Shown piece by piece: positions 1-59,043 of a stretch of DNA of 59,043 nucleotides. The notes below the pieces were generated by a model. The model was not told where the DNA came from. It saw only the letters and a program-made list of their open reading frames with translations, and did no database searches. Every line of letters starts with the position of its first letter. Position 1 is the first letter of the stretch. The translations under genes were made by a program, and so were the position numbers. Source of the DNA: a virus (taxonomy: Duplodnaviria; Caudoviricetes); IMG/VR virus record IMGVR_UViG_3300025137_000040, positions 1 through 59,043 of that record. The stretch is one strand, 5' to 3'.

Positions 1-99
1 AGTATCGCTACCTCACTTTTTGTCGCGCCTGTCGATGTCACCGTCAAAAAAGTCAGCGTTTCGTACTTAACAAATGACAATGCCGGATCGTCCTACGAT
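1..99. repeat. Terminal direct repeat, copy 1 (circular assembly overlap)
   Basis: Identical to 58945-59043; one reading frame continues through it. Confidence 0.95.
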
Positions 100-339
100 G
101 AGATCGAACTCGATTTCGGGACTATTAACCTTGAGGACGGCACCATTTCGGACAATGGATTTTCGGTCAATTGGTCACCCGAATCAAACACTGGGGTTTC
201 CGCAACAAACTTAACCGAGAATGTTTCTCAGGGCTCAGTTTTTGGAGTAGGATTCCTTAATGAAAACCAAACATCGCTGGCAGGTGACTCATATAATGGT
301 TTAGTCATCACACTTATTTTTGAGGATGATGACGCCTAG
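1..339 (+). CDS. C-terminal part of collagen-like fibre protein (continues from 58108 across the junction)
   Basis: Frame 1 is open from position 1 ([13 protein letters not shown]...) to TAG at 337-339; total about 391 aa with the 58108 part. Not in the ORF track. Confidence 0.85.
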   Translation, partial: SIATSLFVAPVDVTVKKVSVSYLTNDNAGSSYDEIELDFGTINLEDGTISDNGFSVNWSPESNTGVSATNLTENVSQGSVFGVGFLNENQTSLAGDSYNGLVITLIFEDDDA

Positions 340-1357
340 CGTCCAGGTCACCTACCATCCTAATGCTGCTTGTCAGAGGGTGAGAAAAAAACTCTTGGGT
401 GATGCTAAGGTTGAGCCCCGTAAACTAGTAGAGCAGAGGCTTCCCTATGGTCAGCTATCGCGGGATTTGCCTATTCGACCACTCAGCCTCGGCGGGTGTA
501 GCGAGGTCACGCTCCTGAGGCACAGGCCCGGGCTTGGTGACATGGTCTCTCTGATGGGCGCTATTGATCGTTTCAAAGAACAGCATCCCGGCGTAGCCAT
601 CACGTTACTTGGTGAGCACCCCATTCTATCCATTGCTGAAAACCACCCAAGCATTGATCGTGTGATTTCAGATAAAGGGGAGCTAAATTTAAAATCACAG
701 TTTGTTGATCTCTCCAATCCCGGCCCGTGTGCGGTGCTAGAAGGGTATTTCCGCTCACCGGAACCGGCTAACCGGTCGCTTCTGTTTGCGGCAGCCCTTG
801 GGTTGCAAAAAACAAATACACCGCAGGTCTTCATAACTGAGGAGGAGCGCGAGTGGGCAAGACAATGGTTCGCAGAGCGAGGTCTAGAAAAGCCGGTTGG
901 CGTTGTTTATCAAACCGCTTCTAGAATCAAAAATTTTCTTAACCTGCCTGAGCTGTTTACGCGGGTTCAGTGGGATTTCGACGCCTACCTCATAGAACAT
1001 GAGGAGGTTGGAGCAGCGGAGCCCACCACTCAGGGTTTAACCATACGCGAGCAAGCGGCTCTCATAGGTGAGAGTAAAGCTGTCATAAGTCCGGACACTG
1101 GTTGGTTGCATGTAGCGGGATCGCTGGGGATTCCTTTGATTGGTCTGTTCGGAAGTTATCCTGCACAGCAGACGATGAGCATCTATCAAGTTCCCACCCT
1201 GCCGGTGGTCGGATATTGCCCCTTGGGCCAACAGCCTTGCAGGGGCAGGATCCCCTGCTCGATTGAAGAGGGGTTCGAGCACCCTCCGTGTTTATCTCAA
1301 ACTGTAGGAGAGGTGTTCCCTCAAATTAAATCCTTTTTGAATAGGTATGCCGCATAA
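326..1357 (+). CDS. Glycosyltransferase family 9 (heptosyltransferase-like)
   Basis: GLGD motif and SPDTGWLHVAGSLGIPLIGLFG (GT9 D-S/T-G-x-x-H-x-A motif), followed by a C-terminal Cys cluster. Confidence 0.85.
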   Translation: MMTPSVQVTYHPNAACQRVRKKLLGDAKVEPRKLVEQRLPYGQLSRDLPIRPLSLGGCSEVTLLRHRPGLGDMVSLMGAIDRFKEQHPGVAITLLGEHPILSIAENHPSIDRVISDKGELNLKSQFVDLSNPGPCAVLEGYFRSPEPANRSLLFAAALGLQKTNTPQVFITEEEREWARQWFAERGLEKPVGVVYQTASRIKNFLNLPELFTRVQWDFDAYLIEHEEVGAAEPTTQGLTIREQAALIGESKAVISPDTGWLHVAGSLGIPLIGLFGSYPAQQTMSIYQVPTLPVVGYCPLGQQPCRGRIPCSIEEGFEHPPCLSQTVGEVFPQIKSFLNRYAA

Positions 1358-2021
1358 CTACTCTAACCCTAGGTCTGATTTTCCTGTGTCCGTCGAGTCG
1401 CCGGGCCACGAATGTTTGTGGCTTTTACACATTCCAGGCAACGCTGGTGGTAGCATTAGAAAAGTGATAGGCCAGTTTGGAGGGAATCACAGATCGTTCC
1501 ACCATCACACGGCAAGCAAAATGCTCCAAGTATTTGAGTACGCTCGTAGCAAGCAGCTTTTTGCTATCATCAGAGATCCAGTTGATCGTGCCTTGAAGGC
1601 TTGGGCTTGGTGCTCAAAGCCAAAAACTTGGGGGCCTTTGGTTTCAGATGAGGAGGCGTCTGTGTACTCGACATTATTCGGGGCCAGTGACCCGTCTTTA
1701 TTTTTCGAGTCAGTCGATTTTAATGCGCTCACAAAGATCTGCCATCACTTCACTCCGCAGGTTGATTATCTTGACGCCCCTAACATAGAGTTAATTAGCT
1801 TCGAAGACCTGCAAGAGGGGCTGGACCGTTTGGTAGACCAGTATGGTGGTAGCAGAGTAATGCTTCCCACTAAGCCAGAGCATGCCTCGGGGCGGCCTAG
1901 CTCCGACTCTCTAAGCCCGCTAGCTAAGTCTAGGATCCTCGATTTTTATTCGAGGGATTCAGACCTCCATAGAGAAATATTTCGTACCTTTTTAACCGCT
2001 CGTGAATATGCGAGCATATGA
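1347..2021 (+). CDS. Sulfotransferase family 2-like protein
   Basis: LHIPGNAGGSI (cf. HIPKxAGTS), IIRDPVDR, HFTPQ, FEDL and FYSRD motifs. Confidence 0.75.
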   Translation: MPHNYSNPRSDFPVSVESPGHECLWLLHIPGNAGGSIRKVIGQFGGNHRSFHHHTASKMLQVFEYARSKQLFAIIRDPVDRALKAWAWCSKPKTWGPLVSDEEASVYSTLFGASDPSLFFESVDFNALTKICHHFTPQVDYLDAPNIELISFEDLQEGLDRLVDQYGGSRVMLPTKPEHASGRPSSDSLSPLAKSRILDFYSRDSDLHREIFRTFLTAREYASI

Positions 2022-2055
2022 CAAACAACAAAACAACAAAACAACAACTGATATT

Positions 2056-2235
2056 ATGAACAAAGAATCTATTCTGGGTGTCGTACGTCACCTTCTCACA
2101 TTTTCGGGTGGGCTTTTGGTGACCAAGGGCATTGGCCTTGATGAACAAATGATGCTCGAAGCAGTGGGAAGTATTATCACACTCATCGGTATCGTCTGGT
2201 CTGTCCGTCAGAAGAAAAAGCCGATCGAGGGTTGA
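2056..2235 (+). CDS. Putative holin (two transmembrane helices)
   Basis: MNKESILGVVRHLLTFSGGLL... with a second hydrophobic helix and a basic C-terminus; first gene of the lysis cluster. Confidence 0.65.
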   Translation: MNKESILGVVRHLLTFSGGLLVTKGIGLDEQMMLEAVGSIITLIGIVWSVRQKKKPIEG

Positions 2236-2238
2236 TAT

Positions 2239-2487
2239 ATGACTTTGATCAAAGCTTTGGCGGCGGCGTTAAACGCGCTCGCCGCCTTTCTGAAGTACGT
2301 CTACCCAGTCAAACAGCTTAGAGAAATCCACAAGGACATTGACAACTATGAAGATCAGATTATGGAGCTTGGCCATATTGGTAATGCTCACTCCAAGCTG
2401 CAGCTGGAAGTCCTCCACAAAAGGAAGACTAGAACTGAACGACTCCTCTCTGTATTCACCTCCGACGGTGACTACCCTCCCAGGTGA
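2239..2487 (+). CDS. Putative inner-membrane spanin (Rz-like)
   Basis: N-terminal hydrophobic helix then helical domain; overlaps a lipoprotein ORF in another frame. Confidence 0.5.
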   Translation: MTLIKALAAALNALAAFLKYVYPVKQLREIHKDIDNYEDQIMELGHIGNAHSKLQLEVLHKRKTRTERLLSVFTSDGDYPPR

Positions 2488-2581
2488 GGTGTATCGATTT
2501 AAAGAGGGCAAGTTGGTCGGACGGGGGGAGCGCTTTCACTCACACGCCTCATATATGAGAGCGCTAATAATCGGCAAGTGA
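2348..2581 (+). CDS. Putative outer-membrane lipoprotein spanin (Rz1-like)
   Basis: MKIRLWSLAILVMLTPS-C lipoprotein-type signal, Pro-containing mature part; overlaps the previous ORF. Confidence 0.55.
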   Translation: MKIRLWSLAILVMLTPSCSWKSSTKGRLELNDSSLYSPPTVTTLPGEVYRFKEGKLVGRGERFHSHASYMRALIIGK

Positions 2582-2600
2582 AGTCCTAGTTTCATTGGTT

Positions 2601-3404
2601 ATGGGTAGACTAAACGAACAAAACGAGGCTGCAGTTTGGACTGAGGTTTGGAGATTGAACAACGGTCACTACGGTGAGATAGGGGAGGGTAACCGTAACC
2701 GCCTTCTATCTGTTTTCTATAGTTTACTGGACTATCCCGAGGGGGAGAGTCCTGGCACTCCGGTTCCTATTAAAGCCCTTTCCAGAGAGGCTTCCCGTCC
2801 ATTCCTTTCGGCAAACTCTATCGAAGGTTATGAGCCCCCTGAGTGGCTTGTAAGAGGAAGCGACTTCCCAATTGTGGGCCGAAGGTTTTCAGCCTCGGAG
2901 TTTGTTGAGTATTTAGGATCTGAAGACCTAGACAGTATGGAGTGGGAGCCCACTGGTATAACTGTTCATCACACCGCTTACCCCTACCTCGAGATGAGGC
3001 CAGAGGGCTTTACCGAGGCCCACATGAAAAACCTCCGGTCTTATTATAAAAACACTAGGGGATGGCGTTCAGGCCCCCATCTTTTCACGGATGACCACGG
3101 TATTTGGGTTCTCACTCCACTCACTAAGCGGGGGGTGCATGCTTCTTCTTTTAATGCTTCGAGGATAGGTATTGAAATGTTGGGAGACTTTGACCACAAA
3201 GATGATCCCGACAGCGGGAGAGGGAAGGCCTGCACTGATTTTGCTAAGTTTGCCGCTGCGGCTTTGATGAAGCACATTCCAATATCGACGGGAAAACTTA
3301 ATTTCCACAGGCACGATCCCCTAACATCAAAGTCTTGCCCCGGTAAAAAGGTCGATTTTCGCCTCTTTGAGGAGGATGTAATCTCGATTTATGATACAAT
3401 ATAA
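2601..3404 (+). CDS. Endolysin, N-acetylmuramoyl-L-alanine amidase (Amidase_2-like)
   Basis: VHHT, GVHAS, IGIEMLG, FHRH and SCPG zinc-amidase motifs. Confidence 0.85.
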   Translation: MGRLNEQNEAAVWTEVWRLNNGHYGEIGEGNRNRLLSVFYSLLDYPEGESPGTPVPIKALSREASRPFLSANSIEGYEPPEWLVRGSDFPIVGRRFSASEFVEYLGSEDLDSMEWEPTGITVHHTAYPYLEMRPEGFTEAHMKNLRSYYKNTRGWRSGPHLFTDDHGIWVLTPLTKRGVHASSFNASRIGIEMLGDFDHKDDPDSGRGKACTDFAKFAAAALMKHIPISTGKLNFHRHDPLTSKSCPGKKVDFRLFEEDVISIYDTI

Positions 3405-3415
3405 TATGCGGAAAT

Positions 3416-3676
3416 ATGATACCAAGCCAACAAAAGCCATTTAACTTAATCGGAGAGTTTCTAGAGGTACTCCATCAGGGAACTCCGACTCAGGACAAGG
3501 CCCTAGCGGGACTATCCTCAGTGTTGTCTGTAGCCCTAACGCTTTCAGATATCGCTACTTTCATTGGTGCAATTGTAGGGCTAGCCACGTTTTTTCATAT
3601 TTTAATTAGGATCAAGATAGCTCTAGTCGATTTAAAAATTAGGAGGAAGGAGTCCCATAAAGATGGCAAAGATTAA
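3416..3676 (+). CDS. Small membrane protein, possible second holin/antiholin
   Basis: Two hydrophobic segments and a basic C-terminus, directly after the endolysin. Confidence 0.45.
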   Translation: MIPSQQKPFNLIGEFLEVLHQGTPTQDKALAGLSSVLSVALTLSDIATFIGAIVGLATFFHILIRIKIALVDLKIRRKESHKDGKD

Positions 3677-5387
3677 TCCAGCCCCAGGTCGGAATAGGAT
3701 TCTGACTTTCGCCACTCCAAAAGTCGGGGACCTCATCTTCTATGAGACCCACGACATCACCCTCCCCGAGTACAGTGAGCCCAAGGAGTATGGCCAGCCT
3801 TATCCCGGCGGCAATTATCCAGACCACGTATTGGTATTTATTTCTCCTCACGGTGATGGTAACGGGCATTGGTCCCGTTGGTATTATGCGGCGAAACGGG
3901 ATAGTCAGGATGACTATAACTTTGAGTTAGACGGAGACACCCGCCTTGTTCGAACTTACATAGTTCCCCGGAAAGAATATTTAGAGGGTGGTTACGTAGA
4001 GCCTGCTTACGGGTCTGCTGACTCTTCTTTTTCTGAGTTTAAATATGGCAGCCAGGACGTTAAGCGTATCGGTCAAAAAGAGCTGGATTCATACTTTGTT
4101 GTCATTAGACAAAATTTTCTTAACGACTCTATTACTCAGTCAATTAGCGAATCAGGTTCTAGTAGGGGGGAGACCTCCTCTGAAACCTCTGTGGGAACCA
4201 CAGCAGCAGCCTCGGCTGTATCCCCTGGAATTGTTCTGCAGAGGAGAAGCAACCTTACCGCAGAGGAGCTTTGGCAGAACACCGAAGAAGTATTAGATCT
4301 TAGGGAGGGCGTGAACCAAACCTCGGTTGACTACAAGCCTGGTTTGAAGACCACAAGAACTTCGGAACTGTCCTCCACTGAGCCCTATGAGGCAGGGGAC
4401 GATACATCATTTGCAAAAGACCTCGTCACAACAGATGTGAATAATGCTGATGCTGTGTGGAAAGCCAATCGAGAGGCGCGAGTGTCAGATCCTTCAACGG
4501 GAGAAGAAACGACTACGCAGTTGGGCGGCGGCATGGTCTCTGTTGACCTTGGTATGGTCGATGAGTCCGCCTCTGCTGACCAGGGCCTTTACGTGTTGTC
4601 CTCCCAGGTTAGTCCTATTGGTAAAGGAGACGCTCTAAAGAGAACCAGAACAATTGATTCTTTTCCTACGCTCACTGAGGAAGTCTACGATGAGTCTGTG
4701 GGTCAATTTGTGAAGGTTACAAAAGATGTTATCGCTGCCGGTTCAGAGTCGGGCTCTGCAACACCAGGAAATATAACCGAGATCAAGCCTGTTGATAAGT
4801 GGAGGTCCATAAAGATTAACACTCAATATGTTACCTCTCCGGTGGGGTATACTGAGACCTTTCCTATCGTTGATACTTATCAGTACCCGCCGGTTCTTAA
4901 CAGTGCGGAGTTTCAATTCGTTTATGCTTATGCTCATTCGAATGGCAGGACCGACTACGCGGAGGATATGGCTCTTATATATGACTTGAGCGAGTCCTAT
5001 TCCACGGCCGTCGAAGGGAAGGTTTTGCGAATCACAACGGATGATCCGGAGACGGTGGCTGACACTTATAGACAAGAGGTTAAAACACAGTTATCGAGTC
5101 ACACCATATCCTATATGGCGGCTTGGTTTTGGGTTAGCAACATTCCCACTGAGGCTATTGCTAAGGCTAATTTAAGGACCTTCCAGACCCCAATGGCTGT
5201 GATCCCCAATGCTATTACTTTGGTTGCCCCGAATCCTGCTGCGGCACTTATTTCAATTGACCGTAAGCAAACCAGCACTCTACCAGCCGGGGGCACTGTG
5301 CCCTCTGGTTGGACAACTGTAGACATACAGACCTCCAGAGCAAAACTCGGGTTGTTTACGGTTTCCGTTAAGCAGTTGAACCTGTAA
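3663..5387 (+). CDS. Putative tail/virion structural protein
   Basis: 574 aa, S/T/V-rich, in the late operon, overlapping its neighbours. Confidence 0.5.
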   Translation: MAKINPAPGRNRILTFATPKVGDLIFYETHDITLPEYSEPKEYGQPYPGGNYPDHVLVFISPHGDGNGHWSRWYYAAKRDSQDDYNFELDGDTRLVRTYIVPRKEYLEGGYVEPAYGSADSSFSEFKYGSQDVKRIGQKELDSYFVVIRQNFLNDSITQSISESGSSRGETSSETSVGTTAAASAVSPGIVLQRRSNLTAEELWQNTEEVLDLREGVNQTSVDYKPGLKTTRTSELSSTEPYEAGDDTSFAKDLVTTDVNNADAVWKANREARVSDPSTGEETTTQLGGGMVSVDLGMVDESASADQGLYVLSSQVSPIGKGDALKRTRTIDSFPTLTEEVYDESVGQFVKVTKDVIAAGSESGSATPGNITEIKPVDKWRSIKINTQYVTSPVGYTETFPIVDTYQYPPVLNSAEFQFVYAYAHSNGRTDYAEDMALIYDLSESYSTAVEGKVLRITTDDPETVADTYRQEVKTQLSSHTISYMAAWFWVSNIPTEAIAKANLRTFQTPMAVIPNAITLVAPNPAAALISIDRKQTSTLPAGGTVPSGWTTVDIQTSRAKLGLFTVSVKQLNL

Positions 5388-6316
5388 TGCAAAAAGATAA
5401 TAGACCTGGTTTTCCTGGATTGGAAAGCGCTGAGGAGTTCCGTCAGAGCGGAGGGCTTCTAGGTGCGGCTGAGAAAGGTAATGCCGAAGCAGAAGGTGAG
5501 GAGGTGGCCCCTGCTGATGAGCCGCCAGGCCAACTCGACGGGGATGAGGAGAGTCCCCAAAGAACCTCCAGGGGAGAGCAGGTAGAGAATGCGCCCCCAC
5601 TAAGCTCCGGACGTGCCCGTGCGGCAGAGAGGGCCCGAATTCGGGAAGAGACGCGAGAGGTCCGAAAGGAGCAGGCGAGGGCTAACCAACAGGCCCTAGC
5701 GGAGCAGAACCGACAGTCAGGCCTCGACGATGTTCAGTTTAATAACCTAGATGATAACGAAGTTTTCAAGGCTTTACTGGATGCTGAGCCTGGCGCTTTA
5801 GTTACGGAAGGGGCTAGACTCACCGGTAACTCGATACAAAGAGCTTATGTACCTACTCCCACGGCCCCACCTGTGGGATCAGGCAAGCAAGATGGAGGTG
5901 GAGGTAAGGCTGGCCCCGCCCTCCCATACTCGCTTTCTCCTAGCGGTAGCGATGTTTTAGTAACCTATGGTTATGTCAAGGCTAGGAATGAAGATATCAG
6001 CTATGAAAGGACTGCAACCGACATGGACATTACTGATGGTTTCACGGTTTCTTCACCATCAAACGATGATTGGATAAGCCTAAAAGTAGAAGTTGAGTAT
6101 CCGAATGTGGCAATGGAGCTAACGATTGATGTCACTAATGGCTCTTCTCCACCCACTGATGTGGCACCGGTCAGTGGGGGATCAAGTGGTTATTACTATC
6201 TCCCTCTCGGTCAGGTTTCTATATCAGGAAGTGACCTCACGACAACCAGCCTCGCGAGTTCAAGTTTTCTTTTCGACATCGCTTGTGATGGTATGGCTGT
6301 CTGGGGAAGACTGTAA
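5387..6316 (+). CDS. Putative virion protein
   Basis: TAATG coupling on both sides; acidic N-half and beta-rich C-half. Confidence 0.45.
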   Translation: MQKDNRPGFPGLESAEEFRQSGGLLGAAEKGNAEAEGEEVAPADEPPGQLDGDEESPQRTSRGEQVENAPPLSSGRARAAERARIREETREVRKEQARANQQALAEQNRQSGLDDVQFNNLDDNEVFKALLDAEPGALVTEGARLTGNSIQRAYVPTPTAPPVGSGKQDGGGGKAGPALPYSLSPSGSDVLVTYGYVKARNEDISYERTATDMDITDGFTVSSPSNDDWISLKVEVEYPNVAMELTIDVTNGSSPPTDVAPVSGGSSGYYYLPLGQVSISGSDLTTTSLASSSFLFDIACDGMAVWGRL

Positions 6317-7080
6317 TGAGTGTACCTGCCTCTGAGTATCGGTCTTCTGGGGGTCACCCTGCACTCCACGTTTTTCGGGGAAGTAACTGGCCCTGTGAGA
6401 CCGACTTGATGTTAACCATGACGATTTCTTGGACCGAAGAAGACTCCAAGGATACCCATAGAAGATACTTCGGTAAGCTGTGGGCCAACGGGTTGCCCGT
6501 GGACATACCGGTGGAGACCTCCTCTGGGAGAGACACTTTGACCACCTACATAACTACTAGTACGATCACCACCGGCACTGTCCCAGTATACCAGGGTAAC
6601 GCTTATATAGTTGGTTACCGCGATTTTAGCTCATGGAAGTGGGGTGAAGGGGATATTAATTTCATCGAGGGTCCAGATGGGCATGCCACTGATGTTTCTG
6701 GACAAGGAGATGAGTGGTGCAGCTCGGGCGCGATGAGGTTTCGGCACCTGAAGCTAGAAGCTGGCACCTACAGCCCAACTAACACAACCGCTGCCCAGAC
6801 TACTGGCAGCTTCTTTAGCTTTGGACTTTGGGGGATTCAGGAAAGAGTCCCCAACTTTCCCGATTACTTTACAGCCCTCTCTGTAAATGGGTCTGCGGGT
6901 AACGAAGCTGCTGTTTTCCGAGACTGCAGTAGCTTCACGGGAGGCCTGCCTGATCCTGGAACCTTTACCACGAACACCACCGCCATATCCAATGCCCATA
7001 CCAATTCTATCACAATAGATGACGGGGCTACTGTTTCGTGGGCTGCCACAAATGCCAGCGCCTCAGGTTGGCAGACTTGA
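6316..7080 (+). CDS. Putative virion/tail protein (Thr-rich)
   Basis: Translationally coupled to the upstream gene; T/S/G-rich. Confidence 0.45.
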   Translation: MSVPASEYRSSGGHPALHVFRGSNWPCETDLMLTMTISWTEEDSKDTHRRYFGKLWANGLPVDIPVETSSGRDTLTTYITTSTITTGTVPVYQGNAYIVGYRDFSSWKWGEGDINFIEGPDGHATDVSGQGDEWCSSGAMRFRHLKLEAGTYSPTNTTAAQTTGSFFSFGLWGIQERVPNFPDYFTALSVNGSAGNEAAVFRDCSSFTGGLPDPGTFTTNTTAISNAHTNSITIDDGATVSWAATNASASGWQT

Positions 7081-7088
7081 TATTCCAA

Positions 7089-8171
7089 ATGCCTAACATC
7101 ATTGCAGTAACAGGGAGCCCTCGGGGAGGAACTTCTCTTTCAATGCAGCTTTTTGCTCACTCACTCGGCGAAGGCAGGATTATATACAGTGAGCCCCAGG
7201 CCCAGCCCCGCAATATGCTCCCTCCCGAGGTTAAGGCCCTTCAAAGTTGGGTCGAGGTTCGAGATGGCTTCAGTGAAAAGAGGGATCTGAAGTCTGAGTT
7301 AAACCCCCGAGGCTTCTACGAGGGCTGGCCGTGCATGGGTATTCCTTGGAGTTTGGTTAACCATCAACGAATCAAGGAGGTAGAGTCGGAGTCGAGCAGG
7401 CGGGTAGCAAAGATTGTTGGGGAGGGGCTCCTTAAAACGAATCCAGAATACATAGAGTCTTTGGTAGTGGTCCTTCGACCACCTAGGTTTGTTGCTAATT
7501 CCCAGGAGAAGCTTGTCGGCCCAATAAACATAAGGGACAGAGACCAGGGCATGCACAATGTCAGAAGGGAAGCAAAAGTACATAACCCGGATTTTTGGCT
7601 TAGCCATATGGTGAGCATTGCCCGTTGGGTAAAAGACTTCCCTGGCGTTCCTGTCCATATTATTGAATATGAAAACCTACTCGATCCCGATAGGAGAGAG
7701 GATGAGCTTGGTAAACTACAGGCTTTTATCGGCGAGGGCGATTTTGTTGGTGGAGGATCCAAGGTGATTGACCCCTCTTTGCGGAGGTCCTCCCCCAGAG
7801 AGGGTAACACCCCAGGGGTTGAGAGTGATTTCGTATTTGCCGACAGTCTGTATCCTTTGCTACGCGATAAGGATTGGGCAGGGGTTTCCAAATCTGTTGG
7901 TGAGCACAACCGTAAAAAGCTGCAACAGGCTAGAAGAAGTAAACCCGATAACTATCTGTGCTACCGGGTAAACCTTCCGGTCCATAGGAAGACTTGCTTA
8001 GAATGTGTCAAAGGGGGGACAGTAATGAACAACCTCAAAAAACGGGCTGATGACACAGATGTTAACTGGAGAAAAGAGCCCTGTGTTTTCGAGTGTGCTC
8101 TACGTGTAGATGGAGCGGCTTATAAAACACCCGAGGACAGCATAAAGGGCAACTTTTGGGAAGTTAACTAA
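7089..8171 (+). CDS. Sulfotransferase-like protein with C-terminal Cys-rich extension
   Basis: IAVTGSPRGGTSLSMQ PAPS-binding loop, NPRGFYE, VVLRPP and IIEYENLL motifs. Confidence 0.75.
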   Translation: MPNIIAVTGSPRGGTSLSMQLFAHSLGEGRIIYSEPQAQPRNMLPPEVKALQSWVEVRDGFSEKRDLKSELNPRGFYEGWPCMGIPWSLVNHQRIKEVESESSRRVAKIVGEGLLKTNPEYIESLVVVLRPPRFVANSQEKLVGPINIRDRDQGMHNVRREAKVHNPDFWLSHMVSIARWVKDFPGVPVHIIEYENLLDPDRREDELGKLQAFIGEGDFVGGGSKVIDPSLRRSSPREGNTPGVESDFVFADSLYPLLRDKDWAGVSKSVGEHNRKKLQQARRSKPDNYLCYRVNLPVHRKTCLECVKGGTVMNNLKKRADDTDVNWRKEPCVFECALRVDGAAYKTPEDSIKGNFWEVN

Positions 8172-8194
8172 ATCCTCTTCAAGTCATAATTGCG

Positions 8195-8222
8195 TTGAAA
8201 ATACAGTAAATTCCCGTAATAT
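8195..8222 (+). promoter_or_regulatory. Putative sigma70-like promoter TTGAAA-N16-TAATAT
   Basis: In the AT-rich gap before 8234; same layout as 56575-56602. Confidence 0.5.
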
Positions 8223-8233
8223 TATACTCGCAT

Positions 8234-8911
8234 ATGGCAAACGAAAGGCCCATCACCGTAGCCGAAGGTAGAAACCTGCTTTGGCGCTATACGACCGCAG
8301 ATCAAACCGACGCCGATGGCAGGTTTCTGTTCAGACTTAACCAAGCTGTCGAGCGCATCGTATCCTCCGGTGTTTGGGAGGGCGAAAAAGAATCGGTAAA
8401 CCTTAGCAGCTACATTACAGACGAGGTCCTATCGTTGCCCTACACCTATGATACCATGATGGGGGTCCATGTGGGGGGCAGTCCGCGCACTATTTATTCA
8501 GAAGACATTGAGTTCTCTGTTAGTGGTCCCGGTGCAGTCGATCCAGGCGAGGGGGGAAACCGAGTTATTGATCTCGGCTTTGAGACAAACAGCTTAGGCC
8601 AATCTATTCGTAAATATAAGTTTTTGTCCTCTTCAGATGCCTCAGCTGAGGTTATCGGACGGTGCCGAAAACGCTTCCAGTATATGGTTAGTGACTCGGA
8701 TCTGATCCCTATCGGAAACATAGGAGCGCTCAAGAACGCTATTTTGTGCATCCACTTTGAGGACGAGGGAGACACCGACCGTGCTGAGATCTATTGGCAA
8801 CGTGCAATGAGGACGCTCAACGATGAGCGGACCCTGACCCACACTGGTGTCAACAAGCCTGCGCCTTTCCAGCCCTTCGTTACTGGAAGTAAACCCATTA
8901 GTATGTATTGA
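8234..8911 (+). CDS. Putative head-tail adaptor / tail tubular protein A-like
   Basis: Size (225 aa), helical termini around a beta core, position before the internal virion genes. Confidence 0.5.
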   Translation: MANERPITVAEGRNLLWRYTTADQTDADGRFLFRLNQAVERIVSSGVWEGEKESVNLSSYITDEVLSLPYTYDTMMGVHVGGSPRTIYSEDIEFSVSGPGAVDPGEGGNRVIDLGFETNSLGQSIRKYKFLSSSDASAEVIGRCRKRFQYMVSDSDLIPIGNIGALKNAILCIHFEDEGDTDRAEIYWQRAMRTLNDERTLTHTGVNKPAPFQPFVTGSKPISMY

Positions 8912-9369
8912 TGAGAGCTGACCCTAACAAAATAGCGGCTAATCAAACCCTTAGCGACACGGAGTTCAACAAACGCCTTGCACAAAAGCGTAGACTTCGA
9001 GGTGATATCAATAGGCAAAACCGCTACGCCCGACGGGCCATGTTCAAGTTTCGCAATGATCCCTCTAGAATGCTCGCCGCACAGAGGCTTATGGAAAACG
9101 CTCGCATGATAGGGCAGCGCACTGGTCTGGAGACTACTGGAGGAATCCAAAGTTACGAGGCACTTAGAAACTCAGTGTTTAACGACATGTCCAGAGAGAT
9201 CGATTTCTCCAACCAGGTGTTAGGAATGGCTGAGGATGAACCACAACCCACCCCTTCCCGGGCCCCCCGACAAGATCTTGATGACGATACTGTTGAGCAG
9301 GAACAGATCGACTCAACTGATGACCCTTATTTCCAGAGCCTGCGAACCCGAGCATTTTACGAACTATGA
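8911..9369 (+). CDS. Putative internal virion protein
   Basis: Coupled ORF, helical and R-rich. Confidence 0.4.
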   Translation: MRADPNKIAANQTLSDTEFNKRLAQKRRLRGDINRQNRYARRAMFKFRNDPSRMLAAQRLMENARMIGQRTGLETTGGIQSYEALRNSVFNDMSREIDFSNQVLGMAEDEPQPTPSRAPRQDLDDDTVEQEQIDSTDDPYFQSLRTRAFYEL

Positions 9370-10904
9370 TATCACCTTCATCTAGCCCTGCCGTAGCGGC
9401 ATTTCCTAAAGCCAATTCATTTAGGAAGGCACTGCTCCCCTCCGAAAAGTCTGGCGACAACCCTGATCCTTTGGGCGACAAGCTTAAAAGCCTAAGGGAG
9501 TCCCTGGCTAAAGCCGAAAAAAAACAAATCCCAAAAAGAGTTCCTGACAACTTGTTAGTAACTCTGGATAGAGCCAAAGAGCTAGGAGACTATGAGGAAA
9601 TCAAACGCCTCACAGTAGAGATTCGCGAAGCTCAGAAAGCTACTACGGTAGACTCGGAAAAAATAAAAGAACTTAAGAATAAAATTTCTGTTACTTCTCT
9701 TCAAATGGGTCTTGAAGATCCCTTCCCCTCCGAAAAGTCTGAGGATTCCGCCATGGCTAAGGGTGCTATATTGACGGATGAGGAGCTTGCGGCAGGTAAA
9801 AAAGACGCCGAGGCCGCATCCAGAAAGAGCGAGGAGAGGAGCAAAGGGATTGAAAGGGCCATTGATTCTAAAGGCGATTCGGGGGCCAGCCCTGAAGAGG
9901 ATAAAGAGGATAAAGATTCCTCTACCGATACATCTTCTAAGGAGGGGGCAAACGATAACAGAGCAGAGCCCCGCCTTATGTCGAAGAGCGAAGCGGAAGC
10001 TCAGAAGATACTCAATGAGGAGGAAGCCAAGAAAGCTGCAGTCCGCGCTAGGATTCCTTACGAAACTATACCGATGGGCGGGGGTGCTGGCGCAGGGTTT
10101 CTTCGCACCCCTCGAGCAGTAATGGCTCAGGTCGCGATGCGTGGGGGGATGACGCCTCAGATGAAAGCTGCTGAGCAGTCTGCAGCTAACGCTTCCATCG
10201 CCGAAATCAATCGCCTGAGAGAGACCGACCCCGAAGCTGCAAGACAGATGCAGACTCTTTTCATGGGTAGGCGTCCCATAAATGACTTCAGGACCCCCGA
10301 GGGTACGGAAGTAGTTAGGACTACAGATAGGAAACAGAAAACATCTGGTGGTGCTGGTGGTGCTGGTGGTGCTGGTGGTGCTGGTGGTGCTGGTGGTGCT
10401 GAAGGCTCATCTGACGAGGAAGTTATGGTCAGCCAAAGCACTCGTATTCCCATCCCCGAAAAATACGGAGGAGGTTTTGCTTATGGAGATACCGGAAAAG
10501 GCAGGGGCACGGGTCCTAAAGGTGGGCGCTTTTCTCAGTATGGAACAGGTGAAACTGAGTTCGGCGGACTTACTCGATCCCTCATGGATAACTCTTACAA
10601 GCCTGGCACCGGTATTGTCGATCGAGAAGCCATAAAAGGGTTTGGAAAGGGCACGACCGGTCTTGGGAAAATGATTGTTAACAATGATGTGACCGATGGC
10701 CAGATACGAGATCAAGCTCGAAGGGGTGAAGAGTTTGAAAAGTTCAAGAAGCAAGGTATGGCCGCCGACCTCGCTGCTAAGCAGAAGAAGGACGATGACG
10801 ATGACGATGGTGACGACGATGATAAAGATAAAAATGCGGCGGCTAAGGTCAAGAGAAACAAAGATCTAATGAATCGCACAATGAATCGCACAATGGTTGC
10901 CTGA
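9366..10904 (+). CDS. Putative internal virion (ejection) protein, low complexity
   Basis: Charged and Gly-rich, with (GGA)6 and poly-Asp tracts. Confidence 0.45.
   Translation: MISPSSSPAVAAFPKANSFRKALLPSEKSGDNPDPLGDKLKSLRESLAKAEKKQIPKRVPDNLLVTLDRAKELGDYEEIKRLTVEIREAQKATTVDSEKIKELKNKISVTSLQMGLEDPFPSEKSEDSAMAKGAILTDEELAAGKKDAEAASRKSEERSKGIERAIDSKGDSGASPEEDKEDKDSSTDTSSKEGANDNRAEPRLMSKSEAEAQKILNEEEAKKAAVRARIPYETIPMGGGAGAGFLRTPRAVMAQVAMRGGMTPQMKAAEQSAANASIAEINRLRETDPEAARQMQTLFMGRRPINDFRTPEGTEVVRTTDRKQKTSGGAGGAGGAGGAGGAGGAEGSSDEEVMVSQSTRIPIPEKYGGGFAYGDTGKGRGTGPKGGRFSQYGTGETEFGGLTRSLMDNSYKPGTGIVDREAIKGFGKGTTGLGKMIVNNDVTDGQIRDQARRGEEFEKFKKQGMAADLAAKQKKDDDDDDGDDDDKDKNAAAKVKRNKDLMNRTMNRTMVA
10347..10400 (+). 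repeat. 9-bp tandem repeat (GGTGGTGCT)x6 encoding (GGA)6
   Basis: Read directly. Confidence 0.9.
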
Positions 10905-10905
10905 T

Positions 10906-12042
10906 ATGTCTATACTAGACTCAGCATCAAACGAAATGCTAGGTCCAGGGTTTGCTGGTAACTCTGGTACGGTTTTTAGCCCGGCGCTTACTATGGAGGG
11001 ATCCTCTGTAGCAGAGCGCTACCGGCAAGCTTCTAACTACCTGCAGGATCAACAGGTCCTAGCAGCTGGCGCTCAAACCAACCTAAACATGGTTGAGAAT
11101 ATCAAAGCACAGGAGGCTTTGAGGGGTGAGGCAGATGCTCTTGGTAGGATTAAAAACGCAGACCCTTTATCTGTTGAGTTCGAGGATCTTGTTTTAGACC
11201 TAGCTCCAGCAGCAGCTTATTCAAAGCCTATAGCAAGAGCCTTGGATTTAAAGTCTAACCAAAAGAAAAGTTTTGAAGGTCTCCTTAATGGTATGGCCAA
11301 CTCCCTAGGGGCTTCCGGTATTAGTATTGAACAGTCTGATAAACTTTTGTCTACTGCCGAAGACTTACTGAGGTCTCGCAATTATAACGCATTCAGAACC
11401 CACGTTGGCAGAACCCTTGCCATGGCCAACCAGAGGGTTGAGAGAAATCGGATTAGAACACAATCTGAGGAGTATGCTAATAATGAGGTGTTAAAAGACT
11501 TTAGAGCCACACGAGATGAGCTTCGGACGCAGCTTGGGTCAGGAGTCTTTGAAGAGTTCTCTGAGTTTTTCGCGACCGGTCAGGGCACTGTAGCTAGTAC
11601 AAATGCTGATGGAACCCCCAGCAGAAAAGAAGCTTTACCTTCCATAGTCACAAAGGTCGCGAGTAATCAAATCCTCGCTGGCAGTAATTTACCTCGCCTC
11701 AGTCAGCTATCTAACTTTGTTCAAGGTGATTCTGTTAATACTACGGAAGTGGTGGATGCCGCCCGTAATCTTTCAGAGGATGCTTTTGTTTCGAAGTATC
11801 TGGATCAGGAAACAGGTCCCAATCTCATGGGCGAGTCGAGTGGCACTCAGGAGAAGGCTTTTCTCAAGTCTCTATGGGACTCTGTAAACACCATTTATAA
11901 ATTTAGAGACACAGCACAAAGGGCTCGGGCTCTCAACACCCCTAGGCCAACTGCTTCCTCTAAGGGCGCACCCTCAGGCTCCGGAAGGGAAGCGATAGAG
12001 CAGTTCAATAAAATCCTTAGTGATCGCAATACAGATTTATAA
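10906..12042 (+). CDS. Putative internal virion (ejection) protein
   Basis: Helical, A/Q/E-rich; immediately precedes the giant protein. Confidence 0.45.
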   Translation: MSILDSASNEMLGPGFAGNSGTVFSPALTMEGSSVAERYRQASNYLQDQQVLAAGAQTNLNMVENIKAQEALRGEADALGRIKNADPLSVEFEDLVLDLAPAAAYSKPIARALDLKSNQKKSFEGLLNGMANSLGASGISIEQSDKLLSTAEDLLRSRNYNAFRTHVGRTLAMANQRVERNRIRTQSEEYANNEVLKDFRATRDELRTQLGSGVFEEFSEFFATGQGTVASTNADGTPSRKEALPSIVTKVASNQILAGSNLPRLSQLSNFVQGDSVNTTEVVDAARNLSEDAFVSKYLDQETGPNLMGESSGTQEKAFLKSLWDSVNTIYKFRDTAQRARALNTPRPTASSKGAPSGSGREAIEQFNKILSDRNTDL

Positions 12043-12045
12043 GAG

Positions 12046-15000
12046 ATGGAAGCGCTGACATTACCTTCGTGGGATGCAATAACGTCTGATCCCGCGTGGG
12101 GAACAGCGAATCAGGATGAGCAGAAACGTCTTTTTGACTCCTGGAGAGAGGTTGCAGAAGAGCAGTTCGATCTGGAAGCTGCCAGCCCCGACAACCTTCG
12201 ACAGTTCAATACCTTTAATGAGGTCCGTAGCCTACAGCTAGACAGAGGTAACGGTAGCTCTCAGGAGCTTGATTTCGAAGCCTACAAGGTCCAAGCACCC
12301 AACTACTTAGGGGGTCTAGAGAATACCCTCAGACGGAGGATGGGTTCTGCGAAAGCAGAGAGTGACTGGACCACTAGAACCCACGAAGGGAAGCTGGATG
12401 TAAACCCCTATCTTTCTCTCGCTGGTTATGACCGCTATAAGGAGGAGATCCTTGCCACCGATGCTCCCCGTCGGGAGAAGATTGAAGCGCTTTCAGAGTT
12501 CAAGTATGCACAGGCTATGGCTCAACAAGACCTTGGTGTGCGTGCTAGCTCTAAAACTATAAAGCTAAGTGACAGGCTGTTGCCAGGTAAAGATGTCTTC
12601 AGTGAGGACTCTGAGGATGGTGAGCTAGACGTTGAGGCAGCAAAAATGTTTTTGCGCCCACGGGATCTCAAAGAGATTAAAAACACCGGGTCATCCGTTC
12701 GCCTTTCAGATCCTGGGATTGTGGATGACGTGGCCTACCGTTTTCTTCGAGAGCGGGGGTTAACAAGTCTGGCTGAAGAAGCTCTCAATGGCAGTGAGTC
12801 TGTTAGGAACTCATTAAGAGATTCTTATATGGACTCTATCATGGAGCTTGGGGACACCTGGGCAAAAGATGAGTCAACACCCGAGGGTCAGTTTAGAAAA
12901 TTAACCAGCGGTGAGGTTGTTTTTAATCCTTCTTGGCTTACCACAGCTACAGATGAGGAGATAGATTTAGCCCTCGGCGCTGCTGAGGTTCCCACTGGTG
13001 AAATAAAGCGTGCCAAAGCTGAGGCCCAGGGGTCCAGAGAGTCCTTCGCCGAAAACGCTGTCGCCGTGATGCTCAACGGATCAATTGATTCTTTAGCTGG
13101 TATGGTGACCGAGGGGATTGTGTTGCCTAGGTCCGCAGAGTTTCGTCGTTTCTACTATGCCAACAAAGACAAGTATGAAACCAACAGTGAGCTATTAGGA
13201 GCCTTCACTGAGGCGACTAAAAACCCTGGCTTAATCGGGGGTATGAAACGTCTCTTAAATGCGAGGACCCCCATTGGAATCTACGGCACGCTTCTAGATA
13301 TCTTTTCAGACGAGTTTAGCCCAGCAGAAACCACGGGTAACTTTTTGAAAAACTTTGAGGAGGGGGCCTTGCAGGGAGTCGGGACCTTTGGGCTAGGTCT
13401 ATTTACCTTTTTGGGAGGACGCCTCCCTGGGATGGACCGTGATGAGTCCATCGAAGCTGTCTCTCTACTCAGAAATAATCTTCAGGAGCAAGACGAAATA
13501 TTTGGGTCTGGGTCAAAGTGGGGAAGAATCCTAGGCCAAGAAGCGGGGATGCTTCTGCTGCCTGGCGCGGGGGCTTTAGCTGGATCCGCAATCCGTAGCG
13601 GAGCTGGATCCGCAATCCGTAGCGGAGTTGGTGCGGCCGCAGCGAAAAGCACTACTAGCAGGACTAACTTCCTAGCGATTAAATTACAGGAACATGCGGC
13701 AAGGGGGCTTACATCCAGAATGGCCCTAACCAGCTCGGATGATTTGGCAAAGGCCGCTTCGAAATCTCTAGCGGGGAACATTTACTTTGGTCTTCAAGCT
13801 TCCAGATCTGCCGAGGCAACTTTTCAAGACGCCTACATTAACTACCGTGACGAGGCCATCTTAATGGGTATGTCGCCCGAGGAGGCTGAAGCGTCGGCGA
13901 AAAGCCGAGCCTACCCTGTTGCAATAGCCGATGGGATTAAGACAGGGATTCTTATGAAGCTCATCCCTGGCGGAACTGAGGCCTTGTTCTCCGCTAACGC
14001 TCTGAGGGGTGTTACTTTTAAACAGGCGAACGAGGCTCTTGGCAAAGGGTGGCTAACAAAAGTATCTAAAAACCCCAGAGCCCTTGCCACCGCTACTGGT
14101 CAGCTGCTTAAACCCTTCTTTGCTTCCTCAGGTAAAGAGGCTGTGGAGGAATTCACAGACGAACTCTTATCCGGTGTCCTTGCGATGGGGACCTACAATC
14201 CGGAGATGCAGCTATCGGAGGCCTTCGAGCACGCATTAACTGGGGCGCTCGCTGGAGGTATTCTTGGAAGTGCTGGCGCTATCAATAGTGAGGGTGCATC
14301 TGTCCAGCAAGCGGAGAGGTTCAAGGATAAGATATCTCAATACCTCAAAGAAACCGCAGTCGAGACTGCTTCCACCAGTCCGGAGACGGCTGCGAAGTTA
14401 GCCGACGCTGCTGAGGCTGTGGGTGAGCAGCCGGTTACTCCAGGCCAGATACCCCCTGTCGAAGGTGGGTCAGAAAAGGTTATTAACACTTTAACTGGCG
14501 CTTTAAATGCGGCGCAGAAAGTCGCAGCGGACGAAAAGCTAAGTCCAAACGAGAAGAGAAAGGCTCTTGGAAGGCTTAGGGAAACTATTGACTTACGTTC
14601 AGATGGGGAGGAGGCCCAACTTCAGAAGATAGACAACCTAATAAACAATATCCCAAAATCCGCCGACGAGGCTTTGGGCGGTAAGCCCGGCTCTGGGAAG
14701 CCCCGCGCTGGTGGCCTCAATACTGAACAAAAAGTAAAGCAGTTTGATCAGATACTAGAGAATTTCTCCTCGCCAATTGAGCAACTTCCGCAGGGAGAGG
14801 CTGAGGAGGGTGCGCCACCCACGTCGCGAACCATGTCAAGGGATGGCATACGGGCGCTGATCGATGATCTATTCGCTGTGGATGATCAAGTCAAAGCCGA
14901 GAAACTAAAGGCAGAGGTGGATGGTATTTTCGCCTCGAGAAAACTAGTTGGGTCTTCCTACAGAGATGTGGAGATCGACCTCGACGAAGAGTCAGGCAAG

Positions 15001-18000
15001 GCAAAAGGGAAGAAGGGGTCGGCTAGTCTGAATAAGGGTAAGCTCTCAGTGGGCTTGAAAACTTTTTTGGATAAGGTTGCTGAGATCGACAAAGCAGCGG
15101 GGGCTGAGACTGAGGCTGACTCTGATTCAGATCTGAAGGATGAGTTAAGCAACTTAATCATTAAAGAATACAACAAGGCCAGAGAAGGCTTCAACAAGAA
15201 CGCTAAAGACACTGACAAGAGGGGCCGTTTTGAGAGGGCAATCGAGGCTGGGGAGGGCACAGACGCCCTCCTGGCCCCGCTCCTCGGTACAAATAAAACA
15301 ACTGGCAACCCTATTTTAGAAACCGACGGCCAAATCGGAAAGCGCATCGAAAAGGCCCTTAAGAATAACCAAAACACGAATCCAGGAAACAACGATGGGC
15401 AAGACATTCAAAGATCGAAGGGATCGGAGGGAGGACAGGGGGACTCAACTGCGGAGAATCAAGGGGAACAAGAAGGTTCAACTTCCGGATCCGAAGAAGC
15501 TCCGGAGGGAGAAGCCGGTGGAAGAGCGGCTGTAGACTCCGAAGGAGGAGATAGAGATTCTGCTTCTCCCCCAGAAGAAACCGACGAGGGCTCCGGAAGG
15601 TCTGATGAGGAAGAGAATGATGAAAAGGCAGTGGAGGGCCAACTAGATAATGATCCTTTACAAGAAAAAATAAACGAGCTGATTGAGGCGCGGGTTAACG
15701 ACGAGACCTCTCCTAGTTATGGTATGCCGATTTTTCGTTCGGATATTACAGGGTTCAGCACTTCCGAGAAAACTCAAATCCTTGAGGCCGTTAACTCTAA
15801 GCTCTTCGAAAAGTGGGGTATTGATGAGACTAAGTTTGTAGTTGGTCCTCAAGGACAGCGGCAGGCCTACAAGTATCCGTGGGAAAACGACAAGAAAGAT
15901 GGCTTTGCTTTCGTTAACCACCCCTACTATATGGCGGCTGCTCTGTCCCACAAGGAGAGTGGGGGCAAGATAAAGGTGCCCGAGGATGTGGGTGAAATTC
16001 ACCCCAGGCTAATCGTTGAAGACGGGTTTGTTGTCGGTGCGGTAACTGATGTGACAACGGAGGAGTTCAAGTCAAGAACTGGAGAGCGCTCAACCAAGTG
16101 GGGTGGAGGAGTTCAGAATGGGTTAATGGTCGTAGGCTCTGGAGAGTATAATTTAAAAAACTTGCTCTCGGATGTTGCAAAACCTAGTCGAGTCGCGTCC
16201 GCTAAAAAAGCGGGGGGCAAGGTTTCTAAGAAGGTCGAGGAAAAACGAAAAGACATCGACGGTATTGGGGCCTGGGATACCACTGACACTGAGAAAGAAA
16301 TCTTTGGAGAGAGCCTAGAGGTAGGCCTACTAGAAATGGTAGCTTCTATTTTTGACTCATCCCTAGCCAACCCGGCAGCAATTTACAAGGCAGCGGAGAT
16401 CGTTGTTTTGGCCACGCTAAAGACGAGAGCCAAAGCCCTTGGGGACCTGAATTTTGACCAATTAAACGACTTTGTGGCTGAGGGACGCAAAGATGAGAAG
16501 CTAGCTCCTTTGTTTGATATATTGGAAAAGTCTGAATTTAAAAATATTCATGCGCTGGTAGCCAGTCCCAAAGCCCTAGAGTTTGCTGCTCAAACGGAGG
16601 CTGAGGTTGAGGAAAGGGGCAAGATATACAGCTTAGGCCAGATAGCTGCCATCGCTTCGTCCTCCAGCACAAGCGACGAACAAAGTACTGGTGACTTTTC
16701 CCTTGACGAGAATCGGGACTCTGCTCCCCAGCCAGTAAGTCCGGAGGAAAATCTTGATGGTGACGAGCAGTTTGATCAGCTTCGGGAAGAACAAACCTCC
16801 GATAAGGCCAACGAATCGGACCTACCGGACGCTCCCGATACTCCGACACCATCGGATGGTGCCGGTGAGTTGACCATAAGTGAGGAATTCGAAGCAGTTA
16901 TCGATGCTTGGGACTACTATCTCAGGAATATTGCGGACCAGAATAAGGTTATCTACCCCGATGATGAGGTGGAACGCCGAAATCTAATTAACGATGTTTT
17001 GTTTAACCTATCCTTAAATGGAATAAAGCTAGGTGCAGAGTGGGACATCGCCGACGAAGCCGCTATATTTGAAGGAGAGTATGGAAGGGTCTCCGAAAAA
17101 TCACGGAGTCGAGCAGCGTTGGAAGAAGCCGAGGCGCTTCAAGTTAGGGCACAGTTCGAAGCTCTTGGCTTAGAAGCTGAGAATCAGTCTGGCGATATTA
17201 TAGACGCGCTCAGAATTATTGCAGAGGACAGCGGTAGTGATAACTACCTGAGAACCCTTGCTCAGATCTTCTTGAATAACCCTAAACTGCTCGAGGGCAC
17301 CACACTTAGGTTAATGGATGCACCTGGGGCTGAATGGGCGGGACTGTTTTCTCACCGCTTCAACACGATAGTATTGAACGTAGCCAAGACTAACCCACGA
17401 GGAGTAGCGGACACTTTGGTTCACGAGGGACTGCACCGAGCGCTTGACTCTATGCTTGAGTCTCCTCAGACAGAAGCTCAAGAGGCTCTGGTCAAAAGCA
17501 TTGATCGACTAGTTAAAGCGGCTCGACTGGTTGCGATTGACTTCTCTCGTAACTCGGCGAATGCGTTCACAATTCTTGAAAGCATTGCGAGGAGAGTCGC
17601 CGATGAATCGAGTGTTGGTCAGTTGATTAAGATGCTGGAACAAGAGGGAGGATTCTACGCAGAAAATCGAGACCTTTCTGCGATGCCAGAGGACGAGTTG
17701 AGAACCCTCGCCTACAGAGCACGCCTCGATATTAACAAAGCCTCGTTCTACGCCAACGGAGTTGGTGACCTGTTCTACGCTCTCGGCATGGATGAGGTTG
17801 GCGATAACGAAGTGCTAAGTCCGGTTCAGACAAGGCGGGAGTTCCTTGTTCACTCTTTGACCGATCTCCACTTTCAGGAGTTCTTGAAGCGGGTGAAGCT
17901 AGATGGTGATAGGGTTGACCTAGTGAGGGGTAGCCTTTGGTCTATCACATTGCGGAACTTCGGTCGCATGCTTACAGGGCGCTCCCAGATTGGACAAGAG

Positions 18001-21000
18001 CTAGAAGAAACTCTCGACACGGCACTCACTTTAATAGGAGATCCCCTATGGGCTACTATTCCTGAGGGAGCTAAGGTCCAAGTTAGAGATGAAGACGCTG
18101 ACCTTTCTTTGGACAATGTTAGGAATAATTTGACAAACAGCAGATCTCGTGCTAAACTCCCCCTCGATGGAAGCCGAAGAACCCAAGCCAGCCAAAGTCA
18201 GCCCCTCGAAATCCTGGGACGAGTTGACCCCGGAAGAGCTAGTAGAGCGGCAGACGGAGCAACTGGAGAATTCGCTTCGGCTGCGACGGAAGATTCGCAA
18301 CTCTCAGACTTAGCAAGGGCACTACCTGGCTTGTCTGCTGAGGAGGAGTCTTTTCTAGAGAGTCTGCGAGAAGGGGGGCAGGAACACGACGTTACCCCTA
18401 GGGTTGCAGACCGAATTTACAAGAGCCGAAAGCCGCTTGGCGGCGAAGCTCCAGGAGTTCCCTTCGACTATGTTTTGCGAGTTGGTTTGTTTAACCAGCT
18501 GTTTGGCACGGACATACAGTTGCATGGTCTGTACAATGATCGCCTAATAACTTCTCAACAGTGGATCAGAGCAGAAGACCCCTCGAACCCACACCCCACC
18601 GCCGACGAGGTGCAGGATTACCTGGAGAGTAATGGGTGGAGCGAGAGCGATTCCACCACGGCAGAGTGGGCCAAAGGCCCCTACAGGATCAGTGACGCTT
18701 ACCCTGACAACTTCATCAAGACTGAAGAAGGGGTCCAGCCAATTGATTTATTCGTTGAGATTCAGGCAGTAGCAGACCAAACCTCGGATGACGAGTTTGA
18801 GGGTGACATCCTGGGGGATGAGTCTTCTGACTTATCCAGATCGCCTTTTGAAGATGAGGGGGACCTTTTTGGAGATCCCTTCGAAGATGTAGGCGACTAC
18901 TCCTTCTCTAGAGCGGCTACTCCTCAGCTGACTGTAGGCCGAGTAGTAGATCGGGTCATCAGTGACCGCGACATGCAACGAGGTATACCCGGGGTGAATA
19001 CTCCTGAGGAGTATCGCAGCTATATTCATTCCTTAGCCTCCCAATACTTTGGGGACCTTCAATCCACAACTGTCGAGGGTGTCGAAAGGATGGATGTATT
19101 GTTGGGCAATTACGGGCCGACTGCTGCCCGTCACCTCGCTGAGGTAGAAGCTCTGGTTGAAATCGCTGAGGGTAAGTTCCTTGGTAAGCTCTCAGAATAT
19201 GCGGTCATGGGATCTTACTCCCCAGAACCTCTCCTGGCCAAGGCTGCGGCTATGCTTGGTGTATCCTCTGAGGTAGTGGATGACGCCGAAGTCGCGCTTG
19301 CCACGGACGGTAGCACCTTAATAGGTGCGGATAACATAGGCGAGGTCGCCGCAGTGCTCCACCTGTATAGGACTTACATAAAATCTTTTCCGGACGAAGT
19401 CGCTGGACTGATGTCAGGAATGGTAGACGCAATAATTGGGGATCCATTTACCTTACCAACAACACCAGACAAGGAGGCTCAGCCTTCCTTCTCCCGTGCA
19501 TCTACTTTCCTAGAAACCCTTACTGATGCTTTCATACTTCGCGATGATCCTGACTTAGCTGTGGCATTAACTCGGGAGTCCTACAACAGGGATGGACTCA
19601 TAGCGGCAGGTATTGAACCTAACCGATTCCGAAGGGCGTTCGGAACAGCGGGTAAATTTGGTAGAAAAATAGCTCCCCTTAAACTGGAGTTAGAAGGCGA
19701 ACTTAAAGCGGGGAACAAGGATGCAGAGTTCCACGGGAATAGAGTGCTTAGCCTAATGGATGAAACCTTTGGAAAAAATCCTACAGAGGATGAACTAAAA
19801 CTGATCAATATTGTTTTGGGAAGTACTGACGATGACGTGGTCCTAAATACAGGAGTCCCGGGCGCATACCAAGACCTTATAGAAGACAGAAAAGCCCTCG
19901 AGAAGACGGCGAAATCTGCCCGACGCGCAGAAGTAAACCGCTTAAAAGCAAAGCTTAAGAAGCAGGACCCTGAAAAATACCTAAAGGAGAAGGCAAGAAC
20001 CAAAGAGGAATGGACAAAGGGCTGGGATGAAATTGATAAACTTTATCAGAGAGACCTCAATAACCTCTACGCCCAGGCAGTTCCTGTGTATAGGCAGCAA
20101 GTAAGGGACCCGGCAGCGAGGGAGCTAAGGGAACGAAGCGAGGAGCTTTACGTAGCGGTTGAGTCGTTAAGAAAAGCCATAGATACCCTGTCTGACGCTT
20201 TAATTAACTCTGGAACTTTGGAACACGAGTCCCTTGTGGACCTTAGGACTAAAATACAGAACAACCGAGGCATCTATCTGATGCGCTCCTACGAGATACA
20301 TGACCAGATCGGATACAGAAAATGGTTGCAGAGTCTGGACCCTGAAGCTCGTCGCCGAGTGAGGGAAGCTCGAGATCAGATTCGAGGGGATATGATAGCG
20401 GAGCAGGTTGAGAAAACCAAGGCGATAGCGGATAAGAAAGGGGTAGTGTTAAGCGATGCGGAACTTAAGAAAAAGGCCGAGGCAAATGTAAAAGAGAAAG
20501 CTGTGCTCCTTAAGCTAGCCGGTTTCCTAAATTCCGTTGATTCAATGACCCTGGAAGGGGGGATGGGCTTGGTGAATCTGGGTGTCCTTCAAGAAAGAAA
20601 AGATATCCCCGAGGGACTTCGAACTGGAATGGGTCAGTATGATGATAATTTATTCAACGCTACCCGTACGCTTGTCGCACTCAATTCTTTGGTGGCTAAT
20701 CAAAAGTTTTTTAAGGACGTAGAGACCACTCTCAAAGATTCAAACACTAAGGAAGTGGTAGTGATTACCAAGGACGAGAAGTTAGGAATGGAGGAGGGCC
20801 TGCAAAAGTTGGGAGGAGATAGGAAAACTTTAGCGGATTCAACCTATGGCGCTCTTCAGGGTTACTATGTCCTACCCGAAATTAAGCAGGCGTTTGAGGA
20901 AATGCAGCCTACTGACTTGGGGCGCTTCCAGTCCACAGTAATGTGGGTTGCTGCCCAGACAATGGCTAATCTGACTGCCCGAAGACTTAGGACTCATGTT

Positions 21001-22854
21001 CGAAACTTCTTTGGTAACCCACTATTCTTGTTAAGTTCGGGTCAAGTTTTTAGTGCTGCTAATCAGCTTATTCGTCGCACTGGTAGTAACTTAGCGAGGG
21101 CCACTAATAACCAGTCTAGGTATGATGAAGAATACCGAAAGTTTATGCGAGAGTATGAAGAGCTGGGCATTAACGACAATGAGGTCAACACTAATATCGC
21201 GAAGGAATTCGAAGAGAGGTCGGCCAAGTCTAGAGGATATGTTTCTGATTATCTGCCTATGTCCGGGCCCGTTCCCCAAGCCATAATAAATTACCTAGGG
21301 AAACAAGATAACAGAGCTAAGCAGCTTTACCAAGCTGGAGATAACTTCTGGAAGATTATATCGTTTGAAGCCAGCTTGGACAACCATGTTAAGGCATTTG
21401 TCGGGGGAGTTGGGTATAATCGTTCCCCCGAACAAACGAGGGCAGCGATGGATAACATGAGCCAGGCACAGGCTGAAAGGATACTTGAGGTCTATCCCCC
21501 AACGACTCCAGATACCAAGAGCCTAGTGGCGAATGATCGGGCAAAAGAGGCTGCCGTTATTACCCTTAAACGAGTCGCAGCTAACAAGACGCGGGCTTCC
21601 ATGCCGGTGTATAACAACCTGGTGGACTTTATTAATCAGGCCAAGCGTCTTGGTATAACTGCATGGGCGGCACCCTTTATTTCTTTCCGGGCCGAGATCG
21701 CTAAGATTGCTGTGGCAAACCCAATTTTGGCCTACAATGAAATGAAAGTGCCTGAGACTAGGGTGATGGGAGTTAAGAGGGCCCTCGGACAAAGTGTTGT
21801 TGCTACCTTTGGGGCTTCGGCGTTATCCGTAATAATGCAGTTTGCGGCTCCGTTAGTCTCTCAATTGTTGGGGGGAGAGGGCTTGGAAGAGGAAGATGAA
21901 GATAAAGAAGAGGGCGGCCTAAAGAGGAATGACTCAGATACGATTGATGCTATGCGTCGATTCGTGTCATCTTATTACAAAGATGGATCCTTCGCCTTGT
22001 TGGGAAGAAAGGGTAACGATGAAATCTCTTGGGTGGATACCAGTTACATGCGGCCGTTTGCAGCTATCTATGACCCTATCAGGCTCGTGGCAAACCCCTT
22101 TGCGTTCGATGCTAGAGGATTCAATGAGAGGGTTCAAAGATCTGCAATTAACCTAGCTACACCTTACTTAACAGAGCAGATTTGGATTGATGCCATCAAT
22201 AAATCTAGAGGAGAAGCCGAAAGCCTACAGGGACAAGTAGATAAAAACCCTTTCTGGAATTCTATCAGCAGTGTTGGTGGAAACCTTCTCTCTGCTTTAA
22301 CTCCCGGCACCATCAAAGACGGAATCAAAATAAGTAAAAGCTTTAGTTCTCCCATTGTTAATGGGACTAGGATGTCAGCGTCAGATGAAATTGCTGCGAA
22401 TCTAATGGGAACTAAAATTAATATTACTGACATCGCTTACAGGTTTGAGAAAAACCTTAGCAAATGGAATAGCGGTATTTCTCAAGCAGAGTCAGACTAC
22501 CGCCGACTGTATCGGTCTAGGTCAACTCTGGACAAAGGGGAAATGAGGAAGGCCTACATTAAGGCTAACCAGGAACGAGCTAGAATGTTAAAAGAGATCT
22601 CACTGGATCTTCAGGCTGCTCGTCTCTTGACCCGAGACAGCGCAGCCATTGACGGGATATTTATGAAGTCCAAATCCCTAAATAAAAACATTAAGCAATC
22701 AATCATTGCTGGCGTTGCGCCTCGATGGATACCGAGTAATTCCTCTCTTAGGGAAGGGGCGAGGCAAAGTGCTTTCGTTGGGGACTCTCGGTATGATGAT
22801 CTAGCGGAATACTACGAGGATGTGGAAGCCTACACGCGGTTCGATGACCTGTAG
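12046..22854 (+). CDS. Giant internal virion / polyvalent protein with zincin metallopeptidase and Ser/Thr kinase-like domains
   Basis: 3602 aa; TLVHEGLH at about 17413-17436; GGQEHDV...LFNQLFG...ITSQ...ISDAYPDNF...PIDL at about 18370-18755. Confidence 0.7.
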   Translation: MEALTLPSWDAITSDPAWGTANQDEQKRLFDSWREVAEEQFDLEAASPDNLRQFNTFNEVRSLQLDRGNGSSQELDFEAYKVQAPNYLGGLENTLRRRMGSAKAESDWTTRTHEGKLDVNPYLSLAGYDRYKEEILATDAPRREKIEALSEFKYAQAMAQQDLGVRASSKTIKLSDRLLPGKDVFSEDSEDGELDVEAAKMFLRPRDLKEIKNTGSSVRLSDPGIVDDVAYRFLRERGLTSLAEEALNGSESVRNSLRDSYMDSIMELGDTWAKDESTPEGQFRKLTSGEVVFNPSWLTTATDEEIDLALGAAEVPTGEIKRAKAEAQGSRESFAENAVAVMLNGSIDSLAGMVTEGIVLPRSAEFRRFYYANKDKYETNSELLGAFTEATKNPGLIGGMKRLLNARTPIGIYGTLLDIFSDEFSPAETTGNFLKNFEEGALQGVGTFGLGLFTFLGGRLPGMDRDESIEAVSLLRNNLQEQDEIFGSGSKWGRILGQEAGMLLLPGAGALAGSAIRSGAGSAIRSGVGAAAAKSTTSRTNFLAIKLQEHAARGLTSRMALTSSDDLAKAASKSLAGNIYFGLQASRSAEATFQDAYINYRDEAILMGMSPEEAEASAKSRAYPVAIADGIKTGILMKLIPGGTEALFSANALRGVTFKQANEALGKGWLTKVSKNPRALATATGQLLKPFFASSGKEAVEEFTDELLSGVLAMGTYNPEMQLSEAFEHALTGALAGGILGSAGAINSEGASVQQAERFKDKISQYLKETAVETASTSPETAAKLADAAEAVGEQPVTPGQIPPVEGGSEKVINTLTGALNAAQKVAADEKLSPNEKRKALGRLRETIDLRSDGEEAQLQKIDNLINNIPKSADEALGGKPGSGKPRAGGLNTEQKVKQFDQILENFSSPIEQLPQGEAEEGAPPTSRTMSRDGIRALIDDLFAVDDQVKAEKLKAEVDGIFASRKLVGSSYRDVEIDLDEESGKAKGKKGSASLNKGKLSVGLKTFLDKVAEIDKAAGAETEADSDSDLKDELSNLIIKEYNKAREGFNKNAKDTDKRGRFERAIEAGEGTDALLAPLLGTNKTTGNPILETDGQIGKRIEKALKNNQNTNPGNNDGQDIQRSKGSEGGQGDSTAENQGEQEGSTSGSEEAPEGEAGGRAAVDSEGGDRDSASPPEETDEGSGRSDEEENDEKAVEGQLDNDPLQEKINELIEARVNDETSPSYGMPIFRSDITGFSTSEKTQILEAVNSKLFEKWGIDETKFVVGPQGQRQAYKYPWENDKKDGFAFVNHPYYMAAALSHKESGGKIKVPEDVGEIHPRLIVEDGFVVGAVTDVTTEEFKSRTGERSTKWGGGVQNGLMVVGSGEYNLKNLLSDVAKPSRVASAKKAGGKVSKKVEEKRKDIDGIGAWDTTDTEKEIFGESLEVGLLEMVASIFDSSLANPAAIYKAAEIVVLATLKTRAKALGDLNFDQLNDFVAEGRKDEKLAPLFDILEKSEFKNIHALVASPKALEFAAQTEAEVEERGKIYSLGQIAAIASSSSTSDEQSTGDFSLDENRDSAPQPVSPEENLDGDEQFDQLREEQTSDKANESDLPDAPDTPTPSDGAGELTISEEFEAVIDAWDYYLRNIADQNKVIYPDDEVERRNLINDVLFNLSLNGIKLGAEWDIADEAAIFEGEYGRVSEKSRSRAALEEAEALQVRAQFEALGLEAENQSGDIIDALRIIAEDSGSDNYLRTLAQIFLNNPKLLEGTTLRLMDAPGAEWAGLFSHRFNTIVLNVAKTNPRGVADTLVHEGLHRALDSMLESPQTEAQEALVKSIDRLVKAARLVAIDFSRNSANAFTILESIARRVADESSVGQLIKMLEQEGGFYAENRDLSAMPEDELRTLAYRARLDINKASFYANGVGDLFYALGMDEVGDNEVLSPVQTRREFLVHSLTDLHFQEFLKRVKLDGDRVDLVRGSLWSITLRNFGRMLTGRSQIGQELEETLDTALTLIGDPLWATIPEGAKVQVRDEDADLSLDNVRNNLTNSRSRAKLPLDGSRRTQASQSQPLEILGRVDPGRASRAADGATGEFASAATEDSQLSDLARALPGLSAEEESFLESLREGGQEHDVTPRVADRIYKSRKPLGGEAPGVPFDYVLRVGLFNQLFGTDIQLHGLYNDRLITSQQWIRAEDPSNPHPTADEVQDYLESNGWSESDSTTAEWAKGPYRISDAYPDNFIKTEEGVQPIDLFVEIQAVADQTSDDEFEGDILGDESSDLSRSPFEDEGDLFGDPFEDVGDYSFSRAATPQLTVGRVVDRVISDRDMQRGIPGVNTPEEYRSYIHSLASQYFGDLQSTTVEGVERMDVLLGNYGPTAARHLAEVEALVEIAEGKFLGKLSEYAVMGSYSPEPLLAKAAAMLGVSSEVVDDAEVALATDGSTLIGADNIGEVAAVLHLYRTYIKSFPDEVAGLMSGMVDAIIGDPFTLPTTPDKEAQPSFSRASTFLETLTDAFILRDDPDLAVALTRESYNRDGLIAAGIEPNRFRRAFGTAGKFGRKIAPLKLELEGELKAGNKDAEFHGNRVLSLMDETFGKNPTEDELKLINIVLGSTDDDVVLNTGVPGAYQDLIEDRKALEKTAKSARRAEVNRLKAKLKKQDPEKYLKEKARTKEEWTKGWDEIDKLYQRDLNNLYAQAVPVYRQQVRDPAARELRERSEELYVAVESLRKAIDTLSDALINSGTLEHESLVDLRTKIQNNRGIYLMRSYEIHDQIGYRKWLQSLDPEARRRVREARDQIRGDMIAEQVEKTKAIADKKGVVLSDAELKKKAEANVKEKAVLLKLAGFLNSVDSMTLEGGMGLVNLGVLQERKDIPEGLRTGMGQYDDNLFNATRTLVALNSLVANQKFFKDVETTLKDSNTKEVVVITKDEKLGMEEGLQKLGGDRKTLADSTYGALQGYYVLPEIKQAFEEMQPTDLGRFQSTVMWVAAQTMANLTARRLRTHVRNFFGNPLFLLSSGQVFSAANQLIRRTGSNLARATNNQSRYDEEYRKFMREYEELGINDNEVNTNIAKEFEERSAKSRGYVSDYLPMSGPVPQAIINYLGKQDNRAKQLYQAGDNFWKIISFEASLDNHVKAFVGGVGYNRSPEQTRAAMDNMSQAQAERILEVYPPTTPDTKSLVANDRAKEAAVITLKRVAANKTRASMPVYNNLVDFINQAKRLGITAWAAPFISFRAEIAKIAVANPILAYNEMKVPETRVMGVKRALGQSVVATFGASALSVIMQFAAPLVSQLLGGEGLEEEDEDKEEGGLKRNDSDTIDAMRRFVSSYYKDGSFALLGRKGNDEISWVDTSYMRPFAAIYDPIRLVANPFAFDARGFNERVQRSAINLATPYLTEQIWIDAINKSRGEAESLQGQVDKNPFWNSISSVGGNLLSALTPGTIKDGIKISKSFSSPIVNGTRMSASDEIAANLMGTKINITDIAYRFEKNLSKWNSGISQAESDYRRLYRSRSTLDKGEMRKAYIKANQERARMLKEISLDLQAARLLTRDSAAIDGIFMKSKSLNKNIKQSIIAGVAPRWIPSNSSLREGARQSAFVGDSRYDDLAEYYEDVEAYTRFDDL
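13578..13625 (+). repeat. 24-bp in-frame tandem duplication (AGSAIRSG x2)
   Basis: agctggatccgcaatccgtagcgg occurs twice in tandem. Confidence 0.9.
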
Positions 22855-23319
22855 TTAGTTGCCTGTTGTCGCCCTTCTTATCCCCAATATCCGACTCTTG
22901 TAGCTATCAATTGAAACCCTAGCTACCGCTTTACTGTAGGTCGGTCGGTGCAGACACTCGCCACCCCCAACATAAATTAGGATATGGCCTGAAGTCCCTG
23001 AGCGGGATCCTCTCCACTGTACTATAACATCGCCGGGGCGCATATGGTTGAGGCCTACGGGTTTGCCCCACTTCAACCAGTTCCTGGCAAGGCTATGATA
23101 CTGGGGTACTCCGAGTCCTGCACTCGTCACCACTTCTCCCACCCAGTTGGCACACTGGAGCGACTGCCCTTTGCGGTAGAAACGCCCCTCCCAGGTAGAC
23201 GCCCTCGAAACGATCGCAGAGTTACCCATGGGGATTCCGAACAGACCTTGAGACCTAACTTGGGTAGGGCCACTACATACTAGTAAAGCTGTCACGACAG
23301 TTAGTATTTTTCTAAGCAT
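22855..23319 (-). CDS. Secreted NlpC/P60-like (TIGR02594-type) cysteine peptidase
   Basis: Signal peptide; QCANWV, ARNWLKWG, PGDVIV and SGHILIY motifs. Confidence 0.75.
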   Translation of the reverse strand: MLRKILTVVTALLVCSGPTQVRSQGLFGIPMGNSAIVSRASTWEGRFYRKGQSLQCANWVGEVVTSAGLGVPQYHSLARNWLKWGKPVGLNHMRPGDVIVQWRGSRSGTSGHILIYVGGGECLHRPTYSKAVARVSIDSYKSRILGIRRATTGN

Positions 23320-23434
23320 TTTTAAAACACGTAAGAGTTTAGGAGAGGGCAGCGACTGCTACTCTCTTTAAAAGTTTTCCTCCACGGGGCGATTTCCCGC
23401 TGGGGAAAACAGGGGGTTTTTGAAAACAGGAGGG

Positions 23435-23725
23435 CTACCACTTCACCTTATCCGCCCAATAAGCCGCACTCATCTTGCCCTTTTTGATATTGGCAGCGTG
23501 CCTGGCTTTGAACGAGGCTCGCTTTTGCTTCATTGCTTTCGACTCCCCAGCTTTGGGTGCGCCAGCAGTCTTAGCTCCTTGCTCCCCGAAGCGGATTAGT
23601 TTTTGTTTACCCCCTTCTGATGCCAGCACGACGTGGCTTTTTTTTGGGTGTTTAGGTGTCCTCTTCGGTTGGTTTACTTTGCTCAAACCATGTTGGTTGA
23701 GCTTAGCTTTTGTGTTCTTGTCCAT
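23435..23725 (-). CDS. Small basic phage protein (LIRFG...FKARH...AYWA..W type)
   Basis: Motif pattern recalled from aquatic phages; about 25% Lys. Confidence 0.6.
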   Translation of the reverse strand: MDKNTKAKLNQHGLSKVNQPKRTPKHPKKSHVVLASEGGKQKLIRFGEQGAKTAGAPKAGESKAMKQKRASFKARHAANIKKGKMSAAYWADKVKW

Positions 23726-23763
23726 AGTTTGTTTGTTGGTTTATTACCGGGACTACCGGAATA

Positions 23764-24003
23764 TTAATGTGGTGTTTCCAGCCACCAGATGGTTCCTTTG
23801 TTATTGTTCCCCAGCTTCTTTCTTCTTAATCTTCTAGGGTCTCGGTCGAGTAGAAGCTGAGACTTCAGCTCAGTTAAAGTCTTCGAAAGGTTTGTTGTGG
23901 TTGGCCAGGCAACCTCCTCTACAATCTCATTGATGTGCCTCTTCTTACCGTCGGAAAGGAATTCCAATAGGGTGTTTGAAAGGGATAACTTTTTCTTATT
24001 CAT
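23764..24003 (-). CDS. Small winged-helix-like DNA-binding protein
   Basis: LLEFLSDGKKRHINEIVEEV...LSKTLTELK; ATG at 24003 follows an AC-rich leader. Confidence 0.45.
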   Translation of the reverse strand: MNKKKLSLSNTLLEFLSDGKKRHINEIVEEVAWPTTTNLSKTLTELKSQLLLDRDPRRLRRKKLGNNNKGTIWWLETPH

Positions 24004-24112
24004 GTTAGTGGGTTGGTGTAAAAGTGCCGCGCTCCGTGGTTGGCCAAACTGGCGCGGCGGCAGTTTCGAAATCGGGGCTATGTTAGTCCCGGACCTTGTG
24101 AGCACTCACGGA

Positions 24113-24655
24113 TTACCCACCTTGGTCAGACAAGTGCTGACAAAAATTCTTGGACAGTTCTATAAGTTCCTCCCTTGTTTCCCATGAGAGGGTGTAGTCG
24201 GTGTCAAACTGATCGTGATGCTTTTCTGATTCGTGAAGGTGCTCCCCTTGAGGAGCCGAAGCCTCATACTTCATCGACACAAACACACCGCCTCTCTCCT
24301 TCGCCTCGCGGTATTCATTAGGGAATCTGAGATCGTCGATAACTACTACATCGAAGGCCTCAGCCTCTCTGAACAAGCGGTCTACCCAGATGTCGGGCCA
24401 GATCATATTTCTTCCCCAGTCAGTTCCCAGAGTCTGTAGGGCATATCGTAGGGATACTCCTCCAAGTTCAGAGAGACCTGCCTCTTTGTGGTTTGTGTCT
24501 CTTAAGTAATTGATCTTGGTATGACCCACAACTTCGCCAAGCATTCTGTAGATCGGCTCAGCAAAAGATAGCACCTTCGGGTTACCGGGTAGGTGCTTGG
24601 CAAAAGTTGACTTGCCAGATAAGGGGGGACCAATGGGAATGATGATCCTACTCAT
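24113..24655 (-). CDS. Deoxynucleoside monophosphate kinase (T4 gp1-like)
   Basis: GPPLSGKST P-loop, SFAEP, LQTLGTDWGR, PDIWV and IDDLRFPNE motifs. Confidence 0.85.
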   Translation of the reverse strand: MSRIIIPIGPPLSGKSTFAKHLPGNPKVLSFAEPIYRMLGEVVGHTKINYLRDTNHKEAGLSELGGVSLRYALQTLGTDWGRNMIWPDIWVDRLFREAEAFDVVVIDDLRFPNEYREAKERGGVFVSMKYEASAPQGEHLHESEKHHDQFDTDYTLSWETREELIELSKNFCQHLSDQGG

Positions 24656-24878
24656 TCTTCTCAGGTTCTTTTAGCTCGGAGTGGATGTGGTCTATCAAGT
24701 CTACTTGCCCACACTTATCACATAAGACCTTAGCTTTAGCCGGGTAACACACGAGGAATGCCACCTCTGTTTGAGCGTATGGTTTTGCGTCTTCGTCGAT
24801 ATATACTTCTATAATCTCAGTTGAGTGAGCTTCTCCAAGCTCTTCACAATTTCTTTGGTAGTATGGTTCTTTGCTCAT
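24648..24878 (-). CDS. Hypothetical protein (CxxC)
   Basis: Overlapping, coupled ORF in the early array. Confidence 0.55.
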   Translation of the reverse strand: MSKEPYYQRNCEELGEAHSTEIIEVYIDEDAKPYAQTEVAFLVCYPAKAKVLCDKCGQVDLIDHIHSELKEPEKNE

Positions 24879-25063
24879 GGTAAAAGTTCGTAAGATTTTA
24901 AGATTGCTTCCAAGGCGTCGGGCTCAATTTGAGACAAGGCTTGAAGCAGGGAGACGATAGAGCCTTCAGGAGAGGGGCCGTCTTGGTCGAACCCGAGTCC
25001 CTCGGCCATACCGAGAAGCTCTGAGGCGAGGTCTTCGGTGATTTCTAAATCATATGCGGTCAT
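24875..25063 (-). CDS. Hypothetical acidic protein
   Basis: ATGA-coupled ORF. Confidence 0.55.
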   Translation of the reverse strand: MTAYDLEITEDLASELLGMAEGLGFDQDGPSPEGSIVSLLQALSQIEPDALEAILKSYELLP

Positions 25064-25070
25064 ATGCGGT
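25051..25070. promoter_or_regulatory. Tandem operator-like motif CATATGCGGT x2
   Basis: Exact 10-bp tandem over the 25063 start codon; the same 16-mer occurs inverted at 27139-27154. Confidence 0.6.
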
Positions 25071-25084
25071 CTAATTTTTATACG

Positions 25085-26086
25085 TTAGTATCTTAGGAGT
25101 TGCAAGTATATTTGTTGGGCGAAAGATGTCTTATCCCAGAAGGCTGGATCCTCTCCACGAGGGAATGGCAGGGGCATTCTTATCTCAGCCATTGCCTGTT
25201 GGATTAGTGGGTAATAATGCTTCCAAGTTTCCAGCCTGGTGAAGCCTTTATCCGCATGGCGAAGTGTTACAGATAGGGTAGTTTCCCAGCCAGTAGGTAT
25301 GCCAGCGAGGTCTACGCTAAAGGAGCCGCACGAATGTTTTCCTTGGGGGGTGCCTTGGGTGACCTTAGCGTAAAGAGGATTATGCTTTATGAACTCATCC
25401 AGCTCGGGCCAGGTGCAGCGCCTACTGACCTCATTGTAAGGGATCAATGCCTGAGACATATCGCGCCTAGGGAAAGGGCAGTGACAAAGCGTGCCGGTTG
25501 ATGAAGCGTGGTAGGCGAGGTTAGCAAAGTCGCCCCAATCGGAGTCGGGGTCGGCGCTAAGTGTTCCACTGACTGAGAGGACGTGACTTCTTAAGTCGTT
25601 AAAAGCTATTCTCTGCGATGTGTCTATAAAGGAAAGATAGCAAGCAGCAGCATCTGCTTTTTCCTGGGCCTTATCTTCCGAGTAAACTCCATCTGAGAAA
25701 AGATCAACGAACAAGTCCTTCCAACGCAGCCCCTCGTGTTGGCCTGATAGCAGCGTGTTTAGAACACTCGCATTAGGATGTGGTGGGCTCCAGGTGCCGG
25801 GGAGATTTTTGATTTTTACGCGAGGCCTAGGTAGGCCCCCGTATGCGTTTATCTGCCTCTTTTCCACAGACCGCCAAAAATCGAATGCATGCTCCCTACC
25901 CTGTAGCCAGTCGAGCCTAACATCGTATGCCCCACGGTTGATGAGGAGAGGTAGATAGGTTTTACAATTGGTTTCTCGAGACTCGGTTTTGAGCCAAAGG
26001 GCACCTGCCGCCGCTCTATAGCGGGTAGAGGATCCCACAAAGTGGGGGTTTTCAACATAGTTAGAGATAAGTTCTTCAGCTTTCAT
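25085..26086 (-). CDS. Hypothetical protein
   Basis: 333-aa ORF, ATG start, co-oriented with neighbours. Confidence 0.7.
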   Translation of the reverse strand: MKAEELISNYVENPHFVGSSTRYRAAAGALWLKTESRETNCKTYLPLLINRGAYDVRLDWLQGREHAFDFWRSVEKRQINAYGGLPRPRVKIKNLPGTWSPPHPNASVLNTLLSGQHEGLRWKDLFVDLFSDGVYSEDKAQEKADAAACYLSFIDTSQRIAFNDLRSHVLSVSGTLSADPDSDWGDFANLAYHASSTGTLCHCPFPRRDMSQALIPYNEVSRRCTWPELDEFIKHNPLYAKVTQGTPQGKHSCGSFSVDLAGIPTGWETTLSVTLRHADKGFTRLETWKHYYPLIQQAMAEIRMPLPFPRGEDPAFWDKTSFAQQIYLQLLRY

Positions 26087-26149
26087 AGTTGGTAAGTTGG
26101 TAAGTTGGTAAGTTGGTAAGTTGGTAAGTTGGTAAGTTGGTAAGTTGGT
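26087..26149 (-). repeat. 8-bp tandem repeat (TACCAACT on the coding strand), 7 units plus 7 bp, filling the intergenic gap
   Basis: agttggta repeated on the + strand. Confidence 0.95.
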
Positions 26150-27102
26150 TATGCAGCGAGTAACGTCGGTTCGAGTTCGGGGTGCAGTATCTGCTCAAGG
26201 CGATTGAACCCGTGCTCATCGAGGAGGAAGCCCTTGTCTATTCCCTCCTGGGTTCCGGGGGTGTTCTTCACAGTAAGGAGACCGAAGCGGATCTCATCCC
26301 CATCAAGAAACCGCGCATCACTTTCGTCGAGGGTGTAACCGCGACCCGCTTCCAGGAGCCTGTCGATGTCACCTTTTACCACGGGTATTGCGATGTTGTG
26401 ACCCCGACTCAACGCTTCGGCGCAGTGCTCGACGTTGTCGGGACCAGCATAACTGAATGTGATGTGGTAGTTATCTAGCTTATCACTAAGCCGCATATTG
26501 AAAGGCGACTTCGTGTAATCGTAGAATTGAATATCAGGGTGACGCTTGATAAGTGATCCCCACCAGAGATCGCTGGTCCCGTTGAGACGTACCGCGTATG
26601 TCATGTCTGCCTTGGCTGCTCTCTTCTTCGCCAACAACATTTCATGCTCGATGATCTTCTCGGCGATAGGCCGGTTCCATGCGACGAGCCAAGTCCTTAT
26701 TAGCCTGGGTATCAGGCAATGATTGCTGAGTCCGACCGAGTGGTATCCGATCAGTGCTTGACCGGACAGGTTCAAGCAGGCTGCTAGGCAGCCCTCACTG
26801 GCGAACTTACACATCTGAACGCCAGACATTTTGCCTGAGAGCAGATACATAATGTAGGTCATCACTCCGATTTTCTCTCCCTTGGCCGTCTTGACAGAGT
26901 TTTGGGTTCCGCCCATGTAGGATACTCCGACTGTATACAGAAGCTTCTTAGGTGACAGGGTAGGGTCTAGCCCTTTGAACAAGAGCTTCGCTGTGTTGGC
27001 GACATCTTGGTTAACGACTCCTCTCTCAAGGCTCGACAAGTATGCCGTCGCTAATGCTCGAAACACATTTGTTTCGGTGTTGGTTTGTTCTTGTTTTATC
27101 AT
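26149..27102 (-). CDS. GP88-like protein
   Basis: CKFASEGCLAACL, VRLNGTSD, QFYDYTK and NYHITFS motifs. Confidence 0.7.
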   Translation of the reverse strand: MIKQEQTNTETNVFRALATAYLSSLERGVVNQDVANTAKLLFKGLDPTLSPKKLLYTVGVSYMGGTQNSVKTAKGEKIGVMTYIMYLLSGKMSGVQMCKFASEGCLAACLNLSGQALIGYHSVGLSNHCLIPRLIRTWLVAWNRPIAEKIIEHEMLLAKKRAAKADMTYAVRLNGTSDLWWGSLIKRHPDIQFYDYTKSPFNMRLSDKLDNYHITFSYAGPDNVEHCAEALSRGHNIAIPVVKGDIDRLLEAGRGYTLDESDARFLDGDEIRFGLLTVKNTPGTQEGIDKGFLLDEHGFNRLEQILHPELEPTLLAA

Positions 27103-27163
27103 AATACATTTCTGTTAGGGTTAGGTTGGTTGCGGTGTCATATGACCGCATATGTTAAGGGCA

Positions 27164-27430
27164 CTATTTTTTGGTCTGAGTATTAAGCTCCTCTCGATTA
27201 GCTTCCTCGGAGTGCTCGAGTGCTTTGAACAAAACACTCCAGCGTATCTCCCCATCGGAAGTAGAGTAGATGTCTGCTTCCTCTGCGTACTTTAGTGCAT
27301 GAATGTATGAACTGTTGTTCGGGAAGGCTTTTAAAGCACCTCTCCGAATGATGTCCTCCAATTCCTTTGCATCGTATTTCGCATCAATAGTGATGCTGAT
27401 ATCCATTTTAATTCTGACTTCTTGTTCCAT
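27164..27430 (-). CDS. Hypothetical early protein
   Basis: ATG with AC-rich leader, tightly packed. Confidence 0.6.
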   Translation of the reverse strand: MEQEVRIKMDISITIDAKYDAKELEDIIRRGALKAFPNNSSYIHALKYAEEADIYSTSDGEIRWSVLFKALEHSEEANREELNTQTKK

Positions 27431-27441
27431 TGGTTAGTTGG

Positions 27442-27696
27442 TTAGTTGTATTTTTTCTCTATCTCTGTCTTCCAGTCTGATGCTGCTCTCCACCAGGCCC
27501 GAGCGTGCATGGGTGGGTTCTCTACTGTTCCCTCCTTTATCCCGTCTAGGTAATCCTCGAGCGGAATGGAGGAGACTTCCTCCGCTACTTGGTAGATGGC
27601 TTCGATCGCGAATAGCTGCCCGACGGCCCCTGCTTTGCTGAACTCGCAGACCCGGGTCAGGAATTCGACATTGGTTTCTCTTTCTTTGGTTATCAT
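27442..27696 (-). CDS. Hypothetical early protein
   Basis: ATG with AC-rich leader. Confidence 0.6.
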   Translation of the reverse strand: MITKERETNVEFLTRVCEFSKAGAVGQLFAIEAIYQVAEEVSSIPLEDYLDGIKEGTVENPPMHARAWWRAASDWKTEIEKKYN

Positions 27697-27711
27697 ATGT
27701 TGGTGTGTTGG

Positions 27712-28104
27712 TTATGAGTAAGAGTTTAAATCTTCCCAGTGCTCACGGATTCCTAGTATCACGGAGACGATTCGCTCTCGCTCTACTAAATCCATAGGTG
27801 TGATATGGACTTTGGTTAGGATCTCCTCGTATCGAATCCATTCAGTCCGATCAATGTTTGGATCACCGGATGCCTTACGCCGCTTAGTTGTTTGCTTTGT
27901 GGTAACGACGCACGAGCTATTTACATCTGCGCGTTCCGCCAGATCCTTCAGTCGAAACGTACTTGGTTCGCGACGAAGGCCCACCCATCGAAGAGCTATG
28001 CTGCCCCCGTCCTCCGGGGTAAGCGTAGCTTCCAGTGCGCGGCCCTTGTCGTTTGTAATCTCAGGCACTCTGCGAGTGACAGGCTTATCTAGATTGGTTG
28101 CCAT
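27712..28104 (-). CDS. Hypothetical early protein
   Basis: ATG with AC-rich leader. Confidence 0.65.
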   Translation of the reverse strand: MATNLDKPVTRRVPEITNDKGRALEATLTPEDGGSIALRWVGLRREPSTFRLKDLAERADVNSSCVVTTKQTTKRRKASGDPNIDRTEWIRYEEILTKVHITPMDLVERERIVSVILGIREHWEDLNSYS

Positions 28105-28144
28105 AGTAGTAGTTGGTTTGTTTGTTGGTTCATTGGTGTGTTGG

Positions 28145-28360
28145 TTAGGGTCTGTAATTGCGGTGACTAAAACGCCCAGAGGGAGAGTGATGGGTCACCT
28201 GTTTGTAGTCGCACCCAGAGCGTGGGTGATCGTCAGGAATCAGGACTAGCTCCCCGTCCACAACGGCGGCTCGTTCCTCGTTGGTCAGTCCGGAAACCCA
28301 GCGGTAAGGCATCGAGCCTCGACCGTGGATTCGACCTGTTTTGCTTATGATATTTGCCAT
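28145..28360 (-). CDS. Hypothetical early protein
   Basis: Fits the gene array. Confidence 0.55.
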   Translation of the reverse strand: MANIISKTGRIHGRGSMPYRWVSGLTNEERAAVVDGELVLIPDDHPRSGCDYKQVTHHSPSGRFSHRNYRP

Positions 28361-28381
28361 GATTAAAAATACAGTTCGGGG

Positions 28382-28618
28382 TTATCCTATTAAACTGTCG
28401 CGACCGCCGTCAGAGAAAGTAACCCAGTGGCGCTCTTCGGGGCGGTAAGTATAGTCATCTTTTTCTTCGATACCAAAACCAGTTAGGTCTTTGTTCACCA
28501 CGCAATTCCTTAGGTATTCAAGTATTTTATCAAAGGCTTCATCCTCTGTTTCTGCTTGGAACCAATCGTGGAATGTAACAGTGAAAGTTTTTTCTTCGAT
28601 ATTAGGTTTCTTCTTCAT
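28382..28618 (-). CDS. Hypothetical early protein
   Basis: Starts inside the CAACACACCAATGAA repeat. Confidence 0.6.
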   Translation of the reverse strand: MKKKPNIEEKTFTVTFHDWFQAETEDEAFDKILEYLRNCVVNKDLTGFGIEEKDDYTYRPEERHWVTFSDGGRDSLIG

Positions 28619-28814
28619 TGGTGTGTTGGTTAGTGTTTAAGAGTTCCTCTTGCTCCAAGATTTTTAGAGTCTTCTTGATCTCAGCAGTCACCTGCGAGAC
28701 AGACCCGAAAAACTTGAATGAGGTGGACGGGAGGTTAACTTCCCAAGGGTGATCTTGCCCTTCCTTTGTTGCTTCCCCGATACCATCGGGTGTTTCTATC
28801 GTAAACGACTGCAT
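28602..28814 (-). CDS. Hypothetical early protein
   Basis: ATG with AC-rich leader. Confidence 0.55.
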   Translation of the reverse strand: MQSFTIETPDGIGEATKEGQDHPWEVNLPSTSFKFFGSVSQVTAEIKKTLKILEQEELLNTNQHTNEEET

Positions 28815-28860
28815 GGTTTGTTGGTTAGTTGGTTAGGACTCAGGACCCGTGGCTAAGGGT

Positions 28861-29112
28861 TCAGGAGAAACAGTTAGCCTTGAGTGCTGCGAAGAACTCG
28901 TCGAGGTCATCGAAATGTCGAGTCTCACTACGGAACAGTGAACCTACGGTGACGTAGTATCTTCCGAGGTTGTCCCGTCGAGCCTCTACACTCACCCCCT
29001 TTCCTCTATGGAAGGAGAACAAGATAGGTAGTCCCTCTATTTCCTCAGGCTGATCGTCCCAACTCTTTGGTTGTGGTTTTGATTTCTTTGGTGTGTTGGT
29101 TTGTTTGTTCAT
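28861..29112 (-). CDS. Hypothetical early protein
   Basis: Starts inside the CAACACACCAATGAA repeat. Confidence 0.55.
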   Translation of the reverse strand: MNKQTNTPKKSKPQPKSWDDQPEEIEGLPILFSFHRGKGVSVEARRDNLGRYYVTVGSLFRSETRHFDDLDEFFAALKANCFS

Positions 29113-29139
29113 TGGTGTGTTGGTTTGTTGGTTTGTTGG

Positions 29140-29478
29140 TTATTTAATCGTGATTGTCTTCCCGACGATGGAGAGCCTTTCAGCTCTGTGGATAGGAACT
29201 TCGGTATCCTTTAGAACAAAGGACGAGAACTTATATGGGTCGTAGGTGACAGCTGCACCTGCGGTGAGGGGTGTCTCGACAAGATCTCCTATGATGTATG
29301 CATGGACATTCTTCCGACCCTCTCGCAAGACCCTTTGCCTACCAGCTTCGCTGACTTTAAAGGCGACGTTATCGAGGTGGGCTTCAGGCATATACTTCCA
29401 AACACGCCACCCCTTAGGGCTTTGGGTTTGGACGGAGAGACATTGACGGTGGAGGTTGTAATATACCCGCACTTTCAT
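29140..29478 (-). CDS. Conserved phage protein (YYNLH...RQRVLREGRKNVHA type)
   Basis: Motif pattern recalled from many phages; ATG at 29478 follows the AC-rich leader. Confidence 0.7.
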   Translation of the reverse strand: MKVRVYYNLHRQCLSVQTQSPKGWRVWKYMPEAHLDNVAFKVSEAGRQRVLREGRKNVHAYIIGDLVETPLTAGAAVTYDPYKFSSFVLKDTEVPIHRAERLSIVGKTITIK

Positions 29479-29498
29479 TTCGATTTGTTTGGTTAGTT

Positions 29499-29552
29499 GG
29501 TTAGTCGATTCACCCATACGCAATCCGCATATGGGTGAATCAAATTTTGTTT
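29499..29552 (-). repeat. 54-bp intergenic hairpin repeat, copy 1
   Basis: GATTCACCCATA-CGCAATCCGCA-TATGGGTGAATC; 52/54 identical to 30190-30243. Confidence 0.9.
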
Positions 29553-29557
29553 AGTGC

Positions 29558-29953
29558 TTAGATAGCACCACTCAGAGTAGAGATAACCTCCGCTACCTTC
29601 TTGTTCGGGAAGCTCTTCTTTTCACTGTCGAGGTAGATGTTCTCTAGATCGTGAGTGTCTTTTACCATCTCCCAGAGTGCGCGGACCACTTCGACTATCT
29701 CATCTGTATCGATAGGGCGAATCGCCATGAAGTCGTAGGTCTCGCCTCGGAATGAGTAGCAGTCTCCGTCTCCGTATCTGACTTCTTCCCAGATGTAGTC
29801 ACCATGCTCATCGGAATCTGACGCGATCTCCATGTAGTTCATCGAGGCATCTTCACTCCAGAAGATCTCGAACCAGTGGATGTTTATATGAAGGCCGTCG
29901 CCTGGCTTCTGTTCTTCGTTTCGGAACTCTATTGTTATTAGTTTTGGGTACAT
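29558..29953 (-). CDS. Hypothetical acidic early protein
   Basis: 131 aa, strongly D/E-rich. Confidence 0.65.
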   Translation of the reverse strand: MYPKLITIEFRNEEQKPGDGLHINIHWFEIFWSEDASMNYMEIASDSDEHGDYIWEEVRYGDGDCYSFRGETYDFMAIRPIDTDEIVEVVRALWEMVKDTHDLENIYLDSEKKSFPNKKVAEVISTLSGAI

Positions 29954-29962
29954 AATTTATTT

Positions 29963-30178
29963 CTAGTTGTTGGTTAGGGTTTGTGCCTCGGCAATAGCGG
30001 CTTTCACTTCTTCAAGAAATTGATCATCAGTATCTCGGAAGTAAGGCTTTCCGTTGAAGAGCCACGCGACAACGGTTCCGGTTTCGTTTTCGTCGTTGGT
30101 CTGCCACCCATCAAGGTGGACCACTCCGTTCTCGTCTATGTACTCATATCGGATTTCTTTGTATTTAGGTTTCTTCAT
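29963..30178 (-). CDS. Hypothetical early protein
   Basis: ATG at 30178 downstream of the hairpin repeat. Confidence 0.6.
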   Translation of the reverse strand: MKKPKYKEIRYEYIDENGVVHLDGWQTNDENETGTVVAWLFNGKPYFRDTDDQFLEEVKAAIAEAQTLTNN

Positions 30179-30189
30179 GGTTGTTGTTC

Positions 30190-30243
30190 GGTTAGTCGAT
30201 CCACCCATACGCAATCCGCATATGGGTGGATCAAATTTTGTTT
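30190..30243 (-). repeat. 54-bp intergenic hairpin repeat, copy 2
   Basis: GATCCACCCATA-CGCAATCCGCA-TATGGGTGGATC. Confidence 0.9.
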
Positions 30244-30249
30244 GGACTG

Positions 30250-30594
30250 CTAGTCCAAGAACTCTGTTGGGTTTACTTCCTGGATGTCAGAAGAACGCGG
30301 CTTGATCTCATGGTCAGGCATAGGTTCCTTGGACATAATCAGGTTTGTGATGCGGGGCATAAGCCAACCCGCTATGGGAGCGAGGAAGGGGGGAGCCGCG
30401 TCGAGTTGTTTATACAGCTTGAGTAGGGCTACCCTAACAGGGCTTACCTCCATGCAGACAAAGTCTGTGACGTGGCATCCCACAAAGAACTCTCCAGAGG
30501 AGATGGCCTCCAGAATTTCTTCATGGCTTTTGTATACAGGTAGTGTGCGGTAGTTGTTTCGACCGCGTTGGTAGGTGATGTAGTATTGGTTCAT
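30250..30594 (-). CDS. Hypothetical early protein
   Basis: ATG at 30594 inside the CAACACACCAATGAA repeat. Confidence 0.6.
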   Translation of the reverse strand: MNQYYITYQRGRNNYRTLPVYKSHEEILEAISSGEFFVGCHVTDFVCMEVSPVRVALLKLYKQLDAAPPFLAPIAGWLMPRITNLIMSKEPMPDHEIKPRSSDIQEVNPTEFLD

Positions 30595-30914
30595 TGGTGT
30601 GTTGGTGTGTTGGTGTCCCATTTATTCCTTAGGGTTGGGAAGACAAAGGCTAGCCAGTAAGGGCAGTATTCAAAATCGTAACAGCCCATTTCATCTCGAG
30701 CGTCCTGTTCCATATCGTTCCACATCTCTTCCATTGCTACCGCTAGCTCGTCGAGTATGAACAATCGACATGCCCATATACCTTTCTGCTCTTGCATTGT
30801 ATCCATGAATTCGCGGAACTCTTCTAACCCTGTTCTACCATCATGGCCCAAAGCCCATGTCTCCGTTATAATCATGGCAGATAGTGCGAGGTCTTGTTCA
30901 ATTATGTTTGTCAT
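30591..30914 (-). CDS. Hypothetical early protein
   Basis: ATGA-coupled ORF. Confidence 0.6.
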   Translation of the reverse strand: MTNIIEQDLALSAMIITETWALGHDGRTGLEEFREFMDTMQEQKGIWACRLFILDELAVAMEEMWNDMEQDARDEMGCYDFEYCPYWLAFVFPTLRNKWDTNTPTHQ

Positions 30915-31245
30915 CTCCTATTAATGTTATGGTTTGTTTAATGGCCCACGCCAGGGCTCTAGGTGATTTGGCGCAGACATGTTGTAGGTCCTCATGGACT
31001 CTCCAAACATGTGGCATCGAACTGGATATAAGACCGCGCCGATAGGCAAGAGAAGCTGTCTTGCTCCCATCCCCACAGGTCCGGTTCCAGTGGTATAGCA
31101 AGTAGTAGCAAGGTGTGGAGCAGGAATGTGGCCTGGCTGTAATAAACTGAATATCAAGATCAAACACACCAGTTCGGGGCGGCTCTTTAATGCAGCTTAA
31201 AACCAATTCAATTAGCCACTGTTTAGTTAGTCGAGGGTCTTTCAT
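30898..31245 (-). CDS. Hypothetical early protein
   Basis: ATG overlaps the stop of the vWA gene. Confidence 0.5.
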   Translation of the reverse strand: MKDPRLTKQWLIELVLSCIKEPPRTGVFDLDIQFITARPHSCSTPCYYLLYHWNRTCGDGSKTASLAYRRGLISSSMPHVWRVHEDLQHVCAKSPRALAWAIKQTITLIGDDKHN

Positions 31246-32441
31246 GCAGCCACCTCCCGCATGTCTAACACCTGTCCGAATGGGTACTCCGAACGTCCGA
31301 AGTTGACCCATAGGGTTGGGTAGTTAGAAGACTTGGGGAAGGTGCCATACCCGTCAGTGAAGTAGATGATCGCCGAGCACTGAGGGAAGTTGTTGTCCAC
31401 CCAGTCGAAGGCAGGGCGGAAGTCAGTGCCCCCTCGACCCTTTGCTTTAAGCGGAACTTCGCTACCAGAGGAGAACTCCTCAGCATTAGCAACCTCGGTG
31501 TCTACGTCGAGCACCCAGAGTCGCTTGATGTTGACATCGTCCATCGCCTGTTGAATCTCTCCAATCATCTGATTGAGGAGATCCCCACACATGGACCCCG
31601 AGGTGTCTTTGACAAACACTAGACCATCAACCGAGGGCGACAAGAAGGACTCGAGGTAGAGACCATCCTCCAGAAAGCGGCGGTCGAACTGATCCTCGGA
31701 GACTTCGCTAACTGTGAGGTCGCGGACGAATTGAGATAGGATCGCCTTCCAGTCAAGGACAGATTCAGAAGGGGAGATCTTCTCAAGCAGTCCACCAGGG
31801 AAGTCTCCCTTCAGCTTAGCCATCTGTGTTGCTTGGTGGGATATTCTCTCCCACTTATCTTCACCTTCACCAGCGACTGACTCATCACCTTCGCCTTCGC
31901 CTTCGCCTTCACCAGCAACTGACTCATCAGCTTCGAATCCGCCGGGGCCGTTGCCGTCCCCATACTGTTCTTCGAAACCCTCAGGATCAGCTTGCTTCTC
32001 CTGCATGAGTAGGTTGTAGATCCTCTCCTCACTCTCATCAGAGAACTTACCCCCTGCATCGAGCCCACCTGGTGGCAGTTCAATAATACCGTACTGCCTC
32101 TTGATGGTTAGGAGAATGTCATTAATGACATAGTCACAGGCGATGTTGGCCACTTGCATGTCCATGCCATCTCCACGAAACCGCTTCAGGTGAAGTAGGA
32201 ATGGGTGGAACATCTCATGGAGTAACAGCCCGAGCTTTTGCGGCATGCTTAGCTTGACCCAGTAATTAGGGTTTACCCACACCGTGTAAGCGTCGGTGCA
32301 GGCCGTGTCCCCGCGCTCTGTGGACAGCTCATACTTGAGGCTGTCGAGGGCTCCGAGGAACACATTGAGTCCACTGTGTAGAGCAACAATGTTGAGAGCC
32401 TGGCTGATGTCGTTAAAGAATTTATCTTCCGAATAACTCAT
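31242..32441 (-). CDS. HExxH metallopeptidase + vWA domain protein (DUF2201-like)
   Basis: TACTD, LLHEMFH, NIACDYVIN; MIDAS DTSGSM, GGTDFRP and YFTDGYG motifs. Confidence 0.85.
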   Translation of the reverse strand: MSYSEDKFFNDISQALNIVALHSGLNVFLGALDSLKYELSTERGDTACTDAYTVWVNPNYWVKLSMPQKLGLLLHEMFHPFLLHLKRFRGDGMDMQVANIACDYVINDILLTIKRQYGIIELPPGGLDAGGKFSDESEERIYNLLMQEKQADPEGFEEQYGDGNGPGGFEADESVAGEGEGEGEGDESVAGEGEDKWERISHQATQMAKLKGDFPGGLLEKISPSESVLDWKAILSQFVRDLTVSEVSEDQFDRRFLEDGLYLESFLSPSVDGLVFVKDTSGSMCGDLLNQMIGEIQQAMDDVNIKRLWVLDVDTEVANAEEFSSGSEVPLKAKGRGGTDFRPAFDWVDNNFPQCSAIIYFTDGYGTFPKSSNYPTLWVNFGRSEYPFGQVLDMREVAA

Positions 32442-32456
32442 ATGTTGATGTGTTGG

Positions 32457-33542
32457 TTAGTTGATTGAGGCAGTAGCCGAAGCAAGTACTGAAGCTGCAA
32501 GCCTTTGAAAGTACTTGTTATTCAACAGGCTTGGGCTCTGGACAGCGATTGTCTTGGCGACGAAGGCGGCGTAGTGGGAATTGAATCCACTGTCCCCAAG
32601 CCTTTCAGTGACCCGGATAACTGACTCGAGATTCTCATCGTCGGCGCGGCCAGCTAGCTTACAGGAGATGATCATCTTGAGTGTGCGATCCTCAGGGATA
32701 TCGCACCCATCTGGATCCGCCAGGAGGTTGTCGATTGACCCCACGCTGTTATAGATCTTGATGAATTCATCGAGCGCTGCCGCAGCCTTGGCTCCGATGC
32801 AACCCTGGATAGCGGCTGAGGCTACTCGACCGAGGCTAAGGTCCCCAGCAGAACTCTTCTGCATCTGGTAGTTGATGACGTTGCCAGCCTCTTGCAAAGA
32901 ACGGAACGTCGGCACATTACTCTGTCCATCGAACTTATCGGGGTCGAAATCATAGGCGACGTGGTTCGACTCAAGGAATGCCAGAAGCATGGGGTAACTA
33001 CCCGACTCCTCCAGCATACGCTTGTATCCTGCCATATCGGGGAGGACATAATACCAACAGAAGCGGTTGGCTTGAGCTATACCAAAGCGTTCAGCATGCG
33101 ACCGTGTCCCTGCGCCATTACCCGCTGCCACAATAAAGGTCTGTTCTGGTAGCTTTTTATTGCCCACAGACCTGTCATGGGTGATCTGCATTTTGATCTT
33201 CTGCATCGCTGGTGGACACTGTAGGGCTTCATCGAGGTGCACCAAATGCTGCCCGTCGGTGAGGTGACAGGGAAGCTCTTCGGTTACTGCGTAACACGCT
33301 TTGCCCTCCTCCTTGTCGAAGTAGGGAAGCCGAATGTCACTCGGGAGCTGGTTCGCCAAGCGGCAGTCCCAATATTGTAGGCTGTGGTCATCAGCATACT
33401 TTTTGATCAGGAACGATTTGCCTAGCCCTGCATCCCCCTCGAGAAGTGGTACGATGGTTGACACTCCACTGAATTGTTGCTCGTGGTGCATCTCCAGAAC
33501 TTCTGGAATATCGTTTGGTGTAATGGTTTGTTTATCTCTCAT
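32457..33542 (-). CDS. AAA+ ATPase (MoxR/dynein-related)
   Basis: GDAGLGKS Walker A, VHLDE Walker B, AAGN and ANRF motifs. Confidence 0.85.
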   Translation of the reverse strand: MRDKQTITPNDIPEVLEMHHEQQFSGVSTIVPLLEGDAGLGKSFLIKKYADDHSLQYWDCRLANQLPSDIRLPYFDKEEGKACYAVTEELPCHLTDGQHLVHLDEALQCPPAMQKIKMQITHDRSVGNKKLPEQTFIVAAGNGAGTRSHAERFGIAQANRFCWYYVLPDMAGYKRMLEESGSYPMLLAFLESNHVAYDFDPDKFDGQSNVPTFRSLQEAGNVINYQMQKSSAGDLSLGRVASAAIQGCIGAKAAAALDEFIKIYNSVGSIDNLLADPDGCDIPEDRTLKMIISCKLAGRADDENLESVIRVTERLGDSGFNSHYAAFVAKTIAVQSPSLLNNKYFQRLAASVLASATASIN

Positions 33543-33583
33543 TGGTTAGTTGGTTTGTTGTTAACACGGGATTGTCCCGCCCT

Positions 33584-33619
33584 GCCAGCATATGTGGTAG
33601 GGGAACCGCATATGCTGGC
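33584..33619 (-). promoter_or_regulatory. Intergenic 15-bp hairpin with CATATG in both arms
   Basis: gccagcatatgtggt-agggga-accgcatatgctggc (one mismatch). Confidence 0.65.
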
Positions 33620-33627
33620 GCGGCGAA

Positions 33628-34512
33628 TCAAAGCGCCATGGTTGACAAGATCGAGTTGGCAGTCAGTGCCGCCTCCTTCCTGGCCTCGGGGGATTCCTTG
33701 AGGACTTCAACGTCCCAGGCTGAAACCCTCTCAGCTTCGGCACACAGCTCGAGAAGCTCTTCATCTGGGGCGACCATCATCTTGGGTATCAAGCCCACCA
33801 CTTCGCCGATGTTATCGACGATCGAGCTATACATCTTCTTACCCACTGGCCCCTCCTCGTAGGACTTCATCTTCGAGGTGAAGTTCTTCAGCACCTTTCC
33901 GAGACGCTTTCTAAGCTGGCCCTGAGCTTCGACGGTGGCCCCTTCGATGTACTCACGGGCTGACTCCTGCATGGTTGACTTGAACTGGTCATTGAGGTGT
34001 TTCAAGTTCTGGACGTTGGCTGGATCAGGGAATGGATACTGGTGGTAGTCAACTCGGATCCGGTGAGCTACCTTCTCCTTGGTATCCAACCAGCGGTTCT
34101 TGGGAACAACCAGCGACCCAGTGCTGATACTCCGGAACCTGTCCTGTGAACAGGGGAGGATTTCTCCCTCATACCTGTTAACGAAGTCTTGCTTGAAGGC
34201 GGACCACTCGCTGGAGATCTTCTGCCACTCTTCTTGGAACTTAAACATGACGGCTGTGGGTAGCACTGTGTGTGGCCCGATCCGGATGACCAGGCAGCGT
34301 GGGCTGTCTTGGTCAAAGATCTTTCTTGCCTCACTCTCCGCTTTGCGGAGGGGCTCGGTGTATTCCTTGGGGATCAGATCATAGACACCTTTGGTGACTC
34401 GGCTGTCGATACCTTGGGCTTGGCCAATGATCTTACCCACCTCTTTCGCTTGCATGGTTGGTGCGTAGCGGTGGAAGGACACGTTCAGTGCGATTGCATT
34501 TTCATTAATCAT
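33628..34512 (-). CDS. Helical protein upstream of AAA/vWA pair (possibly DUF3150-like)
   Basis: 294 aa; size and context match the usual third member of phage AAA-vWA clusters. Confidence 0.5.
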   Translation of the reverse strand: MINENAIALNVSFHRYAPTMQAKEVGKIIGQAQGIDSRVTKGVYDLIPKEYTEPLRKAESEARKIFDQDSPRCLVIRIGPHTVLPTAVMFKFQEEWQKISSEWSAFKQDFVNRYEGEILPCSQDRFRSISTGSLVVPKNRWLDTKEKVAHRIRVDYHQYPFPDPANVQNLKHLNDQFKSTMQESAREYIEGATVEAQGQLRKRLGKVLKNFTSKMKSYEEGPVGKKMYSSIVDNIGEVVGLIPKMMVAPDEELLELCAEAERVSAWDVEVLKESPEARKEAALTANSILSTMAL

Positions 34513-34575
34513 GGTTGGTATTTCTAGTGGTTGGTTTGTTGGTTCATTGGTGTGTTGCCATTTGCCGCTGTTGGC

Positions 34576-34845
34576 TCAGTCATAGTTTTTGTCAGAGAGT
34601 TGATTTACCTCGGCTGCTAGCCCTCTGGAGTAGCTCTCCATTTCCTTTATCCGCGCCTCGAGTAGCACGCTCTTGTTGTGCTGCTGCACCAGCTGACTCT
34701 CTAGCTCAAGCTGAGCTATGCCATTGAGCCGATCGGCTAGCTTGTAGGCGGTGCTGGCGGTGACTTGAGCGCTCAACTTAGCAACAGGAGAACCGTCGCG
34801 CATAAGCAGAGCGTGGGTGTCTAGGTCGTAGATGTAGTCTTCCAT
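34576..34845 (-). CDS. Hypothetical coiled-coil protein
   Basis: Heptad-like C-terminal half. Confidence 0.6.
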   Translation of the reverse strand: MEDYIYDLDTHALLMRDGSPVAKLSAQVTASTAYKLADRLNGIAQLELESQLVQQHNKSVLLEARIKEMESYSRGLAAEVNQLSDKNYD

Positions 34846-34863
34846 AATATATCCGCGTATGAT

Positions 34864-35136
34864 TTACTTAATAGAATTGAGGTAGCGTTGGGTTCCCTCA
34901 AGGTGGTAAACCTCGAGCTGTTGGCGAAGCCTTTTGTGCTCGCGGGTTCCCGGGCAATGCTTTCTCCACTCGCTGCTTATACGGTTGTAGCTCTTCACAA
35001 ACTCACCCGGGGGGAGGTTGCTTACGTGCTGTTCAGCCGCAGCAGATACACGTCTGGGTCGGCTGGTCTTGATGAATGTAATTGCGCCGACAAGCAGGGA
35101 CGCACCTCCTAGTATAATGATAACAATATCAGTCAT
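34864..35136 (-). CDS. Membrane-anchored hypothetical protein
   Basis: N-terminal TM segment IVIIILGGASLLVGAITFI. Confidence 0.6.
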   Translation of the reverse strand: MTDIVIIILGGASLLVGAITFIKTSRPRRVSAAAEQHVSNLPPGEFVKSYNRISSEWRKHCPGTREHKRLRQQLEVYHLEGTQRYLNSIK

Positions 35137-35214
35137 GGTATTTTGTGGGTTGGGTTGTTGGTGTGTTGGTCTGTTGGTGTTCAGTAGATTAGTAATATGC
35201 CACCCGCATATGAT

Positions 35215-35421
35215 CTAAGCTGGATCCTCCTGAAGGAATGCGATGTGGGTTGGAGTGTAGTCGGTTGATTCTATAACGCCACATATAGAGGCGGTGTAGG
35301 TTAGAGGGTCGTCTAGAAGAGATTTGTATTCCTCTTGAGCTTCCTCAAATGTTTCGAAACAGCGCCAATCTGATTCTGAATCAGATCGATCTTGATCTTT
35401 TGTATAAATTACAATGAACAT
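35215..35421 (-). CDS. Hypothetical acidic protein
   Basis: Fits the gene array. Confidence 0.55.
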   Translation of the reverse strand: MFIVIYTKDQDRSDSESDWRCFETFEEAQEEYKSLLDDPLTYTASICGVIESTDYTPTHIAFLQEDPA

Positions 35422-35677
35422 TGGATTGATTAGAGTTCAGTTCAACAGCTAGCTCGTCGGCCAACTGATCTATTTTTTTAAGACACTCCACGTAATCGTT
35501 TGGCGTTGAAACGGACGGAGCTAAAGCCTCGGCAGCCAGAGATATGGTGGCGATGGCAACCTCTTTAGCTTTCTCTTCAGGGTTACCAATGCGACCTGCT
35601 TTGGCTAGTTCCCGGAGAGTTAGTCCGGTCCAGTTCTTTTGTTCGAGGAGGTCCTCGACGATTGGTACTTCAGTCAT
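35381..35677 (-). CDS. Hypothetical early protein
   Basis: ATG at 35677 follows an AC-rich leader. Confidence 0.6.
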   Translation of the reverse strand: MTEVPIVEDLLEQKNWTGLTLRELAKAGRIGNPEEKAKEVAIATISLAAEALAPSVSTPNDYVECLKKIDQLADELAVELNSNQSNVHCNLYKRSRSI

Positions 35678-35704
35678 TGGGTTGTTGGTTTGTTGGGTTA
35701 GCAA

Positions 35705-36058
35705 TTAAGATTCTATCCGAAGACGCTGTTCTTCGTATTCCTCTTGAGCCTGCTCCTCAAGCTCCAGCTCGTTGAGGGCGTAGTCTTCACATATGTCCCA
35801 CCCTTGTGAGACTGCGTGGGTGGATCTCCACGCCAGACCTGTCACCCCGTTGGGACGGCGGATCTGAGTGAGGGTTGCAACAACCCCCAGTTCGGGGTGG
35901 GTTACCTCCCCGCAGCGGGAGTCTACTCCCTGCCACTGGGTGGTCTTCTTAAACTCTCCCCAGTGGGAGACACATAGGTCTTGGCACCCATCAAAGATGG
36001 ACCCCACTACTTTAAGGTAGGTGGAAGCGTTTCTGTCTTCTATGAACTCTGTTCTCAT
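35705..36058 (-). CDS. Hypothetical early protein
   Basis: ATG at 36058 follows (CAACAAAC)x3. Confidence 0.6.
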   Translation of the reverse strand: MRTEFIEDRNASTYLKVVGSIFDGCQDLCVSHWGEFKKTTQWQGVDSRCGEVTHPELGVVATLTQIRRPNGVTGLAWRSTHAVSQGWDICEDYALNELELEEQAQEEYEEQRLRIES

Positions 36059-36117
36059 ATTTGGTTTGTTGGTTTGTTGGTTTGTTGATATGCGGTCATA
36101 TCCGGTTATCATATGGT

Positions 36118-36627
36118 ATGTCAAACCATAAATGGGATCATCTCCCGTGGGATACAATTCGCGAGGCTTATGTTTGTGGAGTGTCAGCTGGACAGCTCCA
36201 AGAAAAGTATGGCGTTCCTGAGGGAACTATCAGGGGGAGAGCACACCGACAGAATTGGCCTAGCCCTCACCGAGTACGTAAGGTGATGAAGGCTGCTCAC
36301 AAGATCATTGATGAGGATCCTGATAGGGGAGAGGACCTTATGGAGGCCCTTGGGTCCCAAGTAAATGGGGTCGATCCGAACGGCTCAATGCGCGAAATTG
36401 TGTCATCACTGGAGGCCAAGCAGAGGAAACATCAGGATCTGATGGTTAATATGCTCCAGAAATCCTTGGATAAAGCGAAGATCAAGCCTCCGAAAGACTA
36501 TCGGGAACTAGACATAGCTGACAAAATAATGCGGAGGAACCTGGATCTCGATAAGAAGGACGATAAACCGAGCGTCCAGATAGGGATTATCGGTGGCAAG
36601 GTGGAGGAGATAGGTGGCTCCGAATAG
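36118..36627 (+). CDS. terS: Putative terminase small subunit (N-terminal HTH)
   Basis: WDTIREAYVCGVSAGQLQEKYGVPEGTIRGRAHRQNW resembles TerS N-terminal HTH domains; helical middle and short beta tail. Confidence 0.6.
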   Translation: MSNHKWDHLPWDTIREAYVCGVSAGQLQEKYGVPEGTIRGRAHRQNWPSPHRVRKVMKAAHKIIDEDPDRGEDLMEALGSQVNGVDPNGSMREIVSSLEAKQRKHQDLMVNMLQKSLDKAKIKPPKDYRELDIADKIMRRNLDLDKKDDKPSVQIGIIGGKVEEIGGSE

Positions 36628-36707
36628 GGTCCGAATCGTCACACCGTGTGACAAATCCCAGTTAGGTATCCTCTAGACCCCCGAAGATACTGGGGTGCAA
36701 TACGGGT

Positions 36708-36986
36708 CTAAGACCCGTGAGTTAGCCAAGACCAGTCACTCCTGATCTTAGTGGCGCGTCTCCCTTTGTCAGGGAGCTTGCATATGTGGGAGTCTCTGGC
36801 GTAGACCTTGATGGGTCCTCCTTCGCACCTGTGTTGTGCTGAGAGGCTTTTACGCCTAGCCTGCCATTGGAGGGCAGATAGGCGTTGTGACGCCTGAGAG
36901 AGTCTCTCAGAGTCTAAGACGGGCTTACCGTCTAGGTTATAGGCGAAGAGATCCGCGAAGATCTCCGCTTCGGTTTGGCTGTTCAT
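36708..36986 (-). CDS. Hypothetical protein
   Basis: 92-aa ATG ORF on the early strand. Confidence 0.45.
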   Translation of the reverse strand: MNSQTEAEIFADLFAYNLDGKPVLDSERLSQASQRLSALQWQARRKSLSAQHRCEGGPIKVYARDSHICKLPDKGRRATKIRSDWSWLTHGS

Positions 36987-37465
36987 TCAAGACTGCGCAT
37001 GGATCAGCTCAGCATGGGAATGGATCGCATGAGGGAAGAACATAACCCATGCGCAGGGTAGGAATGAATAGATGGTTGTGAGTTTTACAGTCTAGGCTTG
37101 CCTTGCCTTTTGCGCTTGCTATACGCTCAATTGATTTTATAAGCGGGAACCATACCCGCCCGTGTTGAGGACTCACGAGACAACCTCGCACGTTCCACGG
37201 AAAACTTTGGCAATGTGAAAAGATCAATTCTAATTGCCTCGCACGTTCACGGGGATGAGCCGCTTCTGTGGTCTCAGGCGGGGCTCCGTGTCTTTCCACG
37301 GAGTGATCCCTGTCAGGCCTCTCAGCTGGCAACGTGGGGTAAGCACGCGCTAAGGTGAGAAACTAGGTAGTCGCTAGGATGGGGTGCCAGTCGGGGATAA
37401 GCCAACAGGCGCACCCTAGCCACCATTGCGCGCACGGGGGATTGGACCACGTGCGCGCTAGGTGA

Positions 37466-37804
37466 CTAGGCTGCAGCTGGCACCTCGGCCTTAGCGGCCT
37501 TCTTAGCGGCCTTCTTAGCGGCCGTGGCTAACTCGATCTCGAGAGCTAGACTCTGGGTGTAGGAGTCGCGCCATGCCTTGGCGAACACCCTATACTCCGC
37601 GCGGGTTTCCTCGGAGATGTCCCCCGCTTTCCGTAGCTCAATGCCCTCGCGGGTGTCGGTGTAGTTGCCTTGGCGGTTAACTCGATCCTTCGAGATGTGG
37701 ACATCTAATAGGAACCTACGGTCCTTGTCCTGAGCTTTCAAGCGGCCACGTTCGGCGCGGGTTTCATTGAGACGCTGGGTGAGATATGCTGTGATTTCTT
37801 TCAT
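37466..37804 (-). CDS. Basic hypothetical protein with AAKKAAKKAAK tail, probably the first early gene
   Basis: ATG with A/C-rich leader; a 12-bp tandem repeat encodes the Lys/Ala tail. Confidence 0.65.
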   Translation of the reverse strand: MKEITAYLTQRLNETRAERGRLKAQDKDRRFLLDVHISKDRVNRQGNYTDTREGIELRKAGDISEETRAEYRVFAKAWRDSYTQSLALEIELATAAKKAAKKAAKAEVPAAA

Positions 37805-38264
37805 TTTGTTTTTGGTTGTTAGTTAATAAGGCCTTTGGTGGCCATAAGGGTAGACAGCGCAGCATTCCGCCCCCATACCACCACGGGAGGGGGTGGCCCC
37901 CCCTCCGACCGGCCGCCCCCTTATTATCACTCCTTATAAAAATCCCTGGCCCAAATCTATTCTATACGTATTAAACTAGGGCTAACCACCGTATAAGAGG
38001 ATTACTGTCCCACTGAAGTGGATTTACTTTTTGGAAAACCCACTCCCTTAACTCGTTGCTGCACAACGCTTTGGGGCTACCAAGTGTATATTATTATTAT
38101 ATTATTAAAAAGAGAAAGTTAACCCTAGAGAGAAGGTGCAATTCGGCCCAGGCCCAGGAGGTGAAAACGCAACACGGCCTAGGGAACGAGAGTTGCGAGG
38201 GGTCTGTTTTTACCTACTAAGCCACTTCAACGCCCTAACACGCTCGTTATCAACGATTTATACA

Positions 38265-38295
38265 CAAAAAAAGGGAGTGGGTTAATCCACTCCCT
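38265..38295 (-). terminator. Intrinsic terminator after the replication operon
   Basis: - strand reads AGGGAGTGG-ATTAAC-CCACTCCCT followed by a T-run. Confidence 0.7.
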
Positions 38296-38331
38296 CCTCT
38301 ATGGTTTATCAGTCGAGCTTGGTAACTATGG

Positions 38332-40455
38332 TTATTGTGTGCCAAAGTCTATCTCATATATAGACTTCCCGTCTCGAACCCGCTTGTGGATGGACGGGCT
38401 CTTGCTGGCGAGTTTGGATAGGGTCCTCCCAAACCCCCGAGGGTTGAGTCCTGAAACCAGACCTCGAAGTTCATCGTGTAGACTGAGGTCGGCTAGCAGA
38501 GAGCTAGTTGTGCCCTCCCATGCTTTACTACCGTTCGCTGCCCACCAGTGCTCAAGGAGTTCCAAGTCTCTCATCTCGGGTGTGAGGTCCTCAGCTTCAA
38601 TCATCAATTCCTTGTGGTGGTAGGGGTGAACCCCATATCGGGGGCTGGCCCCTTTTGTTACCTCCTCAGGTGGCCGGTAGTCCAGCAGCCAAGCCAAGAA
38701 CCAAGGTAGCTCCTCTTCGATCACCTTGCCAATCTCGTCGAGGTTCTTCAGTTTTCTGAACCAGGGGAGGTAGTCCTCCTTGAGCTTCAGAATCATCAGT
38801 TTGTCTAGGATGGTGCCATCCAGGTTTGGTAGAACCGCGAGAGAGTCGGCGTCGGTGTTGGTGGTTATCACAACCCGGCCCCTGCGCTCAACCATGACTG
38901 GATTCATATACATGACTCGGTAGGGGATAGCGGGGGTGGCTGTCACTTTCTTGAGCATCTCGGAGAACCTTTTGTGGGTGCGGAAGTCCGCCGCGCTCAC
39001 GTTGTCATCGATCTGCCACACGGCGCTCTCCAGAAGCTCCCCATTGAAGGACTCGCCCCCCATGAGATAGTCTCCCGCGTCTGCCCCTCCACCAAATATC
39101 TTCGGCAGAATAAAGCAACTGAAGAGACTCTTTCCCTGATCCGCCCCTCCTGCCAAAATCAGGCTTTGACCTGGCTTGAGGTTGCCAGACCTGGCGCCCT
39201 CGTAGAAGTGTTTCAGCCAACCGAAGAAATAGCTCGTCCCGCCGTCTAACCACGTAGACCACCAATCCAGCAAGTTCTTACATTTTGCTTCATCGACATG
39301 GTCAGCTGGTTCCATTGCTCTTTTGTGCTTTACCGTGTTGACATATTCCTGGCCTCGGTAGACCGCGACTTCATCAAAATTGAAAAGAAAAGGAGCCGCA
39401 CCTTTGACTCGACGGTGACTCTGGATAAAGCACAGTAGTTCATCAATTTCGCTGGCTGGGTCTCCTTTCTTTCTCGCGTTGTGGCTGAACCCCGCCAACC
39501 GCATGTGCATTGAGAGGTCTTCCTTTTGAAGTGTTGCCCAGTTGTCTGTGCCATCCTTTACCCAGTATCGTTTACCATCGAAGTAGGTGTCCTCCACCGC
39601 ATCCTGTATTCGTTTCTCTTTGAACTCTTTTACGAACTTGGCTCCAAGGATTTCTTCCCAGCCCACAAAGGACTTACCGGCTCTGGTCGAGTGACACCAC
39701 ATGCCACCTTCCTGAACTACTGCTCCGATTCGGTCTATACCATCATCTATCCAGAATAGTGGCCCTCTGGCCCCAAGATCAAAGGTTCCCTTCCAACGGT
39801 TGGGGAATCTTTTCTCCACCTCCTCAGCTAGGGTATCCATAGGTATTCGAACACCACCCTTCGGCCCCGCAGCTTTAGTAGCGGCCTCGAAGAAGACGGT
39901 CTCGGTTTTAATCTTAGGAACAGTCTGCCCGGATACTTTCATCCAGCTGGTTCCCAACTCCCAGTATTGATTCAGGTTATAGGAACAGTCATCGAAGCCT
40001 GGTAGCAGCTTAATAGCTTTAGTTTCCGCAAAGATCAGCTTCACCAGCTTTTTAGCGAGTTCGGCGTTGTCCACCATGAGTGGCTCCTCGAATTCCCATA
40101 TGGCTCTGGCTTTGCCACTGAATGTTTTTGACACCCATGTTGGGGCCCACCCACCTGGGGCCTTCTTTTTAATAAGCTCTACCAAGTCACTACCATAGGT
40201 CGTGGGTAGGTCTCCATCGTAGTCAGCTGCTACTCCGTACAGTCGGAAGGGCTCGTTGGTTCCACCAACCCTTTTGCCAGGGGTCGTACCCTCCACAAGT
40301 GTGTAGAAGAAGTGTTTGGTATCTTCGTCAGCACACCATTCTCGGAACCCTTGTTTGTCTGCAAAGGTTGGGGGTTTGGCTGTTATCAGTGAGGGATGAC
40401 CGTTGAGTTTTTTAGCTGTTGATGTTTTGAGATTTTGAAGTGTGAAATAAGTCAT
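38332..40455 (-). CDS. Primase-helicase (primase-like N-terminus, SF3/VirE-like NTPase)
   Basis: ADYDG and SKTFSGKAR in the N-terminus; GGADQGKS Walker A, FNGEL, QIDD and ITTN motifs; ATGA-coupled to the polymerase. Confidence 0.8.
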   Translation of the reverse strand: MTYFTLQNLKTSTAKKLNGHPSLITAKPPTFADKQGFREWCADEDTKHFFYTLVEGTTPGKRVGGTNEPFRLYGVAADYDGDLPTTYGSDLVELIKKKAPGGWAPTWVSKTFSGKARAIWEFEEPLMVDNAELAKKLVKLIFAETKAIKLLPGFDDCSYNLNQYWELGTSWMKVSGQTVPKIKTETVFFEAATKAAGPKGGVRIPMDTLAEEVEKRFPNRWKGTFDLGARGPLFWIDDGIDRIGAVVQEGGMWCHSTRAGKSFVGWEEILGAKFVKEFKEKRIQDAVEDTYFDGKRYWVKDGTDNWATLQKEDLSMHMRLAGFSHNARKKGDPASEIDELLCFIQSHRRVKGAAPFLFNFDEVAVYRGQEYVNTVKHKRAMEPADHVDEAKCKNLLDWWSTWLDGGTSYFFGWLKHFYEGARSGNLKPGQSLILAGGADQGKSLFSCFILPKIFGGGADAGDYLMGGESFNGELLESAVWQIDDNVSAADFRTHKRFSEMLKKVTATPAIPYRVMYMNPVMVERRGRVVITTNTDADSLAVLPNLDGTILDKLMILKLKEDYLPWFRKLKNLDEIGKVIEEELPWFLAWLLDYRPPEEVTKGASPRYGVHPYHHKELMIEAEDLTPEMRDLELLEHWWAANGSKAWEGTTSSLLADLSLHDELRGLVSGLNPRGFGRTLSKLASKSPSIHKRVRDGKSIYEIDFGTQ

Positions 40456-42200
40456 TTGGTGTAGTGCGGAGATTTGATTACTTCTGTTCCGAGTGGGAGC
40501 GATCGGATCCACTCAGGAGGGGAGGTCATAATTTTGTGTATGACCTTTGCCAATTCCTCGGCTTTGCTTTCCTCTACTTCGAAGACCACCTCATCGTGGA
40601 CCCTCAGTATCGGTTTTAAGTCTGCCTTCAGCAGTTCGAGGACACGGTCCATGAACACATCTCGGGCAAGAGCCTGAGTTGCATTCTCGACAAGTATCCC
40701 GTGCCAGACTTTGTGGCGTATCATCCGACCCCCTCGGGGCATCATTGCGCTGGTTCCATTCTTAGTGGAGACATCGCGGTAAGGGATGGACCTTCCTGAA
40801 GGGAGTGCCAGGCGGAACTCTTTGTCTGGTTCTCTGGAGGACTCCATAAAGCCTCGCTTCAGTTTTCCCCACAGCGCAACAACCTTAGGGTTGCGGTGCC
40901 GGTAGAGTTGAGTGAGCCGCTTCGCCTCATGCAGAGGGAGTCCTGCTACGGAGGCAAATCGCTCTGCACCCATCGCAAACTGACAGCCTAGGCTTAGCGC
41001 TTTGAGAGTGTCCCTTAGGTTGGGATCATTCTCTTTCAAGGGCCCTTCTTGACTGTAGAGGCCCATCGCCCTCCCAACAGCTTCATACCAGTCCACGCCC
41101 TCTTCAGCTAGTTTCAGGAGATCCCGATCACCAGCTAGCCAGGCTATTACTCTGGCTTCGATCTGACTCAGATCAGCGATGAGGAGGGTGTTGCCGGGTC
41201 TAGCCTCGATGAGGCTCCTCATATCAACACCATACAGCTGGCCTTTCGACATGTTCTGTACGTTGAAGCCCGAGTCCCCCGAGTCTCTGCCGGTGAGGTT
41301 GGCCCCAAAGTATTTCATTCCGAAGGGGAGGGTGCCATCTTTTCTGACCCGCCTCTGCATGGACTGCAACTTCTTGATCATCGCGTTGGCCCCCCTGAGA
41401 GTCCAGGTAAGCTCTAACACTTTGCCTTCTTCCGGATTTTCCTCGACCCAGTCGATCGTATCCGGATCGTCTTTGGCCATAGTGTCAGGTGGCAGCTTGT
41501 CGCGAGACCTAACCCAGTTTGCCCACTCGATAGGACTTAACGCCGCTCGGTCATCATCATGCCAAGGTATGCCATCCCTGGCCTGGGCGATAACATTGTG
41601 AAGGTGGGTAATTGAATCATCGAGCTTTTGACTGTTGATCGGCATGCCAGCCCAGCACATGCGCGTGGTTTCTCGGGAAAGTTCCCGTTCCCACTCTGGC
41701 CATGTTGGGGAAAGCTCCTTCCACAGAAGATAGCAATACTGCGAATCATCGAGCGCATACTGAGCAACCTCCTTTTGGAAGTCCTCGCTCATGGTTTCCC
41801 AATTGAGACCCTTCATGTTGTCCCGAGTGCCTTTGGATATATCAACCGAAAACACCTCTTTACAGGACTCCTTGAGAGAGCGGGGGAAGCCGTGGTAGGC
41901 AGCGCAGTCTGCAGAGCAGTGCCAATCTGCTGGACCTATACCTGGCTTTACCCAGTCGTGGCTCAACAAATTCCAGAGCCCCTCATCGAAGGACCGGTTG
42001 TGACTGATCCACGTATGTCCGCATATGCCTTCCCACGGGGCATCCTTTGGGTGTCCCACCCAGTTGAAGTCCTCGTCTCCCCAGATTGAGACCATGTAGC
42101 AGTCGAAGTCCGGGTGGTTGACATAGTTTTCCAGACCGTTGGTTATTGAACAGTCGTTTGAGTAGTATGACTCGAAGTCGATTGCGTAAGTCTTTGTCAT
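40452..42200 (-). CDS. pol: DNA polymerase family A with 3'-5' exonuclease
   Basis: IDFESY (ExoI), HNRSFD, YALDD, TGRDSG, ADLSQIEARV (motif A) and RVHDEVV (motif C). Confidence 0.92.
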   Translation of the reverse strand: MTKTYAIDFESYYSNDCSITNGLENYVNHPDFDCYMVSIWGDEDFNWVGHPKDAPWEGICGHTWISHNRSFDEGLWNLLSHDWVKPGIGPADWHCSADCAAYHGFPRSLKESCKEVFSVDISKGTRDNMKGLNWETMSEDFQKEVAQYALDDSQYCYLLWKELSPTWPEWERELSRETTRMCWAGMPINSQKLDDSITHLHNVIAQARDGIPWHDDDRAALSPIEWANWVRSRDKLPPDTMAKDDPDTIDWVEENPEEGKVLELTWTLRGANAMIKKLQSMQRRVRKDGTLPFGMKYFGANLTGRDSGDSGFNVQNMSKGQLYGVDMRSLIEARPGNTLLIADLSQIEARVIAWLAGDRDLLKLAEEGVDWYEAVGRAMGLYSQEGPLKENDPNLRDTLKALSLGCQFAMGAERFASVAGLPLHEAKRLTQLYRHRNPKVVALWGKLKRGFMESSREPDKEFRLALPSGRSIPYRDVSTKNGTSAMMPRGGRMIRHKVWHGILVENATQALARDVFMDRVLELLKADLKPILRVHDEVVFEVEESKAEELAKVIHKIMTSPPEWIRSLPLGTEVIKSPHYTK

Positions 42201-42472
42201 ACTGCTTCGAGGAAGAGTGGAGTTCCGGGTCCGAGATAGGCTCCCTTTTGATTAAAGTAGAAGTATTCACGGGCCTCTTCGCCAGACATGCCTTGCGCCA
42301 TGAGTATTTCTAGAACTTTGTCCACCTCATAGGTCACACAGAGGTCTCCCTGAAAAGTTTCAATTATTCCAATGACGGCCTCGTCGAAACCGTCCATCAT
42401 TAAAATGTCTTCTCCGTAGTCTTCTGAAATTCTTTCCCTTACTTGGTTTCCGATTTTAGGCCCTGTTTCCAT
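42197..42472 (-). CDS. Conserved small phage protein (DGFDEAVIG...EEAREYF.FN..GAY.G..TP)
   Basis: Motif pattern recalled from aquatic phages. Confidence 0.7.
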   Translation of the reverse strand: METGPKIGNQVRERISEDYGEDILMMDGFDEAVIGIIETFQGDLCVTYEVDKVLEILMAQGMSGEEAREYFYFNQKGAYLGPGTPLFLEAV

Positions 42473-42504
42473 TTCGGGTTCTTGCGTTGGTTATAGACAT
42501 CGCC

Positions 42505-42540
42505 AAAAAATGGGGTGGCCTCGTATGTCGAGACCACCCC
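42505..42540 (-). terminator. Intrinsic terminator after the SSB-like gene
   Basis: GGGGTGGTCTCG / CGAGGCCACCCC stem followed by T6 on the - strand. Confidence 0.7.
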
Positions 42541-42563
42541 TCTTGTGCGGATTGGAGCGGTTG

Positions 42564-43298
42564 TTATTTTATCGACTCGATGAAATCGATAACGTCACCT
42601 TCGTGGTTACTATCTTTGGAGAAGACAGGAACGTAGTAGACATTTCCTTCCCATTCTTTTTTGGTCGATGTTATTGACCAACGAATAGAAGAGAGAGGTT
42701 TGCCCCGTAGATATAGCGCCTGTTGAAGGACTGGCTCTGCAGCTGGCTTGAAGGAGCTTTTAGAAGCGGTCAAGGCGGCCATCGAATAGTTAACGCCTTC
42801 GAACTCAAATGGGAATAGATCCAAATGCTCTTCCCCTAGCTTTTTAGGTGCCTCAACCAAAAGACGAAAGTCTGCCTTCGGGCGGTAACGGGCTTGGCTT
42901 TTGTAATCCAGAGAACCACCATTGGCAATTACCTCAGCTTCTGTCGCGAAAACCTTTGGGAGATCATCTCCTCCCCACGCAACGTCTTCCTGAAAGGTCT
43001 TAGCCAGATCCATTACGGTAACGTATAGAGGCTCGCCTACTTTTACGAGAGGGGCTACCTTCTGAAACACAATGGATCCAGGGAGGAAACCATCATCCAC
43101 TAGTGCCGAGGTTTTAGCCACGACGTTCAGTCGGGGTGGTTTGATGTCAGCGGTTGTGAACTCTCCTGATAGTCCTTCTACACCCACGTTTAGTTTGGGT
43201 GAGGTGGCTACCAAGCTTCCTTTTTCTGAATCAACTACCGCTACTTCAGTGTTATCGGAAGCATCTTCCATTTCATTAAATGTCATCGTCTTGCTCAT
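42564..43298 (-). CDS. Putative single-stranded DNA-binding / recombination protein
   Basis: Likely start MSKTMTF at 43298; DIKPPRL and YYVP motifs; lies between nuclease and polymerase. Confidence 0.5.
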   Translation of the reverse strand: MSKTMTFNEMEDASDNTEVAVVDSEKGSLVATSPKLNVGVEGLSGEFTTADIKPPRLNVVAKTSALVDDGFLPGSIVFQKVAPLVKVGEPLYVTVMDLAKTFQEDVAWGGDDLPKVFATEAEVIANGGSLDYKSQARYRPKADFRLLVEAPKKLGEEHLDLFPFEFEGVNYSMAALTASKSSFKPAAEPVLQQALYLRGKPLSSIRWSITSTKKEWEGNVYYVPVFSKDSNHEGDVIDFIESIK

Positions 43299-43378
43299 AT
43301 ATATATTTGTATTTTTCTTATTGTTTGCCTCGTGCGTCACCGGCAACCGTGCTAGGTAAATAGTATGTCCGCATATGG

Positions 43379-43576
43379 TTAAGCGCCGAAGAAGAACGTC
43401 CACATGGGTGCGGAGGGGTGTGCGGCTCGAAACGCTAGGTATCGCAGTAAAATGTAGGAAACTACTAGGATGGTTAATACCATCGGCACCCACATTAGGT
43501 GAGCCCAAAGTTTAAATCCCAGCCACTTGGCGTGAAGCTTGAGCTTCAACAGTTCAATTTTATTTTTCATCCTCAT
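43379..43576 (-). CDS. Small membrane protein
   Basis: One hydrophobic helix. Confidence 0.4.
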   Translation of the reverse strand: MRMKNKIELLKLKLHAKWLGFKLWAHLMWVPMVLTILVVSYILLRYLAFRAAHPSAPMWTFFFGA

Positions 43577-43578
43577 TG

Positions 43579-46047
43579 CTATTTAATCGCTGAGATCAGC
43601 TTAATCGGCTCTCCGTGGTGCACGGCACCGCTTTCATAGAGTTGTTTCATAACCTCCTCGACGCGCTTTTTCTTCTCACCTCTCTTTGAGTGCTTCGCTA
43701 TCAGGTCCTCGAACGCTCCGACCGGCACTCCTTTCAGTTCTTCAAGAAACTCGTCCAAAGGAACCTGATCTTTAACTAGTCCGTAGGCGGCCATAGCCGA
43801 GGTTATTTTACGGTCGCCACTTCTTTCCTTAACCTCGAAGCCAGGCACTTCGACCCCGTCTTCCAGCATTGATTTTTTAACCAGAGAATTTGTGCTTCGT
43901 ATAAACTCCTCAAGGATAGGGACTAACTTCTTACGCCTTGCCAGTTCCTCTGGGGATAGGTCGCAGCCCTCACCGCTCAGCCCAAGCTCTTCGAACTCGT
44001 CTAGGGCTTGGTGCTTAGCTACCTCTAGGGCTTTTGAAATGATTGCGGGGCAAGAACCAGCGCGAGCACAATAGTTGCACACTAGGTTAGTGGGGGAGAG
44101 AACAGCTAATAGTGCCTCCACCGATGTCTTGCCCCGCGCTTGATCCTCGAACATTTTCCTAGTCTCCTTGGCGGCTAGGATGATGTTGCGGATTTCTTCC
44201 ACCAGTTCTGCAGTGTCCTCGCGCTTGAACTGGTGGTGCAGCACTTCGTCCCGTCGGGGGATGACGAAGTAAAAGTCTACCGTTTGTATTTCAGGAAATT
44301 TTTGAAAGGCCCCCAGCGTGTAGGCTTTCGCTTGGAAGTTTTGCCCGGCTGGGTCAATTTTACCCACGCCGGTCTTGTAATCAATTTTGACCGCTTCTTT
44401 GCCCTTAACTAAAAGTACGTCACTCGTACCGAATGTCGAAAGTTCACCACCGAGGTCCATCTCTAGTCGGATCTCGTTGTAGTGGTCGCAGTCTTCGAAC
44501 ATATGCGACCGTATGATGGACTGGACACAGTTAAAGCACATCTGAGCGAGCGACTCTTCATAGTCATTGAGCGCTGTCCAGTCTCCAGTCTCGAGCGCGT
44601 CATGTATGCGGGTTCCCATCTCTGCTGCTGGGTTTGTTCCCCCTCGGTTGGCGTAGCCGGGACATTTGCGAAACATCTTCAAAGATGAAGGTCCAAATTG
44701 AGCGTGCTTCATTTCAGATGATACGGCTTTTTCTTCGGTTGGCATACGGCTACTAATACTATTTAATACGGGTTTTTCGTGAAGCAAACTAATATTTTCA
44801 CTTTTCTTAATCATTGCGGAGGAAACCTTCTCCTCAATAGTTCTGGCAGCTACCAAAACTCGCTGAACTGATTCACTCATTCCGCCTAGGCGGTCAATTC
44901 TGCCCAGGGTCTGAGACCAGTCCTCAGCGTTGTAAGTCGGTGATATTAGGGAGATTCTAGGGTGGTTACCATTTACGTCGTGGAGGCTCACTCCAACACC
45001 CCCTGCAGCGATGTTGGCCAGTATTACCGGCACCTCATCGCTTTGAAATCGCTCGATGGCTGAAGTTCGTTCTTCGGAACTTTGTCCTCCCCTAATAAAA
45101 ACAAAGGGAAGTTTCATTCTCCGCTCTATCGCATCCAGCGTGTCGGAGAAGTTCACAAACACCGCGACGTGCTTTCCGGTGTCCACCTCGTCGTTTACCA
45201 TCTCGACTATGTCTGGAACCTTTAACAGTTCAATCTGCTGTCTTAGCCGAAGGATTCTTGTCAGAGCGATTGGCTTGTCTCCGTCTCCCTCTCTTCGCGT
45301 GTCCAGAACCTCTAGTTCATCCTCGAGGTCGGCACACAGCTTCTCGATTTTTGCAGAGTCTCCAAAGTCTAGGCCTTCAGTTGAAATACTGGTTTGAGTG
45401 AAGTGGTCCCCCATATCTTCCCGCGTGAGACGGTGCCCTCGACCTGGGTAAATAAGCTCATTTAGTTTTTTCAGATTGCCCCTCGATTTATCAGGGAATT
45501 GGGCCGACCCGAAGGTATCAAAGGTGACTCCGAAGCGCTTTGCCCAAGCCCAGAAATCTCTGAGCTTATGCAGCCCAAGCGCATATCCAATCGCTTTCAG
45601 GTCTCGCGGGTCTTTGGCTGCCGTCGCCGACAACATAAGTACGCGAAACCCCTGGCTTTTTGCGGAGCACAGCAGCTTTGAGTTGAGGGACTTAACCCCT
45701 TTGCTTTTGTGAACCTCATCGAAAATCACGAGTGATCCTTCTGGTAGACTCCACTCCATAGACTGCCGGTTTCTTTTTACCCAAGGGGTATTGCCAGTCC
45801 TGAGCTTTTCATAGTTGATAACCTCAAGGACGTTGACCCCCTGCTCCTCAAAGGCTGATCGCCACGAGGGGACCACAACTTTTGGGCAAACCACAAATGC
45901 GTTGCAACCTAGCGACCTTGCGATTTCTACCGCCTTGAGAGTCTTACCGGTACCCGTATCAGAGCTATCGAGTGCTGCTCCATGTGAATGCAGGGCCGAG
46001 AGTAGGCTATCGTGACTCTCCTGCTGTGGTGGGAAGAGGGTCTTCAC
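43579..46047 (-). CDS. SF2 (SNF2-like) helicase fused to DUF2800/Cas4-like PD-(D/E)XK nuclease
   Basis: DTGTGKT, FDEVH, LSAT, GGVGVSL, QTLGRIDR; then HAQFGPSS...CPG, GTRIH, GTSD, IDYKTG, CNYC...C. Confidence 0.85.
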   Translation of the reverse strand: MKTLFPPQQESHDSLLSALHSHGAALDSSDTGTGKTLKAVEIARSLGCNAFVVCPKVVVPSWRSAFEEQGVNVLEVINYEKLRTGNTPWVKRNRQSMEWSLPEGSLVIFDEVHKSKGVKSLNSKLLCSAKSQGFRVLMLSATAAKDPRDLKAIGYALGLHKLRDFWAWAKRFGVTFDTFGSAQFPDKSRGNLKKLNELIYPGRGHRLTREDMGDHFTQTSISTEGLDFGDSAKIEKLCADLEDELEVLDTRREGDGDKPIALTRILRLRQQIELLKVPDIVEMVNDEVDTGKHVAVFVNFSDTLDAIERRMKLPFVFIRGGQSSEERTSAIERFQSDEVPVILANIAAGGVGVSLHDVNGNHPRISLISPTYNAEDWSQTLGRIDRLGGMSESVQRVLVAARTIEEKVSSAMIKKSENISLLHEKPVLNSISSRMPTEEKAVSSEMKHAQFGPSSLKMFRKCPGYANRGGTNPAAEMGTRIHDALETGDWTALNDYEESLAQMCFNCVQSIIRSHMFEDCDHYNEIRLEMDLGGELSTFGTSDVLLVKGKEAVKIDYKTGVGKIDPAGQNFQAKAYTLGAFQKFPEIQTVDFYFVIPRRDEVLHHQFKREDTAELVEEIRNIILAAKETRKMFEDQARGKTSVEALLAVLSPTNLVCNYCARAGSCPAIISKALEVAKHQALDEFEELGLSGEGCDLSPEELARRKKLVPILEEFIRSTNSLVKKSMLEDGVEVPGFEVKERSGDRKITSAMAAYGLVKDQVPLDEFLEELKGVPVGAFEDLIAKHSKRGEKKKRVEEVMKQLYESGAVHHGEPIKLISAIK

Positions 46048-46592
46048 TTGTCTGGCTGAGGTTTCTTTTTAAGTTCAAATTTAGTCGTGGGCGGCCACGG
46101 CTTCCAGGTCATGGAATCTGTGACCAGACTACCTCTGCTCTCTAGTTGTCTTATCTCTAATTCACTTTTGTGGACCCGCCCAAGCCAGTGGTCTATCTCA
46201 TGTCGAGACAGGCTCTCTATCGTAGTGGGTGAGTCATCCCAAAGGTCTGAGATACCAATGGTGTTCATGTTACTGAAGCCCTGAAATATTTTACCATAAA
46301 CAATGTGGGAGGCTATTGACCTCGGGAAGAATCTAACATCTATGCCCTTTTTCCCCTCATAGAACCAGACGCTCCAATAGAAGGCTCCATCGGAGCTGTT
46401 GAATCCAGAAATGACGGAGTCACGTTCTCTCTGGGACCATAGTTCCTCCTGGGCAAACGTAACGGGCTCCCAGTGGTCTGCCTCTTCCGCAGTGATTCTT
46501 TTTGGCTTACCACAAGCCCCCAGGGTCAAGGCTATAATAAGAAGGCCGAGTCGCGGAAGAAGCCGCCGGGAACTATTTCCAGATCTTCTCAT
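46044..46592 (-). CDS. Putative lipoprotein with HExxH motif
   Basis: LLIIALTLGA-C lipobox; RHEIDHW. Confidence 0.55.
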   Translation of the reverse strand: MRRSGNSSRRLLPRLGLLIIALTLGACGKPKRITAEEADHWEPVTFAQEELWSQRERDSVISGFNSSDGAFYWSVWFYEGKKGIDVRFFPRSIASHIVYGKIFQGFSNMNTIGISDLWDDSPTTIESLSRHEIDHWLGRVHKSELEIRQLESRGSLVTDSMTWKPWPPTTKFELKKKPQPDK

Positions 46593-46911
46593 GCTGGAGC
46601 ACTTTAACAATCTCCTCAAAGTCCGACGCTGACATGACCACTATCTCCCCTTGATTCGGGATCTTATGATATACGATATTATATGATTCATCGCCCGGCA
46701 TATGGGCGAGGACCTTTCTGAAGTTAGGCTGATTTTTTGTCCGCTTCGCCTGAACGTGGAGCGGGGGAGTCTCAACAAAATCAACTCCCATATCGTCCAT
46801 CATCTTCGAGGCGAACCGAGAGGTTTGACAGTTTTCCCAACCCAGCCCAATAAAGCGTTTTCGAAGCTCTCGCTCGTAAGCGTGTCCGACTTGACGGCTA
46901 TTTACTGGCAT
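46573..46911 (-). CDS. Holliday junction resolvase-like PD-(D/E)XK nuclease
   Basis: NSRQVGHAYERE...GVDF...HVQAKR. Confidence 0.7.
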   Translation of the reverse strand: MPVNSRQVGHAYERELRKRFIGLGWENCQTSRFASKMMDDMGVDFVETPPLHVQAKRTKNQPNFRKVLAHMPGDESYNIVYHKIPNQGEIVVMSASDFEEIVKVLQHEKIWK

Positions 46912-47366
46912 CAGTTGAGTCTTTCAGTGAAAGGGACTTTGTAGGCGGGAGTATGGCGACCTATGTTTTGCCTTTTGTATGTGCCTCTAATTGAAGACTT
47001 TCTCCTAGCCATGGCTATGGCAAGGTCCTTATCAATTCTAACGACTCCACCAATGCGAATGTGTGGCAGATCGTTTTCGTTATCACACAAGGCTCTACGT
47101 ATAGTGTCTGGGTGAACCCGTATAAGCTTGGCGAACTCTGTTGTTGTCAGCCAGTTCTCTGAGTCCTCCGTTGTTTCAAATTCTTTTTTCATTTCCGAAA
47201 CTCGGTACCTGACTACATTTTTCAGGAAAGTGTAGGAGGGTAGCATGCCCGACTCGTGAATCGTTCTAAAACCCCCCTCGGTGAGGTTAAATGTCTCTTT
47301 AAGCTCTCGCTTTGTAAGCCATTCACTAGAGCTAGCAGTCCGCAGAGTTGGTAGCTCCCGCTTCAT
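46911..47366 (-). CDS. Excisionase-like protein with two HTH_17-type domains
   Basis: WLTKRELKETF...VVRYR and WLTTTEFAKLIRVHPDTIRR...RIGGVVRI. Confidence 0.7.
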   Translation of the reverse strand: MKRELPTLRTASSSEWLTKRELKETFNLTEGGFRTIHESGMLPSYTFLKNVVRYRVSEMKKEFETTEDSENWLTTTEFAKLIRVHPDTIRRALCDNENDLPHIRIGGVVRIDKDLAIAMARRKSSIRGTYKRQNIGRHTPAYKVPFTERLN

Positions 47367-47656
47367 TTTCCTACCAGTTTTCTGGTGGCTCTGGTTATTA
47401 AGTCACCAACCTCCAAATTATTTTCGACACAAAATTGAACTAGGTCTTGATATTCTTCCTCAGGCAGGTCTACTTGCATTTTTTTAAAGCCCCTTAAATT
47501 TTCAGGATCCTTAATAGCTTTAAGTATGAGTGAGGACACGAGTTGAGATAATGAACTTCCCTGGTTCGCGGCATAGGCCTTACCTTCCTCTACGACATGC
47601 TTTGACATACTTAGAGTCAGTTTGTATGGGTCTTTTAAGGTCTTGGGTCTTGGCAT
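47363..47656 (-). CDS. Ribbon-helix-helix regulator (DUF6364-like), Cro-position gene
   Basis: KLTLSMSKHVVEEGKAYAANQGSSLSQLV; a second RHH-like segment starts KMQVDLPEEEY. Confidence 0.65.
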   Translation of the reverse strand: MPRPKTLKDPYKLTLSMSKHVVEEGKAYAANQGSSLSQLVSSLILKAIKDPENLRGFKKMQVDLPEEEYQDLVQFCVENNLEVGDLITRATRKLVGK

Positions 47657-47676
47657 AAGATATCATATTACCGTAT

Positions 47677-47734
47677 TTATTGTCTATCAAATACTTAATA
47701 CACATAATTGCGTTACGTATTTGATAGACAATAA
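47677..47734. promoter_or_regulatory. 18-bp perfect inverted repeat (22-bp spacer) in the divergent promoter region
   Basis: ttattgtctatcaaatac (47677-47694) and gtatttgatagacaataa (47717-47734). Confidence 0.8.
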
Positions 47735-47748
47735 TACGTATAAAACAG

Positions 47749-47777
47749 TTGACACCTTATTTAATACGAAACAATAT
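47749..47777 (+). promoter_or_regulatory. Putative promoter TTGACA-N17-CAATAT for the repressor-like gene
   Basis: Consensus -35 with 17-bp spacer. Confidence 0.55.
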
Positions 47778-47808
47778 ATAGTGCGAATTCGTAAACCCAT
47801 GCAAACCA

Positions 47809-48327
47809 ATGAGATCCAAAACCAAAGACCCCGTGAAGGTTACACTCAGCTTGCACCGCCCTGTAAAGGAGCTTGGTCAAAGCCTGGCAAAACAAAAGAA
47901 CAAATCGTTGACTGCCCTAGTGGAGAGCCTAATCCTGTCGGAGGCGAGATCCTCTAGCCATCCTGAACTAGCTACGACTAGTCCAAAGTTATTGGGTGAA
48001 GTGCCTGGAGTTAGAGACCGTGGTAGTGGCGATTCCATTACGGTTTCTACTGACGGTTTGGCCGCTTCCTACTTGAAGGACCTAGCTTGTTTTAAGGCCT
48101 CAGAGAGTAGTTTCTACCCTTGCTCGAAGCCCTTCAAGAAGGGTCAATATTTACTGGTGGTGAGTATTGACCCACGCCCAGGTGACGTTGTCATTGTGTC
48201 AAAAGGTAAACTGCAAACTGTGGCCGAGGTGACCCCCTCTGGATCACTTGAACCTATCTTTAGGGAGGGAAGTGTGGACGAATACAGCGCCTCCTATGTA
48301 GTCCTGAGAGTAGATGAGGGGCCTTAA
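47809..48327 (+). CDS. Repressor-like protein: N-terminal RHH plus degenerate S24/LexA-like C-terminal domain
   Basis: KVTLSLHRPVKELGQSLAKQKNKSLTALV; C-terminal KKGQYLLVV...PRPGDVVIV pattern; divergent from the replication operon. Confidence 0.55.
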   Translation: MRSKTKDPVKVTLSLHRPVKELGQSLAKQKNKSLTALVESLILSEARSSSHPELATTSPKLLGEVPGVRDRGSGDSITVSTDGLAASYLKDLACFKASESSFYPCSKPFKKGQYLLVVSIDPRPGDVVIVSKGKLQTVAEVTPSGSLEPIFREGSVDEYSASYVVLRVDEGP

Positions 48328-48542
48328 CCCTTCTTTTGGTTGTCCTGAACGTAGTTTCTCACAGCCCTTCGGACGATGTCAGATACGGTTAGGTACTCTT
48401 CGCCAGCCATTTTTTCAATGGCAGTGTAGACACTGGAGTCCTCTATATATGAGATTCTTCGCCTTCCGCTGGCGACTCCCCCAGTACCTGCTTCCGAGTC
48501 CCCAAGACCCCCGATTGATTTTTTACTTCTTTTTATAGCCAT
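48324..48542 (-). CDS. CopG/Arc-like RHH protein
   Basis: RRISYIEDSSVYTAIEKMAGEEYLTVSDIVRRAVRNY; directly downstream of the integrase. Confidence 0.65.
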   Translation of the reverse strand: MAIKRSKKSIGGLGDSEAGTGGVASGRRRISYIEDSSVYTAIEKMAGEEYLTVSDIVRRAVRNYVQDNQKKG

Positions 48543-48546
48543 GCTT

Positions 48547-49707
48547 TTAAGAGTTTTCAGGAGGTAAAATGTTAAACCACCTTTCTGCGTCAGACCCAAA
48601 TGTTATAGCCTTGTATGCACTTTGCAAGGTTGATACTGAGTGTCCAGATAGCTCGGCGGTCAGGTGAGCATTCTTGAATCTACAAAGATGGTAGCTCGCA
48701 AAACTGTGTCTCATTGCATTGTGCGGCATTCCTACACCGGCAAGCTTGAATACCTTTTTCAGTTCTGGGTGGACCTTTGAGAAGGGGGCGATCCTACCCT
48801 TTTCTTTCTTATACTTTAACAGCCAGGCCTTAAGGTTGGGAGGCATGTCAACTACTCGCCTCCGCGAAGTTTTAGTGATAGAGCTTGAGAGTGGCACCGC
48901 CTCTTCTTCCCAGTTGAGGTCTTCCCACTTCAGTCGGTCTCGCTCAGCAGATCTCAGACCTCCAAAAGCCCCTAGGACTGTCCAGGCAACTAGTCGAGGC
49001 TCCACTTCTTCCATCTTCATTAAGACTCTTTCCATTTCGGAAGGGGTGAGAATACCGGGGTCTTCTTTTTTAAATACTATATCGGTGGTCTTTTCTGCGG
49101 CATGCGGCTCATTGTAGGTAAGGTAGCCCGATTTTCGAGCCCAGTTGAACAGCCCCATGTAATAATTGCGGATATTTTTTCTCGTTCTCCGGTTTCTAGT
49201 CTGGGCCAGCTGTGCTTCGAGGTGCGCTGGCCCAACCAGTGCTAGTGGCATCCTCAAGTTTTTAGCCAGAGGGCCTAGTGCCCACCGAAGGGTCTCATAA
49301 TACCTAGGAGAGTTTTGCTCTTTGGTGATGAGGTATTTATCCACAACTTCGCTGAGGGTGGCGTGCTCGAGGTGGGCTTCATCTTTCATTCCCATCACAA
49401 ATGAGTCAACTGCCTGGAGTAGGGTTGCTCCCCCTCCTTTCTCCCGCAGTAGCTGCTCACAATATTGCCAGTTGAATATCTGATCTTCCGTTACCGAGAG
49501 TCGATTGGCTGCATGCTCCTTATCGTATGCGACTTCTTCAGCAAGTGCTCTCGCTCGGGTTGGGTCATTACGCCTGACTCGTTTTATTTCTTTTCCAATT
49601 TTGTATCTTACCTCATAAACATCTCTGCCTCTCGATTGGGTTTTATAGACTGTTGCGTGGAATGGTTTTTTTCCAATAACAATAGGGTAGGTAGTTTTTT
49701 TCCGCAT
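48547..49707 (-). CDS. int: Tyrosine integrase
   Basis: GLRSAE (R), TKT (K), HNAMRH (HxxR), GHS and AYK (Y) catalytic motifs. Confidence 0.92.
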   Translation of the reverse strand: MRKKTTYPIVIGKKPFHATVYKTQSRGRDVYEVRYKIGKEIKRVRRNDPTRARALAEEVAYDKEHAANRLSVTEDQIFNWQYCEQLLREKGGGATLLQAVDSFVMGMKDEAHLEHATLSEVVDKYLITKEQNSPRYYETLRWALGPLAKNLRMPLALVGPAHLEAQLAQTRNRRTRKNIRNYYMGLFNWARKSGYLTYNEPHAAEKTTDIVFKKEDPGILTPSEMERVLMKMEEVEPRLVAWTVLGAFGGLRSAERDRLKWEDLNWEEEAVPLSSSITKTSRRRVVDMPPNLKAWLLKYKKEKGRIAPFSKVHPELKKVFKLAGVGMPHNAMRHSFASYHLCRFKNAHLTAELSGHSVSTLQSAYKAITFGSDAERWFNILPPENS

Positions 49708-49722
49708 GGTTTCTTAATTTCG

Positions 49723-49742
49723 GTGTGACGATGTGTGACGAT
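49723..49742. promoter_or_regulatory. Putative integrase arm-type sites GTGTGACGAT x2
   Basis: 10-bp tandem repeat between the int start and the att core. Confidence 0.55.
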
Positions 49743-49767
49743 TTTGGCCGCATAATTGCCATTTATC

Positions 49768-49796
49768 ATAGTATGATATATGACCAAATACGTCAA
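49768..49796 (-). promoter_or_regulatory. Putative int promoter TTGACG-N17-TACTAT
   Basis: Near-consensus hexamers with 17-bp spacer. Confidence 0.6.
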
Positions 49797-49867
49797 TGTA
49801 ATATTATACGTGTAGTTGTAACCTACTATTAATAAGTGAGTTACAAATGCTGCAACTTTTTTGCAGC

Positions 49868-49890
49868 TGGCGACCCGTACGGGACTTGAA
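49868..49890 (-). other. attP: attP core matching a tRNA 3' end (TTCAAGTCCCGTACGGGTCGCCA)
   Basis: T-loop, acceptor 3' strand and CCA, with no 5' tRNA half; about 160 bp upstream of int. Confidence 0.8.
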
Positions 49891-49998
49891 TACATCCAGA
49901 TCTTATATATAATGGGCCCTGCAGCTTTACAAGGATTACTTGCAGGAAAGTAATCGTCTTTTATTTAAGCCTATTAGGCAGTTGCATTTTCAATACAT

Positions 49999-51747
49999 AT
50001 GCGGGTATACTATAATGTGCCCATTGAAAAATACGGCTTGCGGTTTCCAGACGGGACTTTGCCAGAGACAATTGAGCTTTTCGCATACCGCCAAGGCCGC
50101 AGCGTTTCTCAGGGAGGTCTAGGCAAGTTCGGCCATCTCAAGCAAGCAATTGACCTAATATGGAACTCAGGTAACTCATCGCGAGAATTTATTTGGTCTC
50201 CCGAAGCCGAGGAGATATTGAGAGCGTTCAGCGAGGAGGATTATGTTGCTGTTGCCGGTAGCGCCTCATCCGGTAAAAGCGATGCCTCTGCGGTGTGGGC
50301 TCTGTGTGAATTTTTCTCCGGGCCTGCAGATACCCTGGTATTAGTTACCTCAACTACTCTGCGAGAGGCGAGGAGGCGAATATTCAAATCCATTTCGGAA
50401 CTTTACTTTGCTTTGCCCAAAGGCAAGTTCCCTGGAAAAATGGTGGACTCCCTTGGCCAGTTGAAGGGACTCGATGCCCAAGGTAACTTCAGTGCCGCGA
50501 CCGGTATCGTATTGGTGCCAGCCGAGAAAAAGAAGGAGCGTGAGGCAATCGGTAAGCTCGCTGGAATAAAACAGGCCCGTGTACGCCTCGTCGCCGACGA
50601 ACTCCCCGAATTGTCCGAAGCCGTGGTCACTACGGCATACTCTAACCTGTCATCTAACCCGGACTTTAAAATGGTTGGTCTCGGCAACCCCGCGTCCCAC
50701 TTCGATGCCTTTGGTGTTTTCGCTAAACCGAAGGCTGGGTGGGATTCTGTAACAGAAGGGGACTTTTCATGGGAAACTTCACGGGGAATTTGCATTCGCC
50801 TCGACGGCACTAAGTCTGAGAACTACATCCAGCGTAAGCAGATTTATCCCTGGATGTATAGCTATGATAAAATCGAACAGCTACGGGAAGACTATGGGGA
50901 GGACTCTGCATTTTTCTACAGAATGGTTAGGGGGTTCTGGGCACCCGAAGGTTCGGCCAATGGTATATATTCCGAGTCAGATCTGGTGAAAGGGAGTGTG
51001 ACCCGAAAAGCCCGCTTTGATTCAGAGCCCACGGTGGTGGCCGCCTTGGATCCAGCCTTTACTCACGGCGGTGACCGATCAATTCTTTACTTCGGGCGGC
51101 TTGGTGATGAGGCTGGCGTCCGAATTCTAGAACTAGATGGGTATGTTTCAATCAAAGAGGACATCAACAACACAGCAATTCCGAGGACTCATCAGGTGGC
51201 TAGAGAAGTGAAGAGGGAGTGTGTTAATAGAGGAGTCCTTCCCCAGAACATGGCGGTCGATGAAACTGGGGCGGGGGGTCCCTTCGCTGATGTCTTAGCT
51301 ATGGAGTGGTCAGACAGGTTCCTGAGAGTCAACTTCGCCGGTAAAGCCTCCAGCATGAAGGTTTCAGCTAGTGATAAAACTAAAGGCTATGACCGTTATT
51401 CCAATCGGGTTTCAGAGTTGTGGTTCGCCGGTAAAGAACTGTTACGTTCTTCTCAGCTCAGAAACATCCAAGATGATCTAGCTAAAGAAATGGTTGCCAG
51501 AGAGTTCTCAACACTATCTGGAGGCAAGGTTAAAGTAGAGTCCAAAATAGATTACAAGGCAAGAATGGGACGATCCCCGGATCTTGCGGACGCCGCCTTT
51601 ATTCTAACTGATCTGTGCAGGCAACGTCACGGTTTAGTTGGTGGAGAGCGGTTTGAAGCGAGCCAGGATAGGCAGGCTGTTTGGAATGCGAAGATGAAGA
51701 AGTTAGATATCTTGGCTGATTCCGACCGGAATCTACTTAACTATTGA
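49999..51747 (+). CDS. terL: Terminase large subunit
   Basis: AGSASSGKS Walker A, LVADE Walker B, GLGNP, ALDPA and SPDLADA nuclease motifs. Confidence 0.92.
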   Translation: MRVYYNVPIEKYGLRFPDGTLPETIELFAYRQGRSVSQGGLGKFGHLKQAIDLIWNSGNSSREFIWSPEAEEILRAFSEEDYVAVAGSASSGKSDASAVWALCEFFSGPADTLVLVTSTTLREARRRIFKSISELYFALPKGKFPGKMVDSLGQLKGLDAQGNFSAATGIVLVPAEKKKEREAIGKLAGIKQARVRLVADELPELSEAVVTTAYSNLSSNPDFKMVGLGNPASHFDAFGVFAKPKAGWDSVTEGDFSWETSRGICIRLDGTKSENYIQRKQIYPWMYSYDKIEQLREDYGEDSAFFYRMVRGFWAPEGSANGIYSESDLVKGSVTRKARFDSEPTVVAALDPAFTHGGDRSILYFGRLGDEAGVRILELDGYVSIKEDINNTAIPRTHQVAREVKRECVNRGVLPQNMAVDETGAGGPFADVLAMEWSDRFLRVNFAGKASSMKVSASDKTKGYDRYSNRVSELWFAGKELLRSSQLRNIQDDLAKEMVAREFSTLSGGKVKVESKIDYKARMGRSPDLADAAFILTDLCRQRHGLVGGERFEASQDRQAVWNAKMKKLDILADSDRNLLNY

Positions 51748-51790
51748 TTTTGATAATACGCGAGCATATGCTACCATAGAATTAAAACTA

Positions 51791-54028
51791 ATGTCTGACG
51801 GTATTTCTGAGCTTACTGACCTTCCGCTGGTCAACCTCAATAAAGATGATGGCAACCCGCCGAAGTCTCGGTTGAAGGACGTGAAGTCTGCGACTTCTCT
51901 GCTTTCCTCACTTCGGGAAGCCGACAAGAACAGCAGTGTCAATCGCGCTCGCGTGCAGGCAATGTTCGATGGCACTCCTCCATATGATGAGGCGAAGCTT
52001 AGGGAAACGGGACAATCATTCCGAGTGAACCTCAATTTTGGCGAGGCCGAGGCCATGCTAGAAAATGCGATGTCTGCATACGTGGACCTTGTAAATTCCG
52101 TCCAGTCGCTACTCATGGTAGAGACCACCTACGGCGATGCCAAACAACGCCACGAATCTGGAAAGATCCTCTCGGAGGAGCTATCTCGAATGATCCGAAA
52201 ATGGCCAGACTTCAATTTTACTTTTTTAAATCTCTGTCACCACTTTGTAACCCACGGAGTGGGTATAAATTACTTCCAAGATGAAGTTGACTGGCGGTGG
52301 AGATCAACTGGTTTGGGAGACGTTTTAGTCCCAAGGGGAACCCTGGCTTCAGAAGGCCGCATTGAAGTGGCGGTTATCTGCAGAGAGATGCTGGTCACTG
52401 AACTATTTAGATTCATAGAGGATGAAGGGGCCGCCAAAGCGCGGGGGTGGAACGTAGAGGAAACCAGAAAAGCTATATTAAAAGCATCGACTAGAATGTC
52501 TTCGGACTACTCGGATAGCTGGGAGAGACTGCAGACTGAACTCAAAAACAATGATCTATACGCTGGTGGCAAATCAGCTAAGGTTCGCGTAGCACACTTT
52601 TTTATTAAAGAGTTCGACGGTTCCGTATCCCACGTCATCTCTTTGGAGGATGGCTCCAACGAGGAGTTCCTGATGAAGGCACCTAGCAGGTATGAATCTG
52701 TCTCGCAGGTCTTTACCTTCTTCCCATACGGGCTGGGAACCAACGCCACATATCATGGTATCAGAGGGTTGGGTTATAAAATCTTCCCACATATTCAAGT
52801 TAGCAATCGGTTGCGTTCCCAAGTGGTAGACGCTGCTATGCTAGCGAGCGGAGTGATGCTCCAACCAGAGGATGAGAATGCTATGGAGAATCTTGGGTTC
52901 CAGTCTTTTGGACCCTTTTCGTTGATTCCTCCAGGCATAAATATTCAACAGAGGAATGTTCCCAACCTGAGTAACTCAGTCATGCCGGTCATTGGAGACC
53001 TTTCCCAGCAGATGAATAATCGTGCGGGTCAATATTCTACTCAGTCTGTATTTTCAGGTTCCTCGGACAAGACGCGGTTTGAGATTGCTGCACACCTGGA
53101 GGCAGCAAGCAAGCTTACCGTCACTAGCTTAAATCTTTTTTATGAGCCTTGGGACCGACACCTTAAAGAGGTCGTTCGACGCTGCGTATTAGGAGTGCAA
53201 AGCGAGGTGAGAGAACCGGCCCTCGAGGAGTTTGTTGTCCGGGTCTTCCAGCGCGGAGTCCCTATAGAAGCGATCCTTGGTATTGATGTTGAGAGGACAC
53301 GAGCCAATCGTGCTGTCGGCGGGGGTAGCCAGGCCAGGAGAACAGTTTCCCTTCAGCAGCTAAACGAGCTGGTTGGTTCCTTTGACGAAGAAGGCCGACA
53401 CAATCTATTCCGAGATCAGGTCGCATCCATTGTGGGGCACGACCAGGTAGATCGTTACATACCATCCAAGCAAGATATGCGTCAGCCAGAGGCCGCTAAA
53501 GTAGCCGAGCTTGAGAACTTCCGCCTTACCGAGGGCAACGCGGTATCAGTATTCGTCAATGAGGAGCACGTCGTTCACCTAGATATACACCTGCCATTTA
53601 TTGAAAGTATTTTTTCCGCTGTCGAGCAGGGTAAAATGCTATTGGAAGAGGCAACACCCCAAGTCATGCAGGTGTTTGAGCATTCCGTAGAGCACCTACA
53701 GAACATACAAGCAGACCCTTTCATTCAAGGGAGAGTGGCTGGTTACAACCAGCGGCTGCAGCGCCTGTCCGAGCTTATAGTAAACGGCCAGAAGCGGCTC
53801 GAGAAGTTAAGTCGCGAAGCCGCCGAAGAAGGGGGCACAGAACAGCCCATGGCCCCTCAGGCCGATCCGACCATGTCAAATAAAATTCAGGAGCATCAGA
53901 TTCGTTTGCGGATGGATCTAGAAAAGCACCAGCAAAAGCTAATGCTCAACCTCCAAGAGGCCGAGCAAAAACGTCAGCTAGCAGATGCCAAAGCAGCCAT
54001 GGAGCTGCAGACCCTACTGAAGAGGTGA
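51791..54028 (+). CDS. Portal protein
   Basis: 745 aa directly after TerL; Q-rich helical C-terminal barrel typical of podovirus portals. Confidence 0.75.
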   Translation: MSDGISELTDLPLVNLNKDDGNPPKSRLKDVKSATSLLSSLREADKNSSVNRARVQAMFDGTPPYDEAKLRETGQSFRVNLNFGEAEAMLENAMSAYVDLVNSVQSLLMVETTYGDAKQRHESGKILSEELSRMIRKWPDFNFTFLNLCHHFVTHGVGINYFQDEVDWRWRSTGLGDVLVPRGTLASEGRIEVAVICREMLVTELFRFIEDEGAAKARGWNVEETRKAILKASTRMSSDYSDSWERLQTELKNNDLYAGGKSAKVRVAHFFIKEFDGSVSHVISLEDGSNEEFLMKAPSRYESVSQVFTFFPYGLGTNATYHGIRGLGYKIFPHIQVSNRLRSQVVDAAMLASGVMLQPEDENAMENLGFQSFGPFSLIPPGINIQQRNVPNLSNSVMPVIGDLSQQMNNRAGQYSTQSVFSGSSDKTRFEIAAHLEAASKLTVTSLNLFYEPWDRHLKEVVRRCVLGVQSEVREPALEEFVVRVFQRGVPIEAILGIDVERTRANRAVGGGSQARRTVSLQQLNELVGSFDEEGRHNLFRDQVASIVGHDQVDRYIPSKQDMRQPEAAKVAELENFRLTEGNAVSVFVNEEHVVHLDIHLPFIESIFSAVEQGKMLLEEATPQVMQVFEHSVEHLQNIQADPFIQGRVAGYNQRLQRLSELIVNGQKRLEKLSREAAEEGGTEQPMAPQADPTMSNKIQEHQIRLRMDLEKHQQKLMLNLQEAEQKRQLADAKAAMELQTLLKR

Positions 54029-54029
54029 T

Positions 54030-54377
54030 ATGAAATACATACCGAAGGACCGGTTAACTGAATGGAAAAACAAAGCCCACCTCAGAGATATGTGGGCAGC
54101 CTTTTTAGAAGAAGAGGCTTGTGTTGAGGGCTTAAAACTCTTGGAAGAGTACAACAAGCCCTTGCTAATTTTAAATGAAAATCCCTACCAGACCGCCCAG
54201 CGGCAGGCCTATCAGGCCGGTTACGAGGCTTGCTTGGCCCGGCTGCGGAGGCTTCCACAGCTGCACGGGTTCGCTCAGCGAGAAACAGATGTAACCGAGT
54301 GGGATGTAACAGCGGGTCAGGAGACCCCCTCTATGCCAGAGGTGAAGGGCCCCTTCACTAACCTTCCCAAGCTTTAA
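54030..54377 (+). CDS. Small head-morphogenesis protein
   Basis: Between portal and scaffold; AYQAG helix. Confidence 0.5.
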   Translation: MKYIPKDRLTEWKNKAHLRDMWAAFLEEEACVEGLKLLEEYNKPLLILNENPYQTAQRQAYQAGYEACLARLRRLPQLHGFAQRETDVTEWDVTAGQETPSMPEVKGPFTNLPKL

Positions 54378-54385
54378 TTTTAACT

Positions 54386-55579
54386 ATGAGCATTGAAGCC
54401 CTAGAAGAAAATCCAGTTTTGGAACCTGCGGATTCCGCAGTCGAGCCTCAACAGGATGCAATGACGGAGGACTCCACTGAAGTGAGTAGTCCTGTAAATG
54501 AAACCTCCAGTGAGACCTCCCTTGAGAATGCCACCACGGAAATGTTAGCCCCCGAGGAAGAAACGGGTTCAGACTTCTTGTCAGCTGTTTTTGAGGACAC
54601 CCCTGCGCTGGAAGATCCTAAATCCGAGGAGGGTTCCGAGGAGCCGACCGAGGACCAAAAGGTTATTTCCGAGCCTTCGGAGTACGCTAAGGAGGAGGAA
54701 CTTCCAGACACCTGGGACCCAAAGTCAAAGACAAAGTGGGGCGAGCTTAGGCGCGAGCTTTATGAAGAGCGCGACAAGGTCCAGCAACTCGAATCTGAGT
54801 TAAAAGAGAAGACTTCTGTGAGCGTTGCTGAAGAGCTGTCGAGACAGCTAGAGGAAGCGTCCGATAAGATCTCTAAGTATGAAGAATCGCTTGCGGTAGT
54901 GAGGGTCGAGCGCTCTCCCGAGTATGAGGAGGTAGTTACTAAACCCCTCGATGCTATCATGCAGGCCACCAAAAACCTGGCCGATCGACACGAGTTGCGA
55001 GCCCAGGAATTTTTCGATGTCTATGCTGACTTCGAGGACCCTTCTTACAGCGATAGGCTAAGCAATCTCGTAAGAGACATGTCAGAGCCAGATAGGATTC
55101 GAGCCTATCGAATGGCCGAAGACAGCCAGACGATTTTTAAGAAGTCCGAGGATCTTCAGAGAAACGCCTCTAAAGCTTTGGCAGAAGTGGAAGCACGAGA
55201 AGCCCGAGCTTGGGAAGAAACTTCTCAGAAGGATGCCCTTGCGATGAGGAACTCAGTCGAAAAGGTTTTTGAGGCAATCTCTCCAAGGCTCCCTGATTTG
55301 GGTGAGTCAATTGATATGAATGAGATGAGGCTATCCGCCCAAGAGAGTGGCCCGATTTCCCAATACTCTAGTGACCAGCAAGCCTATAGCGTTGTCGCTG
55401 GAACCCTATTGCCCAAACTTGTTAAAACAATTCAAGCAGATCAGGCTGAGTTGTCGAAACTTCGTGGGGAGTTGAAGTCTCTAAAGAAGGCTTCACCAAC
55501 TATTGACCCCCAAGGGGTAACACCAAACAGGGCCCAAGATGGCAATGCAGGTTTCTTGGAGTCCTTATTCACTTCATAA
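54386..55579 (+). CDS. Scaffolding protein
   Basis: Acidic disordered N-terminus and coiled coils; upstream of the capsid gene. Confidence 0.7.
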   Translation: MSIEALEENPVLEPADSAVEPQQDAMTEDSTEVSSPVNETSSETSLENATTEMLAPEEETGSDFLSAVFEDTPALEDPKSEEGSEEPTEDQKVISEPSEYAKEEELPDTWDPKSKTKWGELRRELYEERDKVQQLESELKEKTSVSVAEELSRQLEEASDKISKYEESLAVVRVERSPEYEEVVTKPLDAIMQATKNLADRHELRAQEFFDVYADFEDPSYSDRLSNLVRDMSEPDRIRAYRMAEDSQTIFKKSEDLQRNASKALAEVEAREARAWEETSQKDALAMRNSVEKVFEAISPRLPDLGESIDMNEMRLSAQESGPISQYSSDQQAYSVVAGTLLPKLVKTIQADQAELSKLRGELKSLKKASPTIDPQGVTPNRAQDGNAGFLESLFTS

Positions 55580-55593
55580 TGGTGTAATGTGAA

Positions 55594-55758
55594 ATGCCTG
55601 CCAAGAAAACAGCTAAGAAGAAAGATGCCTGCTACAGCAAGGTTAAGGGTAGATATAAAGTTTTTCCTAGTGCCTATGCTAGTGGAGCTATAGCTAAGTG
55701 CCGAAAGGTTGGTGCTAAAAACTGGGGGACAGGCCGCGCCAAAGCCAAGAAAAAGTAA
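55594..55758 (+). CDS. Tiny basic protein (KDACYSKVKGRYKVFPSAYASG; DUF5872-like)
   Basis: 54-aa ORF translated by hand; not in the ORF track. Confidence 0.7.
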   Translation: MPAKKTAKKKDACYSKVKGRYKVFPSAYASGAIAKCRKVGAKNWGTGRAKAKKK

Positions 55759-55785
55759 AGAAGGAAGAGAGCCGTCGTAGAGAGA

Positions 55786-55953
55786 ATGAAAACGATAAAC
55801 GACTATTTTACCGCACTACTTTTTCTCGCTCAAACCGCGATGATACTTTATCCAGGCTACCGGATGATCAAATCCGTGTTTTATGATCGCCTGGGCTCTC
55901 GGAGGATTAAAACGAGCGCGACTTATTTGACCCCAAAGACTGAATGGTTATGA
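55786..55953 (+). CDS. Tiny membrane protein
   Basis: 55-aa ORF MKTINDYFTALLFLAQTAMILY...; ATGA-coupled to the next gene. Confidence 0.45.
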   Translation: MKTINDYFTALLFLAQTAMILYPGYRMIKSVFYDRLGSRRIKTSATYLTPKTEWL

Positions 55954-56129
55954 AAAAAGCTGCGAAAAAAGCTACGAAAAAACAACTGACTGATCGTCAA
56001 AAGCAAACTCTCAAACGCCACAGTGTACATCACACGGCCAAACACATGGCCGAAATGAGAAGTATGATGCAGGGAGGCAAAACATTTACCGCTGCCCACA
56101 AAGCGGCAATGAAAAAAGTCGGACGATAA
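55950..56129 (+). CDS. Tiny basic His/Met-rich protein
   Basis: HSVHHTAKHM...AHKAAM; coupled on both sides. Confidence 0.65.
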   Translation: MKKAAKKATKKQLTDRQKQTLKRHSVHHTAKHMAEMRSMMQGGKTFTAAHKAAMKKVGR

Positions 56130-56401
56130 TGCCTTCAAAAAGTAAAGAAGGCGCTGCCCTTAAGAGATGGTTCAAGGAGGAGTGGACCGATGTCCGCACG
56201 GGCAAGCCCTGTGGAAGGAAGAAGGGCGAGAAGCGCGGAACTCCCTATTGTAGGCCGAAGAAACGTGTTTCTTCAAAGACGCCGAAGACGGTCAGTGAGC
56301 TTTCTCCTGCGGAAAAGCGCAGCAGAATAAACCAAAAGAAACGCCTAGGCCAGCCACCCGGCAAGCCAAGGCGAGTTAAACCAGTAAAACGGAGGAAATA
56401 G
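56129..56401 (+). CDS. Small basic protein (LKRWFKEEW...PCGR...YCRP; DUF5872-like)
   Basis: Motif recognition; very K/R-rich. Confidence 0.7.
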   Translation: MPSKSKEGAALKRWFKEEWTDVRTGKPCGRKKGEKRGTPYCRPKKRVSSKTPKTVSELSPAEKRSRINQKKRLGQPPGKPRRVKPVKRRK

Positions 56402-56403
56402 CC

Positions 56404-56517
56404 ATGTCACCAGGAAAATACGGCAATACGAAGCCCCCCAAGAAGAAGACCGCGATGAAAAAAGCAGCTTCAAAATCTAAAACGGGAGCCAAGAAAAACC
56501 CGAGGCGTCGTAAGTGA
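56404..56517 (+). CDS. 37-aa Lys-rich peptide
   Basis: MSPGKYGNTKPPKKKTAMKKAASKSKTGAKKNPRRRK; fills the gap before a terminator. Confidence 0.55.
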   Translation: MSPGKYGNTKPPKKKTAMKKAASKSKTGAKKNPRRRK

Positions 56518-56523
56518 TTCATC

Positions 56524-56562
56524 AAAACCCCCTCTGGGTTTATTATCTAGAGGGGGTTTTTC
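56524..56562 (+). terminator. Intrinsic terminator (possibly bidirectional)
   Basis: aaaaccccctctgg...ctagagggggttttt. Confidence 0.75.
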
Positions 56563-56574
56563 TTAATAATTAGG

Positions 56575-56602
56575 TTGACCTGACCATAAGTAAAAGTAAT
56601 AT
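56575..56602 (+). promoter_or_regulatory. Putative capsid promoter TTGACC-N16-TAATAT
   Basis: Follows the terminator; same layout as 8195-8222. Confidence 0.55.
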
Positions 56603-56770
56603 TACATTGGGTAGTGGATCCCATAAGCCACCGTTTTAACAGCGCATAATGCCTTATTTGGGGCCCCTCCGGGCGCAGGAGATTGTAGTATTCCGTTTAT
56701 CATATGCTAATATATGATAATTCGGTCAACCTTATTTAATTCAATACCCTAAGGAGGGGTTTTTTTAACA

Positions 56771-58033
56771 ATGGCAACTCAAACAATCGGTGGGCATGAC
56801 CTTACCCACCAACTAATTGAAGAAGAGGGAAGAATTTCCCAAGATATCTACCGCCGCACTATCGATAGTTCGGTTTGGCTTAAGCTCGTTCGCCAGACTT
56901 CCTGGCCAGACGAGATGGGGGACACCCTGTCTGTTCTGACATATGAGCGCACGCTCCCATCGTCGGACAATACTTGGAACGCTATTACCAGTGATTCTAA
57001 TAAGTATGCGATCCCGGATGCGGTTGAAGTCCCAGTAGCTCAGTCTGCTCGTACTTTCGGCCTCGAGCACACCGCTGTGTTCTCGGATCCTATCGTTGTG
57101 AACGACCTTCGCATGAGCTTCCGGTTCAAGGAGCAGCTTAAGAATATCTACGAAAACCTCGTGGATAACGTAAGCTACATCTGGAAGAACCGTTATCGTG
57201 ATCAGTATGAGGCTACCGCCGAGCACAAGATGGTTGCATACCTTACTGCGTCAAACCAAGCTCTGGTTGAAAGCAAAAGTGCTATGCCTGTCCAGGATGG
57301 TGATTCTGGCGAACTGGTGGCTGCTAAGATTGGTCGGCTCACCCAAGGTATTTTGAATCGTGTTTACCAAGGTCTTATTCAAGACGGTGGTGGCATGGGT
57401 GCCATGGGTAACGAGTCTGGTAGGCCTATCTTTACGCTGATCACATCTGCTGAGACCTCTGAGAATCTTATGACTCAGGAAGATGTTAAGACTCGTGAGT
57501 CATTCTTGTATAATAACTCTCGCGTTTCAGAGCTTCTGGCTCCTCTTGGCGTTGAGCGTTCCTTCAAGGGTTTCTACCACGTCATCGATCCGTTTCCAAA
57601 GCGTTACACCTTCACTGAGGGAACTCCTGGATCGTGGACCGAAGTGTCTGCCTATATCGAGGACACTAGCAGCTATGCTGAGAAGCAAGGTTCGCAGAAC
57701 CGGAACATCGTAAATCCTGCTTGGCAAGTTGCTGAGTTCGAAGATTCCTATGTCTTCCACACGGAAGTGTTTGAGTCTTTGATCCCAAGCCCCGTTACCT
57801 CTGCTGGATCTGGTACTACCTTTGATCCTATTAGTTATCGAGGTGATTTCCGCTTCCTCAACATTAAGGACCTTTCCACAAACCCTGACGGGTCCTGGGG
57901 TAAGTTCCGAGGTGTTTTGGCAAACGGAGCCAAGCCTTGCCATCCTGAATTCGGTTACGTTATTCGTCACCGTCGTGTGGATGCAAACTTCAGCATGCTT
58001 GATGCTGGTGGGTCAGCGATCACCTATTCCTAA
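56771..58033 (+). CDS. Major capsid protein
   Basis: 420 aa after the scaffold, with its own promoter and terminator. Confidence 0.75.
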   Translation: MATQTIGGHDLTHQLIEEEGRISQDIYRRTIDSSVWLKLVRQTSWPDEMGDTLSVLTYERTLPSSDNTWNAITSDSNKYAIPDAVEVPVAQSARTFGLEHTAVFSDPIVVNDLRMSFRFKEQLKNIYENLVDNVSYIWKNRYRDQYEATAEHKMVAYLTASNQALVESKSAMPVQDGDSGELVAAKIGRLTQGILNRVYQGLIQDGGGMGAMGNESGRPIFTLITSAETSENLMTQEDVKTRESFLYNNSRVSELLAPLGVERSFKGFYHVIDPFPKRYTFTEGTPGSWTEVSAYIEDTSSYAEKQGSQNRNIVNPAWQVAEFEDSYVFHTEVFESLIPSPVTSAGSGTTFDPISYRGDFRFLNIKDLSTNPDGSWGKFRGVLANGAKPCHPEFGYVIRHRRVDANFSMLDAGGSAITYS

Positions 58034-58063
58034 TAGTTGATCCTACTCCATAATAATTAATCG

Positions 58064-58105
58064 AGTGGGGTCATTCCATATTTGGAGTGACCCCACTTAT
58101 TTTTT
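58064..58105 (+). terminator. Intrinsic terminator after the capsid gene
   Basis: agtggggtcattcca-tatt-tggagtgaccccact followed by a T-run. Confidence 0.8.
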
Positions 58106-58107
58106 CT

Positions 58108-59043
58108 ATGAGGACTGCTTCTTTAGGAGAGCTAACATTAAGAAAAGAGCATAGATTCGCGCTTAGCATAGCTTGGCCCGACACCTATTCCCTCTCTTCT
58201 AAGGTAGCAGTCTTTAGATTAAAAGCTGCCCCCTCAGGGGGAGTGCTATTCTCAACCGATTCTAGCACCGGGAGCATAACCTTCGACTCTCAGAACCTAG
58301 TTCTGGGGTTGGAACCAACCGACCTATCCGAGGACGGCACCACCACACTCTCCGCTGTAACCGATATTTATCAGCGGTTAGACTTTTCACTATCCATTGG
58401 AGACGCAGGGCAAGCTCCTGAGTATGGCTTCCACGGCGACTTAATAGTTGCGGAGGCTTTTGGGAGTGATTCTGAGAAGTATCTTGAGGAGCCTATTACA
58501 GTGCAGCTGGGAGACACTTCGGTATCCATTACACTATCCGGAGTTGGGTCTCGAGGGGATGCGGCAACAATCGCTGTCGGCACAGTCTCCTCGGTAGCCA
58601 GTGGGGAGTCTGCCACTGTGACTAATTCTGGCACGTCTCAGGCAGCTGTTTTTGATTTTGAAATTCCACAGGGTGCTACAGGTGCCCAAGGGATCCAAGG
58701 AATACAGGGGATTCAAGGCGAAACGGGCCCAGCAGGAGCAGACTCAACTGTGGCAGGACCAGTAGGCCCAGCAGGGGCAGACTCAACCGTGGCTGGGCCA
58801 CAAGGCCCACAGGGAATACAGGGAATACAGGGAATACAGGGAATACAGGGAAATACAGGACCAGCACAATACGCTACCTCAGTTGAGGTGCTTAATTCAT
58901 CGAGCGGAATTAAGGACTTTTATGATAGCGTTGGACCAGGCAGCAGTATCGCTACCTCACTTTTTGTCGCGCCTGTCGATGTCACCGTCAAAAAAGTCAG
59001 CGTTTCGTACTTAACAAATGACAATGCCGGATCGTCCTACGAT
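58108..59043 (+). CDS. Collagen-like fibre protein, N-terminal part (continues at 1-339)
   Basis: Open frame from ATG 58108; [21 protein letters not shown] then Gly-X-Y repeats ([15 protein letters not shown]). Confidence 0.85.
58945..59043. repeat. Terminal direct repeat, copy 2
   Basis: Identical to 1-99. Confidence 0.95.

What the first reader, a model, noticed from the sequence alone, without database searches (positions are those of the whole stretch)
2005..56716. Genome-wide CATATG-N4-CATATG operator-like motif at gene starts and promoters
Seen: the exact 9-mer CCGCATATG/CATATGCGG occurs at least 10 times (25051, 25061, 27146, 29525, 30216, 33606, 35204, 42019, 43369, 49996), against about 0.45 expected at uniform composition. 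The 16-mer CATATGCGGTCATATG is at 25051 (+) and 27139 (-). Variants with the same 10-bp spacing are at 2005 AATATGCGAGCATATG, 3403 AATATGCGGAAATATG, 8221 ATTATACTCGCATATG, 34846, 36087 GATATGCGGTCATATC, 42012 and 43362 (sharing GTATGTCCGCATATG), 44500, 47664, 49777, 51755 and 56701. Most are intergenic or overlap start codons, and two sit inside promoter spacers (int, portal). They precede lysis, tail, early, terS, SSB, terL, portal and capsid genes. Known: RHH dimers such as Arc, MetJ and CopG bind short sites in tandem, and mycobacteriophage L5 spreads 'stoperators' across its genome. Inference: one phage RHH protein may silence both early and late genes through 15-20 distributed sites. Caveat: a lone CATATG can arise from CAT+ATG start context, but that does not explain the CGG extension or the spacing.
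Basis: partly seen in the sequence, partly recalled or inferred. Interest (0 to 1): 0.8.

Follow-up and report, generated by a model that had tools for sequence, protein, structure and literature searches.

The report
Distributed CATATGCGG operator-like motif in phage
A short DNA word, CATATGCGG usually followed by a second CATATG-like half, is scattered about 18 times between the genes of an uncultured marine temperate phage and is conserved in a close relative, so it is most likely a binding site through which one phage protein controls many genes at once.

Summary
CCGCATATG/CATATGCGG occurs 10 times against 0.37 expected. The 16-mer with up to 2 mismatches occurs 13 times against 1.29. Eight of the 10 exact copies touch non-coding DNA, which is 8% of the genome.

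A relative with about 87% nucleotide identity (L117) carries 11 ATATGCGG in 21 kb. Across 10 orthologous sites the 9-mer core is identical at 88 of 90 positions, against 84.7% for other aligned non-coding DNA.

The window is a whole 59-kb marine temperate phage. Sites lie just after stop codons, ahead of A/C-rich leaders. They also lie inside or on sigma-70-like promoters of the terL, terS-like, portal and 8234 genes.

Three relatives without the integrase/RHH module keep the terL and terS-like promoters but lack the motif. Another temperate relative has a different 13-bp palindrome in four copies.

Best reading (0.5): a lineage-specific operator for a phage regulator, analogous to L5 stoperators. 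The binder is unknown. A general RNA hairpin role is unlikely.

The parts
2005..2020 (+). Site AATATGCGAGCATATG. It overlaps the TGA stop (2019-2021) of the 224-aa gene. A G-free A/C leader follows, then the holin start at 2056.
3403..3418 (+). Site AATATGCGGAAATATG. It fills the gap between the endolysin stop (3402-3404) and the ATG at 3416, which is the ATG of the second half-site.
8221..8236 (-). Site in reverse orientation (CATATGCGAGTATAAT on the - strand). On the + strand it spans a -10-like TATACT and the ATG at 8234. A promoter-like TTGAAA-N16-TAATAT lies at 8195-8222.
25051..25076 (+). Two tandem 10-bp units, CATATGCGGT CATATGCGGT. They are opposite to the local genes and overlap the start (25063) of a 62-aa gene.
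27139..27154 (-). Perfect site CATATGCGGTCATATG in the gap before the GP88-like gene. Homology with the relative L117 begins exactly at 27154.
29500..29545 (-). Repeat element with a 17-bp-stem palindrome holding CATATGCGG (29525-29533). It is one of two direct copies that flank a 691-bp cassette.
30190..30236 (-). Second copy of the palindromic repeat element (CATATGCGG at 30216-30224).
33584..33619 (-). Palindrome GCCAGCATATG-N14-CATATGCTGGC before the ATPase gene. In L117 only the loop differs.
34846..34861 (-). Variant CATACGCGGATATATT. It fills the 18-nt gap between two small genes.
35194..35212 (-). Site CATATGCGGGTGGCATATT, 2 nt after a stop codon and followed by a long A/C leader. A homology block with L117 starts at 35226.
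36087..36116 (+). Three tandem 10-bp units, GATATGCGGT CATATCCGGT TATCATATGG. They lie in the 59-nt divergent gap and occupy the spacer and -10 of TTGATA-N16-TATCAT, 5 nt before the terS-like ATG at 36118.
42012..42027 (-). Site CATATGCGGACATACG inside the DNA polymerase A reading frame. It is 16 of 16 conserved in L117.
43362..43377 (-). Site CATATGCGGACATACT, 1 nt after the stop of a 65-aa gene.
44500..44515 (+). Site CATATGCGACCGTATG inside the helicase/exonuclease gene, opposite to its direction.
49996..50011 (+). Site CATATGCGGGTATACT in the spacer and -10 of the terL promoter. The tool called TTTTCA-N18-TATAAT. By eye I read TTGCAT-N18-TATACT-N5-GTG, with the GTG at 50017.
51755..51770 (+). 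Variant AATACGCGAGCATATG between terL and portal, inside the promoter-like TTGATA-N16-TACCAT.
56701..56716 (+). Variant CATATGCTAATATATG, 55 nt before the 420-aa gene and about 100 nt downstream of the promoter-like TTGACC-N16-TAATAT.
47363..47656 (-). Candidate binder: 97-aa RHH protein (DUF6364, Arc-like), first gene of the leftward early operon.
47809..48327 (+). Candidate binder: 172-aa protein with a weak N-terminal RHH match, divergent from the early operon (the position typical of a repressor gene).
48324..48599 (-). Candidate binder: small CopG-type RHH protein just downstream of the integrase gene.
46911..47366 (-). Candidate binder: 151-aa HTH_17 protein (excisionase/MerR-like).
36118..36627 (+). 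Candidate binder or terS: 169-aa protein with a terS-like N-terminal HTH. Its promoter holds the triple unit.

Best explanation
The motif is a lineage-specific operator on double-stranded DNA. Its unit is the 9-mer CATATGCGG. A second CATATG-like half usually follows, most often 10 bp away centre to centre. I propose that a phage-encoded dimeric or tetrameric DNA-binding protein binds it. That protein probably belongs to the lysogeny/regulatory module: one of the RHH proteins or the HTH_17 protein. The terS-like HTH protein is an alternative.

The roughly 18 copies sit in two kinds of place. Some lie in the spacer, -10 or start region of sigma-70-type promoters of late genes (terL, terS-like, portal, 8234, 3416). 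Others lie at gene junctions along the long leftward early operon. One protein could therefore hold many transcription units down at once, by blocking initiation at promoters and perhaps elongation at junctions.

Because the same conserved words head many gene cassettes, they also act as points of homologous exchange.

Shown here: enrichment, intergenic bias, conservation, position relative to promoter-like sequences and to mosaic junctions, and absence from relatives that lack the module. Inferred: protein binding, the identity of the binder, and repression.
For: 1. Enrichment and intergenic bias. There are 10 copies against 0.37 expected, and 13 against 1.29 for the dyad. Eight of 10 touch non-coding DNA against an 8% background.

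2. Selection. L117, an independent metagenome contig with 83-91% identity in most long aligned blocks and 79% in one, holds 11 ATATGCGG in 21,083 nt. Motif positions are 153 of 164 identical. The 9-mer cores are 88 of 90 identical. The other 1,276 aligned non-coding positions are 84.7% identical (p 7e-4 and 5e-5).

3. Promoter context. The tool's promoter-like hits at 36085-36112, 49987-50016, 51750-51777 and 8195-8222 carry the motif in the spacer or -10.

4. Relatives without the module. G001 and G002 keep a -35/-10 pair 5 nt before the terL GTG. G001 and G003 keep one 5-7 nt before the terS-like ATG. Their spacers have no motif (my reading of the printed sequence). G001-G003 hold 0-2 ATATGCGG each. 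All three have only about 730-760 nt between helicase and terL, so they lack the 3.9-kb integrase/RHH/HTH_17 module.

5. A parallel case. The temperate relatives L037 and L048 (integrase present) carry a different perfect 13-bp palindrome, GGTGACAGTCACC, four times in 15-17 kb. One copy is in the spacer of the tool-called TTGACG-N16-TAATAT. L037's module also has an HTH_17 protein and a weak RHH-like protein.

6. Most sites do not fold as RNA, which favours recognition of duplex DNA.

7. Position 5 varies T/C (CATACG at 34846, 51755 and in L117's copy of 25051) without a matching change in the partner half.
Against: - No binding data exist, and no tool here can model protein-DNA contacts.
- The immunity switch region has other repeats: a 16-bp perfect inverted repeat and WATACGTW words. 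It has only a 12-of-16 look-alike of the motif at the leftward early promoter.
- The spacing of the second half varies (4, 7 or 14 nt). That is awkward for a rigid dimer-of-dimers.
- The CGG extension makes the site asymmetric, and 15 of 20 copies point with transcription. This also fits a promoter or an RNA element.
- The early-region sites lack a -35. Promoter-like hits are not enriched in that region: 11 found against 16.0 expected.
- The absence of the motif from G001-G003 is confounded with their distance (about 51-58% amino-acid identity).
- L116 and L117 are 99.7% identical, so conservation rests on one independent relative.
- Whether L117's phage has the lysogeny module is unknown, because that part could not be fetched.
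Confidence: 0.5

Rival explanations
1. The motif is itself the core of a phage-specific promoter. CATATGCGG would be an upstream element, and the hexamer 3 nt after CGG (TATGAT, TACTAT, TAATAT, TATTAT, TATGCT and similar) would be a -10. Host RNA polymerase would read it, perhaps with a phage factor. Transcripts would start just downstream and carry the A/C-rich leader as their 5' UTR.
For: - The layout stop codon, motif, A/C leader, ATG recurs at 2005, 27139, 29518, 30209, 33599 and 35194, and at two sites in L117.
- 15 of 20 ATATGCG are co-oriented with transcription.
- By my reading, about half of the sites have a TAnnnT hexamer 3 nt after CGG.
- Homology with L117 starts at or just before the motif at 27154 and 35226, as expected for the head of a transcription unit.
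Against: - The -10-like hexamer is missing or poor at 27139, 2005, 42012, 29518, 33599 and 36087.
- There is no consistent -35.
- The gaps that follow the strong terminators (42540-42512, and the 37931-38331 gap) carry no motif.
- At terL and the terS-like gene the promoter exists in relatives without the motif.
- Four or five sites are reversed or lie inside genes.
- No sigma factor or RNA polymerase was recognised among the 53 different open reading frames of the window that I scanned against Pfam or PHROGs. The remaining frames of my 70-gene model were not scanned.
Confidence: 0.25
2. The element works in RNA or in single-stranded DNA. The two CAUAUG halves would pair into a hairpin that acts as a processing site, a stability element, an attenuator or a protein-binding loop.
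For: - Three sites lie in strong hairpins: 29500-29545 (z -8.8), 30190-30236 (z -7.7) and 33570-33630 (z -5.7).
- In L117 their changes fall in the loops only.
- At 36087 both outer bases are changed together (GATATG...CATATC), which keeps the pairing.
- The variable spacing (4, 7 or 14 nt) is natural for loops.
- The distant relative G001 has CCCCC-N8-11-GGGGG hairpins at similar intergenic places.
Against: - Five of 8 folded sites are no better than shuffles (z -1.7 to +1.1).
- The second half departs from complementarity at 43362, 42012, 49996, 8221, 34846 and 51755.
- L117's CATATG to CATACG change at the 25051 site breaks a pair.
- Reversed sites would give a different loop.
- None of the sites is followed by a T run on the transcribed strand. 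The only terminator-like call is antisense, at 30214-30231.
Confidence: 0.1
3. The word has no regulatory role. It would be a recombination linker, or a small selfish repeat spread between gene cassettes. Alternatively it would be a by-product of start-codon context (CAT+ATG) together with a few duplications.
For: - The copies at 29518 and 30209 sit in a duplicated element of about 60 nt.
- Contigs of three studies join 29499 to 30191, skipping 691 nt with 25 shared letters.
- Mosaic junctions with L117 fall at 27154 and 35226.
- The ATG of a CATATG is the start codon at 3416, 8234 and 25063.
Against: - Apart from the one duplicated pair, the flanks of the sites are unrelated, so the copies are not transposed repeats.
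- The 9-mer is conserved more strongly than its surroundings.
- Start-codon context does not explain CGG or the second half. Most sites are not at start codons.
- A linker role does not exclude a regulatory one. T4-type PeSLs have both, according to the abstracts of PMC2839356 and PMC4122927.
Confidence: 0.07

Closest known systems
Stoperators and operators of cluster A mycobacteriophages (L5, TipsytheTRex)
   Same: - One short motif occurs in more than twenty copies across a temperate phage genome.
- Copies lie both in promoters and in short intergenic spaces of early and late operons.
- Orientation correlates with transcription.
- The proposed role is to silence initiation and elongation.
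(From passages of PMC9283540 read.)

Here there are about 18 sites. Eight of 10 exact copies are non-coding, and sites lie in promoter spacers and at gene junctions.
   Different: - L5 sites are 13-mer asymmetric sequences bound by a monomer with an HTH domain plus a 'stoperator' domain. This motif is a pseudo-palindrome with two CATATG halves.
- The regulators recognised here are RHH and HTH_17 proteins.
- The early switch region carries other repeats.
- Orientation bias is weaker.
- The host is unknown and marine, not a mycobacterium.
PeSLs (promoter-early stem-loops) of T4-type phages
   Same: Both are small conserved regulatory cassettes between small non-essential genes, and recombination between copies causes indels and module swaps (abstracts of PMC2839356 and PMC4122927). 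Here a 691-bp cassette is lost by exchange between the 29518 and 30209 copies in contigs of three studies. Homology blocks with L117 start at two sites.
   Different: PeSLs are strong sigma-70 promoters joined to effective stem-loop terminators. Here only 3 of about 18 sites are strong hairpins, none has a T run on the sense strand, and most early sites lack a -35.
Ribbon-helix-helix operators (Arc, Mnt, MetJ, CopG, NikR)
   Same: From my own knowledge, not checked in a paper here: RHH dimers read short, often palindromic subsites, and neighbouring dimers bind about one helical turn apart. CATATG-N4-CATATG has that geometry, and the phage encodes two or three RHH proteins.
   Different: Known RHH operators are local, with one or a few per regulon. 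This would be a genome-wide set. The spacing is not fixed (4, 7 or 14 nt). Binding was not tested.
Conserved inverted repeats (CIRs) bound by the phiC31 repressor
   Same: A palindromic operator is copied into many intergenic regions of the early genes of a temperate phage, next to promoters.
   Different: phiC31 is a Streptomyces phage with a different repressor type. I could not check details such as copy number or position here.

Membership tests
L5-type stoperator system | Many copies of one motif spread over the whole phage genome | tested here: met
   There are 10 exact 9-mers against 0.37 expected, and 14 ATATGCGG. Sites run from 2005 to 56716, in early and late regions.
L5-type stoperator system | Sites in promoters and in short intergenic spaces | tested here: met
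   Eight of 10 exact copies touch non-coding DNA against an 8% background. Promoter-like hits carry the motif at 36085, 49987, 51750 and 8195.
L5-type stoperator system | Asymmetric site whose orientation follows the direction of transcription | tested here: inconclusive
   15 of 20 ATATGCG are co-oriented, and 8 of 11 non-coding ones. The site is pseudo-palindromic, with asymmetry only in CGG.
L5-type stoperator system | The same consensus serves as operator at the early lytic promoter | tested here: not met
   The switch region 47657-47808 has a 16-bp perfect inverted repeat and WATACGTW words, and no CATATGCGG. By eye there is a 12-of-16 look-alike in the spacer of the promoter-like hit at 47690-47662.
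L5-type stoperator system | Bound by the immunity repressor, which blocks elongation | not testable with these tools
   There is no protein-DNA tool and no RNA run.
T4-type PeSL | Composite of a strong sigma-70 early promoter and a stem-loop terminator | tested here: not met
   Early-region sites lack a -35. Promoter-like hits number 11 against 16.0 expected. Only 3 of 8 folded sites are strong hairpins. No sense-strand terminator was called at any site.
T4-type PeSL | Copies flank variable genes and mediate indels by recombination | tested here: met
   The joint 29499 to 30191 (691 nt skipped, 25 letters shared) is seen in runs X2, X4 and X5. Block ends with L117 fall at 27154 and 35226.
RHH operator | Short palindromic subsites in tandem, plus an RHH protein encoded by the element | tested here: met
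   The ATATG-N4-CATAT dyad is the top inverted 5-mer pair in the genome. This is geometry only.
RHH operator | Specific binding by the RHH protein | not testable with these tools
   No binding assay or protein-DNA model is available.
N4-type hairpin promoter with virion RNA polymerase | A giant virion protein that contains an RNA polymerase domain | tested here: inconclusive
   The 3602-aa ORF has no Pfam, PHROG or PDB sequence match. It has no DxDGD-like motif, and residues 901-2900 gave no Atlas hit. Its fold was not tested.
N4-type hairpin promoter with virion RNA polymerase | Short stable hairpin (5-7 bp stem, 3-nt loop; recalled) at early promoters only | tested here: not met
   Most sites give 4-6 weak A/U pairs with a 4-nt loop and are not better than shuffles. 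Sites also precede late genes.
Intrinsic terminator | G+C-rich hairpin followed by a T run on the transcribed strand | tested here: not met
   No site is among the sense-strand terminator-like calls. The only one is antisense, at 30214-30231.

The most novel reading that the evidence does not exclude
The sites are strand-specific DNA hairpin or cruciform promoters: a 6-bp CATATG stem with a conserved CGGN loop. They would be read by a so far unrecognisable polymerase activity in the 3602-aa protein (12046-22854). The strategy would resemble that of phage N4, but extended to a whole temperate genome. The outputs would be the uniform, G-free A/C-rich leaders that replace Shine-Dalgarno sites in this phage family.
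Probability: 0.05. Interest if true: 0.9.

Novelty: new member of a known kind. Interest (0 to 1): 0.5.

Why it matters
If one phage protein reads these sites, genome-wide silencing through distributed operators would not be limited to actinobacteriophages. It would also occur in a large, uncultured, mostly marine phage family. That family has 871 portal homologues in the protein collection, and 350 relatives were confirmed among IMG/VR contigs.

Different temperate lineages carry different palindromes. The family could therefore serve to study how immunity or regulatory specificities diversify.

The same words mark cassette boundaries and an observed 691-bp indel. This links regulation to mosaic evolution.

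In practice, the motif gives ready-made targets for EMSA or DAP-seq. It also gives a way to assign function to small RHH and HTH proteins in metagenomic phages.

Tried and rejected
- Close cultured relatives. Megablast of 12 kb found nothing in 'phages'. tblastn with terL gave at most 24% identity, to actinophages.
- Portal single-protein scan of IMG/VR: no pattern hit. An alignment scan gave 80 loci (350 confirmed). None of the 80 has more than 3 ATATGCGG, and none has an exact CATATG-N4-CATATG.
- Exact 16-mer scan of IMG/VR: 18 contigs with one hit each, consistent with chance. None is related to the window by tblastn. A tblastx attempt printed nothing, so I replaced it with tblastn.
- Genome-contig scan: only 4 MAG fragments with mixed labels, so no host could be named.
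- No tRNA gene.
- No RNA holder was listed for the stretch, so expression and transcript ends could not be examined.
- Read laying printed only 40 of 697 variant rows, all before 25768. Population variation at the sites could not be read. The contigs served only for joints.
- Giant ORF as RNA polymerase: no support from Pfam, PHROGs, PDB sequences, a motif regex or the Atlas.
- Rejected on geometry or sequence, from my own recall of consensus sites: Chi-like site, methylase or restriction site, nick site, and host factor boxes (Fur, LexA, NtcA, CRP/FNR, PhoB, NrdR). None was tested against a database.
- A palindrome upstream of the terS-like gene in G001 and G003 (GTAGTAT-N3-ATACTAC) proved to be single-copy, so it is not a distributed analogue.
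- The TGCTAGCA enrichment in L034 and L027 looks mostly coding and was not pursued.
- Supplements of PMC9283540 (site lists) were not available to me.

Full report
**What the window is.** The window is the whole record, 59,043 bp. Genes run rightward from 1 to 22,854. This block holds a holin at 2056-2235, an endolysin at 2595-3404 and a 3602-aa ORF at 12046-22854 with no family match. Genes run leftward from 22,855 to 49,707. This block holds DNA polymerase A, a helicase/exonuclease, a primase-like protein, an ATPase, an HNH protein, many small genes, an HTH_17 protein, RHH proteins and an integrase. Genes run rightward again from about 50,000, with terL, portal and head genes. The phage is therefore temperate. 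It has no close cultured relative. Its portal has 871 homologues, some of them from a marine survey (Tara), and 350 related IMG/VR stretches with at most 57% identity. Runs holding near-identical DNA are labelled marine or viral metagenomes. No host could be named.

- The 9-mer occurs 10 times against 0.37 expected.
- The dyad with up to 2 mismatches occurs 13 times against 1.29.
- ATATGCGG is the only non-A/C-rich word among the twelve commonest 8-mers, with 14 copies.
- ATATG-N4-CATAT is the commonest inverted 5-mer pair.
- With a 70-gene model (92.5% coding), 8 of 10 CATATGCGG, 10 of 14 ATATGCGG and 11 of 20 ATATGCG touch non-coding DNA, against an 8% background.
Sites 8221 and 34846 are real by their core, although they have 3 dyad mismatches.

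**Anatomy.** When the sites are aligned on the core, the unit is (C/A)ATA(T/C)GCG(G/A). A second (C/T)ATA(T/C)N half usually follows after 4 nt. The spacer is 7 nt at 29518, 30209 and 35194, and 14 nt at 33599. At 25051 two 10-bp units stand in tandem, and at 36087 three do.

In the leftward early region the usual layout is as follows. A stop codon comes first. The motif follows 1-25 nt later. Then comes a G-poor A/C-rich leader, often with (ACCAAC)n-like repeats, and then the ATG.

In the rightward late regions the motif overlaps promoter-like sequences:
- TTGATA-N16-TATCAT before the terS-like gene.
- TTTTCA-N18-TATAAT at terL. By eye I read TTGCAT-N18-TATACT-N5-GTG, with the GTG at 50017.
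- TTGATA-N16-TACCAT before portal.
- TTGAAA-N16-TAATAT before the gene at 8234.

Two sites lie inside genes (42012 in polA, 44500 in the helicase), and a half-site lies at 19196.

**Conservation.** A scan of metagenome contigs with the ATPase protein found L117 (from a 59,772-bp contig) and L116, which is 99.7% identical to L117 and so not independent. In most long aligned blocks L117 is 83-91% identical to the window (79% in one), with replaced segments between them. It holds 11 ATATGCGG in 21,083 nt, and these include two sites the window lacks. One of those has the layout stop, motif, A/C leader.

Over 17,221 aligned positions identity is 86.8%. Non-coding positions outside the motif are 84.7% identical (1,276 positions). 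Motif positions are 93.3% identical (153 of 164). The 9-mer cores are 88 of 90 identical (p 7e-4 and 5e-5 against the non-coding rate). At 27139 and 35197 the sequence upstream of the motif is unrelated between the two phages, while the motif and the leader are kept. The element is therefore under selection.

**DNA or RNA?** Three sites are parts of long palindromes that fold strongly (z -8.8, -7.7 and -5.7). The other five tested are no better than shuffles (z -1.7 to +1.1). The second half often departs from complementarity, and one change in L117 breaks a pair. A general RNA hairpin role is therefore unlikely. The simplest reading is recognition of duplex DNA by a protein with two-fold symmetry. 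The joint change at 36087 (G...C) and the variable spacing are the best points for the hairpin view.

**Operator or promoter?** Three more distant relatives were read whole: G001, G002 and G003 (53, 48 and 47 kb; about 51-58% amino-acid identity in helicase, terL and portal). They have only about 730-760 nt between helicase and terL. They therefore lack the window's 3.9-kb block, which holds the 191-aa and 112-aa genes, HTH_17, the RHH proteins and the integrase. They hold 0-2 ATATGCGG each, and I found no equivalent high-copy dyad.

G001 and G002 nevertheless keep a -35/-10 pair ending 5 nt before the terL GTG. G001 and G003 keep one ending 5-7 nt before the terS-like ATG (my reading). This suggests leaderless or nearly leaderless messages. 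In the window the same promoters exist, but their spacers are filled with the motif. This is what an operator laid on a pre-existing promoter looks like. It argues against the motif being the promoter itself at these genes.

In the early region the sites have no -35, and promoter-like hits are not enriched (11 against 16.0). The gaps after the two strong terminators have no motif. There the sites could act as roadblocks, or as factor-dependent promoters. I cannot tell which.

**A family habit?** Twenty-four of the 80 IMG/VR loci have an integrase upstream of terL. In two of them, L037 and L048, a perfect 13-bp palindrome, GGTGACAGTCACC, occurs four times in 15-17 kb. One copy is in the spacer of the tool-called TTGACG-N16-TAATAT after the 396-aa head-region gene. 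By eye another lies between a weak -35 and -10 at the terL/next-gene junction. L037's module has an HTH_17 protein and a weak RHH-like protein next to the integrase. Different temperate lineages thus seem to have their own multi-copy palindromes. This is suggestive, but it rests on few cases.

**Who binds?** This is unknown. Candidates are the 97-aa RHH protein, the 172-aa protein with a weak RHH start, the small CopG-type RHH protein after the integrase, the HTH_17 protein, and the terS-like HTH protein whose own promoter holds the triple unit. The terS-like protein is also present in G001 and G003 at about 30% identity, which lack the motif.

The switch region between the divergent RHH genes carries a different 16-bp perfect inverted repeat. 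WATACGTW words are also concentrated there and in three other places: the integrase-terL gap, the 37931-38331 gap, and 25079 (7 of 11 WATACGTW and 8 of 13 ATACGT are non-coding). The protein that runs the switch may therefore differ from the one that reads CATATGCGG. This is the main departure from the L5 model, where operator and stoperators share one consensus.

**Mosaic role.** Contigs from three studies join 29499 to 30191, removing 691 bp between the two palindromic copies, with 25 shared letters at the joint. Together with the block ends at 27154 and 35226, this resembles the exchange role described for T4-type PeSLs (abstracts). The composite promoter-terminator definition of a PeSL is not met here.

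**Verdict.** The motif is a functional cis-element, which I hold at about 0.9. It is most likely a distributed operator tied to the phage's regulatory or lysogeny module (0.5). A phage-specific promoter core (0.25), an RNA or ssDNA hairpin role (0.1) and a non-regulatory repeat (0.07) are the rivals. It is a new member of a known kind, distributed operators and stoperators, in an unstudied marine phage family. Interest is 0.5.

**Sources.** Passages of PMC9283540 were read. The abstracts and outlines of PMC2839356 and PMC4122927 were read. Statements on phiC31 CIRs, N4 hairpin promoters and RHH operator geometry are recalled, not checked.

Noticed in passing
window 23700-36060 (- strand gene starts), e.g. 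26087-26148, 28105-28144, 29113-29139, 35137-35190; also L117 and G001: Early genes have no Shine-Dalgarno site. Instead they have G-poor, A/C-rich leaders, often tandem repeats such as (CCAACTTA)n or (ACCAAC)n, directly before the ATG. Of 44 minus-strand genes, 17 have at most 1 G in the 25 nt upstream, against 1.6% of background 25-mers, and 1 of 44 has an SD-like word. Relatives show the same habit with other repeats, such as AAAACCC and CCATCCAA.
   Followed up: partly
window 47657-47808, 49780-49812, 37963-37972, 25079-25085: There is a second regulatory word set. A 16-bp perfect inverted repeat, ATTGTCTATCAAATAC...GTATTTGATAGACAAT, lies in the switch region. WATACGTW words, some palindromic, also cluster there and at the other listed places. 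8 of 13 ATACGT are non-coding. These are probably the operators of the immunity switch.
   Followed up: partly
window 12046-22854: A 3602-aa open reading frame has no Pfam, PHROG or PDB sequence match, and no Atlas hit for residues 901-2900.
   Followed up: partly
window 49979-50019 and 36085-36120; G001, G002, G003 equivalents: In the window and its relatives, the -10 hexamers of the terL and terS-like promoters end 5-7 nt before the start codon. This suggests leaderless or nearly leaderless messages. terL probably starts at the GTG at 50017, not the ATG at 49999, because G001 and G002 have an in-frame stop upstream of the equivalent GTG.
   Followed up: partly
window 29499-30191: A 691-bp cassette (the 131-aa gene region) is absent from contigs of three studies. 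It was lost between two direct copies of the palindromic element.
   Followed up: yes
window 46044-49707 versus G001, G002, G003: The whole block from the 191-aa gene to the integrase (about 3.9 kb) is missing from three relatives, where helicase and terL lie about 730-760 nt apart. 24 of 80 more distant loci have an integrase at this place.
   Followed up: partly
L034 and L027 (whole loci): The palindrome TGCTAGCA occurs 7 times in each locus of 17-20 kb, where about 0.3 would be expected by length. Many copies appear to be in coding sequence, and some are at orthologous places.
   Followed up: no
G001:C1:9700-39100 (- strand gaps): Intergenic gaps hold CCCCC-N8-11-GGGGG hairpins without a T run. 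Many genes start with ...ATACCTATG. A 35-nt word ending in that context occurs three times.
   Followed up: no
window 58766-58882: A tandem repeat of ACAGGGAAT units (about five copies) lies in a non-coding stretch near the right end of the record.
   Followed up: no
window 42512-42540 (-), 58063-58098 (+), about 38250-38290 (-): Strong intrinsic-terminator-like hairpins with T runs mark likely operon ends. The gaps after them carry no CATATGCGG.
   Followed up: partly
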